From: Amoebophrya sp. A120 | Lineage: Eukaryota; Protista; Dinoflagellata | Length of the DNA stretch: 64,000 nucleotides | Assembly: GCA_905178155.1 (NCBI GenBank) | Contig: CAJINV010000003.1 | Coordinates: 11,105,737-11,169,736 of the forward strand | Direction: 5' to 3' | Shown: positions 1-64,000 of the stretch, one piece after another | How the letters are laid out: each line of letters begins with the position of its first letter | How positions within the stretch are numbered: the first letter of the stretch is position 1 | Notes under the pieces: model-generated | Databases searched by the model: none | What the model saw: only the letters and a program-made list of their open reading frames with translations | What the model was told of the DNA's origin: nothing | Made by a program: the position numbers and the translations under genes

Positions 1-465
1 GGCTTCGCTGCTTCGAGGCTTCGCTGCTTCGAGGCTTCGCTGCTTCGAGGCTTCGCTGCTTCATCGAGGCTTCGCTGTTTCGAGGCTTCGCTGCTTCGAG
101 GCTTCGCTGCTTCGAGGCTTCGCCGCTTAAAAGCTTCTTGGGCAGGCACTTTGACTGCGTTTCGTTGTTGTTGTTTTTCGTTTCTATTGTTTGTTTTCGT
201 TTTTTGTTTCCATTCTTTGTTTCCATTCTTTGTTTTCATTCTTTGTTTTCATTCTTTGTTTTCATTCTTTGTTTTCGTTTTTCGTTTCTATTCTTTGTTT
301 TCGTTTTTCGTTTCCATTCTTTGTTTTCGTTTTTCGTTTCCATTCTTTGTTTTCGTTTTTCGTTTCCATTCTTTGTTTTTGTTTTTCGTTTCTATTCTTT
401 GTTTTTATTGCGGGATACTATTAAATAATGGGTTTTCTGACTTATAACTAGTCATGGTAGAGATT
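1..465. repeat. 3' end of a satellite-filled element (second copy of the 3426-7422 family)
   Basis: 16-bp CTTCGAGGCTTCGCTG array (1-126), T-rich TTTTCG/TTCCATTCTTTG tract (~160-408), then GCGGGATACTATTAAATAATGGGTTTTCT...CTAGTCATGGTAGAGATT. Colinear with ~6980-7422; homology stops at 465/7422. Confidence 0.85.
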
Positions 466-593
466 TGTTTATACCAAATGCGCCCTTTGCCTCTTGGCAC
501 TTTTCGTGCAAAACCTGCACTCATGCCGACGCTTGTATTGCAATACCGGGGGTGGAGAGACGAGAGTTGTGCCCTCTCATACCCGGGCGTGAA

Positions 594-2771
594 ATGAACA
601 TGGAACGAATGGCCGAGGACTGTCGATATTGGAGAGGCATCCTGGCGTATCGCAAGAACATCAAACTGCTTCACACTGTAAACTTGTGATGCATACAATG
701 CAACACAGACGCGTTTGTCATTGTCTTGCTACACATGCGAGATATTGGGTTTTTCAACGTGTGGTCCCTTAGGAAGCACGGATGGCAGGTTTTCTTTGTC
801 ATGTGTAACGAACTTTGATTCAAAACTTGCATTTGCTGCAAAATCCATAGATGTAGTGAAGCACTTTTTTCGTATGATATTGCGGAGATTCTGCAGGAAG
901 TGGAGACGAGAGACCGAGTTGATGTGGCGCCCCGCGATGATACCAGCCAGGTTCTGGATTATCCTGTGCAAAAGTATCGTACTCGTACTGCAATCATGCA
1001 TTACAAATCTTTTTCTCAAGGTAAATCAGCATTACAGATTTTGCTTCTCATGCTGAGTAAATTTGTAATGCATTTATAGGAGTACGATACTTTTGCAGTT
1101 CATATGGATGCCGCCGTAGCGATGATTGCTAAAGCTGACGACGTGCTAGACAAGGCAAAAGCGTCGAGTGGTGCCTCGGACAAGGTCCATGAGGACAGCG
1201 TGGCACCACGAGGCTGTGATGTAGCGGGTGCTTCACCTCATGCAGTGGCGACGTCCAGCTCGACGTCTGGAGGGTCGTGCGCGACGGCGTCATGTCCTGA
1301 TTGGGATGGTGCTGCGGCAGGAGCAGCTAGGCCTAGTACGACTGCGGAATGTCTTGTTGGACCACGAGCAACCACGACAGCTACGGCACCAGGACGAAAC
1401 CACGTCCACTGCGCGTCTTCATCCAGACAATCCCCGACTCCAAATCTGCTGAGAGGTGCCACGGCTGCCAGCAGTGCGCATAAGAACAAAGCGCAGCGGA
1501 GGAAAAAAGCCCAAGAGGAGGCCGCGGCTGCGAGACATAAAAGCGCCTGTGCTGGGGAGGTGGAGTGTTGTCTGGCCGAGTTGAAGCAGATCAAGACGGC
1601 GGCCGACGCGAGTTTTTGTCGTGCTGTTACGAAATGCCTACGCTTTTACGCAATCGGCCTAGCAGCTTTCGTTGGCACATGCTACGCCCGGAATCATGAC
1701 TTGGATTACGTGGCTCGAATTGCAAAACAAGCCACGGTGGATGCGCTCCGTGACCTCTTTCACCCTTTCACGGCAGCGGGCAACGGTCAGTATGAGCAGG
1801 GCCGTGGTATTATTGCTGCGTTTCGTAACAAGGATCAAGACCCCACTTCAGGCTTTCTGCCCTATCAAGCGGCCCGTAGTGCAGAATTGCTTTCTCGTTC
1901 ATCAGCGGCGTCATCAATATCCCAAGATGAAAATGTAGAACGGGGAGCGGGTGATCGAGAGGAATTGATTGCACCTGACGTGCTTGCTCGTATGGCTAAC
2001 CGACCGGAATACGTACACGCAGCCTTCCGCAGTCACACAACTTCAAGCACGGCAGCAGCTCGGCAAGACAAAGATGCTCTTCTTTCGACGCAGCGCGAGA
2101 GAAATAAGGGCGACGAAACAACAGGCACAGCCATGTTGACTGGTGTGGTCAGTAGCGATCATGAGGAGGGCGGAGAACAAGCGGGCACAGAACGGGGCTG
2201 CAGCGACGGAGGCGATCATGTCTCTGAATCGGATTCAAGCAAGGTGCTGGCGCAACGCGACGGGCATACGTCGATGGCAGCCTGCGCGACTGCAGAGGGA
2301 TCATCAACAAGGTCACAGAATGGGCAAACAGATGAAGAGCGCACGAGCATGGCTGCTGCGGACAAGCAGCTAGTAACCAGCACGTTATTGCACGACTTGA
2401 TGATTGCGTATCCCCATATCCGGGAAATCTTGAAGCTGTACGGTTGCGTGATGCTCATGGCTCTTGGTGCGCAAAACCTGTATCGTTCAGTCAAAGGCGA
2501 ACATGGTATCTTCGGCGCACTGGAACTGGTAAGACAGGAGACACAGGAAGACCAGGGCATGGCTGTGCGTGGTCACGGGCACAGCCATGCCTCCGCTGGT
2601 GATGCAGCTGCACGAGGACCTGCATTCGCAGCAACTGATGACGTTGCTGCCTTTGGATCATCCGGTAGGGCTCAGCAGCCGGTCCGACCAGGGTCGTCTG
2701 CTTCAGCAGTTGCTGCCCTCCCGCGGCGCCCGGGAAAAAACGTTGGTGTCAAGATGCGCAACCGAAAATGA
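594..2771 (+). CDS. Hypothetical low-complexity protein, spliced (approx. exons 594-647, 885-959, 1110-2771; true start uncertain)
   Basis: Removing 648-879 and 960-1104 (each plus one DR) joins MNMERMAEDCRYWRGILA-EILQEVETRDRVDVAPRDDTSQVLD-AAVAMIAK in frame with the 555-aa ORF. No recognisable domain. Confidence 0.65.
648..879. mobile_element. TA-ended introner (degenerate IR)
   Basis: DR TGGCG/TTGCG; TATC...TGCTTCAC versus GTGAAGCA...GATA; internal TTGTGATGC and TTTGTCATG; excision is in frame. Confidence 0.7.
960..1104. mobile_element. TA-ended introner, AAAAGTATCGTACTC family
   Basis: Perfect DR TGGAT; IR TGCAAAAGTATCGTACTC / GAGTACGATACTTTTGCA; excision is in frame. Confidence 0.85.
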
Positions 2772-3540
2772 GGATTTGAAAAGTGGTCATGTGATAAGCC
2801 CCTGCCTGATTACGCTTCGTGTTCTTCTTGAAGACGATGACGCCTACAAGTTCCACGTGCTGCAGACCCAAGGTTTAGACGCCGCATTCGTTCTTACCGC
2901 TCATGTCTAGTGCTAGTTCTAGTTGTAGAAGCAGTAAAAAAAATTATGCGTTTCCGTTTTGCTATTTTGCACTTCATCGACTACTTAAGTATTTTCTATT
3001 TTTTCGAGAGCTGGCCACTGCGAGTCGGCCAGGAAATCTTGTAGTTGCACGCATTTTTAACCACGAGTGGGGGTCATGCCCATGATCTTCACCCATCGAC
3101 TGCAATGGAATCGCTTCTTCGATTGGGTATTATGCGGCACAAAAAGAACTATAAAAGTTTAATATCACGCCGGTTTGATGATTTTATATGTACCACATGG
3201 CACAACCACAAGCAGCTGACTTCATATTGATACACAGTAGACCACGTGCGTCGTTTCATTATGCTTACATCTACCTTTTCAAACCGAAACGTCGTTCTCG
3301 TGCGGTATCTGTGGATTTTTGGCCAGGACTTTAGTTCGCCACAGAATTCACCAACCGACAGTAAACTGAAATGTCATATTGTATACTAGCCTTATCCCGC
3401 TTCCCGTGTCCAGTAGCCTGCAGACTTAATAGTATTCCGCTAGATGAATAATAGCCCTCAGCGTTTCTCTGTGGAAAATCGTCGTCGGCGCTTCAGCACA
3501 GGCAGGCCCATCTGCCTGCTATTTTCAAAGCGCCAGAACG

Positions 3541-5180
3541 GCATGGCCACGATCCGGCACCGGCGCGGCTGGCAGGTTGGCCCTTGCCGCCATCTTGCAT
3601 GCTGGCACTGGCGGGGCCGCGATCTGGCGGCGGGGGGCGGGCATGATCGGGCACCGGCTTGGCCAGGGTCTGGCACCGGCTTAGCCAGGGCCTGAAACCG
3701 GCGTGGCCAGGGTCCGGCACCGGCTTGGGCATGATCGGGCACCGGCATGGCCATGATCTGGCACCGCCTACCTTCGCCGTGATTTGGCACCGGCTTGGCG
3801 ATGCTCTGACACCGGCAGGCAGGCTTGGCCATGATCCATCCGGCACCGGCTTGGCCATGATCTGGCGCAAGGGCTTGGCCTTGCCATGATCTGGCAGGCA
3901 CCGGCTTGGTGGCTGGCCTGGCCATGATTTGGCACCGGCTGCGGCTCAGCCACGACCCGGAACCAGCTTGGCTTGGCCATGACCTGGCACCGGCTTGGGC
4001 ATGGGCGAGCACCGGCCTTGCTGTGATCTGGCACCGGCCGGCCTGGCCATGATCTGGCACCGGAAGGCCGGCAGGCTTGGCCGTGTATGATCTGGCACCG
4101 GCTCGGCTACAACCTGGCACCGGCTTGGCCATGATCTGGCGCCGGCTTGTCCACGACCTGGCACTGGCTTGGCCACGACCCGGGGCCGGCTTGGGCGTGA
4201 TCTGGCGCCGGCTTGGCCATGATCTGCCTGGCACCGCCTTGGCCGCGACCCGGCACCGGCTTGCCTGGCAACGACCTGGCACCGGCGTGGCCATGATTTG
4301 GCACCGGCTTGGCCATGATCTGGCACCGGCTCGCTTGGACGCGACCTGTCTGGCACCGGTTCGGCGATGATATGGCGCCGGCTTGGTAACGACCCACCTG
4401 GCACCGGCATGGCCATGATCTGGCAACGGCCTTGCCGCTTCCTGGCACCGGCTTGGGCGTGATCTGGCAGCGGGCTGGCCATGTTCCGGCACCGGCGGGC
4501 CTGGCCACCAGAATCACTCGGAACCGGCCTGGCCATGATCTGGCGCCGGCGGGCAGGGTGGCAGACGGTGGCAGGCGAGGGCATGATCTGGCACCGGTTT
4601 GGCCACGGCCTGGCGCCGGCACGCAGGCTTGTTTGGCCTGGCGGTTCGGACCGCGCGCGACCTGGCGCCAGCGACCCGGGCCATGATCTGGCACGCACCG
4701 GCAGGCTTGGACACGGACGACCTGGCGTCGGCTTGGCCACGCCATGATCTGGGTGGCTCAGGCTCGCCCATGATCTGGCACCGGCTTTGTCATGATCTGC
4801 CGGGCACCGGCCGGGGGGGGGGCTTTGCATGCCCCGATCTGGCACCGGCCGGCTAGGCTTGGCCGTGTATGATCTGGCACGCATCCATCGGCAGGCTTGG
4901 TTTGGCCATGATCTGCCACCGACCGGCCTGGCCACGACCGGGCACCGGCAGGCTTCGCCAGGAAGGATCTGGCACCGGCTTGGCCACGGCCTTGCATTGG
5001 CTTGGCCAAGATCTGGCACCGGCTCGGCAATTATGAATGACGTGGCGTTGGCTGGTAGGCTTGGCTGGCAGGCCATTGGCCCGGCACCGGCTTGGCCATG
5101 ACCTGGCACCGGCAGGCTTCGCCACGACCTGGAACCGGCCCCCCCGACCCTGATCTGGCACCGGCGCGGCCACGACCTGG
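3541..5180. repeat. GC-rich minisatellite, ~22-bp unit GGCCATGATCTGGCACCGGCTT
   Basis: Dozens of degenerate head-to-tail copies. Confidence 0.95.
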
Positions 5181-5572
5181 CTCCGCTGCGGCTTCGCTGC
5201 GGCGTTGTTACTTCGAGGCCGCGTTGCTTCGAGGTTTTGTTGCGGCTTCGAGCGGCCTGCGCTGCGGCTTCGAGGCTTCGCTGCGTCTTCGGGGCTTCGC
5301 TGCGGCTTCTAGGCTTCGCTGCGGCTTCGAGCCGTCGCTGAGGCTTCGGGGCTTTGCTGCGGCTTCGGGGCGTCGCTGCGGCTTCGAGGCCTCGCTACGG
5401 CTTCGAGGCTTCGCCGCGGCTTCGAGACTTCGTTCGCTGCGGCTTCGAGGCTTCTATCTTCGCTTCTATCCTCGCCTCGGGGCTCCTTTGCTTCGGGGCG
5501 CCTCTCTTCGCTTCGGGGCATCTCTCTTCGCTTCGCGGCTTCTTTGCTTCGGGGCTTTTATCTTCGCTTCGG
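5181..5572. repeat. CTTCGAGGCTTCGCTGCGG-type minisatellite
   Basis: Degenerate 16-19 bp tandem units. Confidence 0.9.
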
Positions 5573-5960
5573 GTCTTGGCCATGGTTCGGCTTGGCCATG
5601 CTGAATGGCCCGGCACCGGCTCGCCTCGGCCATGGTCCGGCACCTTCTCGGCTTGGCCATGCATGCTCCGGCACCGGCTCGGCTTGGCCATGCATCGTCC
5701 GGCACCCACCGGCTCGGCTTGGCCATGCATGGTCCGGCACCGGCTCGGCTTGGCCATGCATAGTCCGGCTCGGCTCGGCCATGGTCCGGCACCGGCTTGG
5801 CCTTGCCAGGGTCCGGCACGCACCGGCCCGGCCTTGCCATCCATGGTCCGGCATGCACCGGCTCGGTCTGCTCATGGCCCGGCACCGGCTCGCCTTGCTT
5901 GGCCATGGTCCGGCAGGCACGCACCGGCTCGGCTTGGCCATGGTCCGGCACCGGCCGGCG
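5573..5960. repeat. Minisatellite variant GGCCATG(CATG)GTCCGGCACCGGCTCGGCTT
   Basis: ~27-31 bp units related to the 22-bp array. Confidence 0.9.
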
Positions 5961-7170
5961 CGGCTTCGTCGAGGCTTTACTGCTTCGGGGCCCCGCGGCT
6001 TCGGGGCTTCGCGCGTTGTTTCGTACGTTGTTGCGCCGTGGCTTCGTGCGTTCGTTGCTGCTTCGAGGTTTCGTACGTTGCTGCCTCGGGGTTTCGTACG
6101 TTGCTGCCCCGAGGCGTCGCGCGCTGCTGCTTCGGGGCCTCGCACGCTGCTGCCTCGAGGTTTCTCACGCTGCTGCCTCGAGGTTTCGCGCGTTGCCGCC
6201 TCGAGGTTTCTCACGCTGTTGCCTCGAGGTTTCGCACGTTGCTGACCCGAGGCTTCGCACGCTGCTGCCTCGAGGCTTCAGACGCCGCTTCGAGGCTTCA
6301 GGCGCTGCTTCGAGGCCTCAGGCGCTGCTTCGAGGCCTGAGGCGGTGCTTCGGGGCTTTGCTGCTTCGACGCTTCGCTGCTTCGAGGCTTCGCTGTGTGC
6401 TTCGAGGCTTCGCCGCGTGCTTCGAGGTTTCGCCGCGTGCTTCGAGGCTTCGCCGCGTGCTTCGAGGCTTCGCCGCGTGCTTCGAGGCTTCGCTGCGTGC
6501 TTCGAGGCTTCGTCGCGTGCTTCGAGGCTTCGCTGCGTGCTTCGAGGCTTCGCTGCGTGCTTCGAGGCTTCGCTGCGCGCTTCGAGGCTTCGCGGCGCGC
6601 TTCGAGGCTTCGATCGCTGCGCGCTTCGAGCTTCGCCGCTTCGAGGCTTCGAGGCGTCGCTGCTTCGAGGCGTCGCTGCTTCGCTGCTCCCTTCGAGGCC
6701 TCGCCGCTTCGAGGCTTCGCTGCTTCGAGGCCTCGCTGCTTCGAGGCTTCGCTGCTTCGAGGCTTCGCTGCTTCGAGGCTTTGCTGCTTCGAGGCTTCCT
6801 TCGAGGCTTCGTTGCTCCCTTCGAGGCTTCGCTGCCCCCTCCGAGGCTTCGCTGCTCCCCTCGCGGCTTCGCTGCTCCCCTCGCGGCTTCGCTGCTCCCT
6901 TCGCGGCTTCGCTGCTCCCTTCGAGGCTTCGCTGCTTCCTTCGAGGCTTCGCTGCTTCCTTCGAGGCTTCGCTGCTTCCTTCGAGGCTTCGCTGCTTCGA
7001 GGCTTCGCGGCTTCGCCGCTCTTCGAGGCTTTGCGGCTCTTCGAGGCTTCGCGGCCCTTCGAGGCTTTGCAGCTCTTCGAGGCTTCGCGGCTCTTCGAGG
7101 CTTCTTCGTTGCTTCGAGGCTTCGCTGCTTCGGCGTTTCGAGGCCCCTTCGTTTCGAGGCTTCGTCGCTT
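5961..7170. repeat. CTTCGAGGCTTCGC-core minisatellite (16-20 bp units)
   Basis: Near-perfect 20-bp TTCGAGGCTTCGCYGCGTGC run at 6401-6610, with 16-20 bp variants on either side. Confidence 0.95.
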
Positions 7171-7194
7171 AGAAGCTTGGGCGCTTTGTCAGCA

Positions 7195-7366
7195 TTTCGT
7201 TGTTGTTGTTTTTCGTTTCTATTCTTTGTTTTCGTTTTTTGTTTTCATTCTTTGTTTTCGTTTTTCGTTTTTATTCTTTGTTTTCGTTTTTTGTTTCCAT
7301 TGTTTGTTGTCGTTTCTCGTTTCCATTCTTTGTTTTTGTTTTTCGTTTCTGTTCTTTGTTTCTATT
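7195..7366. repeat. T-rich simple-sequence tract
   Basis: TTTTCG and ATTCTTTGTTTT units; same type as ~160-408. Confidence 0.9.
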
Positions 7367-8080
7367 GCGGAATACTATTAAATAATGGGTTTTCTCACCT
7401 TTCGCTAGTCATTGTAGAGATTGATTGTTCGCTTGAAATGGTGACCTTGCCCTTTCTTGTTAAAATCTGGAGGAGGTGCGAAACTCATCCCCATGATGTG
7501 TGGTTTGCAGCAAATGAACGAGAATAGGAAAACTTCTTGGAAGCATGAATATCTTCTATTTATTGCTTCGAATTCGAAAAATGAAAATGTACAATGAGTA
7601 ATTTTCCTTTTCCTTCGCTGTCGCTTTCAATCCAACGTGAGCACACTTCTTTCAGTGCTGACAGCGAATGTCCGGCAGTTCCAGTTGTATGGGTCTGGTG
7701 ATGTAGCTCAACTTTTGCTTGAGCCTAGTTTTGTCGTGCTTCACAAGTTTTTCCTTTCGTTTATGCTCCGCCTTTTCGTGGTCTTTTGCACAAGTACCAA
7801 GAACTATGATCTCTGGTAAGTGATGCTTCAGCATCGTCGTAATTTCCGATGGATGATTTTCAAACACCCGATTCATCATTGGGATGCTTGTACTAGGTAA
7901 CGCGACTCATGTGCACATGAGGGCTGCCAGCTGCGTAGTGTCATACTATCCATTCTTCAGTATAAGTCCGTATCCATTTTCGCTCAAAGATTCATCATGC
8001 AGTGGCCAAAGCAACAGCAAGTACCTGGCGTGATTAGCAACATGATCATGATAGTACTTCACGCAATTTAAAGTCAACAA

Positions 8081-11000
8081 ATGCGATGCCGTTTCTTTGT
8101 GTGCGCGGAATCTTCTGCATGCGACTCATGCGAAGTCGGTGTTGAACTTGAAGAAGACCAGACGAGCGCCGACGTTCCCGCAGTGGACGAGTACCATCGC
8201 ACGAGCAACAGTGTTCAAAGCGAAATCGAAACCGTCCCGAAGATGAAACTACGAACGCGGCCGGTACTAGATCAGGACGTGTATCTGTATAGCCCCAACG
8301 TGGCCTACGATATCATCCCAGACGGGCCTCCGGACGACGTCGGAGATCATATATATCTGTATAGCCCTAACGGAGCAGGCGGAGGCGCCCTAAAGAGCGC
8401 TTGCACAGGAACAAGTGAAGCTGGACTTCTGATGTCGCCGCTAGATGCACGCGCACGAAACGGAGGCGGCGCGGCTGAAGCATCAAGTGATAAATATCCT
8501 GCTCTACACGCAGATAAAATACTCGTGCAACAGGAACAAGTGGCGAACTTTCAGCCACGATCTTCAGGTCCTCCGGAAGTTGTAGATTCAAAGGGTCCAC
8601 TGTCCTTCATGCCGAGGATCGACGACTCTTCATCCATTTTAACCCGTATGTTGCCTTCACCTGCTGACTCTGTCGCCGTAGTACTAGACGAGGCGGACAC
8701 GAGTACAGTAACCACAACTGCTTCGCCAGGATCGCTACGCCTTGATGACGGGATGTCTGAAGAATCCCCGAGTCTAGCTTTTCCGGAACACGAAAAGAGA
8801 ACAAAGACTTTGGAAGAGCAGTACATCGACGCGTATAGGGAGCTCTTTGGAGACACAGATTTGTGGCAAGAGTGGAACAAGCCAGCGGAAACACAAAACG
8901 ACACTCAACGCGAACCCGGAACACCACGCGGCGACGCAACTAAAAATACCCCGCGCTACTCTTATACACCGCGCTACGGTTATACACCGCGCTATAATTC
9001 TACAACTACTACTTTTGGAGGAATTTCAAGTACCAGGGCCACCTCCAATGACAGCAGCAGCGATAAAACTGACCAGGCCCAAGATCGTCACGACTGGAAT
9101 AAAAGAAGCCGGAGTCAAGGTAGGTCCCGATCTCGATCCCGGCCATCAACGTGTGCCGAGCCTCATCATGGCAACTATTCTCTTCGAAGCATGTACCGGT
9201 CTCAATCCAGCAGGCGGTCACCGCAAAGGAGCCGTGGAGGTACAGCCTCCCCCTCTGAAATTGAGCAAAGATCGCGATACTCTTGTCGTTCTCAGAAACA
9301 AAGACCACGCACAAACTTCCGATCGCGGTCAAGGAGCCGCTCCCTATCCCGCTCGCGTTCGAGGGGAAGAAATTGCTGCTGCGAAGACCACTTTCACCCG
9401 GGGCGAGCGAGTGAGACGAGCTTCTCCGCCAATGGTGGCGGGAGGGCGCCAGCGACTTCGTGGCACAAAAGCAACCAGTCCGACGAAAGATCTCGTGGCA
9501 GTCAGTATGACAACCACTGGCGCGGGGGCCCTCTGCAAGAACAGTCGTGCTGGAGCTGGCGCGGCCAAAAACACAACTCTCACGGGTGGAGCTCTGAGAA
9601 TCACTGGCGCGGCCAAAAGTACGGACAGAATCACAACCACTGGCGCGGCCAAAAGTACAATTTTCGTGGGTGGAACTCTGAGAACCACTGGCGTGGCCAA
9701 AAGTACAATTTTCGTGGGTGGAACTCTCAGAACCACTGGCACGGCCAAAAGTGCAATTTTCGTGGGTGGAACTCTGAGAACCAGTGGCGCGGCCAAAAAT
9801 ACAATTTTCACGGGTGGAACTCTGAGAACCACTGGCGTGGCCGAAAGTACAATTTTCGTGGGTGGAACTCTGAGCACCACTGGCGTGGCCAAAAGTGCGA
9901 CCAGTATGACGACCACTACACCCAGTATGACGAGTGGAACTCTGAGAACCACTACAACCAGTATGACAAACACTGGCGCGGCCAAAGGTACAATTTTCAC
10001 GAGTGGAATCACCTCAGCGGGGAGACGAGCAGCGGCTTCTTCGTGGAGAATTCTGAACGGCCCTCAGCTCAAGAGATGAACACGCAGACGGGTTGCATGA
10101 GCCAAGCGTCCACTGCAAGTGGCAAGACCTTTACGACCGAGACCAATGCCTTTGCGTGTTCTCTTTCTGCAGGCTTCGGTGAAAGAACTGGACTTCAGAC
10201 GAACAACAGGCGAATGTCATCTGTCGTGACATCTGCTTCTACCGATGAACAACCTGCAGGAAATGTACTCAATCGCAGGCTGAGTGGTGCGACGGCAGCA
10301 GTGCTCGAGCGGCCAGAAAGTAACGGACCACGATTGATCACGCCGCTGCGGGGTATCGCTTCCGGTCTGGGCCTGTACAAGATCAACGCGTGGAAACCCG
10401 AGGGAATCACCGCGCACGAGCTTGCCGAGCTGGAGCGCATGACGAGGGAGAAGATGAGCAGTCTGAAGCACGACTTCGCTGTGCCTCCGGGGGGGCTCCG
10501 GTGGTGGGAAACCTTCGACGAGGGTGCGCCGCGGGCGGCGGCGCAGCTCGAGGCGAAGTTACTCGAGGCCAATGCGACGCGGGACACGGTGCGCGACACC
10601 GGAACTACCAAGGGCACCTACTCCAGGATGGGCATGAAGCAGTATAAGACAGCCGCCGCTGCGATTTTGCAAGACGACGCGCCGCCTTGGGGCTACGCAA
10701 AGCACGCGACTCTCGTGCTCGCTGCTCTGCGTTTCCAAACGCCTGCGCTGCGGAAGCTGTGGAGCGCTAGCAGCGAAGTAGTCCGAAACGCAGGGGCCGC
10801 GGCCCACCGGATAAAGGCCGCAGTCGTGCCGGATTTCCTGCCCCGATATGCGGACGACCTGAATGCCGCCCACCTGAACATAAAAACTCTGGTCACCATC
10901 TTCGTGCGTTGGGAAGTGGTGTCAGCGATGGCTTGCCTGCTGGAAGTGGCAGAGCCGGACCAGCAAGCGGCCGCGCAGCAGCAAAGACGCCAGGAGCAGC

Positions 11001-11257
11001 AGCGCGCGCGAGATCAAAAAGCCGCAGAGAAGGAGGCGGCGCGAGCAAGCTTGAAGGCCCGGAGGGAAGCGGAAAAGCAGGCAAGGCTAGACGAGAAGAA
11101 GCGGAAGGAAGACGAAAAGGAGGCCAAGCGACTCCAGGAGATCTTCAGTGGGCGAGCCGAACCGAAGACCATTTTGGACATCATCAAGCGGGATGAGTGG
11201 CGCCGTCAAGCGGCGTTGGGGCGCAAGGGAAAACGCAGGTCCAAGTGCAATCCTTGA
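8081..11257 (+). CDS. Hypothetical 1058-aa protein with RS-rich region, 16-aa HWRGQKYNFRGWNSEN repeats and C-terminal coiled coil
   Basis: Long uninterrupted ORF; RS dipeptide runs; YTPR repeats; charged helical tail. Start codon uncertain. Confidence 0.75.
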   Translation: MRCRFFVCAESSACDSCEVGVELEEDQTSADVPAVDEYHRTSNSVQSEIETVPKMKLRTRPVLDQDVYLYSPNVAYDIIPDGPPDDVGDHIYLYSPNGAGGGALKSACTGTSEAGLLMSPLDARARNGGGAAEASSDKYPALHADKILVQQEQVANFQPRSSGPPEVVDSKGPLSFMPRIDDSSSILTRMLPSPADSVAVVLDEADTSTVTTTASPGSLRLDDGMSEESPSLAFPEHEKRTKTLEEQYIDAYRELFGDTDLWQEWNKPAETQNDTQREPGTPRGDATKNTPRYSYTPRYGYTPRYNSTTTTFGGISSTRATSNDSSSDKTDQAQDRHDWNKRSRSQGRSRSRSRPSTCAEPHHGNYSLRSMYRSQSSRRSPQRSRGGTASPSEIEQRSRYSCRSQKQRPRTNFRSRSRSRSLSRSRSRGRNCCCEDHFHPGRASETSFSANGGGRAPATSWHKSNQSDERSRGSQYDNHWRGGPLQEQSCWSWRGQKHNSHGWSSENHWRGQKYGQNHNHWRGQKYNFRGWNSENHWRGQKYNFRGWNSQNHWHGQKCNFRGWNSENQWRGQKYNFHGWNSENHWRGRKYNFRGWNSEHHWRGQKCDQYDDHYTQYDEWNSENHYNQYDKHWRGQRYNFHEWNHLSGETSSGFFVENSERPSAQEMNTQTGCMSQASTASGKTFTTETNAFACSLSAGFGERTGLQTNNRRMSSVVTSASTDEQPAGNVLNRRLSGATAAVLERPESNGPRLITPLRGIASGLGLYKINAWKPEGITAHELAELERMTREKMSSLKHDFAVPPGGLRWWETFDEGAPRAAAQLEAKLLEANATRDTVRDTGTTKGTYSRMGMKQYKTAAAAILQDDAPPWGYAKHATLVLAALRFQTPALRKLWSASSEVVRNAGAAAHRIKAAVVPDFLPRYADDLNAAHLNIKTLVTIFVRWEVVSAMACLLEVAEPDQQAAAQQQRRQEQQRARDQKAAEKEAARASLKARREAEKQARLDEKKRKEDEKEAKRLQEIFSGRAEPKTILDIIKRDEWRRQAALGRKGKRRSKCNP
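9553..10010 (+). repeat. 48-bp coding tandem repeat
   Basis: Unit CACTGGCGTGGCCAAAAGTACAATTTTCGTGGGTGGAACTCTGAGAAC, about 5 near-perfect copies plus degenerate flanking copies. Confidence 0.95.
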
Positions 11258-11869
11258 TCGTCGAAAGTGCTTCCTCCCTGGGAGCGGGTGTCCACCACAC
11301 GATGATGTATGATGAAGACGAATAATTTTTCACAGATCACCAACAAAGTCTAACACTTTTCTCTACTTTCCGCTCATCTGGGACAGAAGAAGCTGCGCAG
11401 TCGTGTTGTTAAATCGAAAATGAAGCAGAAGATCGCGCGAGACCACGTTCAAGCCTAGGAGATCCCGTAATGTGTTTCGTGCCGCACAAGGTTGATCACG
11501 GCGCAGCGGAGATGATACTCAACTCTGAATCAACGTCGTTGCAAGCACCGCGGCAATGACAATATTTCTACACCTTAGCTTTGCCTCCTGCTGGAACGAA
11601 GACCACCCCTGCATGATCGATCATCGTACTTATTTGCTTGTATTTTCTGTCAGTCAAGGATAGTCGTGCCTCGTCCTCAATGATGTCCAGGAGTATACAA
11701 CTTATCTCTTTGCCCCAGCAACGTAAAAAAAGCAAAATGCACCAATCTAAACGGTATTCGACGTCTGGATCCTCCTTGAGCTGTACTAGATCACGCTACT
11801 TGCCAAGCATTTTGTGATTTTTTCTTGCTTGTGCAGCTCCTTCTTCTGTCTGCTCTTGAAAAACTGAAT

Positions 11870-13934
11870 ATGGACGTCGTAGCCAGGTTGTCCACGTCTC
11901 GGAGTCGCTCACGATCTCCGACATTTCCGAGCACCAATGGCGACATGATTTTCAACCCGTCCCCCTGCTCGGTTGTTGCATCAGTGTCCTCGCAAGCACA
12001 AGGTCGTGTTGACGCAAAGAACTACAACCAGAGCACGGCCACGACTTTCAGGGCAAATACTAACGAGACTACTTCCAGTAAAAAGACTAGAAGAAATAAA
12101 CTTCTGCCTTTTACCGACTACAAACCCAGCGTGGAAGACTACGAGCGATTAACGATCTTCAGCATACAGCAGCAAGAAGAGCGCGAAGATTTACATAATC
12201 AGCGCGAAGTATTGCAGACGGCCCTAATTCCATACACGGAGGACCTGATTCCCTGTTACCACCAATGGATGACGGACCCCTACCTTCAACAGATGACGTG
12301 TTCCGAGCCCCTGTCGCAGCAGGAAGAACGCGAGGCCTGGCGCGGTTGGGTAACAGATCCCTGTAAATTAACATTTCTGATTGCCGTCCCGGATTCTGGG
12401 CGGGAGTATGATTGTCATGATTCATCTGGTGCTTTGCCTGAAGACACGGTAAATGGTGGCGTCCTAAAAGAGCACATCGCGCCGTCTGAACCTGAAGATA
12501 AGGACGCGCATGATAGTGAAGATGCTCATGGTCATGCCACTACATCAAAGCTCAGTCGACGTCCTGGATGCGCACACGTGAGCCGCAAGAAGAGCCCTGT
12601 TCATAAAGGTGGCGACCAGTCCGATGATCTTGCTGTGCAACTTGATGAATCGCTGCAGCTTCCAAAAATAGCCCTTCCCGCACTACCCGGTGAGCAGCCA
12701 GTGAAGATGTCAGCCAGCAGCAAGGAAACAGGTGCCGAAGCTGCAAGTTTCCTGGCCAACAAAGCCATTGCGGGAAGGTTTCCGTTTCCATGCCTAAGTC
12801 GTCACGAACAGATTGAGAAGCTTAACGAGCGCTTCAAGAGCAACAGGTTGGCGAGCAGCTCCGATCAGGTCTCAGCAACGGTCGTATCCTGCGCAACTGC
12901 ATCTTCTGCTTCTTCGAGTTCATCAAGTTCATCATGTTACTTGTTGGATCACTGTGCGTCCCTCCTCCCGTCCTGTCCGCAGCTGCTTCCCTTTCTGAAT
13001 ATTCAAGGTGTCGTCCCAGCTGGTGCCGCCGTCATAGAGCAGCGGTCGCCCGCGATAACGCCAGGCGATTATCCGCGAAAGGGCTACAACGCCCCAGAAG
13101 TGGATGAGCAGATTGGGAAAATACTACAGCGGCTCAATTTTCAGCCTCAAGGACAAGACACAGAGCCTCAGACAGAAGCCCCCCCGAGGACAGTGGCGCC
13201 TTTCTATTTGCTCGACGGAACATCAAACTATATGCGCCATGATGAGCTGGAAATCGGAGCGGCAAGAAGGCCTCTGACAGCTTCTACAGCAGCTCCGCGC
13301 CTCGCTCTGTGCACGAAAAACCTCGTACCATGCGGGGACGTTAATTTGTTTTGGGATGCGGAAGAGCAGATCGCCGAGCTGAATGTAATGATAGCTCACG
13401 AGAAATTTCGGAAAAAGGGTGTCGCGCGCCAAGCGGTGCGGCTGCTGATGTTATCCATCGCAATAAATACGTCTAGGTCTGGAAGATTGCAAGATTTGTC
13501 ATGGAATTTTTCCATCAAGACCCACAAAATGAAAATCTGGAAAAATGCGAGGCTTAGCATTATATATAATTAGGTCCTGCAGCCCCCTGTTGGTAATGCC
13601 TTTGTATTCTGCCGCAGAAATTGCCCCCTTGCAGCATGGTCAGATATGAGCATCTTTTGCAAGTCATGCAGCACAGATTTTTATGTAAGCCTATAATTCC
13701 CCAGGCCCAGCACGCTCACGCATCAGCATCACTTCCACAACTAGAGTAGCCAGACATATTTGCATTCCATAGGTGTCTTACGCTCACCATGCGCTGCACG
13801 TCAACCATTTTCGGGCAAAGATCTTGGAAGATAATGCTGCTTCGATTCGATTTTTCGAGGACAAGCTAGGATTTGTCCTGCACTCGCGCAAGCCAGTATT
13901 TAACGAGGTTTGGTATGACCTGCGAATAAAATAA
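11870..13934 (+). CDS. NAT9: N-acetyltransferase 9-like GNAT protein (exons 11870-13451, 13777-13934)
   Basis: LIPYTEDLIPCYHQWMTDPYLQQMTCSEPLSQQEE...KLTFLI; GDVNLF...AELNVMIAHEKFRKKG. After removal of the introner: LMSYAHHALHVNHFRAKILEDNAASIRFFEDKLGF...VFNEVWY, stop at 13932-13934. Confidence 0.85.
13452..13771. mobile_element. TA-ended introner, GTCTGGGTCTGGAAG family (degenerate)
   Basis: DR GATGT/GGTGT; GTCTAGGTCTGGAAG ... CCAGACATATTTGCATTCCATA; excision restores the GNAT C-terminus. Confidence 0.85.
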
Positions 13935-15288
13935 GTACTCCACTAGACCACGTAGAATGAATTTTGCCGATAGTACAACTACCGCCCTGATGCAGCTCAG
14001 TTTAGGATTGATGACGTTGTTCTATCTTCGTGCCTAGTCTTCGCAGCTCCTTGCAGGCCCGGTTTCTTTCTGGTGTGGCGGGGACGCTTGCGCTTCCAAA
14101 TTCGACATAGTGTATGCACTAGAGTTTTTGAAACTAGGAGGCCTTGTGGGAAGCAAGACGTGGCAGCACTTGCAATGGAATGCGTTGCACATTGTCATTG
14201 ATGTAAGTAAAAAGGTAGTACTAAGGAAGTGTAGGAATTTTTCACAAGCTGACGCTACTGGCGGGAGGTCATTATACGGGACTAATACATAGCCATGTAC
14301 TCTGTCAGTATCGTGCTCAGAGAAGCACCCGAGCCATTCCTATTGTGATGGAAGTCACTCCTCGCTTCTCTTTGTCTTTCGACTTATAAAATATTTTGCA
14401 GCAGCACCGATCCTCGGGGTTTTCTTTATTTCCAAAATGCGTACGCGTGGATCTAACCGTCTACGTCGTGCGACACACACACATAGAAAATGCGAACCAC
14501 AGTACTAGACCAATGATCTGTACGTTGTAGAGACAAAAATTAAAAGAGAATCAATATCATTCCTTCTGGGATCCTGAAAAAGTAAATCGAAATGGACCTT
14601 ACGCTTACCCTGTTCCACAAGCGCATTCCTTCGAAATAAAAAAACATAACATGCTTCAAGGAGGAGGACCACACCAATTCCAATGTCCGTTCCATCTGTT
14701 CAAGTAGAGTTGAAGATCCCGATCCAAAACATATTTATAGGTATTGTAATTGTTTCAAGAATTCATACATTGCATTGCTTATTGGGCGGGTGGGAGATCA
14801 GCATCAGCAAATTTGGTGCGGCTACATAAATACTTTTTAGAAGAACGAAGCATTGACACATGTTGTATCCCAGTTATTTCTTGGTCTTAGTGTGAATGTG
14901 ATGTGGATGATATTTCTCTCGTTTCTGTTTCTCTCTCAACAGGTCACAGTGGTGTGGGAAGTAGAATTCTTTGTTCCATTTCAACTCCTCGACGAGTATA
15001 AGAATCCTCCTCCGGCGTAGTACTTACTTACAAAACAACAAGGCTTCTTGGCAGAATTTCTAGAAGAAGTTTTAGTGCATCGTGGTGGTAGAGCGAACAA
15101 CACCCAGCGGCGCCTAAGTTTAGTATTTCGCAGGATCATCTTCAAGACAGAGTTCGTTGCTTGTTGTGTAGAAATATCCTGTGATGATTTTGAATTCTGT
15201 AGTTGAAGTTCTTGCTGTGATCCCTCACATGAATGACATAGTAGAAACCTGAATGGTGGAATTCCCGAAGTGAAGACGAGCCGAGAGG

Positions 15289-16041
15289 ATGTATGCGACG
15301 AAGACGTATCCGGGCATACAGCCCATCTACTCCCAGAATTTTTTGTGCCGAGCCACCCTTTCTGCCTGCGCAGGCATCGCGCTTGGGATCACCATCTCCT
15401 TGATCGTCAATTGTACCCTTCTGGAGATATCCCTGAACGCTTTTTTCGCGACCTACTTCGGCGTGTTGTTCTGCTGTGTGGGTTGCATTATTCTCTGGCG
15501 GCTGAAGCAGCAGGAGGTGAATACCGCCCACCCGTCCGCGAGCGACGAGGCCGACGCGCGAAGGAAATTCCACCTGACGCTCTTTAGCTACCTCATCATC
15601 GCGAGCGGCGTCTTGTGCTTCATGCTCGAGAAGGACTGGTACTTCAAGCTTTCTCCGCTAACGAAGGTGCCGCTCTACAGCGTGCTCGGGATCAGTGTCA
15701 GCTTCGCGCTCACCTTCTCGGTAATCGACCTGGTCAACTACACAGTCGGCTTCGTCCAGGGGAACACCATCGCGCGCCCCATCGTGGAGTCGCCAAACCA
15801 GGTGCACGTCGTCCTGCTGTTGGCCTTCTTCATGGGCGCCATTTTTGGTTGCATTTTCGGCCTCCTACAAGTCGCGGACGAAAGCAAGTACAAGATCCGC
15901 CTGTCCCTGCTGCGAGTAGAGCACTACTGCTACCAGATCGGCGGACTGCTCGGCGCCATCGGGGGCGTCGCGAACGAGTACCTGCGGCACATTGAGGTCG
16001 TTTACTCGCCCGTGTCCCTGGAATTCGACGACGACATTTAA
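15289..16041 (+). CDS. Multi-pass membrane protein, 250 aa, function unknown
   Basis: About 6 hydrophobic segments; strong C/G third-position bias; C-terminal YSPV and acidic EFDDDI. Confidence 0.85.
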   Translation: MYATKTYPGIQPIYSQNFLCRATLSACAGIALGITISLIVNCTLLEISLNAFFATYFGVLFCCVGCIILWRLKQQEVNTAHPSASDEADARRKFHLTLFSYLIIASGVLCFMLEKDWYFKLSPLTKVPLYSVLGISVSFALTFSVIDLVNYTVGFVQGNTIARPIVESPNQVHVVLLLAFFMGAIFGCIFGLLQVADESKYKIRLSLLRVEHYCYQIGGLLGAIGGVANEYLRHIEVVYSPVSLEFDDDI

Positions 16042-18235
16042 TACAGGGGTGAAGGTTTTTTTGATTATCAACATCAAAAGGAAAAAATCTTCACCGATCG
16101 AGGCGACATCCTTGCGACTAGACGACACACGACCATCCAGCATGATTTTCACATATCAACATAGCGATCGACAACGTGGAACAATTCTTGCTCATATTTG
16201 TCCCCACGACCCACCCTGGAAATACGGTCCCACTCCAAGCCACCCGGTACCGATTGTACATTGCACACTATTTTTCAGGTACCTGTATTTGCATTCGTTT
16301 TCCTTTTCACTTATTTTTGCAGTTACTTACTGGACCCGGAGTGAACAAGATCGATGCAGTCAGTGCTGTGTCCACCGGCGTCCTCGTCCTCAACATTTCC
16401 TATATCATTTGCATGCTTGGGGAACAATTGTCGAGAAGTCAGTGATTCTTGAGTAGATTTGATGCTGGAGGGGAGGCACTAAAAAACTTTATGATGATGT
16501 TCTTATCATCGACATCCTGATCATGCTACTACCTGACGTGTCCTCGTTGTGTGTCTATTATGGTTCGAAGCTGCATTCGAACAAGAAGCGAAACTACACG
16601 CTTCGATGAAAGAGAAAGTATAAGGGAAAAAAGCTGGCCATATTCAATTTTCAAACAGAGCTTCCAAGAAGAACGAACATCAAGTGGTTGCCGCACCGTG
16701 TTGATTCGTCTGCCGGGGGCGGGGATGAAGAAATAGTGACGGAGCTGCAGTAGAAGCACCACCGACCACCAGCAACGGCCAGCTGCGGTTGCTGTCACGA
16801 GCAGGACGAGTGCAGCATTGAGATACGCACCAGGTACGGACAGAGACGGGATTTGCGATAATTATATGACCATAATTCTGTTCCTGTGCGCAAACGACCG
16901 AAACGCGAGCGCGACGAGTTGAATTCGACGCCTTTTCCAGTGGCAACAGTTCTGCGATGTTGTCTACTGTGCGTGGTCAACATGCGGGTCATATGGATAA
17001 GCAGTGCTAGCCCTCGTCCCGCGCGCGCACCGAAGCGGTTTATTAAATTGCACTAGTACGGCTCCACTCCGACCAACTGCAAGCTGTGGCTCGGCTTCGA
17101 TGCCGCTCCGTAGCGGCGCTCTACATAATATCGTCTGTTCGCTTTGATGAAGCAAAGTTCCGGTTCTTGACGGGAGTTGGGGCCCTTTTACGCGTACTTC
17201 GAGCAGAAGTAGGTGACTGGATTCCAACGTAATAAATTAAACGTCCTCCTTCTCGATGACGTGAAACGAAAGTCGTGCTTGCGCGGCCCCGATATTCTTG
17301 GAGCGCATCAACAGCAGGTTTCGATATAAGTAGATACGTCACTATTTCTGACGACGTCCCCAGCAGGACTTCAAGTTTTCCCCAATAAGAATGCAGCAGC
17401 AACAAAAACTCAACTTTTCCCACCCCCGTTCTATCGTCCTTTTTACCACCTACGCATTTCTACTGGCACTTCTTTGCGCAATGAAAGCCAATGGCAGCAG
17501 CTTGATTTTTGTCCACTTGCGGGAGCCAGTAGATAGATACTACCCCGAACCTTGTGTGCATCTTGTTCCAACGTCGACCCGTCGTGCTGTTCGACTCGTT
17601 AGTTCTACTTGTTTCTCGAGTCGCACAGTAGTGCATCATTTTGATCAAAATTACAGAAGTTTTGGTTTTTTTTTCACAACGGCGGGAAAGCCATCAGATC
17701 ATGTAATTCTCAGCACATACATGATAGTTAGGTGCTGGTGTAACCAGCAAATGGCAAGCGTCATGCCTCGCAGATCAATGCTTGTTTTCGTTTTTGCCAT
17801 GTTTGCATTTTTTCTTCTATTGTAGCGCTACCGCTGCCTTTGTTGCCTTTTGGAGGTATTCTGTTGACGATGATCTTCTATTATTCTCATCACATAGAGG
17901 ATCTAGAAGAGATTTTCAGCTACGTAAGGCGTGGATTTTGATTTGAAACTTTCAGCGACTGGAAGTGAATGGAAAAAGTGGTAGGTTGTGTATCCATATC
18001 GGCATGTCGTGCTTGGTGTTACGTTGTAGAGGTAAATCGAAGTATCTATCACAGCGCATCAATTTCACCTGATTTCGCTATGCATGAGACATGATGCGTT
18101 TTGATTTTGACCAAAGACGGGCTCACTTTCCGCAAGTGCCTACTCTACGTGCGTAGCTTATTGTTATTTCGTATTTATTGTCCTCGTGTTTATGATTGAT
18201 GTCTCTATAATATTTTTGTAGGCGGAAGTCGAGGA

Positions 18236-20950
18236 ATGGCCGCCGATGCCACGGATCACGACGGAGGCCGCCTGTTGCCCCAGGACACGGGTCTCGTTGA
18301 GGCCTGGTTGCGCGGCTACATCCACCGCCTATCAGCAGTTGAGGTTTTGGAGTCCGACTTACGCAGCGTTGTGTTGAATTATTTCCTTGTCACCTATGAA
18401 AGCCTCAGGCTGGAAATCCTCAAAGTGAATAATAATTTGTAATGCAGAAAAACGACTTCAGTTGGAGCACCATTTATAGTCGGCGCATGACAAATTTCCC
18501 GAGCACTCAAAACGTGTCTGTCATGCTAGTTAGGCAAAGGGGTGCCCTTCTCTCATGCTAATCAGAAGCACAATAGTCTGTACCCGTAGAAGCACAATAG
18601 TCGGCCTCCATTGCGTTCTCTGCAATACAGTCTCTTTGGTGTCGCATTTCATGCATCACAAATTATTTCCACTTTGAGGATTTCATCCATTCTGAGGGTG
18701 TCATATCACCGGCAACCAAGAGGCGGCCGAGGCTTGGGAGGAAGAAGCCGGACTCCGTGTTATGCATTGCAAATATGTCTGGGTCTGGAAGGATGTACTG
18801 ACTTGTGATGCTGCATTTGGATACTCCTAAAATCTGTGTTGCATGAACAGCAGAAGAGGTCAGCGTTCGCCACGGGGTCGAGAGGGCATTTCCCATGCAG
18901 TATGGGCAACATCAGGAAGCCCTCGCAAAATCTGTGATGCTAGAGCGTGCATCCCAGACGTCCAGAGTCATGCAAAATGTGCAAGACACCCTCTAGACCC
19001 AGACATATTTGCATTTCATACGTGTGGCCTGCTCCAATTCAAATGCTACATCAAATGGCCCGACTAGTGGTTCATCAGCCTCGTCCTCGTCTTCATCAAA
19101 ATTTGTTCCGCGATCACGCGAAGATCATCATGATCAAGATGTCTCTCGAGGTTGTACTAGACACAACAAGAACTTTAAAGCGAACTACAACGGGAGGTCG
19201 CGTTTCTTCCAGCCACAGGGAGACGATGAAAAGGGAGTTGATGCTGCAGCCTTTGGGTTTGGCAGCATCTGCCCAGCCGGGCTATCATCGCTGCTGGAGA
19301 TGGGCAGCAGCACCACGACGTCCTATGAAAAGAATACCAAAGGAAAAAATATTACTACAACATCCGCAGATCGCGCTAGTACACTTCCCGTCGCGAAAAT
19401 GCACCTGAGGAAGAATGTGCGCAACGCGCTTTTGCGAAACAACCACACTGAGGCCATCCGCCTTCTGGACGATATCTCGCCGAGGATTCTAGGGCTGCGG
19501 CCGCGCGTGCACTTCACGCTGCTCCGGAGGCAATTTCTGCAGCTTCTGTTGGACACGAACACAACGAAAAGTGTGACCACCACGGCGCTGCAGTTTGCTT
19601 ATGAGAAGTATACGCTACGATGAACTCATTTTTAATATTGCAAGAATTGCTCGACCGAGTTGTTACATGACGTGTTGTAGTCGCTCGTTTGTCTTGAACA
19701 TGATGAACCACAGCTGCAAATATAAGCCAATCGAACAACTCACCAGTCTGACGCCGTTCGTGGAACGCCACCCGGAGTTATCACAACAGGAAAAAGTGTT
19801 TTTAACGTTAACGGAATTTGTGATGCAGCAATGCATCACTGAACGCAACGTGCCTAAATTTGTCACGCATAGCATGCTTATTGGGCTACATTTGTGATGC
19901 ATGGTTGCAATCTGTGAAAACCGTTAACGTTAGCACCTTTGTGCTGGATAGGAGTTGCTGGAGAAGCTCGAGGCCTCGATGAAGTTCTATCGCGTGGTCA
20001 AGCGTTACATTCTCAGATGTTAAATGAATTTGTCACGCAAGAGCCGCAACAGTCAAAGGCGCAAGCTTGCTGCTTGTTTTGCATCACAGATTTGGCACGG
20101 ATTTAGATGCTGCGTAGCCCTTGTTCGGAGATTTGTCATGCGAAGCAGCTTGATCATCTATTCTACCGGCGCAAGATAGTTCTGCATGGCAAATTCATGC
20201 AACAGTTCAGAATGTAATGTTTGAGAACGCCATAAGTTCCTGACCTATGATCCAACCGCAGCAGGCAGCAAGAGTGCGCAGAACAACGCCCTTCGCGAGG
20301 GCATCAAGGAGCAGCTTGAAACGGACAACGAAGAGATCGCGGACCGGATCGACCATTTGATCCTGCAGCATTTTCACCTTTCGCCGGTGTCGCAGCTCGA
20401 GTTTCTGTGTCGAAACGTACTATGGTCCGACCGATCGCTCTACTCGCAGTTCGAATCCGACCAGGTGATGATCGTTCGGGGGCTGAGTACTGGGCTGGAG
20501 GAAGGAGCAAAGGAGAAACTGGGAAGCAGCAAGATGAACGCGAGCACGAGTACAAGATGTAAGACAACTACTGGTAATGCGGTGATGCTGCAACCATCCC
20601 CAACTGAAGAAAGATGCATGGAGACCGAAACGGGCGATGCGGAAGATCGCGCGGAAGCGGCAGGTGCAGATGTAGAATCAAGGACGACACCAGCAGCAGG
20701 TGGCGCGACGACCACTCCAAAAGTTGTACTATCATCGAAGATGATAAAACTGACAAAGAGGAATGGTCGAGATGGGAATCGGCAACTGGACGACCATTCA
20801 TGCGCGGGAAGATCAGGTGCAGCTACTGCAGAGATGAAACTGATATTGACAGACACTGTTCCAAAACTGGATACGCATTGCTTAGCGCGCCCTTGTGTAT
20901 TGCTTGGCACAACTTCAACCACGGACCGTGTCCTGCCCAATAAGTCTTGA
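18236..20950 (+). CDS. LisH/CTLH/CRA protein, GID8/TWA1-like (exons 18236-18394, 18711-18760, 19026-19607, 19747-19778, 19956-19987, 20240-20950)
   Basis: Spliced LisH DLRSVVLNYFLVTGNQEAAEAWEEEAG; CTLH MHLRKNVRNALLRNNHTEAIRLLDDISPRIL...VHFTLLRRQFLQLL; CRA ALQFAYENLTPFVERHPELLEKLEASMKFLTY...EEIADRIDHLILQH. Four introners and one GT-AG intron (19608-19746). Confidence 0.85.
18395..18705. mobile_element. TA-ended introner, AAAGT..AATAATTTGTAATGCA family
   Basis: Perfect DR TCACC; TATGA...TCATA; IR GAAATCCTCAAAGTG / CACTTTGAGGATTTC; restores LisH. Confidence 0.92.
18761..19020. mobile_element. TA-ended introner, GTCTGGGTCTGGAAG family
   Basis: Perfect DR CGTGT; 26-bp IR with 2 mismatches; excision is in frame. 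Confidence 0.92.
19779..19950. mobile_element. TA-ended introner
   Basis: Perfect DR GGAGT; IR core TAACGTTAACGG / CCGTTAACGTTA; restores HPELLEKLE. Confidence 0.9.
19988..20234. mobile_element. TA-ended introner
   Basis: Perfect DR AGTTC; IR TCAAGCGTTACATTCT / AGAATGTAATGTTTGA; restores MKFLTYDP. Confidence 0.9.
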
Positions 20951-21243
20951 AGCTGAAGATGCAAGAAGCGCGTCAATCGACAGCATTGCGTTTCCTCCCA
21001 TTTTAGAAATATAATACGAAACGCCTGGCATGCTTGTGTCCCTGCATCCTAGCACGGCGCAATCTTCTTTATTTTCGTGCAGTTTCGACGGAGGGCTCCT
21101 GGCAGCGCGTGTTCTACTCACGATGAGGTCGCGAGGATCAACTTCTTTGATGCAGCACCAGTTGTAACAGAGCCAGAAGTTAGCGTGACGCTGATGACCA
21201 CGATGAACACGACAAGAGAAGATCTCGCTCTGAAGTTCAAGCA

Positions 21244-21344
21244 GTTGACCAGTTCGATTTAATGTATCGACTTCTAAAAACCAGTTCGATTTAATGTATG
21301 AAAATTTGTTGACCAGTTCGATTTAATGTATCGACTTCCAAAAA
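21244..21344. repeat. Short intergenic tandem repeat, 3 x ACCAGTTCGATTTAATGTAT
   Basis: Three exact 20-bp cores with short variable linkers. Confidence 0.85.
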
Positions 21345-22143
21345 TGAATCGACGACAAGAGATCTAATTGCCATGGTGGATCTACTTCAGAATATCTTTG
21401 CTATGGACGTCGTGGCTCCTACAGCTCCTCATTTATTTGCTAAAATTGAAATTCTTTGGGGCCACAGAGCAATTCTGAAAAACAACAGCGCTTTCTACAG
21501 AGCAATTCTGAGTTCGATTTCGAAAACATCCTACATGAAACAGATCATAAGTGGATTTCCGCAGCAGTGAACGACCAATATTGTAGTGTCATCTTTTTCG
21601 ACGATCTTCATCAATGTTAAACAATACCCACAATCGAATCACGACCAGGTTTCTTAGGACGCTCACGACCAGACATTTGTATTATTTTATTGGTCAGCTT
21701 TTTTTCCCTTAATACTAAGAAATCCTAACGCTCATTTCATCTGTGTTGTGTAAAATTTTGATGAAGTGAAGAAGGAGATTGCTTGGTTATAAGAGGAGCT
21801 GGCAAGATCAAGGAAGACGGCGACTCTAACTCTGATTGGAACCTGATCGCCTTCGAAGCAAGAAGAATTTGATGTTGTTGTGAGACACTACTTAAAGAGT
21901 CAGCATCTACGTGCAAACATTGCAACAAGAACAGGGCAAGCGACTAGTAACCGGGACTGTGTCATGATCACCTCCGGCGGGCCGGGATCCTCACAGCTTC
22001 ACCTCAGCGGCGCGCGACTTTTCTTGTAAGCCAGAGACGGTTTCCCCCAATTCCGTGTTTCATCTCCGTGGCCTTTGTACTACGTGTTCATCACTTAAAA
22101 CATCCTGGTTTTTAGCGAAAGTACCACAACCAAAAAAATCAAG

Positions 22144-25100
22144 ATGGGCGGAAAGGCAAAACAGAAAAATAAAAAGAAAGGAAACCAAGGCAAAAAGAAA
22201 CAGACCAACGAGCAGCAAGAGAGTAAGAATGCGAACAACGGCGCGAAGGAGCAAGAGGTACTAGACAGCGACTTCTCTGACGTCAACCTCTCAGAACAAG
22301 ATAATGAGCAACAACTTCATGGACGAAAACGAGTGGGGCAGCCCTCGTCTAGCAGCACCAACAATGGAGATGAAGCGCAAGCGGATAAGAGCATCAACAA
22401 GCAGAAAAAGAAGAAAAATGCTGCCGGCAGCAAGCAGACGAGTGCGCCCGGAGGTGCTGCTGTGGAGCAGGTGGACGAAATTGATCTTGTCACCGGGGTA
22501 TGCATTGCGAATATCGATCTGGGTCTGGAAAGTAAAGATGCGAACTTAAGTGGCAGTGGCTCTCTGCTAGAGACGCGAATAAAATCTGTCTCATGCATCC
22601 AGAGTTAGCAAAAGACGCCCATTTGTGGTCGCGCTGAGAGCGGACGACTTCTCATGCAAACAAAGCACCGCACGGCTGGGGCTGCCGCAGAAGTAATAGT
22701 AAAGAACCACCTGTTATACTTGTCCCTGCGCGCCACGCAAAAGTTACACTGGATCGATCTGCAATCTACTTTCCGACTCGGACTACATGTTTGCATTTGA
22801 TACGGGGAGATCGTAACAAAAACCTATCGACGGGACAGCAACGGCTCGTCCGTACTGTCCTCGCAGAACGAGCTGCGCAGCGAGCGCGACCAGGGGGAGC
22901 CCGACAGCTCCGACTTCCAGTCGCAGCAAAGCTACGAACGATCTGACTACGACCCAAACAGTGAGGAAGGGGGGCGGTACAGAGAGGATCGAAGTTGCTC
23001 CCAGTCGGAAGATGATATCCACTGCAAAAAGTGTGTCTGGGCTAGGGAGGATCATGCCACCAGGCTCGTGGTCGTGATGCAGCTTTTGCATAACCCAGTA
23101 GATGAACATAGAGAAATTAGATGCGAGCTGTACAACTATTTTGCATTTTAGACCTGCATGAGAAATGTAGTCATCTTCAGGTGACCAGAAGGTGCCTGCT
23201 AATATCTCTGCCCATACGCTGCAGATCATATTATTTGTGTCGACCTGCCACAGCATCCTTACAAACTCGGGCTCTTAATACAGATGATTCAGACACATGA
23301 TTTGCAATTCATAGACGAGGAGGACTATTCCGATTCAGATCGATCGTCTCGCAGCGGGTCGTCTCGTAGCGGTTCGCAATACACAAGCTCTAAGTGCTCT
23401 CACAGTGGGGACGAGGATAACCCCAAAGCCTACAAGAAAGGGGGCTATCACCCGGTAATCAATGATTTCTCATTTTTGCATGATCGTGAAGAAATTTCGT
23501 CATGATTCGCGTGGTCGTTTCTGTTTCAATAATATCCGCATACGAACTTCTGTAGAAGGTCATCTACACCGCAGATTGACTGACATGGAAAAGTATCCTC
23601 GTCTACAATTGTTATTCGTAGAAAGAAGTGCGAACGCGAACCACAACTACGAAATACATAGGTTGTTCTTGGGCAGCAGTACGGGGGGCGGTACCGAATC
23701 CTGAGCAAGTTGGGAGCAGGCGCCTTTTCCACCGTGTGGTTGTGTGCGGACGAACGAAACAGTGACGCGCTGGTGGCTATGAAAATTTGCAAAAGCAAAG
23801 CATCGGTATAGATTTGAGAAATTGATAGAGCAGCTACAGCAGCGAGGCGTATTTATTAATCACAGTCCTCACCCTTGTTTTATTTTTACCGCATGCCTTT
23901 TACAAAGTATGAGCAACTGAGGACCACATGAAGCGGAGGTCTGCTGCTGCTCTTGAAAGAATTAATATAGAATGAATACTTACACACCAGGTCTGTGAGC
24001 AAGCCCTGGACGATATCCCCCAGAAAAAGACCGACAGGTCATATTTGTAATGCAAAAATAAATAGACAAAAAAATCTGTATTGCATGCCCTAAACAGGAT
24101 GCTATGGCCTCGCCCATGACAGATTTTCCTGTGTATTTATTTTTGCATTACAAATATGACCTGTCGGTCTTTTTCTGTGGGATAGACGAAGTGAAGCTGC
24201 TGCGGTGCATAAATCCGCAGGACCAAGTCGCTGCTACGGATCCAATATCAAGTGTAAAAATGTCTGGGTCTGGAAGAATGCGAACTTGTGATGCGAATTC
24301 CACTACACGCGCAAATCTCTCATGCAAAGGCAGCAAAAGGTTCCTATTTCCTGTCACCAAAAACAGGGACTTGTCATGCGGATTAAGCATTGCGGAACGT
24401 TCGCGAAATCTGTGATGCTAGGGCTTCCATAACAGACCTTCTCTGTCATGCAAAAACAACATGACAAAAATCTGCATTCTTCCAGACCCAGACATTTTTA
24501 CACTTGATATCCAAAATATGAGGGCCGGCACTACTGCATGCCGATGCGTCACCATTTTTGGCACGTTGGACCGAACGGAAAACACATGTGCCTTATCTTT
24601 GACCTGCTCGGCGAAAACCTTCTGGCGCTTGTGAAGCACACGGCTTATCAGGGCTTGCCCCTCCCATGGGTCCGAAAAATTGCCCGCCAAGTCTTGCAGG
24701 TATATATATTTTTTCTTCCCAGTGCTTGTGCTGTCCGTCGGTGGAGACGAGCGGGAACGTCTTGTAGCGTCTCTTCACATGGTGCACACGGTCGTGAAGT
24801 ACGAAGCGCATCGACGTCCCTTGTTCACTATATTTCCTCACTGATCGATAATATCGATTGCAATTCATCTATGCCTATGCGTCTTCGACGCATGAACCTG
24901 CAATATGTTGTTCTACTACCAGAAGTAGCCCACCCTACTTCTTTCCGATATTCATTGAATCCCTTGGCGCGCAAGATCATGATGAATGTGAATCCCCTGT
25001 CAATATAAGTGATTCTCGGCAACCTTCGGCTCCACCAGGATCGTCGAAGAATGAAGATGATGAAAACTAAAAAAAACATCATTATCATCTACTCTCGTAT

Positions 25101-28100
25101 TCATTTAACATTCACGACAGGCTTGCTGGCACATGGAGAAGGTGGGCGTAATTCACACGGATATCAAGCTAGAAAATGTTTGCGTGCATCGCCACGACAT
25201 GAAAGAAGTGAAAGAAGAAGCATACGCCGTTCTGCGCTCGCTGAAACAGGCAGAGAAGCAGTACCAGGATTACGAATTGCGCAGGAAACAGCTCAACAGC
25301 GGGGAGGCCGGGAAAGAAATGCCCACCAAGCTAACCAAAGCGCAGAAAAAAAAGATGAACCAGAAAAAGAAAAAGATTCTGGCCGAGACCGCCGGCGTCA
25401 ACTTGGCGCACGCGGGAAGTGGAGCTGCACTCAGGGTACTGCTACTGCAAACATTTTCGACAAACAGCTCTAGGTGGATGATTTTCGAATATTCTTATTC
25501 TAGCCTCGCAGAACAGCTGTTAATGATGCACAGATGAAATCGAAATATTCTTTCTTGTGTCGCTGGGTACTAGCGCGAACATGTTTATTGAGCAGCTGTA
25601 CAACCAGCGGCATCTAGGAGCAGGAGGTAGAATTGTGATCTCGTTTTAATATCGCGTAGATAGGCCGTGAATAAATCGAAATATTCCTCGCAGGGCCTTA
25701 CCTATTCTATTGCAAAAGTAGCTGAATAATGTATCTATATATAAGGCTGCTAGACGTAGCCGATTTCTTGTTACAATTCTACTGCTATAAAACACGACAA
25801 ACAGAACATTCACGAAATTTCGCACCCCGACGTCCCTGAGGAGGAGAAAATAGTACTGCCTGACCCGCCCGCGCGGCAGCGGACGCGGTTCGAAACCTTT
25901 GCACTCTCGGATCTGCAGTGCGTTCTGTCCGACTTTGGAAATGGGTGCTGGGTCGACAAACATTTCACGGAGGAAATCCAGACGCGACAGTACCGAGCTC
26001 CGGAAATTCTGATCGGTGCAGACTACGATACCACCACCGACTTGTGGTCGTCGGCCTGCATGTTTTTCGAGTTGCTCACCGGAGACTTCCTTTTCGACCC
26101 GAAGAGCACTGACAGTACCATAAATGATATCTTTTTATTTTGCTAATACCAAATGCAGTAAATAACCAGCCTGCGCTACAACTGTAGTACTGCTGAGTTG
26201 TCAAAAGCAATTTGAGTGGGCCTTTGGAGTTTCTGAATTGGCCGCCCTTCCGTGCGGCATAACGTTATCCACGACGGCACGGCGAGCCCACAAAAAGCAA
26301 AGCCTCGGCCAAGGCGACGATCGGCAACGCAAGAAGACGGCAGTCACTTCACCACCCCCGCCGTGGCGGCAGCTATATTTCTCATCTACCAAAAGTGAAG
26401 TAATTATACTAAATGTAAAAACAACAGAATGGTCAACCGACGAGGACCAGTTGGCGTTAATGATAGAGCTTCTTGGTGGTTTTCCGCCGAAAGATTGGCT
26501 CGATACAGGCGAATACTCCGGGGACTTCTTTACAGAAAATTGCAAGCACATGCTGAACATCAAAAAACTGCACTACTGGCCCCTGGAGAAAGTGCTGTCA
26601 GAGAAGTATATAAATGGTTTCCTAAGTAATTCTTTCAGCTGCTTTTACTGTTTTCATCTTTATGTGGAAGTAGATGTAGTGACGCGACAACGTATGAATA
26701 AGTACTGCATTTTAACGCTTGTATCGAAATATAATACATACTTTTGTGTTTTTGCATCTTTCACGCCTGCACGCATAATTGCTGAGAGTTTGATTCTGTG
26801 GAGACGTCACGCATGAGTGCATCTTTTACTGCAAAGGCCTAAAATTGTCCAACACTCATTTCTATGGATTATCTTCATTAGAATCAACAACCCGTCGATA
26901 GGTATAAAGTAGAACAAGAGGAGGCAGTGCTTTTTGCAGATTTTCTGCTTTCTATGCTACGCTGGCGACCCGCAGACCGAGTTTCGGCAAAAGAAGCTTT
27001 GGAGCACCCCTGGATTTCGCGGGTGGACGAGATCGATGAGCACGACGAGTACATGCCGGTCTATTCGAGCGAAGACGAGCAAGACTATGACGGTACTTCT
27101 GTAGAAGCAAGTGCTACTTAGATGATTTTTTATCATTCTCGACCCTGAAGTGTATCAAGTGCGCGACTACGTGCAACATTTTTGCAAAGGTGAAAAAACA
27201 AGCTCCTGAAATTCATTTTTTATCTTAGCCGCAAATTAAAAGAGTTGACTGTAGTTACAAGACGCGAGCACTTGGATGATGACACCAGATGCATAGACAC
27301 GACATGCGCAAGTTCTCAAAAATTATAATTATGCAGACGAAGAGGAAGACGACGAAGATTCTGAGTACACCCATTCTGGTTCCGACGAGCCGCAGGGCGA
27401 TGAGGAGCGCGAAGAGGAACAGTACAGCGAGGACGGGAGGCGGAAAGCGCGGTCGTGTCCGACGAACGTGCACCTAACGTTCAAAGAGGACCAGGACCGG
27501 CGGGTGGTATGCGGAGAACACGGGCGGATGTACCAAAAGGTGGGCCGCAGTAGAAACAAACGAAGGAGCCGCGGTTACCACTACGGGGACGAGCAAACGT
27601 CGCAGTCCAGTCCTGAGTATGGAGGGATGTCCTCCAACTACGCGGCCGGGTCGTACTACGCAGGTGGCTCGTCAAACAATAACTTTGCGTGCAGTCGCCT
27701 CTCGTCTCACTCCACGTCGTCCGACTCAAGTTGCCACGAATATGTTGGTCCTTGCGGCAGCGGGATGAACCTCCGTCTTGTCGACCACACACCCGGAATG
27801 ATATCTTCTCCCTCCGGCTCCGGAAGAACTGCTGGCGGCACAAGAACCGTGGCGGCAATACGAACCAAGATAAAAAACGAAAGGGAGCTGGGCAACCACC
27901 GCGAGGACTACGGAAGCAGTAATGTGGCCAAGCGCAAGCGCGAGGAGAAGCAGAAACACAAAATAGCAGACACTTGGCGAGACAAAAACGCCCTCCGGTT
28001 GGAAGTAGATGACACCACGATTACGGGTGAGCCACTCGAGGACAATGACGCCGGTCGTGTGAGTGGCGCAGCACGAGCACCAGACGGGGAAAGGGGAGCT

Positions 28101-28706
28101 TCTTGGAGTGAAAATCTTGAAACTTACCAGTCAGAGGCATTCAGTGCAGGTGGCGTTTCCCCGGAACAGCAGAAATATGAAAAGGCAACAGCCAGCTCTG
28201 CGAATTATACTACAGGAAACCGAAGTAACACAATGGACCCATCAAACCAGCACCAACGAGCAGAGACGACGGGCGGTGGTGGGTCTTCGATCGAGGCCCG
28301 CCGAGATTCGTCGATAGGCAGCAACCCACCGACACTGAACGACCAGCATTACCGGGTAGAGGACGAGACTGGAGCACAAAGTGACGCACCTTATGATCTC
28401 TCAGAGGCAGACCTCGCGCTCGTGGGCCATTCAGAGGCCGTTGCACCAGAGGCTTCCGGTGAGACCACTACGACCACCGCGGCCATGGATAAGCATCCGC
28501 ACTACAACACGAGAGCGACGACTCCTATGGACGTAGACGAGGTCGAGGAGGAAAGCGCAGGTCCTCAGCATCAGGCCTCTACGCGAGTTGCTGCACCGCC
28601 CGCCGGCATGGTAATACTGAATAAAGATCGACGGCCACCAGCAGCCCAGCTGGATCTGCTAGATACGTCAGCCAGCTACCCTGCTAGCCCAGACCGGCAC
28701 GCCTAG
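22144..28706 (+). CDS. SRPK: SR-protein kinase (exons 22144-22498, 22808-23015, 23319-23454, 23662-23805, 23991-24013, 24190-24245, 24515-24699, 25121-25435, 25805-26114, 26428-26605, 26902-27092, 27337-28706)
   Basis: SRPK-type motifs YKKGGYHPV, KLGAGAFSTVWLC, ALDEVKLL, GPNGKHMCLIFDLLGENLL, IHTDIKLEN, spacer insert, DFGNGCWVDKHFTEEIQTRQYRAPE, GDFLFDP, DEDQLALMIELLG, ALEHPW. Four introners and seven GT-AG introns. Confidence 0.93.
22499..22802. mobile_element. TA-ended introner, GTCTGGGTCTGGAA family
   Basis: Perfect DR CGGGG; degenerate IR; excision gives LVTGEIVTKTY in frame. Confidence 0.88.
23016..23313. mobile_element. TA-ended introner (degenerate GTCTGG family)
   Basis: DR GATGA/GACGA; TGCAAAAAGTGTGTCTG / CAGACACATGATTTGCA; excision gives SEDEEDYSDS. 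Confidence 0.85.
24014..24184. mobile_element. TA-ended introner, ~65-bp hairpin family
   Basis: Perfect DR GACGA; IR TATCCCCCAGAAAAAGACCGACAGGTCATATTTGTAATGCAAAAATAAATA is nearly perfect; restores ALDEVKLL. Confidence 0.95.
24246..24509. mobile_element. TA-ended introner, GTCTGGGTCTGGAAG family (young)
   Basis: Perfect DR TCCAA; perfect 36-bp IR TATCAAGTGTAAAAATGTCTGGGTCTGGAAGAATGC; no register of precise excision gives GT, GC or AG. Confidence 0.95.
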
Positions 28707-30251
28707 CGGATTCAGCGCCGTCTAATGTGCAATAGCAAAACCAAAAGCATAAGCAATGGCGAACAAATTATTATATTCAAGATGAACTTCAACTCAATTT
28801 TCAAGCAATTGCGCGATTTAGCACTTCGTCTAGACGTGCAACGGAAAATGAAGGCGACCTCTTCCTGTTGATTTTTATATTGCTGCGAAACGCGGAATGA
28901 CAAGTATATCCTACAGCAACCGGTACCCGGACCGCGAACCAGTATGGCGTTGATTCATATACACATAAATTTGACGACAGCACAAGACATTGCGCTGCTT
29001 CTGTCCTCTCGCCTTTCCCGCCCCGGGAAGGAGATGCGCGAGCGCGACCTTCTATAGCTACGAATGACTTCTTCGATTAGCTTCGTTGTGAATGCGAAGA
29101 CTATTGACATCTCATGATCGCATCATGATCCACACGAATAAAAAAAACGCTCTGCAATTATGAAGATCCTAAGTGTGTACACGAACAACCTCGACTACAT
29201 TGATTTTTGAGTGGGGGCTGCTGCTCTATGTATCACGGAAGACGTATCATTAAGAATCAGTCTGCTGGTCTTTGAGAATACAGTTTAGTTTTGGTTTTTC
29301 CCTACGCAATAAAGAACGAAAACGAAGTCGCGAACTCGAGGCCTCCCTGCAGTTCGTAGTTGCGCAACTACAGCTGGAACGCAGGAAGTCGCAACAGCAC
29401 AACACAACGCGGAAAGATGTTCTTCTCTGTTGAAGATTTTGCAGAGCAGCATCTTTTTCCGTACGCGATCCGTATTGATTCAAAAGTAAAATGACGAAGT
29501 GCATAGGACGAAACCGGGGAAAAAAAGTGCGTCGCAATCACAGCAGATCCTTTAAATCCGATCGACGAACGCAAGAGATACCCTAGAAGGTGCCTCACAG
29601 AGATGATCACGCGCGTTTTTTTTTATTTTTGCGGCCAGAGCTGAAAAAGAAAATGAAAATCCTCACAACGCAAATTTTTTGCACCAGACACGATCTGACC
29701 GGCTGACAACTCGAGCCTGTTGTAGTAGATCTCAGGAGGCTCAGGCGCGGCCGCGCATTTCAGGACGAGTACAAAAAGATGAGTCTAATTTGTAGTTGTG
29801 AAGATGAAGGATTAAATTGATCCAATTGATTCAGCGAGACTCATTATCATTTGGCAATCCTTTCCAGAGTTCCACCTCACAAGACAAAAAGATCTTTCTC
29901 CCTGTCGCCGTGCTGAGTTGGATTTGCTACTCTTGAAAAATGTTATAACAGGCGACACGATCGACTGCGATCTTGAATACAAAGATGCACCGCGGCGAAG
30001 GGCCCGACGAGGCAACAAGGATTCACGTTTTCATATAGTTTTCCGCGCACCGTCACATCACAACTTCTCGGTTTACGGTTTCTTAGAAAGACACTATAAA
30101 CAAATATCTTTTCGACGAGGTGAACTTGATGGTGCCACCTCACTGCTTGTCCTAAGGAAGGTTGTCCAGTTTCACTTTTTTTCATCATAGTTTCTATCTG
30201 TTCGTCTTCGTAGTTATCGATATCGTCGTTACCGCAACTCCTTTGAAAAAA

Positions 30252-33200
30252 ATGGCAGCTCCACCATCGAAATTGGCGGCGCAGCGGCAGAGCTGCGCAC
30301 CTTTTCTGAAGCAAGTCGAAGGTGTGGGCTTACCTCACGGCAGTCCCAATCGACAACGGTGGTCCCGAGAGAGCGCAAAAGTTCCTTCTCACACTGTGTA
30401 TGAGATCCTCGCGAAGTTGTGGTATGCCGATACTGGGGATTGGGACTTTGGCCTGATGACAGACGTGGATGACAGGTATCTGCAGGAGTTTATCGAGGAT
30501 CTGAGGCGCTGCCTTTCCGAGTTGGAAACGAAAGAAGTTCCCGAGGAGCAGGAAAGGGCGAAGCAGAACGCTGTGGCTTTGTACAAGCGTGACCTCCTCC
30601 CGATCGTTGAAGAAGCCCTGCAACGGCAACGAGACAATTTGTCGGATTCCTTTTCCAGTGACATGGATTGGCTCTCTGCACTGTTGGTAAACCGCCTTCG
30701 GGAAAATCCGTTTGTGCCCACGACCGTGGACGAAGTGTTGGGATCTGGATCTGCAAAGGTACTTAGGGCATCGTGCTGCTCTACCTTTATTTTCAACTGG
30801 TTGCGAAGCTCCTGCATCATGGCCGTACTACTTCTCTTGACTCTCTGATTCAAGATTTCTATAATCAACGTAGAAGTTGTGTGTGAGCGCTCGTATAGTA
30901 GCAGTAGGGCAATCGCATTTGTTTGCGTCTGCGATGAATACTCTCTCTCACCCACTCGGATCAACAACGATCAATCAGGAAAACGATCTCGGAACGACGG
31001 CCAAGACTGTGCCACCGCACCACCCGCTGTGGAAAAACAAGCCAGTCTTCGTATCCTAAGTAAATACGTACCTATGAGTACTTCGCGCCCTCATTTGTCA
31101 TGAAAACCTTCGTGCTGAAAACCTCCCACCGTGTGGAGACAATTTTCTGATGGTGTTGTTTGGAATTCTGTTTCTGTAGTAGCGGTTTGATCAGGGTAGG
31201 AAAGACGGTTTTTGGTCGTACGGCTGTCCTATTTAGTAGCTCAGCACCCCTACGCTACGGATCTAGACTCATAATTGATATTGCACCGCCTGTCTATGTC
31301 ATCATGCGCAAATTCTCAACATCGAAACTCTTGCAAAAGTTCCACACTTGTTAACTGCGGACGAACAGGTAAGTACGCTTTTACTCAGGATACTTGGTAA
31401 AAAACCAGAGTGGAAAGGGTAGCGGACTTTATTTCGGCCGTGACGAAGCTCGTAATGGGTCCAGTTCAACATCGTCTTCAACCGGCACTAGGTGTTCGGG
31501 AAAATTGACTTCTGACGAGGATTCTTATCGTGGGTGCGGAGAAAAAGTGATTCAACCCGGCGAACTGATTTTCAAAGACTCCTCGCTGATCACGAGGATC
31601 GAGAAGAAGGAGAACTTCGCTGCTGACAACGTTAATAAGAACTGCTCTGCTCGGTCGGCGTCTTCTGTCGAAGGACAACGACCCGAGGATGACCGTGCAA
31701 AAAAGCGGCGCAGAGCTTTGTGCCGGTACCAACTTCGGACACTCTTTCCCGATTTCGAAAATTTGGTCGCGTTTCTATCGCTGTCAAACTGCTTGCTTCC
31801 CGACGTAGTCCGTACTAGTACTACCACGGCCGCAGATGATACCGCAGATGCTCGTGGTGGTGGTGGTTCTGGAGGCGTGGAGCACCACAACAGAGCGGCC
31901 CCCTCCGAGGTTGTACAGCAGAACCAGGAACACCCTCTGGAGAGATCTTGTTTTGAGATGAGCATGGCAGAGCATATCGAAGGTATCTACGTCACGAACG
32001 CCATCACTGTCGCCGACTTAGACAATCCCTTTGAGCTCTGTGGCACCGCCCTTTTTCCTCTCGTGGCTCGAATGCAGCTTATCCCACGCAAAAATCCATT
32101 TCAGTCTGGAACTGGAAGACCACGACAACGTGAAGTGCTGCAAGGTTATTTGTCATGCCCCAGGCTGGGTGGCGCGCGGGTGACCAACTCGTCCCCAGCT
32201 GTCGTGTGATCTAGATGGTGCGTGTTGATGCTTCATCCGGTAGCGGTAGAGTCGCTTTGTTTACATATTGCAGATTGGTGACATGCAAATTGTCATCATG
32301 TAGTTGACCAGCTCGCGAACTGCGTAAACACGACGGATTTGTCAATAAATAAAATGCTCTAGTAGGACTTGATTGAACAAGGACAAGCGTCGCGCTCCTT
32401 AAAATGAAACCGTGGTCTTGCAGTATCTAGAACGTCGTAGACTGAGACACGTTTGCAATGCATGCGGCACAGTGACACTCCAAACTGTGACGTGCAGGTC
32501 CGGCGCGTGCCGTGCCCGAAAGGAGCGCGGAAGCTGCGAGGCGCGAATCTCCAGAAAGCTCTGCACGAACGCATTGACTCGAAAACTCTGGCAGCACGGC
32601 AAAGAGGTGAGCCTACCGCCGGGCGGTGCCACCAGGAAAACACAAACAAAAGTGACGGCAGGGGCAGCTCCTTGTCCTGCTCCCTCCAAACCAATAAAGA
32701 CGACAAGAGAGTAAAAAGCACTTCGACAATTGCATTTCACTTCACCGCCGAAACGGATGCTATCCAGGGCTTCAACACCCATCACCGGTACTGCCTGCGA
32801 CAGGATCATGTTGCTTGCGGTGATGATTACGACGGAAGGAGTAGAAGCGTGGCCGCCGGTGATGAACAAAGGGAAGAGCAAAGGGATGAACACCAGGCGC
32901 CGCTGGCGCACACCTGGGAGGCCTTCGTCGTCGCGCTCCGTCCGATACCCCCCGGGGAGGAGTTGACCATTGATTATGTCGGACTGCACTGGTTTCTCGA
33001 CCGCCGGCGCACTCTTTTGCGCGACTACCGTTTCTGCTTGCCGGGTCTAACGATGGGGCCGAAGAAACACATTAGCACGACGGCACCAGACGGCAGTGTT
33101 GCGTTCGACGACCGCACAACTTGTTTGATTCCCGCGACCCACCGCCCCGGAATCGCTGCGTTGGAACGCGGCCTCCTTGAAGGAAAAGTACGAAAGCGCT

Positions 33201-34579
33201 TTCGAAAAGTCTTTTGGATGGAGCACGATAAAGGCCTCGTGGATAACATTACTCCGTCGCTGAGACTCAGTTGGCGAGAAGATTTGTGCAAGCCGTTCAG
33301 CTTCGCGAAACGCACCTACGAAGCGGGACGAACGGAGCAAACTGTTGCGCACTGCTTCGACGTCGAGACTGGTGAAATCAAACCGGTGGACTCGGCAAGA
33401 GCACGCATGGCCGACCTGCGCCCGGGGTTCCAGCAAAATTTGGTGATGTGTCAGACCTTAGAGGAGTTCAGGGAGCGGGTTTCCACGCATTGGGCGTGGA
33501 TTCGGGAACAGTACCTCTTCGAACGACCACGCGTAGTGACCACACGTCTTCCCCCACGACACGGACAAGAGCAGTCTATGGACGTCACACTGTTTCCGAC
33601 CAGAAGTGTCGCAGCGGCGTCTATTTCGCACCACCAGCTGAATGCCTACGCCGAGTGCGAGATGGAGGACTACAACGAGGAAGACCACCCCCGAGACATG
33701 CTTGCACATCCCGGAAACACCATCTTTCTTCTGCGGCAGGTGCAGAAAAAGAAGGACGGCATCACGCGTGACTTGACCGTCGCGTCCTGGAGCTACACGG
33801 GCGGGGGGCTCGTGGCAAGTTTGAACGGCCGCATCCTCTTTCCCAACGAGCGCGACTTTGTCATGGCGACGCATGGCAGAGGGCGGGTGCGCGACCCAGG
33901 ACTGGACCTGGACTTGTGGCTGAGTCAAAGCCAGCATGTTGCTGCTCCTGCTTGTCCGGACCGTCATAATTCGTCAGGGGACGAGGACGAGCAGCGGGCA
34001 GCGGTACACGCTCAGCTTCGAGAGGACCTGTTGGAGCGGCGGGACTTCTCTCTCCGCGAGTACATTCTCGACCGGTCTTGCGACGAGGATCTTGGGCGCG
34101 GAAGCAGCAAGACCACCTACATGTGGAGTTTTTGGCGCGATGCCCCGCTCGCAACGCAGTATCTGGCGTACCACTGTCACGACAAAGCTACCTACGACCG
34201 AATTGTCTACACGCGTGAACATCACCAGTGGTTTGTGAACCACCTGCAGCTCGACTTAGATAAGCTAATGGAGGAGTTCCTGCGTTCTCTGACGCACAAA
34301 AATAACGGGGAGGACGGCCCTGCCCCAGACGGGAACGAAAGTTGGCGACCTTGGATCGCACTTTTTGCGCGTCCATCGGAAAGCAGGGAAAGACTGCAAG
34401 CCAGGGTCGCTACGCTACTGGCGAAAGTGCAAGACTTCGTGCGCTTTGAGTCAGAGCGAGGGCTTCTCGGCGACGATTTCGCGCAGTATGAGTCTGTCCT
34501 GTGGGAAGTTTTCAGAATGGAAATGGTAGAAATGTTGAACAGGTGCCATGATGCAGATGCATTTTTATTCATTCCTTGA
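30252..34579 (+). CDS. SET-domain (SMYD-like) lysine methyltransferase (exons 30252-30758, 30979-31051, 31398-32078, 32469-34579)
   Basis: VKNQSGKGSGLY...IQPGELIFKD; YVTNAI...GTALFPLVARMQHSDTPNC; ALRPIPPGEELTIDYV...RRTLLRDYRF. One GT-AG intron and two introners. Confidence 0.8.
31052..31392. mobile_element. TA-ended introner, TATCCWRAGTRAA family
   Basis: DR CTTCG/CTTGG; TATCCTAAGTAAATACGTAC / GTACGCTTTTACTCAGGATA; restores PVFVKNQSGKG. Confidence 0.88.
32079..32463. mobile_element. Degenerate introner splitting the SET xHS motif
   Basis: DR GCAGC/GCGGC; ends are imperfect (TTATCC...GCAT); GTCTGGAACTGGAAG and ATTTGTCATGC inside; excision restores ARMQHSDTPNC. Confidence 0.7.
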
Positions 34580-34709
34580 AAAAATAAAAGACAATAGAGT
34601 CAATAAATATGTATCAGTTCTTGTTGGGCCCGCACTTTCACAGCACTCGACTTCGTGGCGGTGCATGTTTTGTTAAATCTTCTGCCACTGTAGACGAATC
34701 AAGTATCTG

Positions 34710-36104
34710 TTGAGATCATCCAGTAGAGTAGAAGTAGCCCGAAGTTTTTACAGTCTCCAGGCTTCATCAAAAACATCCAAGCGACAAGTTCTATTCTCGT
34801 TTTGCCGATTTCCCGCAGGTCTCTACTTCCATAAGCATTTATCGAGTACCAGTACGGGCACGTCGAGCGGCCAGTTAAATCAGCAACTTTTTCCGTCAAC
34901 CGCGCCTCCGGCTCCGGTGACGTTGCATCTTGAAGGAACCGGCGCACCGGAAGCAGGCTTGGGAGCCGGAACATCGTCGCAACTACCCCACAGAACCGAC
35001 TGCACCACGAGCAGAGGACTTAATTTTAGCCCAGGTAGTTGTTTTGCTCAAGGAGCGCAGGAGATCAGCGTCGAGGAATCTTCCCCCGCAGAGTCACTCG
35101 AAGAAACTGTGGCCTCCGCTGGCGATGCCAGTCGTGACCTTCCTGTCGACGGCACGACGAGCGGGGAGGAACAAAAGGGCAAGAAAAAGGACGGGAAGAT
35201 GATTTCTCGTCGCGCAAACCCAAACGGGAATAACTGTGCTGCGAACTCATCCGCATCTTCTGTGTCCTCCTCGACACCTTCTAATGTTTCCCCGACTTGG
35301 TCCTCATCTTCACGCCGCCTGTTCGACGAGGACATGCAAAAGCTGCTCAGCGAAACCCTGCGAAAAAGCGCGGACGCACTGTCGCTCGGCGACATAGTGT
35401 TCCTGTTTCACCAAGGCCTGCACGCGGCGGAGTTCGTCATGGATGCGACCGAGCTGACGAACCCGGTGCTGCGGGCTCGCATTGCCTTTTGGAAGTGGTC
35501 CCTTTGTGGACATAGACGCGAAGACTTGGAAATGACGGAGCGGTTTCTCAAGCTCCATGAACAAACTGGGTTCGTGTTAAACGTTCCATGCAAGAAGAAT
35601 ACAGCTCCGGCTCCTGCGCAGGATGCGGATCTTGCTCATGCAGACCAGGAGCAGGCGAAACAGGATGTTGCGCCGCAGGAAGACGATCCTGCTATGGACA
35701 TTCAGGATCGCACAACCGCATCGAACTTGGCAAGCCGTATGGGAATGACCTTGCACACCGCCCAACTCTGCCCCAACTGGTTCCCCTTGACTCATTCTTT
35801 GGGAGCAGCAGAGAACACAACCGATCCGACGAAGATCTACCTGCCTCCGCTGGGTCGACGCCGAGGGGACCGAAGTATGAACGATAGCACGAACAAAGAA
35901 CAGCCGCGCGAGGTCGGACTCGTCTTGGCAAAGGGGTGCGAAACTTTGCTGCAGATTCCGCTAGACGCGCGCTACGACACCGAAAGCATCAAGGAAGGCC
36001 TCAAGCTTGACGTCCATGTGCGCAAGAATGATGGCATGGAGACATCCGATCCGGAGTACTTTGGAGTCCTCCTTGACCAAGCAGAAAAAGAGCCTCTTTT
36101 ATAA
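34710..36104 (+). CDS. Hypothetical protein (start and end uncertain)
   Basis: 464-codon ORF with coding-like composition in its 3' two thirds; no recognisable domain. Confidence 0.6.
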   Translation: MRSSSRVEVARSFYSLQASSKTSKRQVLFSFCRFPAGLYFHKHLSSTSTGTSSGQLNQQLFPSTAPPAPVTLHLEGTGAPEAGLGAGTSSQLPHRTDCTTSRGLNFSPGSCFAQGAQEISVEESSPAESLEETVASAGDASRDLPVDGTTSGEEQKGKKKDGKMISRRANPNGNNCAANSSASSVSSSTPSNVSPTWSSSSRRLFDEDMQKLLSETLRKSADALSLGDIVFLFHQGLHAAEFVMDATELTNPVLRARIAFWKWSLCGHRREDLEMTERFLKLHEQTGFVLNVPCKKNTAPAPAQDADLAHADQEQAKQDVAPQEDDPAMDIQDRTTASNLASRMGMTLHTAQLCPNWFPLTHSLGAAENTTDPTKIYLPPLGRRRGDRSMNDSTNKEQPREVGLVLAKGCETLLQIPLDARYDTESIKEGLKLDVHVRKNDGMETSDPEYFGVLLDQAEKEPLL

Positions 36105-36963
36105 AAAAAAATCAAGGCCTCCCCCAACTTCCCCTCAGTTGATCATGTTGGCGATCCAGAGTACTAGACACAAACCGAAAAAGGAGGTAGCCTGGCTGTA
36201 AGAAATGATAGAACCCAAATTTGTATGGTTGCGCTTTTTGTAATTTATTTGGCTTGTTCCGTGGTGCCTCGGCGTCGGCCTTAACACACAGAACCAAGTA
36301 CTGCCATACTCCACCGGTAGGCTTTTTATTCATTTTCTTGCCTCATAGATCGATGGGGAAGACAAGGAGATGGCGTAGTTGCCCGCTATCATATGATTCG
36401 GAAGCCAGCAGCGACGAAAATGAAGAAGAGAATGAAGAAGAGTGGAGCTCTTATGATACGGCGGGTTCCGATTGATTTTTTCCTATGTTTTCAGAGAAGA
36501 GCACCAAAATCGGCGACAGAAAATTATCCTCAGAGAATTACATCAAAAAAACGAGAACACTGATAACGACGACCCTGGACCAAATTAGACTCGGATGTGA
36601 AAGCTCCGCAGTCTCCTGAGCCCGGCAATCTTCAAGAATGTGAATGTATGTTCTTGCTACTGTTCGAATTTATATTCTTGTTACTCTTCGCGTAAACGTC
36701 TTTATGAAACCCAAAAAAGTCACGAACACGAAATGAGGGGGACGCTGAGCATCAGCAGTGACAATGTCGGTATGTAGTTGACACATTTTACTTGTATTTC
36801 TACACGATTGTGGCACTCTGCCCTGCCACCTCGAGAGTACGGGCCGCCTTGGAAACGACGAACTTCCAACATGGTCTGGTCAATCGAATCATCTGTAGTT
36901 TAGCAAGCGTGTAGTTGTCGGTATTTCAAAGATTTGAATAACAAGGCAAAAGGTGAAGCAAAG

Positions 36964-38332
36964 ATGGCTATCCTCGACCCGTTGGGCAGCTGGCCCCCCC
37001 TCATCCTGATGGTGCCGGGCGTGCCCTGGCTCAACTTTCGTTTTTTCTCCTTTCTTTTGGTGGCTTTGCTGCTCTGCCAGCGAGTCAGTTGTTTTCTTGT
37101 GTACAAGGGAACCTTCGACACGCGCGAGAGCAGCGAGACCCCTTTGGTAAGCTACGTGCTTGGTGAAATATGGATTACCTGGTGCGTGTTCGCGCTGATC
37201 CTGTTTCCCCCCGCGCTCGCCGGCATTCTGTACGATTGTGAGAAGCCCGTTCGTGCCGCCTACTATCTGCAGCTCCTAACGTTCTGGCTCATTCTGCTCC
37301 TCGCGGCCTTAGTGCAGGTATTCGCCTACTTTCACGTTGCCGGAACCGTCGCTCCCAAGCAGAGCGGAGAGGGCGGCAGCTCGGGCGACGGTACCGGCGT
37401 CAACGCAGCTATGAGAGTGCACAACTCCCTCTCACCGCCCTCATTTGTCATGCAAAATGCCAAGCCCGCCCTTTGCTCCGTGGCACTGCTTGCGTGACAG
37501 ATTCATCCCGAAGCCGAAACATCACAATAAGACTCGGTCGTGAATTTGTCATGCAAAAGCTGCATCTGTGCCAGCACCACTTGTGTTGCTGTGGGTGCCA
37601 TCCAAGTGAGGGGGTACTTAGGGGACCACGACGAGTTGTGCACTTTCATAACAGCTGGCGTTCCTACGGGTACGGAACTCGTCGTGGCTGCGATCGCGGA
37701 TGAGGACAATGCCGCAGTCGTGGCGAAGCTGCAAGAGAGCAAGGTCAAGGACCCCATCGAGGTGATGGCGGACGGCTTGTTCGGCGTGCTCGACTCCATC
37801 GGTTCGGCCTTGTTGACTTTGGTGATGGCGCCCTTCGGCTTCGCGTTCCCGGACTCGAGCTGGGTATTCATCATCATCTACAACCTGATTCTCTCCGGTG
37901 GGCACCTATTCTATCCACACCGCATCTTCAAAAGGATCGACGCACAATTAATACATCGCCCTCCAACAGCAAATACAAAAGAAGAGCACAGCTCTACTAA
38001 ACGATCATAGAGGTGGAACGTAAAAAGAATTACTACGTCTACGAACATAATTTCTACGAAAGTGAAAGGAACAGTGCGAGTTGTGCTGTCATGCAGTACG
38101 GTTACATTTCGTAGTCGTACCATACGCGTGCGTGGTAGTGTGCGAAGTTGAAGATACCTTTGCGCATAATACGGGTGCAGCGTGGACGATTCGGTCCGCA
38201 GCTGACGAAATTCGGGAGGATATCCTGTGCAAATATGTCTCCGCGCTTGACGAGTCCTCGCCCGACGAGAACTCTAAGAAAATGCGTGGATTTGCTCCCG
38301 TAGAAGTACCAGTAGCATCAGAGATTTTGTAA
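36964..38332 (+). CDS. Multi-pass membrane protein (exons 36964-37409, 37656-37897, 38115-~38332; may continue into 38409-38801)
   Basis: Four or more hydrophobic helices. Introner excision gives VNAAGVPTGTELVV; GT-AG intron 37898-38114 is in frame. Confidence 0.7.
37410..37650. mobile_element. TA-ended introner
   Basis: DR GCAGC/ACAGC; IR TATGAGAGTGCACAACTC / GAGTTGTGCACTTTCATA; two copies of ATTTGTCATGCAAAA. Confidence 0.9.
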
Positions 38333-38408
38333 CCAGAAGTACGTGACTCGTCGCAGAAGTTGTAGTCCACCTTTTTGATTTGCACAGCAGAGCTCAACAC
38401 ACAGTAAC

Positions 38409-38801
38409 TTGGGGACGTGGAGACAACTTTTGCCCAGGATTGAGGGTTTTTTTCGCGAATTTTGGGATTACAAGAAGAGGTTCGCTCGCGTCCGTGGAAC
38501 CGACGGGCCGGGCGAAGATCCATTACTAGATAAGTTTGGCCGCTGCGCGCACCAGAGTCACATACTCGCGGTGCCAATGGAACAGGCCCGGAAGATACGG
38601 GATTTGCCGCGGGAATTCCCAATCGAGCACATGGTAGACACGATGATGTTCCAGGAGCGAACGGCGGAAGCGCAGCGCGCCGCCCAGAACGCCAAAATTG
38701 ACAACACCGATCGGGAATCCGACCTCACAAGCGCGGAGCTCTGGACAAAATTCTACGTGCAAGAGAACTCCATCGCCAGACGACTCATACCCACAATATA
38801 A
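38409..38801 (+). CDS. Coding segment, probably the last exon of the upstream membrane-protein gene
   Basis: 130-codon ORF with coding-like GC; splice junction not resolved. Confidence 0.45.
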   Translation: MGTWRQLLPRIEGFFREFWDYKKRFARVRGTDGPGEDPLLDKFGRCAHQSHILAVPMEQARKIRDLPREFPIEHMVDTMMFQERTAEAQRAAQNAKIDNTDRESDLTSAELWTKFYVQENSIARRLIPTI

Positions 38802-39921
38802 TTTTTGCCCGACTGCTTTTGTATGATTATGTATAGGCTGTAACGGCTGCTAATTTGAAGTTGTCTCAAAGTCTGAAGCAAAGCAGGTTTTGCTCTTCAT
38901 CTTCTGGTGCCGAGTGCGAATCCGAAAGTAGAACTGGAAGAACAAGAACTGCAATACTTTCCAAGAAAGCAGGCTACTTACTGTGGTGCACCCCTCGTGG
39001 CTCTGTACTTCTTCTGTAATTGTATGATAGCAGCGAATTAAGGTTGACGGCTTGGTCCGAATGCGAATGAAATACAATTTAATAAAAAGGACTAGATCAT
39101 TCATCAATCATTGCTTTTGCTTCCGACCGAAGAAGGCAGGGGCGAACAGAGTACTTACGTCCTTGCTTGTGCTTGTCGTCCGGCAGCAGGCGCATTTCAG
39201 TCAGGACAGAGTGTTCCGTCCAGCAACACGATCTTGGTGCAGGAGAAAAGAGAAACACACCTAAAAAGGGCAACTCTTCAATGACAATGAAGCGTCGCGA
39301 TAGAAGAAAAGCAAATGGGAGCGAGTATGAGTAGTTGCTAGTTCTTAGACGTATGATTTTTACCAGCACTGTTTATTCATTGAGCCTCTCAATTATCACC
39401 GAGGCACGCAAAGGCAAACAAGAGGCTCAATCACGTGTGAGTTCGTTTTTTGAATTCCAAGTTTTGGAATATGATTGTGACTCGGACTACCTCTATTGAA
39501 TGCGGTACTGGCAGCCTTTTACTACTATGCACGAAAAGCTTTAGATGATGACGAGGACGAGGAGCCCTCGAATATCATCACAAGAAAACAGTAGATAAAG
39601 GCTGCCGAAAGTTCAAGTTTCCGTGGTCGATGAAGGTTTTTGAATCATTTTACGAGAAGACATCACAATCACTGAAAAACAAATAGACTTCTTTATTTTG
39701 TTTTCCCCTGAACAAGACACCTTCAAATAATGTGTATAAAAAAGACCACCTCCTGTTCCTGGGTTGGAGGTGTCGCTTTCTTTACTGGTGGTCGAGAAAA
39801 AAGTTGTTTGAACTTCAACTCCCAGAGCGCAGCGGAACGCTAAAGCCTGTCACTGTTCCCTTCCTGCGACAAAAGAACAAAGCCGGAATAGGGTCTTCAC
39901 TGTGTCGAGCCTGGGAATAAA

Positions 39922-42900
39922 ATGGAGGGGCTGGACGATCATCTGTCTGCGCTGAAGACGGAATGGGTCGTGCTGAAGGAAAAGTATTTCTACGGAGAGC
40001 AAATTGACCCGGTGTTTGAGGGGACGGTGCGGGATTTTTGTGAATTCGACCAAGTGATGCAGGAATTGTACAAAAACATCGAACAGTTTATGCGCAGCTG
40101 CGAGAACCTGTGCACGGGGATTCTCAAGGTAGCGGAAACCGTGGTCCAGGGGATGGGCAAAGAGAAAGACCCCCAGATTGCGGCCGAATCCTGCAAGCTG
40201 AAGGAAGCGGCCAACCAGATCACGCGCGTGGATGCCCCCCACAGTGCTATAGCGAAGCTGCGCCGAGACATGGACTTCAACATTCTCAATCCGATGCGGC
40301 AGCACTTACTGAACAACCGTACTACTTGCTCGTCGACATGTTGAGGACGTCATAGTCATTGATTCCACTTTACAATTTCGCAGATTTTTGTCATATGGTT
40401 ATATCGCCATATGTACCGTGCAAAAAACCCTCTTGCAGGGAGCAACATCATGATTTAATTAGAGGAGGGTCACAAACCTAATCCTTAGGTCCGCACCGGA
40501 CTTATGGACCACCCGGCCGGATGGTCCTTAGGTCCGGTGCCCCAAAAGTTACTTTGCGTAACTGCAACAGCTCAGTCCTACTCTGACGGCCGAGCTCTTC
40601 CGTGAGATTCCGCATATATTCAAGGGCAGAGCCACACTAATGCTTGCGCGAGCTATACTTCTCAGAAGGCTTGCACTCGCGCGGTGGAATTGATGAATGC
40701 AATTTCTTGAAAAGCAAAAGGCGGCCTCTATATGTTTTTACTGACGCACACTACGTTAGAGAAAACTGTCCCCACTACCCCGGTTTTCCCCAAATCAAAA
40801 ATTTTTTTATGAACTGATGCAACAACACGGCCACCGGCCGCGCAGCCCGCCCGGATAGTGTCCGCTAGTGGATCTTCTTCACGGATACTTTCTGAGGCTG
40901 TTACGTATGCAATGGAGCAAGCGGGATAGCGGCGCGCAAAAGTCGGCGCATGAGCTGACGGGGCAGCAAGCTTTGTGGATGTGTGTAGCTACTTCGGCCC
41001 CATCCGCGCGTGGGCTACTGCAACGCGGCCCCGCCACACTGGCCGCGCCCAACTTCTGAGGCTCCGGCCTCACCGTTTCCCTGGGGGTCGTGCATGCGTA
41101 CCTTTTCGGGAGGTTTCTGGTGCTCGTTTTGGTGGCCGAAAGTGCGTAGATAGCTGCTTAGGGCCGAAATCCCCAGCATACGTTTTTTTTCTCGCCAGCG
41201 TGTCCGAACATGCACTCAGGGAAACGGTGCCGGCCAGCCTCAAGCGGAGAAGACAGGTCCGCGGCAAGGGGCATTGCGTTCAGCCTTAGGTGGCCGGGGG
41301 GCGGGTCTGGCATGGGCGCCTTGCCCAGGGCGCTGCCTCGCGGGCCCCGAGCTGCTTGCGCCCCAAAAAGCCGGGCAAGGCGTGCAGTGTCTTTGAGTCC
41401 AGCAACACACCTGGGGGAGCGGGCTTCGGTCTGGCCATTCGCGGCGCAGGTCGCTTGCGAAGGGCCCGCCCTGCTTACAATTGGATCGAAAAAAAAAAAT
41501 TGTCTTTGGGGAAAACCGGGGTAGTGGGGACAGTTTTCCCTACCGTACACACGCAATGCCATAGGCAGTTCTGGATTGATGCAGTGCACGAAGTTTGTTC
41601 TTTTCTATGTATTTGTGGGACTTTCTATATTCCCTTTCCGCTAAAAACATCACCCGTTGGCCGACGTCGATCGCGCAGGCACAGTCACAATCATGTCGGG
41701 AGCGGCGCCGCAAGAAAACAGCCAGTACAGCGCCAACAATTGCCCATCACTAGTATTGTTCATCATCACCGCCATCACCTCTACCTCCAATCAATCCGGA
41801 AACGCCGCCCCGGCGACGGTTGCGACGGCGGCATCGGCGTTGGTTGCGTTGACACGGAGGAGGGAGAGGTGGTGGTGGTGACGACGCTGACGCTGCGCCG
41901 GCTGTTTTTCCTGCGGCACCGCTCCCGATACGATTGTGGCTGTGCCTGCGCGAACGACGTCGGTGTGCCTGCACGAACGACGTCGGCCAACGGGTGACGT
42001 TTCATTTTAGCGGAAGACGAATATAGAAAGTCCTATAAATGCATACACTGCAATGCAAAATCAAAAGCGAAACTTTCCAAATAGCTTCAAAAACCAAATA
42101 GAAAGTCCTTCCTAGTGCATATAAAGAAACTTCTTGCACTATCTACGTCAAAACTGCCTATGGCATAGTGCCGCCTCTTCGTGCAGAAATTGAATAACAT
42201 GCAGAATCTCGCGTAAGAGTTCTGCCGTCAGAGTGGGGCTCAGCTGCTGCAACTCCTCCTCATGCAGTTACGTAAAGCAACTTTTGGGGCACCGGACCTA
42301 AGGACCACCCGGCCGGGTGGTCCGTAAGTCCGGTGCGGACCTAAGGATTAGGTTTGTGACCCTCCTCTTATTGTTGTTCGCCTATAAATATTGGACGAAA
42401 TAAGTAGTGTGGTCTATCATGCTCCTCAGCATCGACACTGGAGGAAATTCTTCAAAAAGTATATCTTTAAAGAAACATTACCAACTCCCGATCGCACCGC
42501 CTCAGGCAACCTGAAGAGCAACCTGGAGCAGCGTCGGCGGCTATGGATGTGTCAGAGTTGAAATCGACAAAGTTGAAATAATTTGTAATGCATAAAATGC
42601 GACACAGAGACTGACTCTATTGCTGAAGGCGCAAGGGAGGCAGATTCTAGTGCTGGTAAGGGTCAAGCATTGGGCTGCTGACTAGCATGACAGGGAGCAG
42701 CCATCTTGCCCTAAACAGCATGACAGACTTGCTTCAGAGGCCAGGAAAATTTGTCATGCGCCGATTGGAAACTGCGGGTCCAACTGGTATAGATTTTATG
42801 CATCACAAACTATTTCAACTTTGTTAATTTCAATCCTGACAGTTCCATAGCGGAAGCTGATGGAGTACAAGAGCGCGAAAAAGCAGGTAGAGGAGCTGGG

Positions 42901-45208
42901 TAAGAAAAACCTGGTATCAAGTGCAAAAATGTCTGGGTCTGGAAGAATGCAAGTTTGTCATGCTTGTCTCGCATGACTCTTAAATTTGTCATGCACATTA
43001 CCCAAGAGCCCCATTTTTGTGGCATGCAGAAACGCAGTTTGTCATGCAGAATAGGCAACACCTAGAAGCTCAGAAACTTGTCATGCTGAGCCAGCATTTG
43101 TGGCCTCTTCGTAATACGCTACCCAGCATCACAAGTTTCCAGACCCAGACATTTTTGCATTTGATACCTGGGAAAAACGGACAAAAAGGTGATGCAGGCG
43201 GACGCCGCCCTCACAGCTGCCAAGGCACAGTTTGTCGAGTGCGACCGAAACGTGTTTGAGTGGCTCTACATCCTGGATGAGTACAAGGGCGACATCTTGG
43301 ATAGCACCATCCAGACCATAAAATACCTCCAGTACGAGTTTTTTGCCTCGTCCGCCCACGCGCTAAGCGGCGTGCTTCCGAAGCGGATGGAATTTCGCCC
43401 CATGGTCGAAATGACGCCGGAGCACCTAGAAAACCAGGTCGACATAGAGCTGCAGGAGACCGACCCAAACGAGGAATATCCTGTTGTATAAGGAGTATCG
43501 TACTCGTGGCATCTATGCCTGGCACGACACATGATGTGGTCCTGCTTTTATTTTACCGTAATCATAAGGTGCGTGACAACTTCGACTTCCATGCTTGTTG
43601 GTGGAAAAATCAGACTTTGATCTTGATGTCAACATTCTAGCGCGTGCGCGATACAATACTTCTTTGTTTCGCAATTTATACGGAACAAGAGGAGCCCATA
43701 ACAGATTTTGGAATCAAGCTCATTACCAAGCTCGAACGGGACGGCCGTGCGGTAGAAGAGGAGCCGGTACATCATCTTTTCTGAGGTTATTTTCGCTTTC
43801 ATCTCGAACTCGATTCTTACTCCGGTGTTTTCAGAAAAGAGTCGTATATATGACAAAAGAATGTATTTTTTCTTCTTGCAAAGCTATATGCAAGTAGTCG
43901 TGCACCAAGGCACCACTCGTTCATGTTTTCACAGAAAGTCGCCGTCGATCCCCTGTCGCTTTCGAGCTTGCTCAGCCAGGGATTTGACGAAGCTGACGCC
44001 CGCCGAGCACTTCGGCTACACAACAACGACACCCAGAGTGCCATGGAGTGGATTCTGAACGGGGGCAAAACCGCGAGTTCGGCCTCTGATGCCCAAGACG
44101 GCGTGCGCATGCCCACCACGATTCGAAGGATACAAAAGCTGCGAAAAAAGAGAAAGGATGAACGCGAAAAGCAGCGCGCTGAGAAGGCTGCGCGCGAAGG
44201 CGGTAAGAAGTTCTTGCTCCTCATCGTGTCCGTCTTCGTATGAACTATGATATATGAATTACGTATCATTTGACCTTACTTCTCTAACTCTATGAGGACT
44301 AGCTCAGGAATGCCACTGCTGCATTCACCAAGAAGTAAACACAACTGGGCTGCTGGACGAAGACATGCGTTTTTGCTATATGTTGCTTCTTTATCATCTT
44401 TTGTTTCTTTATTATCTGCTGCAAGCACATGATGCAACAAACAGTTGACAACGTCCGCCAGCCTACATTGGAAGAAATGGCTCAGAAGCAACCGGCTGCG
44501 CCCCCTGTGGACTTGCTCTCGTAGAACTTTTGCTCTCGTGCTTTTCTCGTTTTTATTTGCTCTTGAAGAGCCAGAATATATTGCTCAACTATAGATGTTC
44601 ATGCTGTTGTTGGTACCCACCTCCTCGTCAATTTTTGACGAGCCAGATACTCATACTGTTATTCTTTTGGACCATTGAACAAAACTACATGCTCGTGACC
44701 AACACCCTGAGAATGAATTTACAGATTGGATACCACGCCGCCGACCACTTCCGCCTCTAGTACGTCACCGCCGAGCGGTGGGCCCCCGCCGGATCTTCTT
44801 TCGCTGGATTCCGTCACAGATTTTTCAAAGCCGGTCACACGGCAATCTGTGCCCGAACAGCGCAGCTTCGACCCAAACGACTGCGAGCTCCGCGGGCCCG
44901 GTGCGGGATCGTCCTCTCCAAACACGCCTGCAGCAGCGACTGCTTCAGGAGGAGCCGCAACCGAAATGTCGCGGGAGCAGCTCATGGGTCTGTTGGCATC
45001 GGGTTCGCAGCTCACCCCGACCCAGCTCGCACAGGCTCAGAAACTGCTTGCTGCACCTTCCACTGCACCAGGTGCGGTCGCAAGCGGAGCACAGTCAAGC
45101 AACGTGGCAGCGCCGGCTCCGGTCGCGGCGAGCGGCGGGCAGAATGTTTCCACTGCCAGACCCGCCGCACCAACCGTCGCCTCCTCAATCGATGACCTGT
45201 TCTCCTAG
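39922..45208 (+). CDS. BAR-domain plus UBA-domain membrane-trafficking protein (exons 39922-40318, 42506-42541, 42855-42914, 43172-43476, 43686-43766, 43935-44202, 44445-44520, 44725-45208)
   Basis: Helical N-terminus with BAR-like DPVFEGTVRDF...ILNPMRQHL...LEQRRRKLMEYKSAKKQVEEL...AKAQFVECDR; UBA LSSLLSQGFDEADARRALRLHNNDTQSAMEWIL; two DLLSLD motifs and terminal IDDLFS. Confidence 0.82.
40462..42367. mobile_element. Non-autonomous foldback DNA transposon with TTA target duplication (PIF/Harbinger-like) inside GT-AG intron 40319-42505
   Basis: TTA|GAGGAGGGTCACAAACC ... GGTTTGTGACCCTCCTC|TTA; ~105-bp near-perfect TIR; imperfect symmetry continues inward to a centre near 41820. Confidence 0.88.
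40752..41547. mobile_element. Nested TIR element with TA termini and 5-bp target duplication CACAC
   Basis: CACAC|TACGTTAGAGAAAACTGTCCCCACTACCCCGGTTTTCCCCAAA ... TTTGGGGAAAACCGGGGTAGTGGGGACAGTTTTCCCTACCGTA|CACAC. Confidence 0.88.
42542..42849. mobile_element. TA-ended introner, same family as 18395-18705
   Basis: DR GCGGC/GCGGA; ~55-bp imperfect IR (ACAAAGTTGAAATAATTTGTAATGCATAAAAT); restores QRRRKLMEY. Confidence 0.92.
42915..43166 (+). mobile_element. TA-ended introner, 252 bp, GTCTGGGTCTGGAAG family
   Basis: Perfect DR CCTGG; reverse-complement twin of 56446-56697; restores KNLGKTDKK. Confidence 0.95.
43477..43680. mobile_element. TA-ended introner (old, AGTATCGTACTC family)
   Basis: DR AGGAA/CGGAA; TATCC...TTATA; excision gives DPNEEQEEPITDFG. 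Confidence 0.75.
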
Positions 45209-46878
45209 CAGTAGCAGGGTGGTTTTCATCCTCTCCACAGGAGCTGTCTACATCACAGTGCCAGTGCCAGTGGATAAGTTGAGCTACCTTCCTCCAGTTC
45301 TTGTGCAAATAAGCTACGGTTGAGAGTCTTCATCGTAGCTAGGCAATAGCTGTCGGTCAGCGTTGCTCCAGCTGCAGCGTTCAATGTTGCGAGTGGAAAC
45401 TGGAATACTAGTGCTCCTTGTCGCAGGAACGGACGAGGATGAAAAAGAAAAACGTATTTATAAAATTTTCGCACAGAAATGTAGAAGATGCGGCTTGTGG
45501 TCACCCGCGCCGGTTGTGCCACCTACTTTGAATGTACACAGTCAGCGCAGGAGAAACAGCTTCGATTCTTATTCGGTGGTCGCTGTGGCGGTGCCCTCGT
45601 CCTCGAACCGCTAATGTATGATGCTGAGAGGGTAACAATTCACTACGCACCGGGGGGTCCTCTCTCTGGGTCTGATTCGTGCGTCATCCTTTCTGGTGAA
45701 AACATCGCAGCAAAAAAACCGCAAAACCACTTCTGAGGTTGAGGAGCTTGAGCTTCATTACTTTTTTACAAAACGTGCAACGCATCGAGGAAAATGTCAA
45801 AATCAAAATAACCCGTCTGCGTGTAGTAGCGCCTTAATTGTGCATTGTGGTCAACACTTCGCCACTGTTTGCGGTGTTGAGCAGTTTCTCTTTTTTCTAG
45901 ACGTGCATCGTGACAATAGCGAAAGCTGTCGAGGATCATGTACGCAATGCAGATGGGTCATTCGTAGACTTAAATACTGTATTCTAAAAATGATCAAGAG
46001 TCGTGTCACCGCCATCAGTCACGATTAGATCTCAAAGTTGGGAGCGTCTATGTCATGTTGAACAAGCAGCAACTTGTGATGGTTTGGCAGTTCGAGCAAG
46101 CCCTGGCGAGTGTTGCATCAATCATTGGGCTTGAAGAGTGTGAGCGCAATAACAGGAGTCTACTTCGCACATATGCTGAGAGGATGATCAGGTGCAGATC
46201 AGTCACATCGGTTTCCGTGATCCCTTTGCAGCCTGCTGTCCCAGTCAAAACGTCATCCAGGTCCTTACTAACACACCAGCACTACAAGATCATGTAGTAT
46301 AGCATATATACTCAGCTACATCAACCTTATACATAGTAATGTTGTCGACTACTACGTTTATTTCTTTCTTTGTTTTTCCGATGAAAAGGTGATAAATATG
46401 GTTTCCACCACAGTGTCAGGGGGTCTGCATCCTGCCAATCCTGTATGATGTTTCTTAAGAAGTTCTTCGGTATTCATTTTCTTAACCAGTGAAAGTAATT
46501 CGCGTCGAAGTCGATCTCCTTCTGCTCGTCCTCGTCTTCGTGATAAGTAGTAGTTCACCAGGCAATTATGAACAAAAGATGCGCATTGTCAGTTGTAGAA
46601 ACGTTGTTGCAACCAGACGTCTTCGGCTTCGCCGCCTATGAAGTAGATGTTGTCACTTTTTACACCACCTGAGGATCAGGCCATGCGTCGCCTTGTCCCG
46701 CTAATTGCAACGGCGCAAGAAGAGCTACAGCTTGGCTGCACAACGGGGACAACAAGTATCAAGGCAACCGCTTTGGTAGTTATTTGCGAAGATTTCTATG
46801 ACTGGTACCCGGCACCACACCCTCTCGCTCCGTCACGGTCATTCGAAAGCGGCCATCGACCTTGAGTTGGTTCTTGAC

Positions 46879-49800
46879 ATGTCAGGGTCATCCGATCGCC
46901 GCAAAAAGTTTGATTTTGGTTTTGTTCGGGCGAGTTCCAGTGTCGTAGCTGCTCTGTTTTGGAGGTGGTCCTTTAGTATCGTACTCGTCGGTCAGCACGT
47001 AGAACTACGCCCGCCCCGTGTAGCGTTTGCAACTACAAACGTGGACCCAAACAATGTGGGACCGACGGGCGTGCCGACGGAGCAAGACTATGCTTGCATC
47101 TTTGAGTGCGCAGAGCGCGAAAATTTTGCGAGCCGTGTACCGGAGACGACGGACACGGCACGGCTCTACGGCTGGAACTCGTCCTGGAAAGAGCCACTAC
47201 GCGGGCAAACGACTGCAGAATCGCTGCGCAATTGCTGGAATCCCTTCTACCGGGCTGAATGCTGCGACAGTGGCGCACTTGCGCTGAGTTACTGCTACGA
47301 AAACAAATATCAGGGCTGCCGCGACAACGCTACAGAGCGCACATTCCCCGTCTCGCATCTGACAGCGTCGTGCGGCTTCGAGCCGGAGGGGGTTCGAGAA
47401 AACGTCGACGTGGAAGTGCAATTGCAGTTGGTAGCGACGCATCCCCGTGAAGAGCTCTCCGTGGTGCACTTGCGAAAGTTTTTCGATGCACTCGGCCTAG
47501 TTGTGAGCAGGAACAGCAGTACTTCTAGTAGCACGACGGGGGCAACTAGTGGCTCGTCCACGACCAGCCCGACGTCCTCCTTCCTCACACTTCGCGAAGA
47601 CGCGGACTATTGTAGTCTTGGGAAAACGCACGTGGATTGCCTCCGGCTGGGTTGCCAGTGGCTTGATGGCGGGGATGGGGTCCCCTATGCCCAGACCTTT
47701 CGGCGCTGGACGCCCTTGAATCGTTGCCGCCCCTGTCTGGATGACCCGTTCCTCTTGCATGCCGAGCCCTGGAGCGCCGTGCCCGGCTTCAACTGCTACG
47801 GGGATCCTGCAAACGCGTGCACGTGCGTCAAAAACCAGCACCCGGGCCTATGTTCCACAAACCAACACATGCAGGTTGCATGCCCGCGGACCTGCGCGGC
47901 CGAAGTTGCGGGAGCGAGCGGTGCTGTTCTTGCCCTTGCCAGTACCGTCATGTGTTCGGTCGTCAACGCGTCTTCTGTGGTGCGCGGCCTTGTCGGCACG
48001 GCAAAAGGAGGTGGCGGGTCGAACTCAAATCCTGGAAATGTTCTCAGTGGCACTACGACGACTTCTACCCTAACAGAACCTTCGACGTTCGACGGGGTTG
48101 GCAGTGCAGGCTTTGTTGACTTCTTGCGCAAAGCCTTTGTCAACATTACCGGACCCGTTTCCGTAGGTAGCACTACAGCCACGACGCTGCAGGCGGATGC
48201 AGTAGAGGACAGCACCAATGAAACTTACCAGCCGCTCGCTGGAGGCCTCGCCTTGCCCTACGGATTCGAGCTAACCGACACACGTTCGCCGGTTCAACGG
48301 GGAGTCGCTGCTTTGGCCAACTACGTGTCGACAGACTGTCGCCAAAAGATTGATCGCGCCCTGGCGTACGTCCGGACGAAATACGGCACGGTTGACTATG
48401 CCTGTGGCGCCGTGGATGGCGGTGTCAACCTCTGCAGTCTCACGGACGTGCAGATCGGCGTGAGCCCGCGAAGCGCCACGTTCGGTGACCTGCAGCGGTT
48501 TTTCTGGTGTCAAGACACAGCCCAGTGCCAGAGCCAGCAGGGCCTGACTGCGCCACCCTACTGCAGCTCGCCACCATGCGACTCCTGTGCGACCCTCACA
48601 GTGTCGGCGCCAGTATCCAGAGTGAAAACGCACCTGGCGGTAGTCGTGACCCTGATTTGTGACCACAGAGCACACCTACAATGACTAGCGCAGGCCTAAA
48701 AGAAATATATGCGGCTCTTCATGCACAGCCCCGCGACTATTAGTGTTTTCTCATGCTGTTAGCTGGGGCGGCTCAATTTGTGACGCTACTGCGCGGCGCC
48801 TCGCCAAGAACAATGAATGAGAGCAATATACATAGATAGACCTAGCAAGAAAGCCATTCACCTCACACATAAGAGCGGGAGCCTTTGACTTGTGTAGCAA
48901 AACTGACTGAAGCTGAAGCTCTGCGGGTACATAGTTTTCACTCAGGATAGGGAGTCGGCGGCTGTGTGGGCTGGGTCGATACGCACTTCAACAAGCGAGC
49001 GGCCACTCGCGACGACTCCGCCCCGCTGGCCACGCGCGCCATCTCGGAGTGGGCAGCTCACAACAAGGGGCTTTGTCAGGGACCCTGTGCCGGGGATGCG
49101 GATTGTATGCACGGGCTCAAGTGCTTCAGCGATCTGCCGGCCGGAGTGGTCACCCCGGGTTGCGTGCTGGCGCAGCACCTAGACGCGTCGACTGCGTTTT
49201 CCGTGTGCGCGCCACCCGCAGGAGAAGACCTGCCAAACTTCTCGGTGGTCACCGGGGTCCCGGTGCTGGACGCCACCCGGGAGGACGTCTGGCGTTACGC
49301 CTACTGCAGCTACCGACACAACTCCAGCGCGGCTTGCCACAACGTGCCGGCCCCTACAGGGTGCTCCCGGCCGCCCTGCGACGTTTGCCCCGTCGCGAAA
49401 GAGGAAGAGCCTGCGTGCGAGTACGGACCTCTGAACGACACGCAACTGGTAGATGCAGAATGCTTGGCGGAAGTAAACCGGGTGCGTCTCGGGCAAGACG
49501 TGTCCTACCTCGGAAACGAGTCCGTCTGGCGCAATGTGACTGGGGTTTCGCAGAACAGCAGCACGTGGGCCGACGTGGCGCGGCGCTTGCGCTGCCACTA
49601 CCTGTCGGCGGGAACAACAAATAATGCGAATAGCGTTAATACGCAAGAAAACACGAACTGCAGCAAGATTGAGCTTTTCTCGTGCTCTCACCCGCCCTGT
49701 GACACGTGCAACGCTTCGCTCGGGATGCAGTACGCGCCACCGGAAGCGCAATGCGCGCTACGGAATAACTTTCTCGCTGAAAACGCGACTACACTAGTCG

Positions 49801-52800
49801 ATGTGGTCCTCGCAACACCATTGGATCTCGTGGTGACTACTTCGCCGCAGCAAGCGGAACAGAACGGTCCCCGAAATTTGCATGAGCATGCACAAGGACA
49901 GCAACCGTCAACTAGAAGAACCGAGATCAACTACCAAGAAAATCTACATCGCGGAGCTGTGGTTTTGCTGCCCGATACGAGGAACGCGGCTGACCAGCAC
50001 GATGCACAAACTTTGCAAAATTCGAAGAGAGCTCTGGACGCCTCACACACAACGACACAGTCTGCGGCCGAACCATGGTTCACCTGCTTGCGGAAAGATG
50101 TTGGCATGGCGGAGGCCGATCCCAGCGGGCTGTATTTAGACGTGGAAGAAAATGCGATTTTATGCAACCTAGCTGATCTGCAAAAGGGGGGCAACGACGA
50201 GGAAGACCACGATCATGCTCACGGCGTCGACCAGCAGTCCACGGCACAACCACCACGACGGCGCGCAAGGGCGTTGAGTGGCTACCAGTGCTGGGCCCAA
50301 ACGCCTGCAGACGAGAGCTTCTGTGAAGACGCATCACAACCGAAATTTACCGACCAAATGCTGTGCGACCAGGAGCCGCAGTGTCACTGGGGCCCGGTGG
50401 GCAACGACGAGGAAGAGGACCAGGGCCACTGCTTCGCGATTGCTGCAAGTGATCAAGCGTTCTGCGAGGATTCCGGCGCACCGCACTAGTATCCTGTGTA
50501 AAAGTATCGTGGACCTCCACGTACATGCGAATATTAGCATTGGTAATAGCCAAAAGTATTTTTGTGCACGGTAGCCCATTTGCTTTTGCAATTCGCTCCA
50601 AATCCAATTTTGAGGTTTCTAATTTGTTGTCAGTGCGATTCTTAGAATTTGCGATACTTTTACAATGAATGACCACCATGACGAAGCCATGTGTAACAGC
50701 GAGCCGCAGTGCGAATACCGCCAGGACAGCAGCAATGCTGGAGACTCGAGCTCCTCGCCTGCGCCTAGCGGCGATGGAGGCGGCAGCTGCTATGGCCGCT
50801 CCAGCATGCATCAGCAGTATTGCGAAAGTTTTAGTCACAGCCAAGCTGATTGCAATAATAATGCGCAATGCGAGTACCGATATACGACCACAGATTCCTC
50901 CTCTTCGACCGAGCCGCCGGCAACGGCAGGCGGATCGGGATCCAGCACACCACATTGCTTTGCGATTAACCCCGGGAATACCATGGACCAAAGCTTTTGC
51001 GAGGATCCGCAGGCTGCTCACTACCACGACGAGGCTATGTGCAACAGCCAAACAGGCAGGTGCGAATTCCGAGCAAACGACGGAGGGACAACCGCCTCGA
51101 GCTCTTCCGCCCCAGCGCCCCCAGGTGGGGCAGGTAGCTGCTACGGAATTCAGAGCATTGATCAGACGCACTGCGACGGTTTTAGCCACAGTGAGTCCGC
51201 GTGCAACAGCGAAAATCTGTGCGAGTACCGTTACACAACTGGGACTGCTTCCTCGACGCAGGCCCCGCATAGCGGCGGTGAAGCGCATTGCTTTGCGATA
51301 GATGGCACGGCGAACCCAGCGGACCAAACTTTTTGTGAGGATCCCCAAGCCGCCCACTTTCACGACGAGGCTATGTGCAACAGCCAAACAGGCAGGTGCG
51401 AATTCCGAGCGAGTGACGCCGGGACAACCGCCTCGACCTCTTCCGCCCCCACAACTCCGAGCAGCGGGAGCTGCTACGGTATCGCTGCAGTGGATCAACA
51501 GTACTGCGACAGCTTCAGTCAGAGTGCAGCGGAGTGTAACAACCATCCTGCTCAGTGCGAGTTTCGCTACGCAGGAGCTTCGACGTCCGGCCCGACCTCA
51601 TCGACGACCACAACCACGACCCCAATACCGGGGCCGCAGCTTCCCGATAATCCGCACTGTCGCTGTCGCGCGAACCCCGGCACCAGCCGCATCGAGTGTC
51701 AGACCTTTCCCGTCCGTCGCGTCGAGGACTGCGCCGAACTTTGCTACATGCGCTCTGCCGCCGTGGGAGTTTCGCCTGCCCAGGCGTGCGGGGGTTGGGC
51801 TGCTAGCGTGAACGTGACAGACACGGAGTTTGCGTCATTCGGAAAGCAGCACAATGCTAGCGACCAGGTCAATGTCATGTGCTCTTTGTATCGAGCCTAC
51901 AACACGACAGCGCTGACCCGGTTCACCGGTAAGGTGCCCTCGACAGGACCTGCTTCTTCTAGTGCAACACCTAGCCAACAGCAGTACCGGAGGGTAATAT
52001 CCGGCCCAGCAAACTGCACGCCCCCGGAGTTCGCGTGGCGCGGGCGGACGGGCGTGTGCGACGCGACGCAAGCGGGCTATTTTCAAGAAAACACAAAGGA
52101 GGTTGTGTACATGTCCGGGTTTCCCTTGATGGGCCACGTAAGTATCCCCGACTTTCTGCTGCCTGACTACCCGGAAGCGCACCACGGCTGTGAGAACCAG
52201 GATTGCAGCTCCACGAGAACGTTTTACGCCACCAAGCCGGAAGATTGCGCGTTCGCTTGCAACCTGTTTGGTGGTTGCATGCGCTACATGGTGCGGACCG
52301 CGTCGAAGGCAGACTTCGCGCACGACGGCAACGTGACCTGCAGTCTGCTGGGAAGCGCGACCACTTCCTCCGAGTTTTCCCTCGATGTTTTTGTCGCGGA
52401 CAAGCGGTGTTACCCGCCGAGCGTGGGCTGGGAGCTATGCATTTTTGCAAAAGTATTGTATTAGTCAGTTGTAGAACTAGAAGTTGTTGCATAATTATGC
52501 CGTTTCCAGCTTCTTCTTGCGGTTGCGAGAACGAGCAGAAACAATGCATATGTATGCGGCAGATTTATCTAAGAGCCGAGATTTGCGTTTGTCATGAATC
52601 AAGATGTTCGAAAATTTTACACCTGACTACTACGATACTTGTTTTGCAGTGGATAGAGGCTGGCGTACGGTGATTTTGCGCGGCTGCACGGAAACAATCG
52701 GCACGACCGGGACGTGCTCGGCGTGTACAATCTGACATTCGCGGTCGGGTTGAATCGCCTGTCCTCTGCGGAGGTGGAGTCGTTCTGCTCCGGGACGGAC

Positions 52801-55800
52801 CCTGGCCGCTTCTGGGCGGACCAGATTTTGGACAAGTTTGGTGGCGCCATACAAAGTCCAATCCCGGAGATTACAGACGGTCGCTCAAGCCTCGCGTGCC
52901 CGCTGCGCTCGACGAACTACGAAGTTATGAACAGTAGCAGCGTGGTGGGTGGACAGTCGGCCACGGATGGCGGCCAGCAGCAGGAGCAGCACCACAGCAG
53001 TGAATCCGCGTTCCTGCGGGAGGTTGAATTTTTGCGCGTGCGCCACCAGAGCATCGCTTCAGCGCAGAAGTTCCTCATCGCAGGGGGAACCACTAGCACC
53101 ACCACCACTTCGCACTGGCCCTGCGTTCTGCGCCGCGGAGCCTTGGAGCCTCGAAGACACACGTGGCCGGGCATCGTCCCGTCGTACTTCTGGACGCTGT
53201 TCCTTTCTCCCTTCGGGCTGAATGCAACTCTAGATCATGATGAAACGGGTAGTACTAGCGCTACACCTACAAGCAGCTCTCCTTCTCCAACACAAACCTC
53301 AAGCACCAGTTCGAGCGCGGAGGACCGCGACAGCCAGCTGTATCGAAACATTTCGAAGAGCTTCGAACTTTGCCGGCCGCGCATGGCGGCTCCGTTTTGC
53401 GAGCGCGTCCGCATCGGCGATAGCCCCGGGAAATCCGTGAAGACGGTCTACCTCCCGGACTCCTTTGCGGCAACAAGTTGCGATCCAAGCCAGGTTTTTG
53501 ACGCTGTGTACGGTCCGGAGCAGCCCGCCAGTGGCACGTGGGCTCTAAACCAGTACGGGCGCTATCTGACGGTCAATCGCACAGACAGGACAAACGGGTG
53601 GAGCCAACACTATTCAGTGCAGTGCTGCTACCCCACCCACTGGTCTAGCACGACACCCAACGAAACCTTGCATACAGAGCAAGTTCCGGGCCAACACCTC
53701 TACCGTGCTGTGCTGGACTCGTTCGCACAGGATACCGTGTACGCTGATCAGCGAGTGACGCCCACCACCACCAACGCTGACCTGCTCGGCACGACGCCTA
53801 AGCTTCCGGCGAAGCTGACCTGGAAGTTCGGCGTGCAGATCTACAACGGCGTCAGAAAAGCCATGTTCACACTGAGGCTCGCGGAGATCAAAGCCTATGC
53901 CTACGACAATCCAGAAGAGGAAATTCCTTTGGTCTTCACGGAGGCGCGGCCGAGTTTGCTCTACAACCAGGGCGACTACGCCGTGGATTCAAACCAGCAA
54001 TCGAGCGCAGAAGTGCCTCCCACTTTTGGCTACATGGAGGAGGACGGGATTTTTCTGGAATATCGGGGGGAACTTTCCTACCACGGGCAGCTGTTGGGTT
54101 CGCTGGTTTTGCTGTTCTCGGAGCTCCCCGTCAACGTGAAGGTCAGGGTCTTTGACGCCCTGAACCGGCCCGCGGATTTGATGGGACAAACGAGCTCACC
54201 ATCGACGTACCAGGCGACGGGTCCTTTTTTTCCCGAAAAAGCTTTTACCTCCTCTTGGCCGTCGACTTCGATCAGTGGGCAGCGGGTCCCGCACACGGAC
54301 GCGTATCTCCGGAGATTAGCGGACGGTAAAAACGCCCAGTACGTGGAGCTCAGCCTCAAGCTACGTGCGCGATCTGTCCCAGCACAGATCTTCTTTCTGA
54401 AGGCTGTCGCGGGCGGCGGAACTGAGCCTCTCCTTGCCGTGCGGCTCCGGGAGGCGAGCATGGAGCTCGTAGATCCCAGCAGCGGGGCGGTTTTGGAGCC
54501 CAGTTCTCTTCTCGAAGATGAGGAAAATCAAAATGCGGGAATGAACTACAAACTGAACTTCTACGAATTCACAGAATTTTATTTCCTCTTCACAACGACG
54601 ACGGATGAGGATGACGGTGGAGGGTCCTCCACCTCGTCCACGACAGGTGGCTCAACGACTAAGGCGAAGTTTCAGATAGGCCGGGGAAAAAGCGCTGTCT
54701 TCACAAGAACGCATATTGTTTCGAAAGCCTACGAGCTGAACGATCTCGATTTGCAAAGCACAGCGCTGCTGTTCGAGGTGGCCAGTGTGGCCGTGCGGCT
54801 GGATGATCCGGAGCCTTGCTGCGAGCCGTGGTTCGCTAACCACGTGTTATACGAGGGTCTCTATCACGAAAGGGACGCGACCACTGTCCTCCATGATCCC
54901 TTCACCCAAAAGCGGTGGCAGTACGACGGCTGCGCTGACGAGGCGCGATGGCACGCAAGCGATCGGTGGTACTTCCGTGACACCTACTTTCACCTGCCAC
55001 TCTACGCCCGCGCGTGTGGAATCGGGTTTCCCCGAGACGCGTACCATTTGATGAGGAATTTCCGAGAGCACAACCTCGTGCACCTGGACTACGACGTGGT
55101 CACCAGCGACCCGTGGGCTGGTACGGTATCGGAAAGCTTTGAAACTCGGGTGCTCGACACGCAAAGCGGTACGGTTTTCGAAGGCCCCGCGGCGTCGTTG
55201 AACTTGACAAATTATCTGGAGAATGTTGATGCCACGTCTGGCGTCACGCTTGTCACGTTGGGCAACCAGGGGAAGTGGAATGATCCCTCCGCGAACAGTC
55301 CTTTCCGCGTTAGCGTTTCGGTTCCGCAAGACATGCTGAACCTCCAGAGACCAGTATGCAGCGAAGCCGTAATTTTACCGCACACAACGACGTCGTACTA
55401 GAGAAATGAATTTACCTACTTGCATCCATAGTATGGCCCTTCTTGCTGGGACGACGAGCAAAATATATTCTCAATGTCATACAACAGGAGAAGTGGAAGT
55501 TTTCCACCTTTCCGTGCGCTGTAGTCGTGTGTCGTCGCGTGTGGTAAATCTAAATTTCTATTGCATAACAGCAGGAGAGCAACTACAAGTCTACCTTCCG
55601 ATTGACCTACAATACTTCCAATTACGGCGACGGCTGGCAGACCGTGGAGAGAGGCGACTTCTTGGGCTATGTGCTCGCCGCCGCTTTGAAACGCGCGTTG
55701 CAGGACGCTGCGAACTTTACCGCGGCCCAGCACTTCCTGTCCGCGGTGAAAGCCTCGCTTTACAACGACTCGCTCGCTGCCGGGCAGTTTCTCCCGAGTG

Positions 55801-58800
55801 CGGAAAAGCAACTTGCTTCCATCACGCACGAGCGCTCGGTGTACTACGACCCGCAGGGCACCACGTGCCTCCACGACTGCCTGCACAGGTACGAAACCAC
55901 CGTCGAGGAGCAACTTTACGGCGGGTACTCGAAGCCGACCTTTCCGTACACGGTCGGGAACCACACGGCGCACAACCGGGCAGAGTTTTTTCGGTACTGC
56001 CTCCCGGAAGTTGCAAACTTGAACGAGAACCTGACGCTCGCGACAGTGCCGCCCCAATTTGAAATGGACTCGCAGAACAGCACGCTGCGGGGTCTCTGCT
56101 GCCAAAACGGGTACTTGGCGGAGGTGATGCAGTGCTTTCGGCGCCGGTGCGATCCGGCTGGGGACGCGTTCTTCAACCGAGGAAATCCAAATCGGTACCC
56201 CTACTCCGCACCGTACGACAGCCTGTGGCGCCGCGCGTCCACGCGGACGTTCGAGGACCGCGATCTGGAGCGCAGCTTCTCCGCCTATATCCAGGAAAAA
56301 ACACCCATCCCCATCCATTTTTTGCATAACAGATAGTGCATTTTATGCATGTTTTCCATGACAAATTGGATGGGGATGGGTGTTTTTTCCTGGATAGCCT
56401 ACCACGCGATCGAACGGGGCTGCGACATCACGTACCAAGACCTTCTATCAAATGCAAAAATGTCTGGGTCTGGAAACTTGTGATGCTGTGTGGCGTATCA
56501 TGAGGAGGCGACAATTGCTGGCTCAGCATGACAAGTTTCTGAGCTTCTAGGTGTTGCCTATTCTGCATGACAAACTACGTTTCTGCTTGACAGAAAAGTG
56601 GGGCTCTTTGGTAATGTGCATGACAGATTTAAGAGTCATGCCAGACACGCATGACAAACTTGCATTCTTCCAGACCCAGACATTTTTACGTTTGATACCT
56701 TCGGGAAACGAGCAACGTCACGCTTCTGGCGGCCAGTGGCGGACAGGGGATGACGGGCGTGGTGAAAATTAGGGTAAGCCGGGTCTTGGCGGAGAACCGG
56801 TTGCTCAACGTACAGGTGAACGGTGCCACGGAAATTTTCACGCAAGGGCATCTGGATTTCATGCGACTGTCCATCTGGGACACACTGGTGAAAAAGTACC
56901 CGGCTTGGTACGACGACGGCGTGTTTGACGTCAGAGTCGACAACCCGCTGAATCACGTGGAGCTTGGACTCGAGTACGGCGGCGCGAGCGAGACGAGTGA
57001 CCAGAACGGCTTCTCGGAGACTGTGTTGGATTACAACCTCAAGACGTTGATACTCGGCCGGCTGCCAAGTCAGGCCGCCGCACAGCTGAAGATAGACTAC
57101 GCGACGAACGAGCACGGCTTCCACCTGCGCAGCGAGTGGAGCTCCCTCGGGTGCTTCCTCTCCGAGGTGGTTGAAAACTGGCTTGCTCCTCCGGCTGGTG
57201 CGGCAGCAGCCTCATCTGGACCACGGCAGCGAACACTGCAGGCGAGGGTTTTGACACAACAAGCCGAGGAGACTGGTGCGGAGGACGTTTCCGCGGAAAA
57301 TGCGTGTGCTCTGGCGTGCGCTAACTTTCGGTACTTTGCGCTGAGAGGCAGCAGCACGTGTGTGTGCGGCGATGCGTTTGGATCTGCTTTCGCCGGATCG
57401 GCGTCGGTGCTGAGTGTCAACCACACAGAGTGCGCGTGTCGCGCGCCGCAGCACACGCCCGCGACTGACAGCAGCGCTTCTTGTTTGTACCGCACCGGTT
57501 TCGGAGCGGATCAGGGTGCGCTGCGCTGGAACTTCACGTTTCCGCAAAGTAGCGCCGGATACTCCACCCTGTACCACACCGCGCAGAGCCGCCAACTGTT
57601 TGTTCCCCGAACCACGGACACGAGCTGCCTGCAGGAGCAGTGTTCTGCGGAGCTCTGGCACGGATTTGCGCGCCTTGGGATCGGAGACATCCAGGGCCAC
57701 GGGGGAAGGATATACAATTTTTCAGCGTATGCAGGTGGCGTCACGCTTCTGGACACCAGCCAGCGTGCGCTTTTTGACCACCCCGACCTGTTCCAGTTTT
57801 TCGACCAGGCCAGCGCCTTCCCGCTGTCGTACCACTCCGAGGGGAGCAGTGCAATGTCTACCGCTCTGGGCACGGTGATGTCGCCGGACCATTTCTTCCG
57901 CAACCTCGATGTTTGTCTGAACGTGACGAACACCACGGCCCCGGTACGATTCGAGAACTGTTGTCCTTTGCTATCCGCGTACAGCGGATGCGTTCTCGCA
58001 AAGTGTCGGCCCAATGCGACCTGGCGCTATGGGTATGACACGACGACCTTTGACGCCGAGGCGCAAGAAACTACACCGGGTGTCGGTGCAGTCACGTGGC
58101 CCGCAATCTGGCCCGGGATCGCCAGGCAGTGCCAGTTTTCCACCCCGGAAAACATGACCAAGCTGCAGAACCACACCTACCTCGGCTTTCGCGAGCGATT
58201 TGGCTTCTTCCCGCCGCGAGTAGACGTGGACGTGAGCCGGCGGTCCCGCGAAGAGTACCGACGGATCTTCACGGGCTTGTTCGCACAGGAACTGCTGGAA
58301 AGCAACCAGCTGCAGCTGTGGCAGAGTGTCTACGTCAAGAACGTTGGCGTCACCGCGTACGCGCGTCCCGTTTCCGGGTTGAGCTACAACCAAAACGGCA
58401 CGGCCACCGGCTCCGCGCCACTCACCGCGGAGTATCTGCTGGTCGACGCCCGAACTTTTGCGCGAGACCCGGGCGAGTTTGTGGTAGATGGGGCGGAGGG
58501 GGATGAAATGGCCCAGCACGGAATGCGGTGCGACGGGGGGGCGTTTCCGGGTGTGCAGCTGGAACCGCTCTCGGAGCTGGAGTGTGCGCTGCCCGCCGTG
58601 CGCAATTTCGCAGACCGCGCCATTCCTGAGCTGGTTCCAGAAAGTGGGGTAAGTGTCACGTCGCCAACAATGACGCTGTTTCGTGTGAAGCACTTCGCAT
58701 GCGAGTCGTGGTCGCTGGAGCTCATATCGGACGCCGAGCACTGCATTGGCGAGGCTAGCGCAGCAAAAAGTTGGGCGTCGTCAAACAACCTGCAGGTGGT

Positions 58801-61800
58801 GGGCGGTCGCGGCGTCACGGAAACGGACCCGAGGAACCCGCGGGGCTGCTATTGGGACGAGGAGGGGGAGCAGTTCCGCTACAACCTCGCGCCACGCACG
58901 CCCTATGACTTTCGGCTGACAACCCCACAAAAGTGGGTCCTGTGTAGTTCATCCTCGTCGCCAGGTGACAAAACTTGGCCAACGGCAGTCACCGACGACG
59001 GCAGCCCCATGCCCGCCAACCCCCAAGACTACCGCCCACAGGGTTGCCTGGTGACGCATCATCAAGACACGGTCACTATGTGGTACAACCAGTTCGTGGG
59101 CAACGCGCCCCAGAACAGCATGCGGCCCTCCTTTCCGGAATGGGTGATCTGCCGCGTGAAGAACGACCAGTTTCTGCAGCAGGTCGTTGACGTCGGGTCC
59201 GACGGATCCGTCAACGAGTTGCCACGGCAGGCGCTGACTGTGTCCAAAGACTACGGCGCGGTCACGCTCAACCGCACGCGGTTCGGAAGTCACGGACGCT
59301 CCGACGCCGCCTGGAACTTGACGGTTGAATGGTACTACGGGCCGTTTCGCGAGCCCTTCAGCCCGACCGCGCAAGAAGCTTTGAACGTGCTCGCATCCGA
59401 TCGCGCCGCGTTGTTGTCCAGGTTGAGCAGCGCCACAACTAGTACTTCGTCATCCTCGAACAACAACCCGGAGGTGTACAAAGATTTTCTCCCCTACACA
59501 GCCCAAAGCAACAGCGGCGCTTGCTTCGCGCCCAACTTTGTATCAAGAGCGGAGACGTGGGTGACGAGTCTGTCGGACGAAGTGCTGGTCCAGGTGCTTC
59601 GTGGTGATGCGGAAGTGCCATCTCTCACAACCTGCGAGCAGCGTTGCTCTGAACAGCATCGTTGCCGGTACCTTTCTTACTTCAACGAAAACGACGAGGC
59701 CCCCGCTGGAACTACGACCACAGGGGGAGCCACGCTGTGGCTTGCGCCGGGGCCCCTCTGCCTCTTGTGGGCCAGGTGCAATAGTACCGCGCTTTTCCGC
59801 GAATCGCCCGCCGATCTGATGGTGACGAGGCGCAAGCACTCGGCGGTCGTTCCATTGCCGCGCAACGCGACAATCTTCAGTGACAGCCCAAGCAGTGGTG
59901 CCAGTACTAGAAAAGCGTGGTTTACGCTGAACACCGAAGATCAGGAGACGCAGGAAATTTTTCTCTGGCGGGAACTGGTTCCAGAGGACACGTGGGTGGT
60001 CCCAACCACGAGCACGTCGACCACCACAACCACGACGCAGCCGTACCATTGTCTGCTGGTGCACTGCCTGTACAGCACTTCGCCCGATGCGGTAGACTGG
60101 GTGCAGGTCTTTCCCGAATTCAGCAACCACTATACAGAGAGCGTGACTTACACAGGCTTCTACGAGCGCCGGTGGCATCTTGATGAAGATGATGCCTCGT
60201 CATCCTCGTCGAGCACGACTCTGATGCCTCCTGGAGGCGCTCCTGCCAGTGGTGCTCCACCACGACGGGAGCTCGGCCTCCCAACAACGACAACTAGCGC
60301 GCCCCCGCCAGCGAATCTTGAGCTACTCAGCCTCCAAGACGCAAAGGTCGAGAGCTTTTCGCGATGTTTGTTTCCGTCCATCCGGCCGGAGTGCTGCGAG
60401 GCGGCGCGGCAAGTTGCGGTCTGTTACGCAAAGGCGCAACCCAGTCCGTGTCTCGGAGGGCCAAACGCCGATCTGGAGTTCAACACAACAAGCTTCATGT
60501 CGACGTGCGCGACAACCACTTCCACCAGCACAACAACCACGACACAGCCCTACGACTGCTTGCTGCAACATTGCCTGTACTCCAACACGATTGACTGGCC
60601 GCAACTCTACCCGAACTTCAATAACGACTACGAGGAGAGTCCCCTCTATGCAGGTTACTACGAGAGAAAATTTAGCACCACCACAACGCATGTGCCAGGG
60701 ACCACGCCCGATCCAGCGAGTAGTACCAGCGACGGACCTCCGCGATTGCTGTATGAAGACAGTTCTTCTAGTTCGCCACCGCCGGTGGGTGGTATCGGTA
60801 TGACCTCCACTATGGGTCCCCCGCCTAGCTATCTACTGCGCTTCGAAGACGCGCAGGTGGAGAGCTTCTCGCGCTGCTTGTTCCCCTCGATTCGGCCAGA
60901 ATGTTGCGAGGCAGCTCGACAAGTTGCGGTTTGTTACGCAGCCGCGAGTCCGAGCCCCTGCGTCGGAAATACAGATCGGGAGTTCAACACGACGAGTCTG
61001 CTGTCTACCTGTGCGACAACCACAACAACGACTACAAGCACGAGCACAACGACAAAGCCGCACGAGTGCCTCATTGTTCATTGCCTGCACAGCGGCAGTA
61101 TCAATTGGCGACAGGTTTATCCCGATTTCTCGAACCAGTTTGAGCAGAGTGACACTTATGCAGGGTATTTCACGAGACTCGACGCCATCGCGACAACGAC
61201 CGTGCCGCCCGCTTCAGCCGGCACGACGAACCCCCCCGACTTGACGACCTCTGCGCCCCCGTCCTCTTCCCCCGCAGCTCCAGGTGGTATAGCGGGAGGA
61301 ACCAACACGAACAGTCCCACGACCACGACGTGGGGACCGCCGAGCCATTTGGTCAATTATGGGGATGCGATCGTCGAGAGTTTCGAGCGGTGCCTGTTTC
61401 CCTCGATTCGCGCAGAATGTTGCGAAGCGGCAAGGCAGGTCGCAGTCTGCTACGCGGACGCGAGTCCGAGCCCCTGTGCTGGAAATTCGGATCTAGAATT
61501 CAATACGACCAGCCTGTTAACAACATGCGCCACGACGACCAGCACGACCACGACGACGACCAAAGCGTTTGACTGTCTGCTGCAGCATTGTCTGGCTTCT
61601 AACGCAGTTGATTGGCTACAGGTGTACCCGAGTATGCATTGCACGATGAAGAGTGTCGTACTCGTAGTCGTACTAGTGGGAGATGCATTTTTACATACGA
61701 GCTTTATTTCGAAGAACAAAAGTGAAATTTGTCAGGAGAGGTAGAAGCAACTACAGCAATTAGTACGACGAGTTCTTCTACGATACAACTTTTGCAATGC

Positions 61801-64000
61801 ATACCGAGCTTCAGTAGCGAATACGGGGAGGATGGTGCCTTTGCCGGGTACTACTACAGGAAATTCGACACGACAACGACTCCGAGTCCGGAAAGTAGTA
61901 GTATAACGACACCGGACCCGTACTCAACTACCCCGGATCCGCTCGCCAAGAGCGGGCCGCGAATGTTGGGGCTGCCCAGTCATTTGTTAAGCCTCGCAGA
62001 CGCTACGGTAGAAAGTTTCTCACGCTGCCTTTTTCCGTCGATTCGGCCCGATTGTTGCGAAGCAGCGAGACAAGTTGCGGTGTGTTACGCGACGGCGAGC
62101 CCAAGTCCGTGCATGGGAAACAGCGACCGGGAGTTCAACACTACAAGTCTCATGACGACTTGTGCCACCACCACGTCGACCTCGACAACGTCGACTTCCA
62201 CGACGACAAAAGCTTTCGACTGCCTGCTAGTGCACTGTCTCTATTCGAACGCGGTGGATTGGGTGTCAGTCTATCCGAGCTTCGGCACAGAGTACGAAGA
62301 GGACGCTGCATTTCCGGGGTACTACGAAAGAAAATTTTCAACCTCCACGACAAAGCCCGACTCGACGTCGACCCCGGATCCAAAGGCGGCGCCTGACTCA
62401 ACCTCCACCCCAGATCCAAAGGCGGCGCCAGACTCCGGGTCCTCTTCCTCCGCGCCGGATCCCTATAGCGGCACTTCGTCTCCAGACCCAGCTACTTCTA
62501 CGCCTGATCCCAAAGCCGCACCAGACGCGGGCTCGTCGACACCCGATCCGTATGCTCCTCCTCCTGACGGGGGAGGTGGACCGCGAAGCCTTTACGAAGA
62601 TCAAAGTTCGTCCTCTAGTCCTCCTCTCTCCACGGGGCCGCCGACAACCGCCACAACCTCCATCGGGCCGCCGGGCCACTTGCTGAGCTTTCAGGACGCG
62701 AAAGTGCAAAGCTTTTCGCGCTGCTTGTTCCCCTCGATTCGCCCGGAGTGCTGCGAGGCTGCGCGGCATGTTGCCGTCTGCTACGCCAGTGCCAGCCCGA
62801 GTCCGTGTATGGGAAACGTGGACCGGGAGTTCAATACCACAAGTCTCATGACGACGTGCGCCACAACCACGACCACGACTACCACGACCTTGTTCAACGC
62901 CTGCACGATCTCGTCGAAAAATCCGTGCGGCGCCTCGCTGCCACTTCAGCCGGCCCACCAGTGCTCGCCCGCACTGGGCACGGAGCGTTTGTACACCTGT
63001 GCATGCGCCCCCGGACACGAGGCTGTGGAAACAGCCTATAATGTCGACACACACGGAACGGGGTACGCGTTCGTTCCTGGTTCGACCTACACGACCTGCA
63101 TCGACGTCGACGAGTGCGCTGTTTCTGATGGCAGTTCACCTCCGTGCGGCCCGGCGGCGGACCAGAACGTCTGCACGAACTTAGTGGGTGCCTACCGGTG
63201 CGCGTGCGGGCCCGGCTACGAGCGGCTTCGGGACGGTGCGACACAGGGGGAGCTCTGCGTCCGCGTGAACGAGTGTGACCACAATCCCTGCGGCGCTGCT
63301 GGCTTCAGCGTCCGCTCGCAAACGCAGCTGACACACACGTGCGACCAAACTGCGCAGCCTGGCAACTGGCGCTGTACATGTGCGAGCGGATATCAGTCTT
63401 CCGGTGGGGATTTCCCGCACTGCGAGGAAATAGATGAGTGCGATGCTGTCCCTAACCCCTGTGGCCCCAGTCCGCCAAACAGGTGCTACGACCTGGTTGA
63501 TCATTACATGTGCCAGTGCGAGGGCGGGTTTGAACTCCAGTGGCAGCAAGCGAACAACGCAGCTGTGCGGGTTTTGGAAAGAAGTCCGAAGATGAGTATG
63601 AATACAGCACCCTTTCACTTTGATGAACAAAAAAAGGACACACATGATCTTCAGAGTAAGAAACACAAGAAACGACCAGACCTACAAACTGGAACGCGAC
63701 CACCTAAGTCGAGAGACGCAAGACGATTAGCAAGGCGTTTGCAGGCGTTCGAGAGGCGGCAACATGCACGAAGAAAAACCTCATCCCCAGGCGCGCATTT
63801 TGCAAGACGTTCTCCGTCGCACTTGACCACGAGTACTAGAGGCAGAAGCGATTCGCCTCGGAGCCGGTTCGGACTTCCGCTGCTCGAGGACGCTTTTCAG
63901 CGGTCTTCCAACCGTCCGCGTGCTCTGACTCCCTCCGCCACCGACTCGTGTGACGACCCCAACTACTACGATCCGCTTTTTCCCGGGCCGCCGTACGTTG
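46879..64000 (+). CDS. Giant Cys-rich modular secreted/surface protein, >5000 aa, 3'-partial (approx. exons 46879-48613, 48955-50488, 50676-52435, 52661-55354, 55573-56287, 56402-56445, 56703-61632, 61809->64000)
   Basis: Seven insertion removals fuse five large ORFs and an open frame to the window edge. Hydrophobic N-terminus; ShK-like CSTNQHMQVACPRTC; PAN/apple-like EDCAELC, EDCAFAC, TCEQRC; WSC-like SLGCF...CALACANFRYFALRGSSTCVCGD; calcium-binding EGF CIDVDEC...CTNLVGAYRCACGPGY and CEEIDEC; Thr/Ser/Pro linkers. Confidence 0.85.
48614..48949. mobile_element. TA-ended introner, probably now spliced as GT-AG (48613-48950)
   Basis: IR TATCCAGAGTGAAAAC / GTTTTCACTCAGGATA; flanks GCCAG/GGGAG create G-TAT and ATA-G; both excision modes are in frame. 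Confidence 0.85.
50280..51570 (+). repeat. Alternating Cys-rich coding repeats
   Basis: HCFAI..DQSFCEDPQAAHYHDEAMCNSQ..CEFR alternating with SCYG..Q.YC.SFSHS..CNN..CEYRY; 3-4 copies of each. Confidence 0.9.
50490..50671. mobile_element. Introner, AAAAGTATCG family (diverged DR)
   Basis: TATCCTGTGTAAAAGTATCG / CGATACTTTTACAATGAATG; flanks ACTAG/ACCAC; excision restores the repeat motif HYHDEAMC. Confidence 0.85.
52436..52655. mobile_element. TA-ended introner, AAAAGTATYGTA family
   Basis: Flanks GGAGC/GAGGC; TGCAAAAGTATTGTATTAGTCAG / CTGACTACTACGATACTTGTTTTGCA; restores GWELAYGDF. Confidence 0.85.
55355..55567. mobile_element. Old introner, now compatible with GT-AG splicing
   Basis: TATGCA...TTTACCGCAC / GTGTGGTAAA...TGCATA; GT at 55354 and AG at 55571 or 55574 are in frame. 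Confidence 0.65.
56288..56396. mobile_element. Minimal 109-bp TA-ended introner
   Basis: Perfect DR GCCTA; perfect 30-bp IR TATCCAGGAAAAAACACCCATCCCCATCCA; restores FSAYHAIERGC. Confidence 0.95.
56446..56697 (-). mobile_element. TA-ended introner, 252 bp, inverted copy of 42915-43166
   Basis: Perfect DR CCTTC; restores YQDLRETSNVT in frame with the ORF at 56750. Confidence 0.95.
60040..62890 (+). repeat. Five tandem copies of a Cys-rich module separated by poly-Thr
   Basis: CLLVHCLYS..DW.QVYP.F...Y.GYY.R [variable linker] DA.VESFSRCLFPSIRPECCEAARQVAVCYA..SPSPC..N.D.EFNTTS...TCATTT. Confidence 0.92.
61633..61803. mobile_element. TA-ended introner
   Basis: Perfect DR CCGAG; IR TATGCATTGCA / TGCAATGCATA; restores YPSFSSEY, matching the intron-less sister repeat YPSFGTEY. 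Confidence 0.93.

Follow-up and report, generated by a model that had tools for sequence, protein, structure and literature searches.

The window analysed here is a 64-kb stretch of Amoebophrya sp. A120 DNA in which 27 elements of 109 to 388 bp, all on the + strand, lie across nine genes. The first-pass annotation had described 24 insertions of 109 to 385 bp in eight genes; the kind of element is borne out, and the number and upper length are now higher. Every element begins with TAT and 23 end in ATA (three in ATG, one in ATT), in keeping with its description of nearly all of them as TAT...ATA. The 5-bp flanking duplication that it reported is exact in 12 elements, carries one to three mismatches in 14 and is absent from one. 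Deleting each element with 5 nt leaves the reading frame open in all nine genes, as had been claimed, provided that ordinary GT-AG introns are also removed from the LisH (one), SRPK (seven), SET (one) and BAR (four) genes. A register offering a GT or GC donor with an AG acceptor exists for only two elements (52436 and 55355); for those at 18395, 24246 and 56446, already singled out as having neither, no GT/GC donor and no AG acceptor appears in any of the six registers.

The inventory combines a strict scan, a relaxed scan, reading by eye (seven elements) and the element at 37912, revealed by RNA. The strict scan for DR5-TAT...ATA-DR5 returned 15 matches in the window, 11 of which show complementarity at 13 or more of 25 terminal bases; each of 30 block shuffles returned two to nine matches, with zero or one reaching that complementarity. 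The strict matches at 16865, 26136 and 26609, which lack terminal inverted repeats (TIRs), were rejected, the last also overlapping a GT-AG intron (26606-26901).

Gene 1 holds elements at 648..879 (direct repeat TGGCG/TTGCG; predicted intron 647-883) and 960..1104 (exact repeat TGGAT; predicted intron 959-1108), both placed by frame only. Numbering the repeat letters D1 to D5, with a D4 cut falling after the fourth, an RNA-type contig piece that begins at 13774 and continues puts the cut of 13452..13771 (GATGT/GGTGT; no terminal stem predicted), in a NAT9-like GNAT gene, at or after D2. Four elements with exact repeats interrupt the LisH/CTLH gene: 18395..18705 (TCACC; predicted intron CT...AC), 18761..19020 (CGTGT), 19779..19950 (GGAGT, offset TIR) and 19988..20234 (AGTTC), where an RNA-type piece begins at 20234 and continues. 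The resulting LisH/CTLH model (521 aa), like the BAR/UBA model (568 aa), is identical letter for letter to a deposited A120 protein (P0095 and P0001, respectively). The SRPK-like kinase gene contains 22499..22802 (exact CGGGG), 23016..23313 (GATGA/GACGA), 24014..24184 (exact GACGA, interrupting ALDEVKLL) and 24246..24509 (exact TCCAA; predicted intron AT...CA); all four are supported by spliced length, which is 1751 nt both by prediction and in the RNA-type contig, with an ORF of 1156 aa.

Beyond 31 kb, the SET gene carries 31052..31392 (CTTCG/CTTGG), where RNA retains the left D4, so that the cut falls at or after D4; an RNA-type piece begins at 31397, the distance between pieces is 74 nt as expected, and a 13,078-bp DNA contig spans the element. 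The second SET element, 32080..32464 (TAT...ATG; CAGCT/CGGCA), interrupts the QHS motif, whose His a D5 cut would lose; an RNA-type contig stops at 32078, the left D4, which is a weak hint. The SET exon, used as a query for homologues, gave no match. The borders of 36100..36487 (TAT...ATG; TCTTT/TTTTC), placed by frame only, are the least certain. A membrane-protein gene contains 37410..37650 (GCAGC/ACAGC), with an RNA joint from 37405 to 37652. It is followed by 37912..38171, which lacks a direct repeat and whose RNA joint from 37910 to 38176, with 0 ambiguous letters, defines the intron 37911-38175 as C-TAT...ATA-CGGG, and by 38221..38441 (TAT...ATT; GAGGA/GAGGG), joined from 38215 to 38442 with four ambiguous letters; there the right D5 is retained, which places the cut at or before D4. 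In the BAR/UBA gene (model identical to P0001) lie 42542..42849 (GCGGC/GCGGA; joint 42536 to 42850, right D5 retained), 42915..43166 (exact CCTGG; joint 42908 to 43166) and the decayed 43477..43680 (AGGAA/CGGAA; no terminal stem predicted; joint 43472 to 43682). The large gene running from 46798 to the window end, which is outside RNA-type contig cover, has a 5228-codon frame that opens once all seven of its elements are removed: 48614..48949 (GCCAG/GGGAG), placed by frame; 50490..50671 (TAT...ATG; ACTAG/ACCAC), where the HYHDEAMCNS repeat is rebuilt by a cut after D3 or D4 and by no other; 52436..52655 (GGAGC/GAGGC), with a GC-AG register one base to the left; 55355..55567; 56288..56396 (exact GCCTA; 109 bp); 56446..56697 (exact CCTTC; predicted intron CT...TT); and 61633..61803 (exact CCGAG).

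These are introner elements of Amoebophrya sp. A120, which have already been published (Farhat 2021, PMC7789003); the link to Amoebophrya introners drawn in the first-pass annotation is supported by the protein identities, and the TAT start and 5-bp repeat are part of the published system. The passages of that paper on A120 describe families of about 240 nt with TAT-N7-AAA inverted repeats, direct repeats of 3 to 5 nt (5 bp in the example) and RNA-supported removal at non-GT-AG sites, and state the mechanism as open. The window elements share the TAT-N7-AAA ends, the direct repeat over the borders, the non-GT-AG removal and the grouping into families. Their likely source is a non-autonomous DNA transposon, and they have the hallmarks of MITEs: TIRs, a target-site duplication of fixed length, insertion in both orientations, small size (109 to 388 bp) and no coding capacity. 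In a second assembly, where TIR elements were picked with no reference to the repeat, 262 of 352 proved to be flanked by a perfect 5-bp duplication, and among 254 oriented copies element positions 11 to 13 are A in 88 to 96%. The elements at 42915 and 56446 belong to one 252-bp family and lie in opposite orientation (233/252 identical); about 50 of the 254 oriented elements are copies of it, the best 97.6% identical, and its copies divide 26/25 by orientation. The elements show no target-site preference. No autonomous element was found among 139 loci, where the longest TIR pair spanned 1031 bp, and the TIR pattern had no occurrence in viral contigs.

RNA-type contigs skip 11 of the 27 elements, six at listed joints (37410, 37912, 38221, 42542, 42915 and 43477) and five by exact length (the four SRPK-like elements and 31052), in agreement with the earlier claim of precise removal. 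These are assembled contigs, not reads, from one sample of one study; their run type is guessed, not on record as RNA, and we judged them to be RNA because GT-AG introns are skipped in them. Two raw-read runs did not cover these genes: one yielded 55 matching reads, all of them on the ends of elements or on internal repeats, and the other yielded 0.

Elements whose direct repeats are mismatched or missing allow the cut to be fixed as N-TAT...ATA-NNNN, with 1 nt before TAT and 4 nt after ATA (-1/+4). The junction at 37912 is exact and free of repeat ambiguity, and a D4 cut is the sole intersection of the four tight RNA junctions (37912; 31052, at or after D4; 38221 and 42542, at or before D4), with which those at 13452, 37410 and 43477 are compatible. 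Protein logic excludes a D5 cut at 32080, 36100 and 50490. The exact register rests on those four RNA junctions, from one sample in one study; the informative junctions agree on -1/+4, as expected from the fixed geometry relative to the stem base proposed earlier. What remains is exactly one duplication's worth of sequence, which restores the coding sequence at any target site. The direct repeat is ruled out as a splicing guide by the removal of the repeat-less 37912.

In this register intron positions +2/+3 are occupied by the T and A of the element, which are also the bases found there in host donors: GTA begins 14 of 14 GT-AG introns, and GTAC, in seven, is the commonest donor. Of 364 elements in the second assembly, 110 were left out as unoriented; across the 254 kept (the orientation model was correct in 18 of 20 confident window cases), +2/+3 variants numbered 0 against 11 at the mirror 3' positions (p = 0.001), and among element bases strand-specific conservation was limited to these two. 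Position 1 alone gives p = 0.016, which would fail correction over the 45 positions scanned. At the loosest orientation cut-off the 5' TA was broken in 2 of 345 copies, against 13 at the mirror site, with one locus (L095) reading G-CAT. Variants at +4 gave TAC, the commonest host donor, in five of seven. The elements lack the GT/GC and AG ends of U2-type introns while T+2 and A+3 are kept: in the window G+1 occurs in 8 of 27 and a 3' AG in 3 of 27, and in the larger set G+1 was not enriched (90/254, no higher than adjacent flank positions) and AG at -2/-1 stood at chance level (18 against 16.3 expected). An excess of G at intron -1 in the window (14/27) disappeared in the larger set (82/254, like adjacent positions), and a branch A at -7, with two variants against seven at the mirror site, was not significant. 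In Table S4 of Farhat 2021 (PMC7789003), T stands at +2 in all 18 top motifs (9/9 A120 NT-xx, 9/9 A25 TT-xx); A25 elements start TTA, so that T/A seems to fall at +2/+3 in this second set as well. Any nuclease cutting N|UA would yield the same +2/+3 asymmetry.

Structure-guided splicing, as the first-pass annotation had it, finds partial support. Predicted end-to-end pairing is at least 0.3 in 24 of the 27 elements, but selection on an RNA stem was not detected (212 G.U against 206 A.C in stems), the repeat is dispensable, and 13452, 37912 and 43477 are removed, with RNA support, although no terminal stem is predicted for them. An Rfam search returned no matches.

Ciliate TA-bounded IESs also derive from transposons; they are short, interrupt coding DNA, have TA at their ends and are cut from the DNA so as to leave one TA. 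Excision of this kind before transcription, which the first-pass annotation had entertained, would suit the TIRs, fixed-length duplication and TA termini of the A120 elements, and the DNA side of our comparison is one run; we consider it very improbable. Contigs lacking the elements also lack GT-AG introns, as processed RNA would, whereas in the DNA run depth is flat at 26-30x outside repeat-bearing bins and a single 13,078-bp contig passes unbroken through two elements; removal therefore acts on RNA. Terminal conservation follows the transcribed strand, 37912 is removed precisely with no repeat at all, and, unlike IESs, the A120 elements persist in the DNA, are flanked by a variable duplication of 5 bp and leave a 5-mer, not TA, at the junction. 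A different objection accepts splicing and treats -1/+4 as accidental, the cut floating within the direct repeat or the message being repaired by RNA editing or through cryptic GT-AG sites close by. The introner passages of Farhat 2021 (PMC7789003) do call the sites variable relative to the hairpin, the 12 exact repeats among the 27 elements say nothing about the register, and tight bounds come from only four RNA junctions. Against this, D4 is allowed in all 15 mismatched or absent-repeat cases and the four tight ones meet only there, no alternative joint at a 10% share occurs among those listed for the six joint-supported elements, a strand-specific constraint lies at +2/+3 where the rule predicts it, and those passages place possible editing close to just 4% of the boundaries in A120; a floating cut thus seems improbable.

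We propose that the host spliceosome probably cuts the elements at one fixed offset. It would recognize the 5' site by U+2/A+3, which contact the U6 ACAGAGA box, and would no longer need G+1 or the 3' AG. The 3' site would be placed by position, at a distance from the element end that may depend on the stem, on a bound protein or on a branch A within the final ATA. Either insertion orientation would give a removable intron because both ends read TAT inward. In the spliceosome, U+2 pairs with U6 A51 and G+1 with G-1 (Wilkinson 2017), so that a joint loss of G+1 and AG with retention of U+2 is coherent; the counterpoint is that G at +1 is no commoner than at adjacent flank positions and AG stands at chance, which a normal spliceosome should not tolerate. 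The same RNA-level offset could instead be produced by a protein, possibly a domesticated transposase or an endonuclease with a ligase, that attaches to the paired ends and cleaves both at N|UA and 4 nt beyond the stem, a route of the kind put forward for the nonconventional introns of euglenids. The unused G+1 and AG, the predicted end pairing and the report that U1 snRNA is undetected in A120 speak for this route, and euglenid paired-end introns leave as circles without a lariat (PMC11282704). It is nevertheless rather unlikely, since the two constrained bases are those of the host donor, the stems show no excess of G.U over A.C, three elements without a predicted terminal stem are removed, the direct- and inverted-repeat layout also occurs in 15% of the canonical introns in A120, and the -1/+4 register of 55355 gives GT-AG ends.

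Whether the A120 spliceosome now does without three of the four 'invariant' terminal bases, reading U+2/A+3 only and making the 3' cut by a 4-nt ruler, we regard as evenly balanced. If so, the ruler matches the 5-bp duplication exactly, so that an insertion would make a seamless intron wherever and whichever way round it lands, and the TTA elements of A25 would obey the U+2/A+3 rule as well. The fixed -1/+4 offset and the strand-specific +2/+3 constraint are what is added here, the elements themselves not being new. The introner passages of Farhat 2021 describe no terminal signature and borders that are variable and unknown, in contrast to the offset, constraint and strictly 5-bp duplication found here, although the modal repeat position and Fig. 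S21/S23 of that paper may already reflect the offset. The variable-border picture comes down here to a single rule, which reads already available and a small number of bench assays could test. If the rule holds, tens of thousands of A120 introns could be re-annotated, the splicing question would narrow to two bases and a ruler, A120 would be a natural example of a spliceosome that works without the G+1/G-1 and AG contacts on which 3' site choice rests in known structures, and the spread of these transposons through exons without target preference would be explained.

Related systems differ in instructive ways. Euglenid nonconventional introns are likewise MITE-like, with paired ends, junction repeats, no GT-AG and a longer unpaired 3' tail, but they pair +4..+6 with -8..-6, a pairing that the A120 elements do not show, having +2..+4 opposite -7..-5 and 5' bases that match the host donor (Guminska 2018, PMC6221363; PMC11282704). 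Fritillaria borealis introns, also derived from TIRs and target-site duplications, are removed by a U2 spliceosome of shifted specificity (PMC11282704; Soo 2025, 10.1101/2025.08.15.670264); they keep AG-AC and AG-AT termini together with U1, whereas in A120 positions +1 and -2/-1 are free and U1 is reported undetected. The TIR introners of Micromonas and Aureococcus, as the introner passages of PMC9860276 and PMC11282704 present them, are non-autonomous DNA transposons whose splice sites, set relative to the duplication, restore the mRNA, but their GT/GC and AG are canonical, being either carried by the element or recruited, and so depend on the target sequence, unlike the A120 elements with their lack of target-site preference.

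The elements also share an internal motif, TGTNATGC, with 40 matches in 6,807 element bases, one in the rest of the window and none in the 14 GT-AG introns. It was rejected as a required branch point: the exact motif is absent from six RNA-supported elements and lies symmetrically about 42 nt from both ends. It is more likely a subterminal motif acting at the DNA level.

Strict scanning of the window for 5-bp direct repeats (DRs) enclosing TAT...ATA inserts gave 15 matches. In 11 of them, 13 or more of the 25 terminal bases are complementary; matches of this kind numbered 0 or 1 per shuffle in 30 block shuffles. The final list, compiled from the strict scan, a relaxed scan, reading by eye and one RNA joint, comprises 27 elements of 109 to 388 bp, named here by start coordinate and spread over nine plus-strand genes. 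All 27 begin with TAT and they end in ATA (23), ATG (3) or ATT (1); 12 have an exact DR, 14 an imperfect one and 1 none. The first-pass annotation had described exonic inserts, TAT-initial and DR-flanked, whose removal restores the reading frame, and the comparison with shuffles and the nine rebuilt frames confirm this, with the amendment that, besides every element plus 5 nt, a total of 13 ordinary GT-AG introns must be taken out. The frames are then open over 596, 579, 521, 1156, 1123, 323, 366 and 568 aa, and the ninth over 5228 codons up to the window end. As also claimed there, elements 18395, 24246 and 56446 have no GT/GC donor or AG acceptor in any of the six registers.

The element system is already described from the same organism, and the link to Amoebophrya introners drawn in the annotation is supported. 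Exon 1 of the BAR/UBA gene matches the deposited protein P0001 (labelled Amoebophrya sp. A120) at 100%, its spliced model equals P0001 along 568 aa, and that of the LisH/CTLH gene equals P0095 (also labelled A120) along 521 aa; an alignment of orthologues runs across the BAR/UBA junctions. The accessible text of Farhat et al. 2021 (PMC7789003) describes A120 elements with inverted repeats opening TAT-N7-AAA, DRs of 3 to 5 nt and RNA-seq support, reports that U1 was not detected in A120, and leaves the splicing mechanism open.

The elements leave at the RNA level. Seven of 11 listed sequencing runs were compared with two 19.9-kb stretches of the window, among them X3 to X6, which come from one sample of a type guessed as RNA. 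Joints in their contigs span elements 37410, 37912, 38221, 42542, 42915 and 43477, and the BAR/UBA contigs skip four GT-AG introns too. In the first stretch, repeat noise from the DNA run X1 crowds the joint table, only part of which is listed, so spliced lengths were compared instead: an SRPK-like contig leaves 1751 nt between two pieces, exactly as predicted by a model (an open 1156-aa frame) with four elements and seven GT-AG introns removed, and a SET contig leaves 74 nt, against 74 by model. By these joints and this length arithmetic, removal is counted for 11 of the 27 elements, with partial hints for three more (13452, 19988 and 32080); the other 13 have no RNA cover or are not among the joints listed. 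Excision from DNA, proposed earlier by analogy with IESs, is rejected, since X1 contigs retain the elements and RNA-type contigs shed them together with GT-AG introns. Depth in X1 is flat (26 to 30x) except in bins that contain repeats, and a single X1 contig of 13,078 bp crosses 31052 and 32080 without difference.

Where the two DR copies (bases D1 to D5) differ, the transcript tells which copy stays. At 31052 it keeps the left D4, placing the cut at or beyond D4, and at 38221 and 42542 it keeps the right D5, placing the cut no later than D4. Element 37912 has no DR, and its unambiguous joint defines the intron C-TAT...ATA-CGGG. Elements 13452, 37410 and 43477 are compatible with the same register, and one contig stops exactly at the left D4 of 32080, a weak indication. 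In translation, cutting after D5 introduces stop codons at both 36100 and 50490 and costs the SET protein its His at 32080; HYHDEAMCNS, an internal repeat at 50490, is rebuilt by D3 and D4 cuts only. From the junctions at 31052, 38221, 42542 and 37912 and from translation, the intron is therefore N-TAT...ATA-NNNN (the -1/+4 register), and the fixed geometry previously suggested is borne out by one register that fits the informative junctions and translations. This register sets the element's T and A at intron positions +2 and +3, as in every one of the window's 14 modelled GT-AG introns.

A larger sample came from a terminal inverted repeat (TIR) pattern search, which returned at least 139 loci (420 kb) on contigs listed from a second public assembly, JACKZZ01; among the matches listed, the longest contain elements only and no window exons. 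All counts from this assembly refer to the loci listed. The duplication is exactly 5 bp in 262 of 352 TIR elements chosen without using the DR, and other lengths occur in 0 to 38 of the same elements. Orientation was assigned by applying a coding model to the flanks after joining them; in a leave-one-gene-out test, 18 of its 20 confident calls were correct. A scan that treated both ends alike gave 364 elements, of which 254 were oriented and 110 left out. Among the oriented copies +2 T and +3 A are invariant, against 7 and 4 variants at the mirror positions -5 and -6, counted from the intron 3' end (0 versus 11, p=0.001); 9 of these 11 have the same orientation as other elements of their locus. 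The loosest cut-off gives 2 versus 13 variants in 345 (p=0.007), one of the two +2/+3 exceptions reading G-CAT. Position +4 has 7 variants in the 254 copies, 5 of them TAC, and across positions 3 to 45 asymmetry is nominal at position 45 only (p=0.03). Family copies divide 26/25 by orientation. Among the same 254 copies at the loci listed, there is no enrichment of G at +1 (90, like neighbouring flank positions) or of AG at -2/-1 (18 observed versus 16.3 expected).

Strand-specific selection on +2/+3, at a fixed -1/+4 register, is an addition to the published picture. The accessible text of Farhat (PMC7789003) calls A120 element borders variable or unknown, and 2024 reviews of the field, in their accessible parts, restate "highly variable" borders. 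Neither a single offset nor a +2/+3 constraint is stated in the freely accessible literature searched, including the accessible parts of PMC12130899, PMC9860276, PMC11282704, PMC11453091, PMC12005148, PMC6221363 and 10.1101/2025.08.15.670264; Farhat's Figs 3, S21 and S23, and the modal position given there for A120 repeats, may already hold the offset. In 18395, 42915 and 56446, certain registers give CT...AC, which is GT-AG reverse-complemented, and aligners drawn to such registers may have given published borders a variable look.

These two properties, fixed register and +2/+3 selection, make the open question of mechanism directly testable. Stem composition and folding speak against a purely hairpin-guided removal; the structure-guided splicing envisaged in the annotation is supported only in part. 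G.U pairs show no excess over A.C in the stems of 226 elements at the loci listed (212 versus 206) or in window stems (44 versus 41), a test whose power is limited by young elements; terminal pairing is predicted for 24 of the 27 elements and not for 13452, 37912 and 43477, the folding of naked RNA being weak evidence. We favour, with moderate confidence, removal by the spliceosome. In the yeast P complex, according to the accessible text of Wilkinson 2017 (10.1101/212811), the partner of U+2 is U6 A51, that of G+1 is G-1 and that of A-2 is the branch A, so that keeping U+2 while losing G+1 and AG together is the expected trace of a relaxed spliceosome. In the accessible part of Farhat's Table S4 (PMC7789003), each of the nine top A120 motifs has the form NT-xx and each of the nine for A25 the form TT-xx, and elements of A25 are said there to open TTA-RR; both element sets thus appear to place T/A at +2/+3, with border placement inside DRs uncertain. 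GT-AG is the intron type of AT5 and of the Karlodinium parasite. The rival account, which we consider less likely, is cleavage outside the spliceosome by an activity specific for N|UA. The host's donors can be described from the 14 GT-AG introns of the window: all read GTA, with C (7), T (4), A (2) or G (1) at +4 and G+5 in 1 only, and acceptors are mainly ACAG. The donors fit the usual U1-type consensus weakly, in line with the reported absence of U1.

The anatomy of the elements suggests insertion by a TIR transposase that cuts with a stagger of 5 bp; the at least 139 loci listed yielded no autonomous partner. The motif TGTNATGC lies in both orientations inside elements (e.g., 24246-24509, 42915-43166 and 56446-56697), occurring in the window 40 times within elements versus once elsewhere, and in the second assembly its median distance is 42 nt from each element end. 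It is a candidate transposase-binding site common to otherwise unrelated families.

In the BAR/UBA gene, a GT-AG intron of 2,187 nt (40319-42505, plus strand), spliced in X3 to X6, contains nested foldback elements and no convincing ORF that we could find. It holds 110-bp TIRs (40457-40566/42263-42372) with TTA at both sides, presumably a PIF/Harbinger-like duplication, and a 796-bp TAC...GTA element with the 5-bp repeat CACAC (40752-41547), likely related to the TAT family. A long stretch (41556-42166) is imperfectly palindromic. Another GT-AG intron (16279-16658), outside the protein-coding models built, is spliced in X3, whose contigs span 14941-17501. The gene at 46798-64000, outside the RNA cover of X3 to X6, has a single frame, 5228 codons long or longer, that is rich in Cys and Thr, contains internal repeats and, near its end, shows segments judged EGF-like by eye; it likely encodes a large surface protein. 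Short degenerate repeats in arrays, variously GCTTCGAG-like, GGCACCGGCTTGGCCATGATCT-like and T-rich, occupy 1-420 and 3540-7380 and resemble satellite or subtelomere sequence; the repeat stretch at 140-460 is similar to that at 7170-7420.

Follow-up and report, generated by a model that had tools for sequence, protein, structure and literature searches.

Introners of the window

The window (the whole 64-kb stretch of Amoebophrya sp. A120 DNA that was analysed) contains 23 introners, TAT…ATA elements with 5-bp repeats (Table 1; 5,725 bp, GC 0.44), and nine conventional-intron intervals of it were compared with them. These elements match the published A120-type introners, which, in the relevant passages of PMC7789003 and PMC12130899, form many families of 100-400 nt with ends made of TAT, about 7 variable nucleotides and a run of A, 5-bp direct repeats, exact non-GT-AG removal and a T second in the splice pairs.

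Table 1. Introners of the window, with their direct repeats, motif sites and removal from RNA (strand not assigned).
Feature	Coordinates	TSD or flanks	Motif sites	Removal and remarks
introner	648..879	TSD TGGCG/TTGCG	single inward site, offset 36 (683, CTTGTGATGC)	
introner F1	960..1104	TSD TGGAT	998(-), 1029(-), 1062(+); minus pair spaced 31 bp	
older F0-type introner	13452..13771	TSD GATGT/GGTGT	variant site TTTGTCATGG, offset 44	
introner F6-like	18395..18705	TSD TCACC	inward, offsets 42, 44	element + 5 nt
introner F0	18761..19020	TSD CGTGT	offsets 42, 73, 171	element + 5 nt
introner F17-like	19779..19950	TSD GGAGT	offsets 39, 81, 113, same direction	element + 5 nt
introner F7	19988..20234	TSD AGTTC	offsets 42, 145 from each end	element + 5 nt
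decayed F0-type introner	22499..22802	TSD CGGGG	variant site only (score 9.7)	exact removal
decayed introner	23016..23313	TSD GATGA/GACGA	variant site TTTCTCATGC only (score 10.3)	exact removal
introner F11	24014..24184	TSD GACGA	offsets 31, 62 from each end	66-nt arms; outside listed RNA joints
introner F0	24246..24509	TSD TCCAA	offsets 40, 71, 125, 164, 197	element + 5 nt
decayed introner	31052..31392	TSD CTTCG/CTTGG	variant site, offset 43	RNA contig restarts 31397
decayed introner (right end CAT)	32080..32464	flanks CAGCT/CGGCA	one exact site 32149 (offset 70)	chosen by eye
introner F5-like	37410..37650	TSD GCAGC/ACAGC	offsets 35, 136; 150 from opposite end	
introner F6	42542..42849	TSD GCGGC/GCGGA	offset 41 at both ends, plus inner sites	
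introner F0	42915..43166	TSD CCTGG	offsets 40, 71, 124, 163; 32 from opposite end	
decayed introner	43477..43680	TSD AGGAA/CGGAA	one weak site	chosen by eye
older introner	48614..48949	flanks GCCAG/GGGAG	one TTTGTGACGC site	removal leaves 300 open codons each side
decayed F1-type introner	50490..50671		0 scored sites	predicted removal leaves 299 open codons each side; chosen by eye
decayed introner	52436..52655		only TTTGTCATGA at 52588	predicted removal leaves 300 open codons each side; chosen by eye
introner F8	56288..56396	TSD GCCTA	variant sites 32, 64 from right end	
introner F0	56446..56697	TSD CCTTC	layout as 42915-43166, inverted relative to + strand	
decayed F1-type introner	61633..61803	TSD CCGAG	0 scored internal sites	beyond the range of the sequence-only reading

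The terminal T, A and T were present at 30 of 30 family ends, as required by our caller, and an adenine at positions 11-15 was present in 22-27 of the 30, which was not required. The third terminal base is a T at all window ends except two decayed ones. The 5-bp direct repeat was perfect in 227 of 285 elements called TSD-blind, and the same anatomy (TIR and 5-bp TSD) was found in a second assembly, with a perfect TSD in 235 of 266 elements. In a comparison of coding with non-coding insertion sites, only four copies had AT-rich flanks. The summed read depth was very high on elements, at 121,385, and about 30 in unique bins. An Rfam search gave no family at gathering score. Some element ends resemble the internal motif described below and may represent its first copy, high scores being confined to some families.

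Seven window elements were skipped as the element plus 5 nt, without GT-AG, in contigs from four runs of one sample whose RNA status is presumed; among them, elements 22499 and 23016 were spliced exactly with variant sites alone. A DNA-like run carried 24486-37563 unspliced, while raw RNA runs X9 and X10 covered 3 of the 30 bins of the locus.

A shared internal motif

The sequence-only reading had noted the word (A/G)TTTGT(C/G/A)ATGC, which is seen as the strict form TTTGTVATGC in introners of dissimilar sequence. The motif is confirmed as real. Exact matches to the strict form numbered 21 on both strands of the window, compared to 0.58 +/- 0.77 (maximum 4) in 100 dinucleotide shuffles, so that the proposed enrichment, and not a lack of excess over AT-matched background, was what we found. 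All 21 were preceded by the leading R and all were inside the 23 elements, with 18 of them within 18 elements taken from a motif-blind list. Matches were absent from the remaining 58 kb of the window, intergenic stretches included, and from the 2,570 bp of the nine conventional-intron intervals (GC 0.37-0.47; eight with GT..AG ends, the ninth mis-set) and 15,000 bp of GC-matched tiles. Shuffled element sequence gave a mean of 0.12 matches (maximum 2, 1000 shuffles).

The claim that most elements carry copies has to be qualified: the strict word was present in 10 of the 23 elements and the relaxed word YYTGTVAYGC in 14, the remainder being mostly decayed copies. A good site was found in 13 of the 14 copies with close family matches and in 2 of the 9 decayed ones (p 0.001), a split based on BLAST scores in which the motif is included. 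The example loci given earlier were mostly accurate: four direct copies and one inverted copy of TTGTVATGC were counted in 42915-43166 and two copies in 37410-37650, while the several copies announced for 960-1104, 18395-18705 and 24246-24509 were two, three and two (with five scored sites in the last), respectively. However, the third of three copies claimed for 19779-19950 is a TTTGTCACGC variant beside two exact ones, and exact copies are lacking in 56288-56396, which carries TTTGTCATGG instead.

Position of the motif in a second assembly

The motif was present in 261 of the 266 elements called motif-blind in a second assembly, a sample that is not fully independent of the window since it was drawn via the F0 end (148 of 266) and about nine families are common to both. 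The first site faces inward at 31-33 or 39-43 bp from the element end, and further copies often lie 31-33 bp onward, the spacing modes being 31 and 41-42. When 14 merged families were weighted by family, 84-91% of the first sites within 60 bp were at 31-35 or 39-44 (null 24-25%, 1/1000) and 61-67% of the same-strand spacings of 10-60 bp were 29-33 (null 10%, 0-1/1000). The 31-33 spacing was observed in at least 30% of the members of 11 of these 14 families. It does not come from tandem duplication, which was rejected because successive spacers are only 26% identical. A continuous 10.3-bp phasing along whole elements, hinted at by the window, had no support beyond offset 55 (R <= 0.23), and only the discrete distances of 31-33 and 39-43 stand. 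A good proximal site was lacking at both ends in 73 of the 266 elements.

When the motif was masked, 99 of the 105 family pairs shared nothing else detectable, in keeping with the unrelated arms described earlier, but six pairs were similar in their interior, two of them clearly (F3-F6, Z 8.0, and F7-F21, Z 8.2). Part of the motif sharing is thus inherited.

Selection on the motif letters

The family trees showed that changes of the core letters had an O/E of 0.13 on internal branches and 0.41 on terminal branches, while that of the variable letter V was 1.1-1.4. Stricter filters gave 0.16 and 0.44 for the core, respectively (Fisher p 2e-5). The constraint persisted on the tips, where the core O/E was 0.41-0.65 and the shortest tips had 6 changes observed versus 12.4 expected. 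The common cis-element proposed earlier was therefore supported, its core letters being under purifying selection while V is free.

The same test bears on the idea that the motif has no function and survives from common descent or from tandem duplication. The interior homology of F3-F6 and F7-F21 and the resemblance of some element ends to the motif are in its favor, but the core letters evolve 2.5- to 8-fold more slowly than their surroundings while V is not slowed, V is a T in only 2% of the sites, and both the 99 pairs without other likeness and the dissimilar spacers speak against it. The selection test has already largely refuted this reading, which we consider highly improbable.

The tip change of six of the seven core letters was 1.9-4.2%, near the per-site decay rate of 2-3% derived from a TSD mismatch of 4.0%, which is the pattern expected if these six letters are held during spread and drift later. 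With TSD mismatch taken as a proxy for age, site density showed no difference, at 1.33 per 100 bp in TSD-perfect elements and 1.26 in TSD-mismatched ones (p 0.31). The guanine at position 8 (G8) was nearly frozen on the tips in all eight families, with 2 changes in 869 observations where decay at the TSD-based rate would give 16-25; its change was 0.2% at good sites and 3.0%, 4.8% and 7.8% at weaker ones. A tree-free count over 777 consensus sites gave 4 variants of G8 versus 27 of C9. Neutral decay does not explain this scarcity. A cryptic splice site (G to A giving a TAT-type end) was rejected as its cause, as it would account for transitions alone, whereas transversions are rare as well. 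The frozen G8 points to recognition of resident copies as well, against a role in transposition only, and because it holds even on the tips the motif may also act at the DNA level in resident copies.

A host protein, such as a chromatin or architectural factor, could be what binds the motif in double-stranded DNA on resident copies; it would aid transposition, and perhaps also label elements to be silenced or removed during transcription. This is an unlikely reading, but one to which we give some weight: it is supported by the behavior of G8 in all eight families, which scales with site quality, and by the low count of G8 variants relative to C9. It is nevertheless opposed by the neighboring core letters, which decay on tips roughly as fast as the TSDs imply, a loss that would destroy a host site too. 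The occurrence of sites deep within elements fits a host protein, and such a protein would be simpler across many families than one transposase reading many different arms, while the strict motif, absent from the 58 kb of non-element DNA, intergenic included, is thereby not a general regulatory word, and elements with variant sites alone are still spliced exactly.

The motif and removal from RNA

The motif was shown to be indifferent to the direction of the transcript. A strand could be called for 117 of the 266 elements; among these, a proximal site was located at the 5' end in 67 and at the 3' end in 67, F0 was oriented 29 versus 40 to the transcript (p 0.23), and no orientation bias was detected in the asymmetric families. 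The 3' end was without a good proximal site in 50 of the 117, and 21 had no good GCAUBACAAA-oriented site at all. Sites in this orientation were not more constrained (0.64 vs 0.41). V was identical between ends in 45 of 121, with a chance expectation of 43%. Forward and reverse copies of the motif pair locally in predicted folds.

These results bear on the second option of the sequence-only reading, a site for the removal machinery, which at the RNA level would be a branch point or a Euglena-type paired motif. UnAy is the branch-point pattern, and the reverse complement of the motif, GCAU-B-AC, resembles it, with V at the position of n; the near-universal presence of the motif in the second assembly and the local pairing of its copies agree with such a signal. 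No U1 snRNA was found in Amoebophrya, according to the relevant part of PMC7789003, and a fixed-spacing internal code governs the Euglena non-conventional introns, as a passage of PMC12501133 describes. At the RNA level this option was not supported, since transcript polarity is absent, V is unpaired between ends and the variant-only elements 22499 and 23016 are spliced exactly. The elements lacking a good 3' proximal or GCAUBACAAA-oriented site, the constraint, no stronger for that orientation, the unbiased asymmetric families and the motif-free conventional introns also count against an RNA signal, and by our own arithmetic the modal spacings of 31 and 41-42 suit turns of B-DNA better than those of an RNA duplex. 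We regard this signal as quite improbable.

A putative transposase site

The motif is rather likely a putative subterminal double-stranded DNA binding site of a transposase common to the families. This option of the sequence-only reading is favored by the constant distances, both to the element ends and from copy to copy, by a constraint that is tighter on internal than on terminal branches and by the loss of the motif in decayed copies; we infer the binding from these features. The TIR and 5-bp TSD anatomy and the very high read depth on the elements also speak for it, whereas the constraint persisting on tips, the nearly frozen G8, the similar site density of TSD-perfect and TSD-mismatched elements, the 73 elements lacking a good proximal site at both ends and the absence of a long-range helical period count against it. 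The orientation-free recognition of DNA fits a host protein equally well. A multimeric cut-and-paste enzyme would bind the TATS..AAAA end and at least one motif site three or four helical turns apart, any sequence of such layout would be mobilised in trans, and families would be free to diverge between motif sites. Removal from RNA would depend chiefly on the element ends and not on the motif, the cuts falling 1 nt ahead of TAT and 4 nt past ATA.

No transposase was found in 20 ORFs of the window, and no transposase family in 40 of the 92 long ORFs of the second-assembly loci. An autonomous partner was sought among elements up to about 6 kb in these loci and none was found, the longest element being 834 bp. 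The F0 end had 0 hits in viral contigs. A generic end and motif pattern matched there 120 times singly and once as a pairing, which was poly-A; none of these made a convincing element, and they were taken as chance.

Discussion

The question addressed here is how tens of thousands of non-GT-AG introns spread and are removed in Amoebophrya. A shared, selected and spaced motif joins many families into one system, and it gives a search for the protein a defined bait and defined mutations to work with. Two jobs become separable, the inner sites being likely for spread and the ends likely for splicing, and the frozen G8 gives a sharp test for the reading of resident introns at the DNA level. The motif could even be a DNA-level identity code, by which one protein mobilises all families and flags the resident copies it binds for precise co-transcriptional removal. 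We regard this as improbable; if true, introns would first be recognised as double-stranded DNA, with the frozen G as the footprint of that protein.

Comparison with known systems

The ends, the 5-bp repeats and the exact non-GT-AG removal are common to our elements and the published A120 introners, whereas the shared internal motif and its spacing rule, present here, are not described in the passages and supplements of PMC7789003 and PMC12130899 that cover them. In the relevant passages of their genome paper, Farhat et al. (PMC7789003) found neither an A120 transposase nor a family-specific motif and ruled out that transposases mobilise these elements in general; the motif, by contrast, points to a single mobiliser common to the families.

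A precedent is found in Hermes, whose BED domains bind precisely phased subterminal repeats in the part of PMC10368747 devoted to them. As in Hermes, short repeated sites lie inward of the TIR, in both orientations, asymmetrically between ends and at an exact position from the end, but the motif is 10-12 bp rather than 4 bp and the spacing here is 31-33 bp. Phased subterminal repeats are thus shared with hAT and hAT5 elements. The TSD is 5 bp and not the 8 bp of classical hAT elements, as in the hAT5 group (PMC12730594, in part), which is the 5-bp exception; PMC6004678 describes 8-bp elements, not hAT5. Unlike hAT elements, those studied here have a T as third terminal base, instead of the G given for classical hAT termini in PMC1131882, and they double as precisely spliced introns.

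The Transib/RAG system, as presented in PMC1131882, resembles the introners in its 5-bp TSD and in the build of its ends, where two conserved blocks, one of them terminal, are separated by a variable spacer whose two length classes differ by roughly a helical turn. However, the ends are TAT here and CAC there, the inner block of the introners does not read as an A-rich nonamer in the orientation concerned, and a 12/23-type pairing of ends was rejected (86 long/long, 34 long/short and 1 short/short of 121). The Euglena non-conventional introns share hairpin ends, non-GT-AG borders and a conserved motif placed inside at a fixed distance, but their motif, in the passage of PMC12501133 that describes it, is base-paired and 3-8 nt from the junctions, whereas the motif of the A120 introners is at least 31 nt inside and repeated, with V unpaired.

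Enrichment of the motif in introners

Plus-strand genes in the GC-rich eukaryotic DNA of the window are broken up by AT-richer inserts of 100-400 nt. We searched the window, blind to the motif, for TA-ended inverted repeats accompanied by a 5-bp direct repeat and obtained 30 candidates, of which 18 with TAT…ATA ends were kept and 12 were left out as weak, overlapping or TAC-ended; five picked by eye completed the set of 23 elements, which are named by their start coordinates. The strict word TTTGTVATGC, where V is the variable letter, occurs 21 times in the window against 0.58 expected, and all 21 matches lie inside the 23 elements, 18 of them inside the 18 motif-blind ones. No strict match was present in the other 58 kb of the window, in its conventional introns or in 15 kb of GC-matched tiles. 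The strict word was found in 10 of the 23 elements and the relaxed word YYTGTVAYGC in 14, and the top interior 8-mers, when each element is counted once, are pieces of the word. The enrichment in introners that the sequence-only reading had proposed for (A/G)TTTGT(C/G/A)ATGC is thus borne out.

Using as bait the end sequence of the most frequent family, we then obtained 166 loci (420 kb), all of assembly JACKZZ01 and from 12 of the 64 parts of the collection, with copies ~68-92% identical to the window elements. These loci hold 597 strict matches versus 7 of the T variant when overlapping loci are counted twice; element-like DNA, 115 kb in all, contains 558 of the 597, and the remaining 305 kb contains 39, several of which lie visibly within uncalled elements. 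When elements were called motif-blind, 261 of 266 non-redundant elements carried the relaxed word and 206 the strict one. These elements form 22 clusters, merged into 14 families for statistics, and 148 of them belong to the bait family. Masking of the motif left 99 of the 105 consensus pairs at Z < 4, and a logo anchored on GTNAYG alone gave A-rich, T, T, T, G, T, C/G/A, A, T, G, C. At five loci of this assembly (L148:362, L137:163, L095:521, L067:4650 and L056:1715), motif copies come after sequence that looks foreign and closes with a C/T-rich run, giving the appearance that another element inserted right before the word.

Spacing of the motif

Distance from the element end, named earlier as a property to examine, proved to be set in discrete peaks, at 31-32 and 39-41; the earliest inward site, pointing into the element from its end, starts at position 31 (matrix trained on the window only). 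First sites within 60 bp fell at 31-35 or 39-44 in 84-91% of cases against 24-25% under the null (family-weighted), part of this excess reflecting the arms because the null permitted sites from position 17. Same-strand spacings were 29-33 bp in 61-67% of cases against 10% (family-weighted). The distance ranges tested in the second assembly had been suggested by the window data, and about nine families are common to both. In families unmatched in the window, the 31-33 spacing was found in 9 of 11 cases for F3, 9 of 12 for F4, 2 of 4 for F9, 1 of 1 for F20 and 0 of 1 for F21. A continuous helical period farther into the elements was unsupported in the second assembly.

Conservation of the core letters

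Changes were mapped by parsimony on trees of the eight largest families and set against a context-matched rate. For the seven core letters the ratio to this rate was 0.13 on internal branches against 0.41 on tips (0.16 and 0.44 in gap-free stable columns; 0.23 and 0.65 for isolated changes), and for the variable letter it was 1.1-1.4. Next to these internal-branch rates, a word that is a relic seems highly improbable. Mismatch between the 5-bp repeats was 4.0% per position, that is, 2-3% per site after insertion, in 273 of 285 elements called blind to these repeats, the 12 with at least three mismatches being left out; six core letters changed at 1.9-4.2% on tips, in line with drift after insertion.

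The core letter G8 changed in 2 of 869 cases on tips, when 16-25 changes were expected from the repeat-blind set and an estimated 10-16 for the stricter tree set. The pattern is graded by site quality and present in all eight families, and a tree-free count gave 4 variants at G8 versus 27 at C9. Either repeat mismatches overstate decay and most of what the tips show is unsampled spread, or resident copies, too, have their site recognised. Occupation of resident copies is also what the main rival explanation, a putative host DNA-binding protein, would entail; we consider this protein possible but rather doubtful. The word is a real, selected, spaced cis-element within a known kind of element.

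Removal from RNA and probable recognition of DNA

In contigs of four runs from one sample, taken as RNA on the tool's guess, the element plus 5 nt was missing for seven elements, and seven GT-AG introns were likewise skipped by contigs of the same runs. The stretch 24486-37563 is present unspliced in a DNA-like run, whose depth over elements is thousands-fold. Provided that one rule serves all elements, three with mismatched repeats, 23016 (from contigs of the four runs), 31052 and 32080 (both from contig ends), place the cut after the fourth repeat letter, which would make the intron N-TAT…ATA-NNNN. The nine A120 splice pairs of Table S4, in the available portion of PMC7789003, all have T as second letter, in agreement with this placement. 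With the cut so placed, the introner donor N-TAT would resemble the GTAT/GTAC donors of the window's conventional introns, and the 3' cut would lie 4 nt past ATA without an AG rule. In run X9, 251 raw RNA reads from another locus carry an adapter, presumably the template-switch adapter, at the place matching 18589 and go on into foreign sequence past 18709, so that transcription seems to begin within a copy, elsewhere, of the family matched at 18589-18709.

A coding model called the strand of 117 of the 266 elements, with 65 of 72 calls agreeing within loci. Proximal sites in these 117 elements were as common at 5' as at 3' ends (67 versus 67, with neither in 35), families are inserted in both directions (in the window, 42915 and 56446), and the variable letter is unmatched between element ends, agreeing in 45 of 121. 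Elements 22499 and 23016 were exactly spliced with variant sites only, though the variant TTTCTCATGC is common, with 134 copies, and might itself work as a site. In element 50490 no site was scored; taking the element out, judged from the DNA sequence alone, opens 299 codons on each side. The strand, end-matching and splicing results are compatible with reading of the word in double-stranded DNA and speak against a branch point or a paired RNA code. Between the two roles first suggested, a transposase site or a site for the removal machinery, the shared cis-element stands and the transposase side is favoured, whereas an RNA signal for removal is unlikely given the equal end counts and the unmatched variable letter. 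From this analysis, the word is probably a subterminal transposase site common to the families.

Other features of the window

Positions and properties of further features
Feature	Position	Observation
Elements with mismatched repeats	23011-23318; 31047-31397; 32075-32469	Repeats place the 5' cut one base ahead of TAT
Insertion of 1.9 kb	40457-42370	Presumably PIF/Harbinger-like; inside intron ~40319-42500; long inverted ends begin GAGGAGGGTCACAAACC; TTA repeat on both sides
Nested TAC…GTA element, 796 bp	40752-41547	Perfect 5-bp repeat; motif absent
Nested TAT…ATA inverted element, 440 bp	41606-42045	Without repeat; motif absent
GTACTAG	e.g. 11783, 14502, 36161, 63833	15 copies on + versus 6 on - strand; some shortly past gene ends; possible 3'-processing signal
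AGTACTAGA		Strand-biased, 5 versus 0; otherwise as GTACTAG
Two types of long, degenerate satellite (GAGGCTTCGCTGCTTC and GGCCATGATCTGGCACC) with a pair of almost identical T-rich blocks	1-130; 3500-7160; 170-410; 7200-7370	Flank a 563-aa ORF with two introners and no Pfam match
Host genes	22100-27400; 32000-33000; 39900-45200; 46800-63600	By eye, SRPK-like kinase and BAR-like protein; domain matches to CTLH and SET; a very long protein of surface type, rich in cysteine

Comparison with known systems

The introner elements themselves are already published: A120 introners, in the available portion of PMC7789003, share the 5-bp repeats and the end signature, in which TAT is followed by ~7 variable letters and then a run of A, and on this match the window elements are probably of that type. 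The motif and its spacing did not turn up in literature searches and are undescribed in the available text and supplement of PMC7789003, whose figure panels lie outside that scope and may bear on novelty, and in the available portions of PMC12130899, with 12 of its 14 supplements, and of the review PMC11282704. The spaced word offers direct access to an open question; it also carries one unexplained anomaly.

No transposase was found among the ORFs scanned in the window and the second-assembly loci. By the characters given in the available part of PMC1131882, the elements were not placed in hAT, lacking the 8-bp repeat and the third-position G of its classical form, and Transib was rejected on termini and on end pairing. 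Repeats of 5 bp, as in the window elements, are known for hAT5 (PMC12730594, available portion). The putative shared site, with the word at set distances from the introner ends, would work in the manner of the phased Hermes repeats (PMC10368747, as far as available).

Follow-up and report, generated by a model that had tools for sequence, protein, structure and literature searches.

Two copies (A and B) of one element were found to lie in opposite orientations in two genes of Amoebophrya sp. A120, and both are very probably RNA introns with orientation-independent, end-defined splicing. The window, which is the whole stretch of DNA analysed, contained 64,000 nucleotides, and its features are listed in Table 1.

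Copies A and B and their removal from transcripts

The pairwise alignment of copy A with the reverse complement of copy B contained 252 nt of each, 19 substitutions (92.5% identity) and zero indels, as the sequence-only reading had proposed for one 252-bp intron in opposite orientations in two genes, whereas in the same orientation the copies were mismatched at 136 of 252 positions. The terminal inverted repeats of A and B were 30 nt long, with 1 and 2 mismatches, respectively. Aligned with its own reverse complement the 143-nt core scored 18, compared with 226 for reverse-complemented B and at most 25 for shuffles; the low self-score together with the high score against reverse-complemented B indicates that the inverted orientation is real, and a palindromic core, which would make orientation meaningless, was ruled out. 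The interior of A was found to contain four TGTCATGC repeats, all on the + strand, and no long ORF.

The 252-nt element had no coding capacity, the stop-free stretch being at most 61 codons, and it combined the features of a MITE, namely shortness, terminal inverted repeats, target duplication and non-coding sequence. The target duplications were 5 nt and varied in sequence among 53 elements; those of A and B were perfect but different, which points to past mobility, and on both counts the earlier description was correct. The family was repeated, with two copies in the window and 17 loci in another assembly. DNA contigs matching an 18-kb stretch numbered 14,765, with the depth heaped on the elements, a figure that is not a copy number. 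No Rfam match was found for 42800-43300 at E up to 0.1, and no BLAST match at E 1e-4 between the element and two viral sequences matched in the search. A short degenerate pattern gave four prokaryotic matches, which were taken as chance. The raw-read run X10 matched a single element end only, with foreign flanks and without exons.

Three genes of the window were found to correspond to annotated A120 proteins at 100%. The product assembled from the transcript joints of the A gene was identical to one of these (P0001); it is conserved across dinoflagellates and aligned without insertion to all ten orthologues examined. The UBA domain was found directly in this protein and some of its orthologues are annotated with Pfam BAR, which makes the earlier BAR/UBA label a fair one. 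The B gene contained at least 5,234 open codons within the window, in agreement with the giant gene described before, and was covered by a transcript contig of 19,286 nt; from its length and EGF-like domains, a giant surface gene is plausible. Both hosts lie on the + strand as had been stated, the same transcript contigs bearing + strand GT..AG joints.

An exactly 257-nt joint was present at copy A in the transcript contigs of all four runs (X1-X4) and at copy B in three of the four (X1-X3, a single sample), X4 having no coverage of the B gene. These data are contigs assembled from two samples of a single study and show the presence of a joint, not its efficiency or strand. The contigs also skipped GT..AG introns, and the 257-nt joints formed their main path at a depth equal to that of the canonical joints. 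Both copies were thus missing precisely from the transcript contigs whichever their orientation, as claimed. The 257 nt comprise the element and one direct repeat, and their removal restored the reading frame; the earlier claim that removal keeps the frame holds for this length, whereas the 252 nt then proposed would shift the frame, and removal of 252 nt was ruled out. A retained element introduced stops in all frames.

The joint of A or B can slide over seven placements, none of which is GT..AG, and neither copy was found to have the canonical U2-type ends GT (or GC)...AG. Cryptic canonical sites, which the sequence-only reading had named as evidence against itself, were available as frame-compatible GT/GC..AG pairs (27 near A and 14 near B), one of them with a GTAAGA donor located 15 nt before A, yet the joint seen was the exact 257 nt, and cryptic canonical splicing was rejected.

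Table 1. Coordinates of the two copies, their host genes and the other introners of the window
Feature	Position	Strand	Remarks
Introner in SET-domain gene	31052..31392	+	repeats CTTCG/CTTGG + annotated protein's Phe; cut after position 4 or later
Host gene of A	39922..45208	+	568-aa BAR-like/UBA protein; 7 introns (4 GT-AG, 3 introner-type)
Second introner of A gene	42542..42849	+	repeats GCGGC/GCGGA; cut at or before repeat position 4
Left direct repeat of A (CCTGG)	42910..42914	+	right counterpart 43167-43171
Predicted intron A at fixed register	42914..43170	+	257 nt, GT..TG; register from other junctions
Copy A of 252-nt element	42915..43166	+	30-nt terminal inverted repeats (TAT...ATA)
Decayed introner, A gene	43477..43680	+	209 nt removed exactly; terminal stem weak
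Host gene of B	46780..64000	+	very long; EGF-like domains; continues beyond window end
Introner	48614..48949	+	repeats GCCAG/GGGAG; cut after position 3 or later
Decayed introner ending ATG	50490..50671	+	repeats ACTAG/ACCAC; cut after position 3 or 4
Decayed introner	52436..52655	+	repeats GGAGC/GAGGC; cut after position 3 or later (GC..AG if 3)
Introner-derived intron, now GT..AG	55355..55567 (intron 55354-55571)	+	cut exactly after repeat position 4
Near-palindromic 109-nt introner, repeat GCCTA	56288..56396	+	~44-nt micro-exon between introner and B
Left direct repeat of B (CCTTC)	56441..56445	+	right counterpart 56698-56702
Predicted intron B at fixed register	56445..56701	+	257 nt, CT..TT
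Copy B, same family as A	56446..56697	-	reversed relative to + strand host gene

Cut register and orientation of the introners

The imperfect repeats of the other introners suggest, with good confidence, one fixed cut register, N-TAT...ATA-NNNN. The pattern N-TAT...AT(A/G)-NNNN fitted all 16 non-GT-AG introns among the 29 introns mapped in four window genes. A single common cut position was supported over 10 informative junctions, four of them taken from annotated proteins and not from reads (p 0.0027, under a null of cuts uniform over the repeat); with transcript data alone p was 0.048, and 0.12 without the GT-AG intron. A cut one base before the leading TAT makes the intron +2 nucleotide always U, as in GU, and intron 55354-55571 was found to be GT..AG at the same register as the non-canonical introners. 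The intron at 52434 also fits GC..AG, one base earlier than the fixed register.

At this register the 49 host-oriented elements showed 34 different end pairs, only three elements being GT..AG, so canonical splice sites carried or co-opted in the manner of Micromonas/Aureococcus were not found. Target preference, either as G at repeat position 5 or as AG at positions 3-4, gave nothing clear in these 49 elements. Among the predominant non-canonical motifs of A120, all nine begin with NT (Farhat 2021, Table S4; PMC7789003), and the legend of Fig. 3 of the same paper describes splice sites whose position varies with respect to the hairpin.

Of 19 related copies in another assembly, nine were oriented like A, eight like B and two were uncalled. 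No orientation bias was therefore seen among these copies, as the sequence-only reading required, the count covering one other assembly. Locus L013 was found to contain both orientations within one 352-codon ORF. The splicing of the 19 outside copies was called from reading frames only, and host-strand calls made with a codon model alone were correct in 29 of 33 held-out windows. The census omitted L007 (a duplicate of L004), L008 (truncated at a contig end) and three copies whose core scores were 34-37, and likewise the window elements 18761, 22499 and 24246, whose core scores (39/21, 18/17 and 26/18, respectively) make orientation unreliable.

Terminal stem, terminal sequence and proposed mechanism

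In predicted folds both strands formed a terminal stem (z -9.3 and -7.8), the predicted stems of A and B being about -110 kcal/mol. Among 11 old spliced introns the terminal triplets TAT and ATA/ATG were kept in 11 of 11, whereas in-register pairing at positions 4-16 had fallen to 2-8 of 11; the two deviant 3' ends were both ATG, in which wobble pairing with the +2 U remains. Over 52 elements, inverted-repeat positions 4 and 7 paired no better than family composition predicts, and positions 9-16 paired above composition; the latter was not taken to support an RNA stem, since pairing was a selection criterion of the scan and would also be favoured by transposition. In the four decayed introns folded, predicted end-pairing survived with bulges. 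No compositional or strand-specific difference was found between the 5' and 3' ends of the 49 host-oriented elements, and no terminal motif of this kind at the ends of the four canonical introns inspected.

The last 30 nt were nearly identical in both orientations, so that a branch adenosine or U-rich tract within the inverted repeat could still be required. A strand-specific signal is thus excluded from the 192-nt core, and a linear signal could remain in the inverted ends. Of the earlier proposal that a strand-specific branch point or pyrimidine tract is not required, the part concerning the core stands and the part concerning the inverted repeat, which may hold one, does not. The symmetric stem, then put forward as the likely signal, is not separated from the terminal sequence, given the fully kept triplets and the decayed inner pairing.

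The best explanation, held with about even confidence, is that A and B are A120 introner copies, probably cut out of the pre-mRNA by an altered spliceosome, with the folded-back ends and not GT-AG as its signal. The element would have moved like a MITE-type DNA transposon, with any five bases duplicated and the orientation free; the 257 nt are seen to be absent from transcripts, with the original coding sequence restored. For either strand a fold with a stem of roughly 30 bp is predicted, which would bring the ends together. Judging from the imperfect repeats, the 5' cut would lie one base ahead of the leading TAT and the 3' cut four bases beyond the trailing ATA, with U at +2, and with +1 and the last two bases being whatever the target supplied. 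In the least certain step, a putative U2/U5/U6 spliceosome would catalyse the reaction, the paired TAT/ATA end replacing the recognition by U1 and of AG, with a putative branch adenosine within the symmetric end.

Such spliceosomal chemistry guided by a paired end may be believed or doubted in equal measure. Spliceosomes read a G at +1 and a terminal AG, and both are absent here, the 49 elements having 34 different pairs of ends, which speaks against a spliceosome; within the 30-bp stem the 5' site, and a branch point if there is one, would also be hidden until the stem was unwound. In support of a spliceosome, intron 55354-55571 shares the register as a GT..AG intron, and Farhat 2021 reported 83 of 89 spliceosomal proteins in A120, did not detect U1 snRNA and recorded IR/DR in 15% of its canonical introns (PMC7789003). 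More broadly, and only tentatively, there may exist a splicing route that is blind to interior, orientation and canonical dinucleotides, its cuts measured from the paired UAU/AUA end (1 base 5', 4 bases 3'). The machinery would be either a novel nuclease-ligase or a spliceosome that lacks U1 and has a novel end-reading factor. If this is true, any transposon with such ends would be excised perfectly as an intron wherever in an exon it landed, and the spread of about 30,000 such elements would be explained.

Removal without a spliceosome is rather unlikely: a structure-guided nuclease would make a staggered cut at the hairpin base (1 nt 5', 4 nt 3') and a ligase would join the exons, as suggested for euglenid nonconventional introns. 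It would dispense with the +1 G and final AG, would suit the strong predicted stems in both orientations and the bulged end-pairing of the decayed introns, and would agree with the failure to detect U1 snRNA in A120 (Farhat 2021) and with the euglenid stem introns, which exit as circles without lariats according to excerpts of PMC11282704. Against it speak the invariant +2 U, the GT..AG intron at 55354 in the same register, and the exact removal of 43477-43680 despite its poor terminal stem.

Somewhat more doubtful is a spliceosome reading linear signals in the inverted repeat, namely UAU at +2 to +4, a run of U at 11-15 nt ahead of the element end and a branch adenosine within the terminal ATA, from which the 3' cut is measured, with the stem a by-product of the transposon. 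The kept triplets beside decayed inner pairing, the composition-level pairing at positions 4 and 7 and the last 30 nt shared by either orientation would all be expected; against it stand the two ATG ends that still wobble-pair with the +2 U, the compositional symmetry of the 5' and 3' ends and the canonical introns lacking the motif at their ends.

Template switching across a strong hairpin is a cDNA artefact, and a reverse transcriptase switching between the direct repeats, with the mRNA keeping the element or being read past it, would fit the perfect 5-nt repeats flanking the strong stems of A and B and joints known from cDNA-derived contigs alone; this is very improbable, since introns of the same type with one or three shared bases or weak stems were equally clean (50488, 48612, 52434, 43473), retention would destroy a dinoflagellate-conserved protein, and the joints are the main contig path at canonical-joint depth. 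Ciliate internal eliminated sequences have TA...TA ends and direct repeats similar to those of the element, but excision from DNA, with transcripts coming from an empty allele, is the least credible reading, as the DNA contigs of X7 crossed other introns and extended from the exons into the ends of the elements (at 43142 and 56669), with no 257-nt joint among the 15 joints listed of 241; DNA contigs thus keep the elements, though contigs drop rare variants, so that a minor empty allele may be present.

Comparison with known systems

Copies A and B belong to the introner-type non-canonical introns published for A120 (Farhat 2021, PMC7789003), whose families are catalogued in Gozashti et al. 2025 (PMC12130899). 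As the class is already known, the value of the pair lies in a mechanistic constraint and not in a new system. More than 60% of Amoebophrya introns are without GT-AG, with apparently no U1 snRNA, and their removal is an open question (PMC7789003). The inverted pair is a natural experiment which excludes a required signal from the interior and leaves 30 symmetric bases in which it could lie. The fixed register gives a rule for splice sites left ambiguous by current annotations, and with the kept TAT/ATA triplets it can guide the branch-point search, the form of the excised RNA and minigene design. Recognition of these introns in the cell probably relies on the mirror-image ends, with the cut placed at a set distance from them.

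Farhat 2021 called the splice position variable or unknown and reported no transposase in A120 (PMC7789003). Neither a fixed register nor orientation-independence was found in print for Amoebophrya, and a word search of PMC7789003 and PMC12130899 gave no sense/antisense analysis of A120 introners. The present alignments point to two new features, one cut register and old copies that hold the terminal triplets while the remaining stem decays.

Like the published introners, A and B come from the same organism (protein 100% identical), are repeated, non-GT-AG, about 250 nt long and without transposase; the inverted repeat of both opens with TAT, seven variable nucleotides and AAA, and the direct repeats (CCTGG, CCTTC) agree with the 3-5 nt reported at the exon/intron border. 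The inverted repeat is 30 nt here and 8-20 nt in that report (PMC7789003). Family fam12 of Gozashti et al. (331 copies, 252-260 bp) is similar by dimensions alone (PMC12130899).

The introners of Micromonas/Aureococcus (Huff et al. 2016, as partly summarised in PMC10228655, PMC11282704 and PMC7789003) are likewise MITE-like, with terminal inverted repeats, target duplication and insertion in both orientations; in these summaries they carry or co-opt canonical splice sites, whereas in Amoebophrya the ends are free except for the +2 U and the target is free. According to excerpts of PMC11282704, euglenid nonconventional introns share non-canonical ends, a terminal stem (predicted here), duplication-like repeats and a probable MITE origin, but contain CAG/CTG at +4 to +6 and -8 to -6 in place of N-TATC and GATA-NNNN, have been shown to leave as circles and belong to an unrelated lineage. 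The non-canonical introns of Fritillaria borealis, described in the same excerpts as MITE-derived and removed by an adapted spliceosome, resemble the Amoebophrya introners in the MITE-like origin and the spliceosome proposed here; they prefer AG-AC/AG-AT ends and a TAC target, whereas the targets in Amoebophrya are free and removal is orientation-independent.

Sequence relation and removal of the two copies

Copies A and B, introners of 252 nt each in two + strand host genes, were found by pairwise comparison to be reverse complements with 19 substitutions and no indels, each bounded by perfect 5-nt direct repeats differing by site (CCTGG at A, CCTTC at B), as the sequence-only reading had claimed. 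The terminal inverted repeats of each copy measured 30 nt. The interior of the element is asymmetric, the 143-nt core scoring 18 when compared with its own reverse complement (shuffles at most 25) and 226 with that of B, and the four TGTCATGC repeats were confined to one strand. The further claim that removal keeps the frame held for 257 nt, that is, the element and one direct repeat, and failed for the bare 252 nt, whose removal was rejected since it shifts the frame.

In the transcript contigs, which come from four runs on two samples of a single study and were taken to be RNA by guess, though they skip GT..AG introns, 257 nt were found to be skipped at both copies, position 42908 being joined to 43166 at A in all four runs and 56439 to 56697 at B in three, with the B gene uncovered in the fourth. 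Both orientations were therefore removed, as had been proposed, the host strand being fixed by GT..AG joints on the + strand in the same contigs. Frame-compatible GT/GC..AG pairs were present nearby (27 at A, 14 at B), yet the observed joint differs and splicing at them was rejected. The A gene's first exon gave a 100% match to an annotated protein of Amoebophrya sp. A120, and two further window genes likewise gave 100% matches to annotated A120 proteins. The protein assembled from the A-gene joints was found to be the annotated protein P0001, letter for letter, which aligned insertion-free at the A site to all ten orthologues examined. The low-depth joints within element A in transcript contigs probably derive from family members at other loci that have lost internal sequence.

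Features of the window and of related loci (L-numbers, one other assembly)
Feature	Position	Remarks
Satellite arrays	1-7500	dense; units 8, 13, 19, 20, 22, 23 nt; possibly subtelomeric
Kinase gene	22144-28706	SR-protein kinase-like; one relative named SRPK3; four introners
Exon of kinase gene	23994-24011	~6 codons
GT-AG intron	40319-42505	2,187 nt; nested inverted-repeat elements
Nested inverted-repeat arms	40457-40623 and 42190-42372	within intron 40319-42505
Nested inverted-repeat element	40752-41547	within intron 40319-42505; CACAC duplication
Nested inverted-repeat element	41606-42045	within intron 40319-42505
Copy A (+)	42915-43166	BAR/UBA gene
Low-depth joints in A	42967-43125; 42980-43126	
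Very long gene	46780-64000	at least 5,234 codons open within the window, extends past its end; EGF-like domains; internal repeats near 60313-62900; transcript contig 19,286 nt
Copy B (-)	56446-56697	very long gene
Introner-derived intron	55354-55571	now GT..AG
Host-3′ ATG in place of ATA	50490-50671; 32080-32464; L015:1292-1549	L015 strand call weak
Six introners in a single gene, ~2.3 kb	L001:255-2363; L016:315-2559	shortest exons ~30 nt

Orientation in related loci

Related loci were sought with a 38-nt pattern, and the 17 loci found, all in one other assembly, contained 53 elements, which have TA...TA ends and 5-nt repeats that vary. The census comprised 19 copies with clear core orientation, after removal of a duplicate, a truncated copy and three weakly scoring copies, and host strand was called only where codon model and longest ORF concurred (the model alone was correct in 29 of 33 held-out windows). 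Nine copies were A-like, eight B-like and two uncalled, and the strong bias that would have spoken against the earlier reading was thus absent from these copies of one other assembly. Locus L013 contained both orientations inside one 352-codon frame, which makes them independent of the strand call. Judging from reading frames, the 19 outside copies would be spliced.

Removal of all six introners at L001 left a single 261-codon frame. Left and right inverted repeats in the 17 loci often differed in end type (e.g. TATGGA with TATCAA), a pattern in sequence that suggests end exchange between families. Raw reads of run X10, which carries the same species label, matched only the element end at 56666-56697, with foreign flanks and no exon cover; the match is to a related element, probably of another strain.

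Terminal sequences and cut register

A terminal stem of ~30 bp was predicted for copies A and B (z -9.3 and -7.8). In 11 older introns TAT was kept in all, followed by a far end of ATA in nine and ATG in two, while in-register pairing at positions 4-16 was down to 2-8 of 11; the terminal triplets therefore look selected. The four most decayed introns were predicted to fold with ends still paired, with bulges. With ATG at the far end, wobble pairing to the +2 U is preserved, and no 5′ T changes were seen among mapped window introns. The outer 30 nt were found to be alike in both directions and to contain a U run and several adenosines, so the exclusion of a strand-specific signal stands for the 192-nt core and falls for these ends.

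At perfect repeats the joint slides, and at imperfect repeats the mRNA reveals the source copy of each base. Ten junctions were informative, six from transcripts and four based on annotated proteins rather than raw evidence. The cut fell after repeat position 3 or a later one at 48614, 50490, 52436 and 36100, after position 4 or a later one at 55355 and 31052, and after position 4 or an earlier one at 42542, 50490, 55355, 32080 and 34487, the sole placement consistent with all being after position 4. With uniform cuts over the repeat, a common position would arise with p 0.0027, or 0.012 if the GT-AG intron is left out; transcript junctions alone gave 0.048, or 0.12 when that intron is again omitted. 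This cut gives the intron form N-TAT...ATA-NNNN, cut one base before TAT and four bases after ATA, with ends GT..TG for A and CT..TT for B, and of the 29 introns mapped in four genes, all 16 that are not GT-AG are compatible with it. Against this register, 52434 can be read GC..AG one base earlier. Passages of Farhat et al. (PMC7789003) term splice sites variable, and in their Table S4 all nine predominant A120 motifs start NT, independently of the junction data. A fixed cut register is probable for A120 introners. The direct repeats of the introner-derived intron contained three differences, all intronic at this register and supplying G and AG, a likely conversion of an introner into a canonical intron.

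Candidate mechanisms and known systems

The spliceosome recognises specific bases. Removal of the introners by a modified spliceosome, steered by the paired element ends, is the preferred candidate at about even odds, and is favoured by the invariant +2 U, by the one GT..AG intron at the same register and by the presence of most spliceosomal proteins in A120, as passages of PMC7789003 state. Removal by a nuclease-ligase route is unlikely, though a real contender, and linear signals within the inverted repeat, with the stem incidental, are a little more doubtful again. Template switching, an artefact of cDNA, is very improbable as the source of the joints, because introns sharing 1-3 bases, or weak-stemmed, were skipped just as cleanly and because retention would destroy a conserved protein. 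Eliminated sequences are known in ciliates; excision from DNA is the least credible here, the contigs of a DNA-type run, possibly the source of the assembly, being unspliced and beginning within element ends at 43142 and 56669, and none of the 15 joints listed (of 241) spanning 257 nt, in contigs that hide rare forms.

The element is of an already known kind, since passages of Farhat et al. 2021 (PMC7789003) describe exactly such non-canonical introns in A120, with inverted repeats beginning TAT + 7 nt + AAA, direct repeats of 3-5 nt and 29,850 copies, and report no U1 snRNA detected. Neither an orientation analysis nor a fixed register for Amoebophrya was found in the full-text literature or the Farhat text and supplement, from which subscription papers and figures may differ. 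The Gozashti 2025 filter requires same-orientation matches, and no orientation analysis was found in that paper (PMC12130899), including 12 of 14 supplementary files and 21 of 58 A120 rows, the remainder of which may differ. The Gozashti 2022 method admits opposite-orientation matches, and passages of that paper (PMC9860276) contained no opposite-orientation result. Orientation-independence and the probable fixed register, not found in print within these sources, are useful constraints on the open splicing question. For comparison, euglenid and Fritillaria introns are treated in passages of PMC11282704, and algal introners insert both ways according to Huff et al. 2016, as cited in part of a review (PMC10228655).
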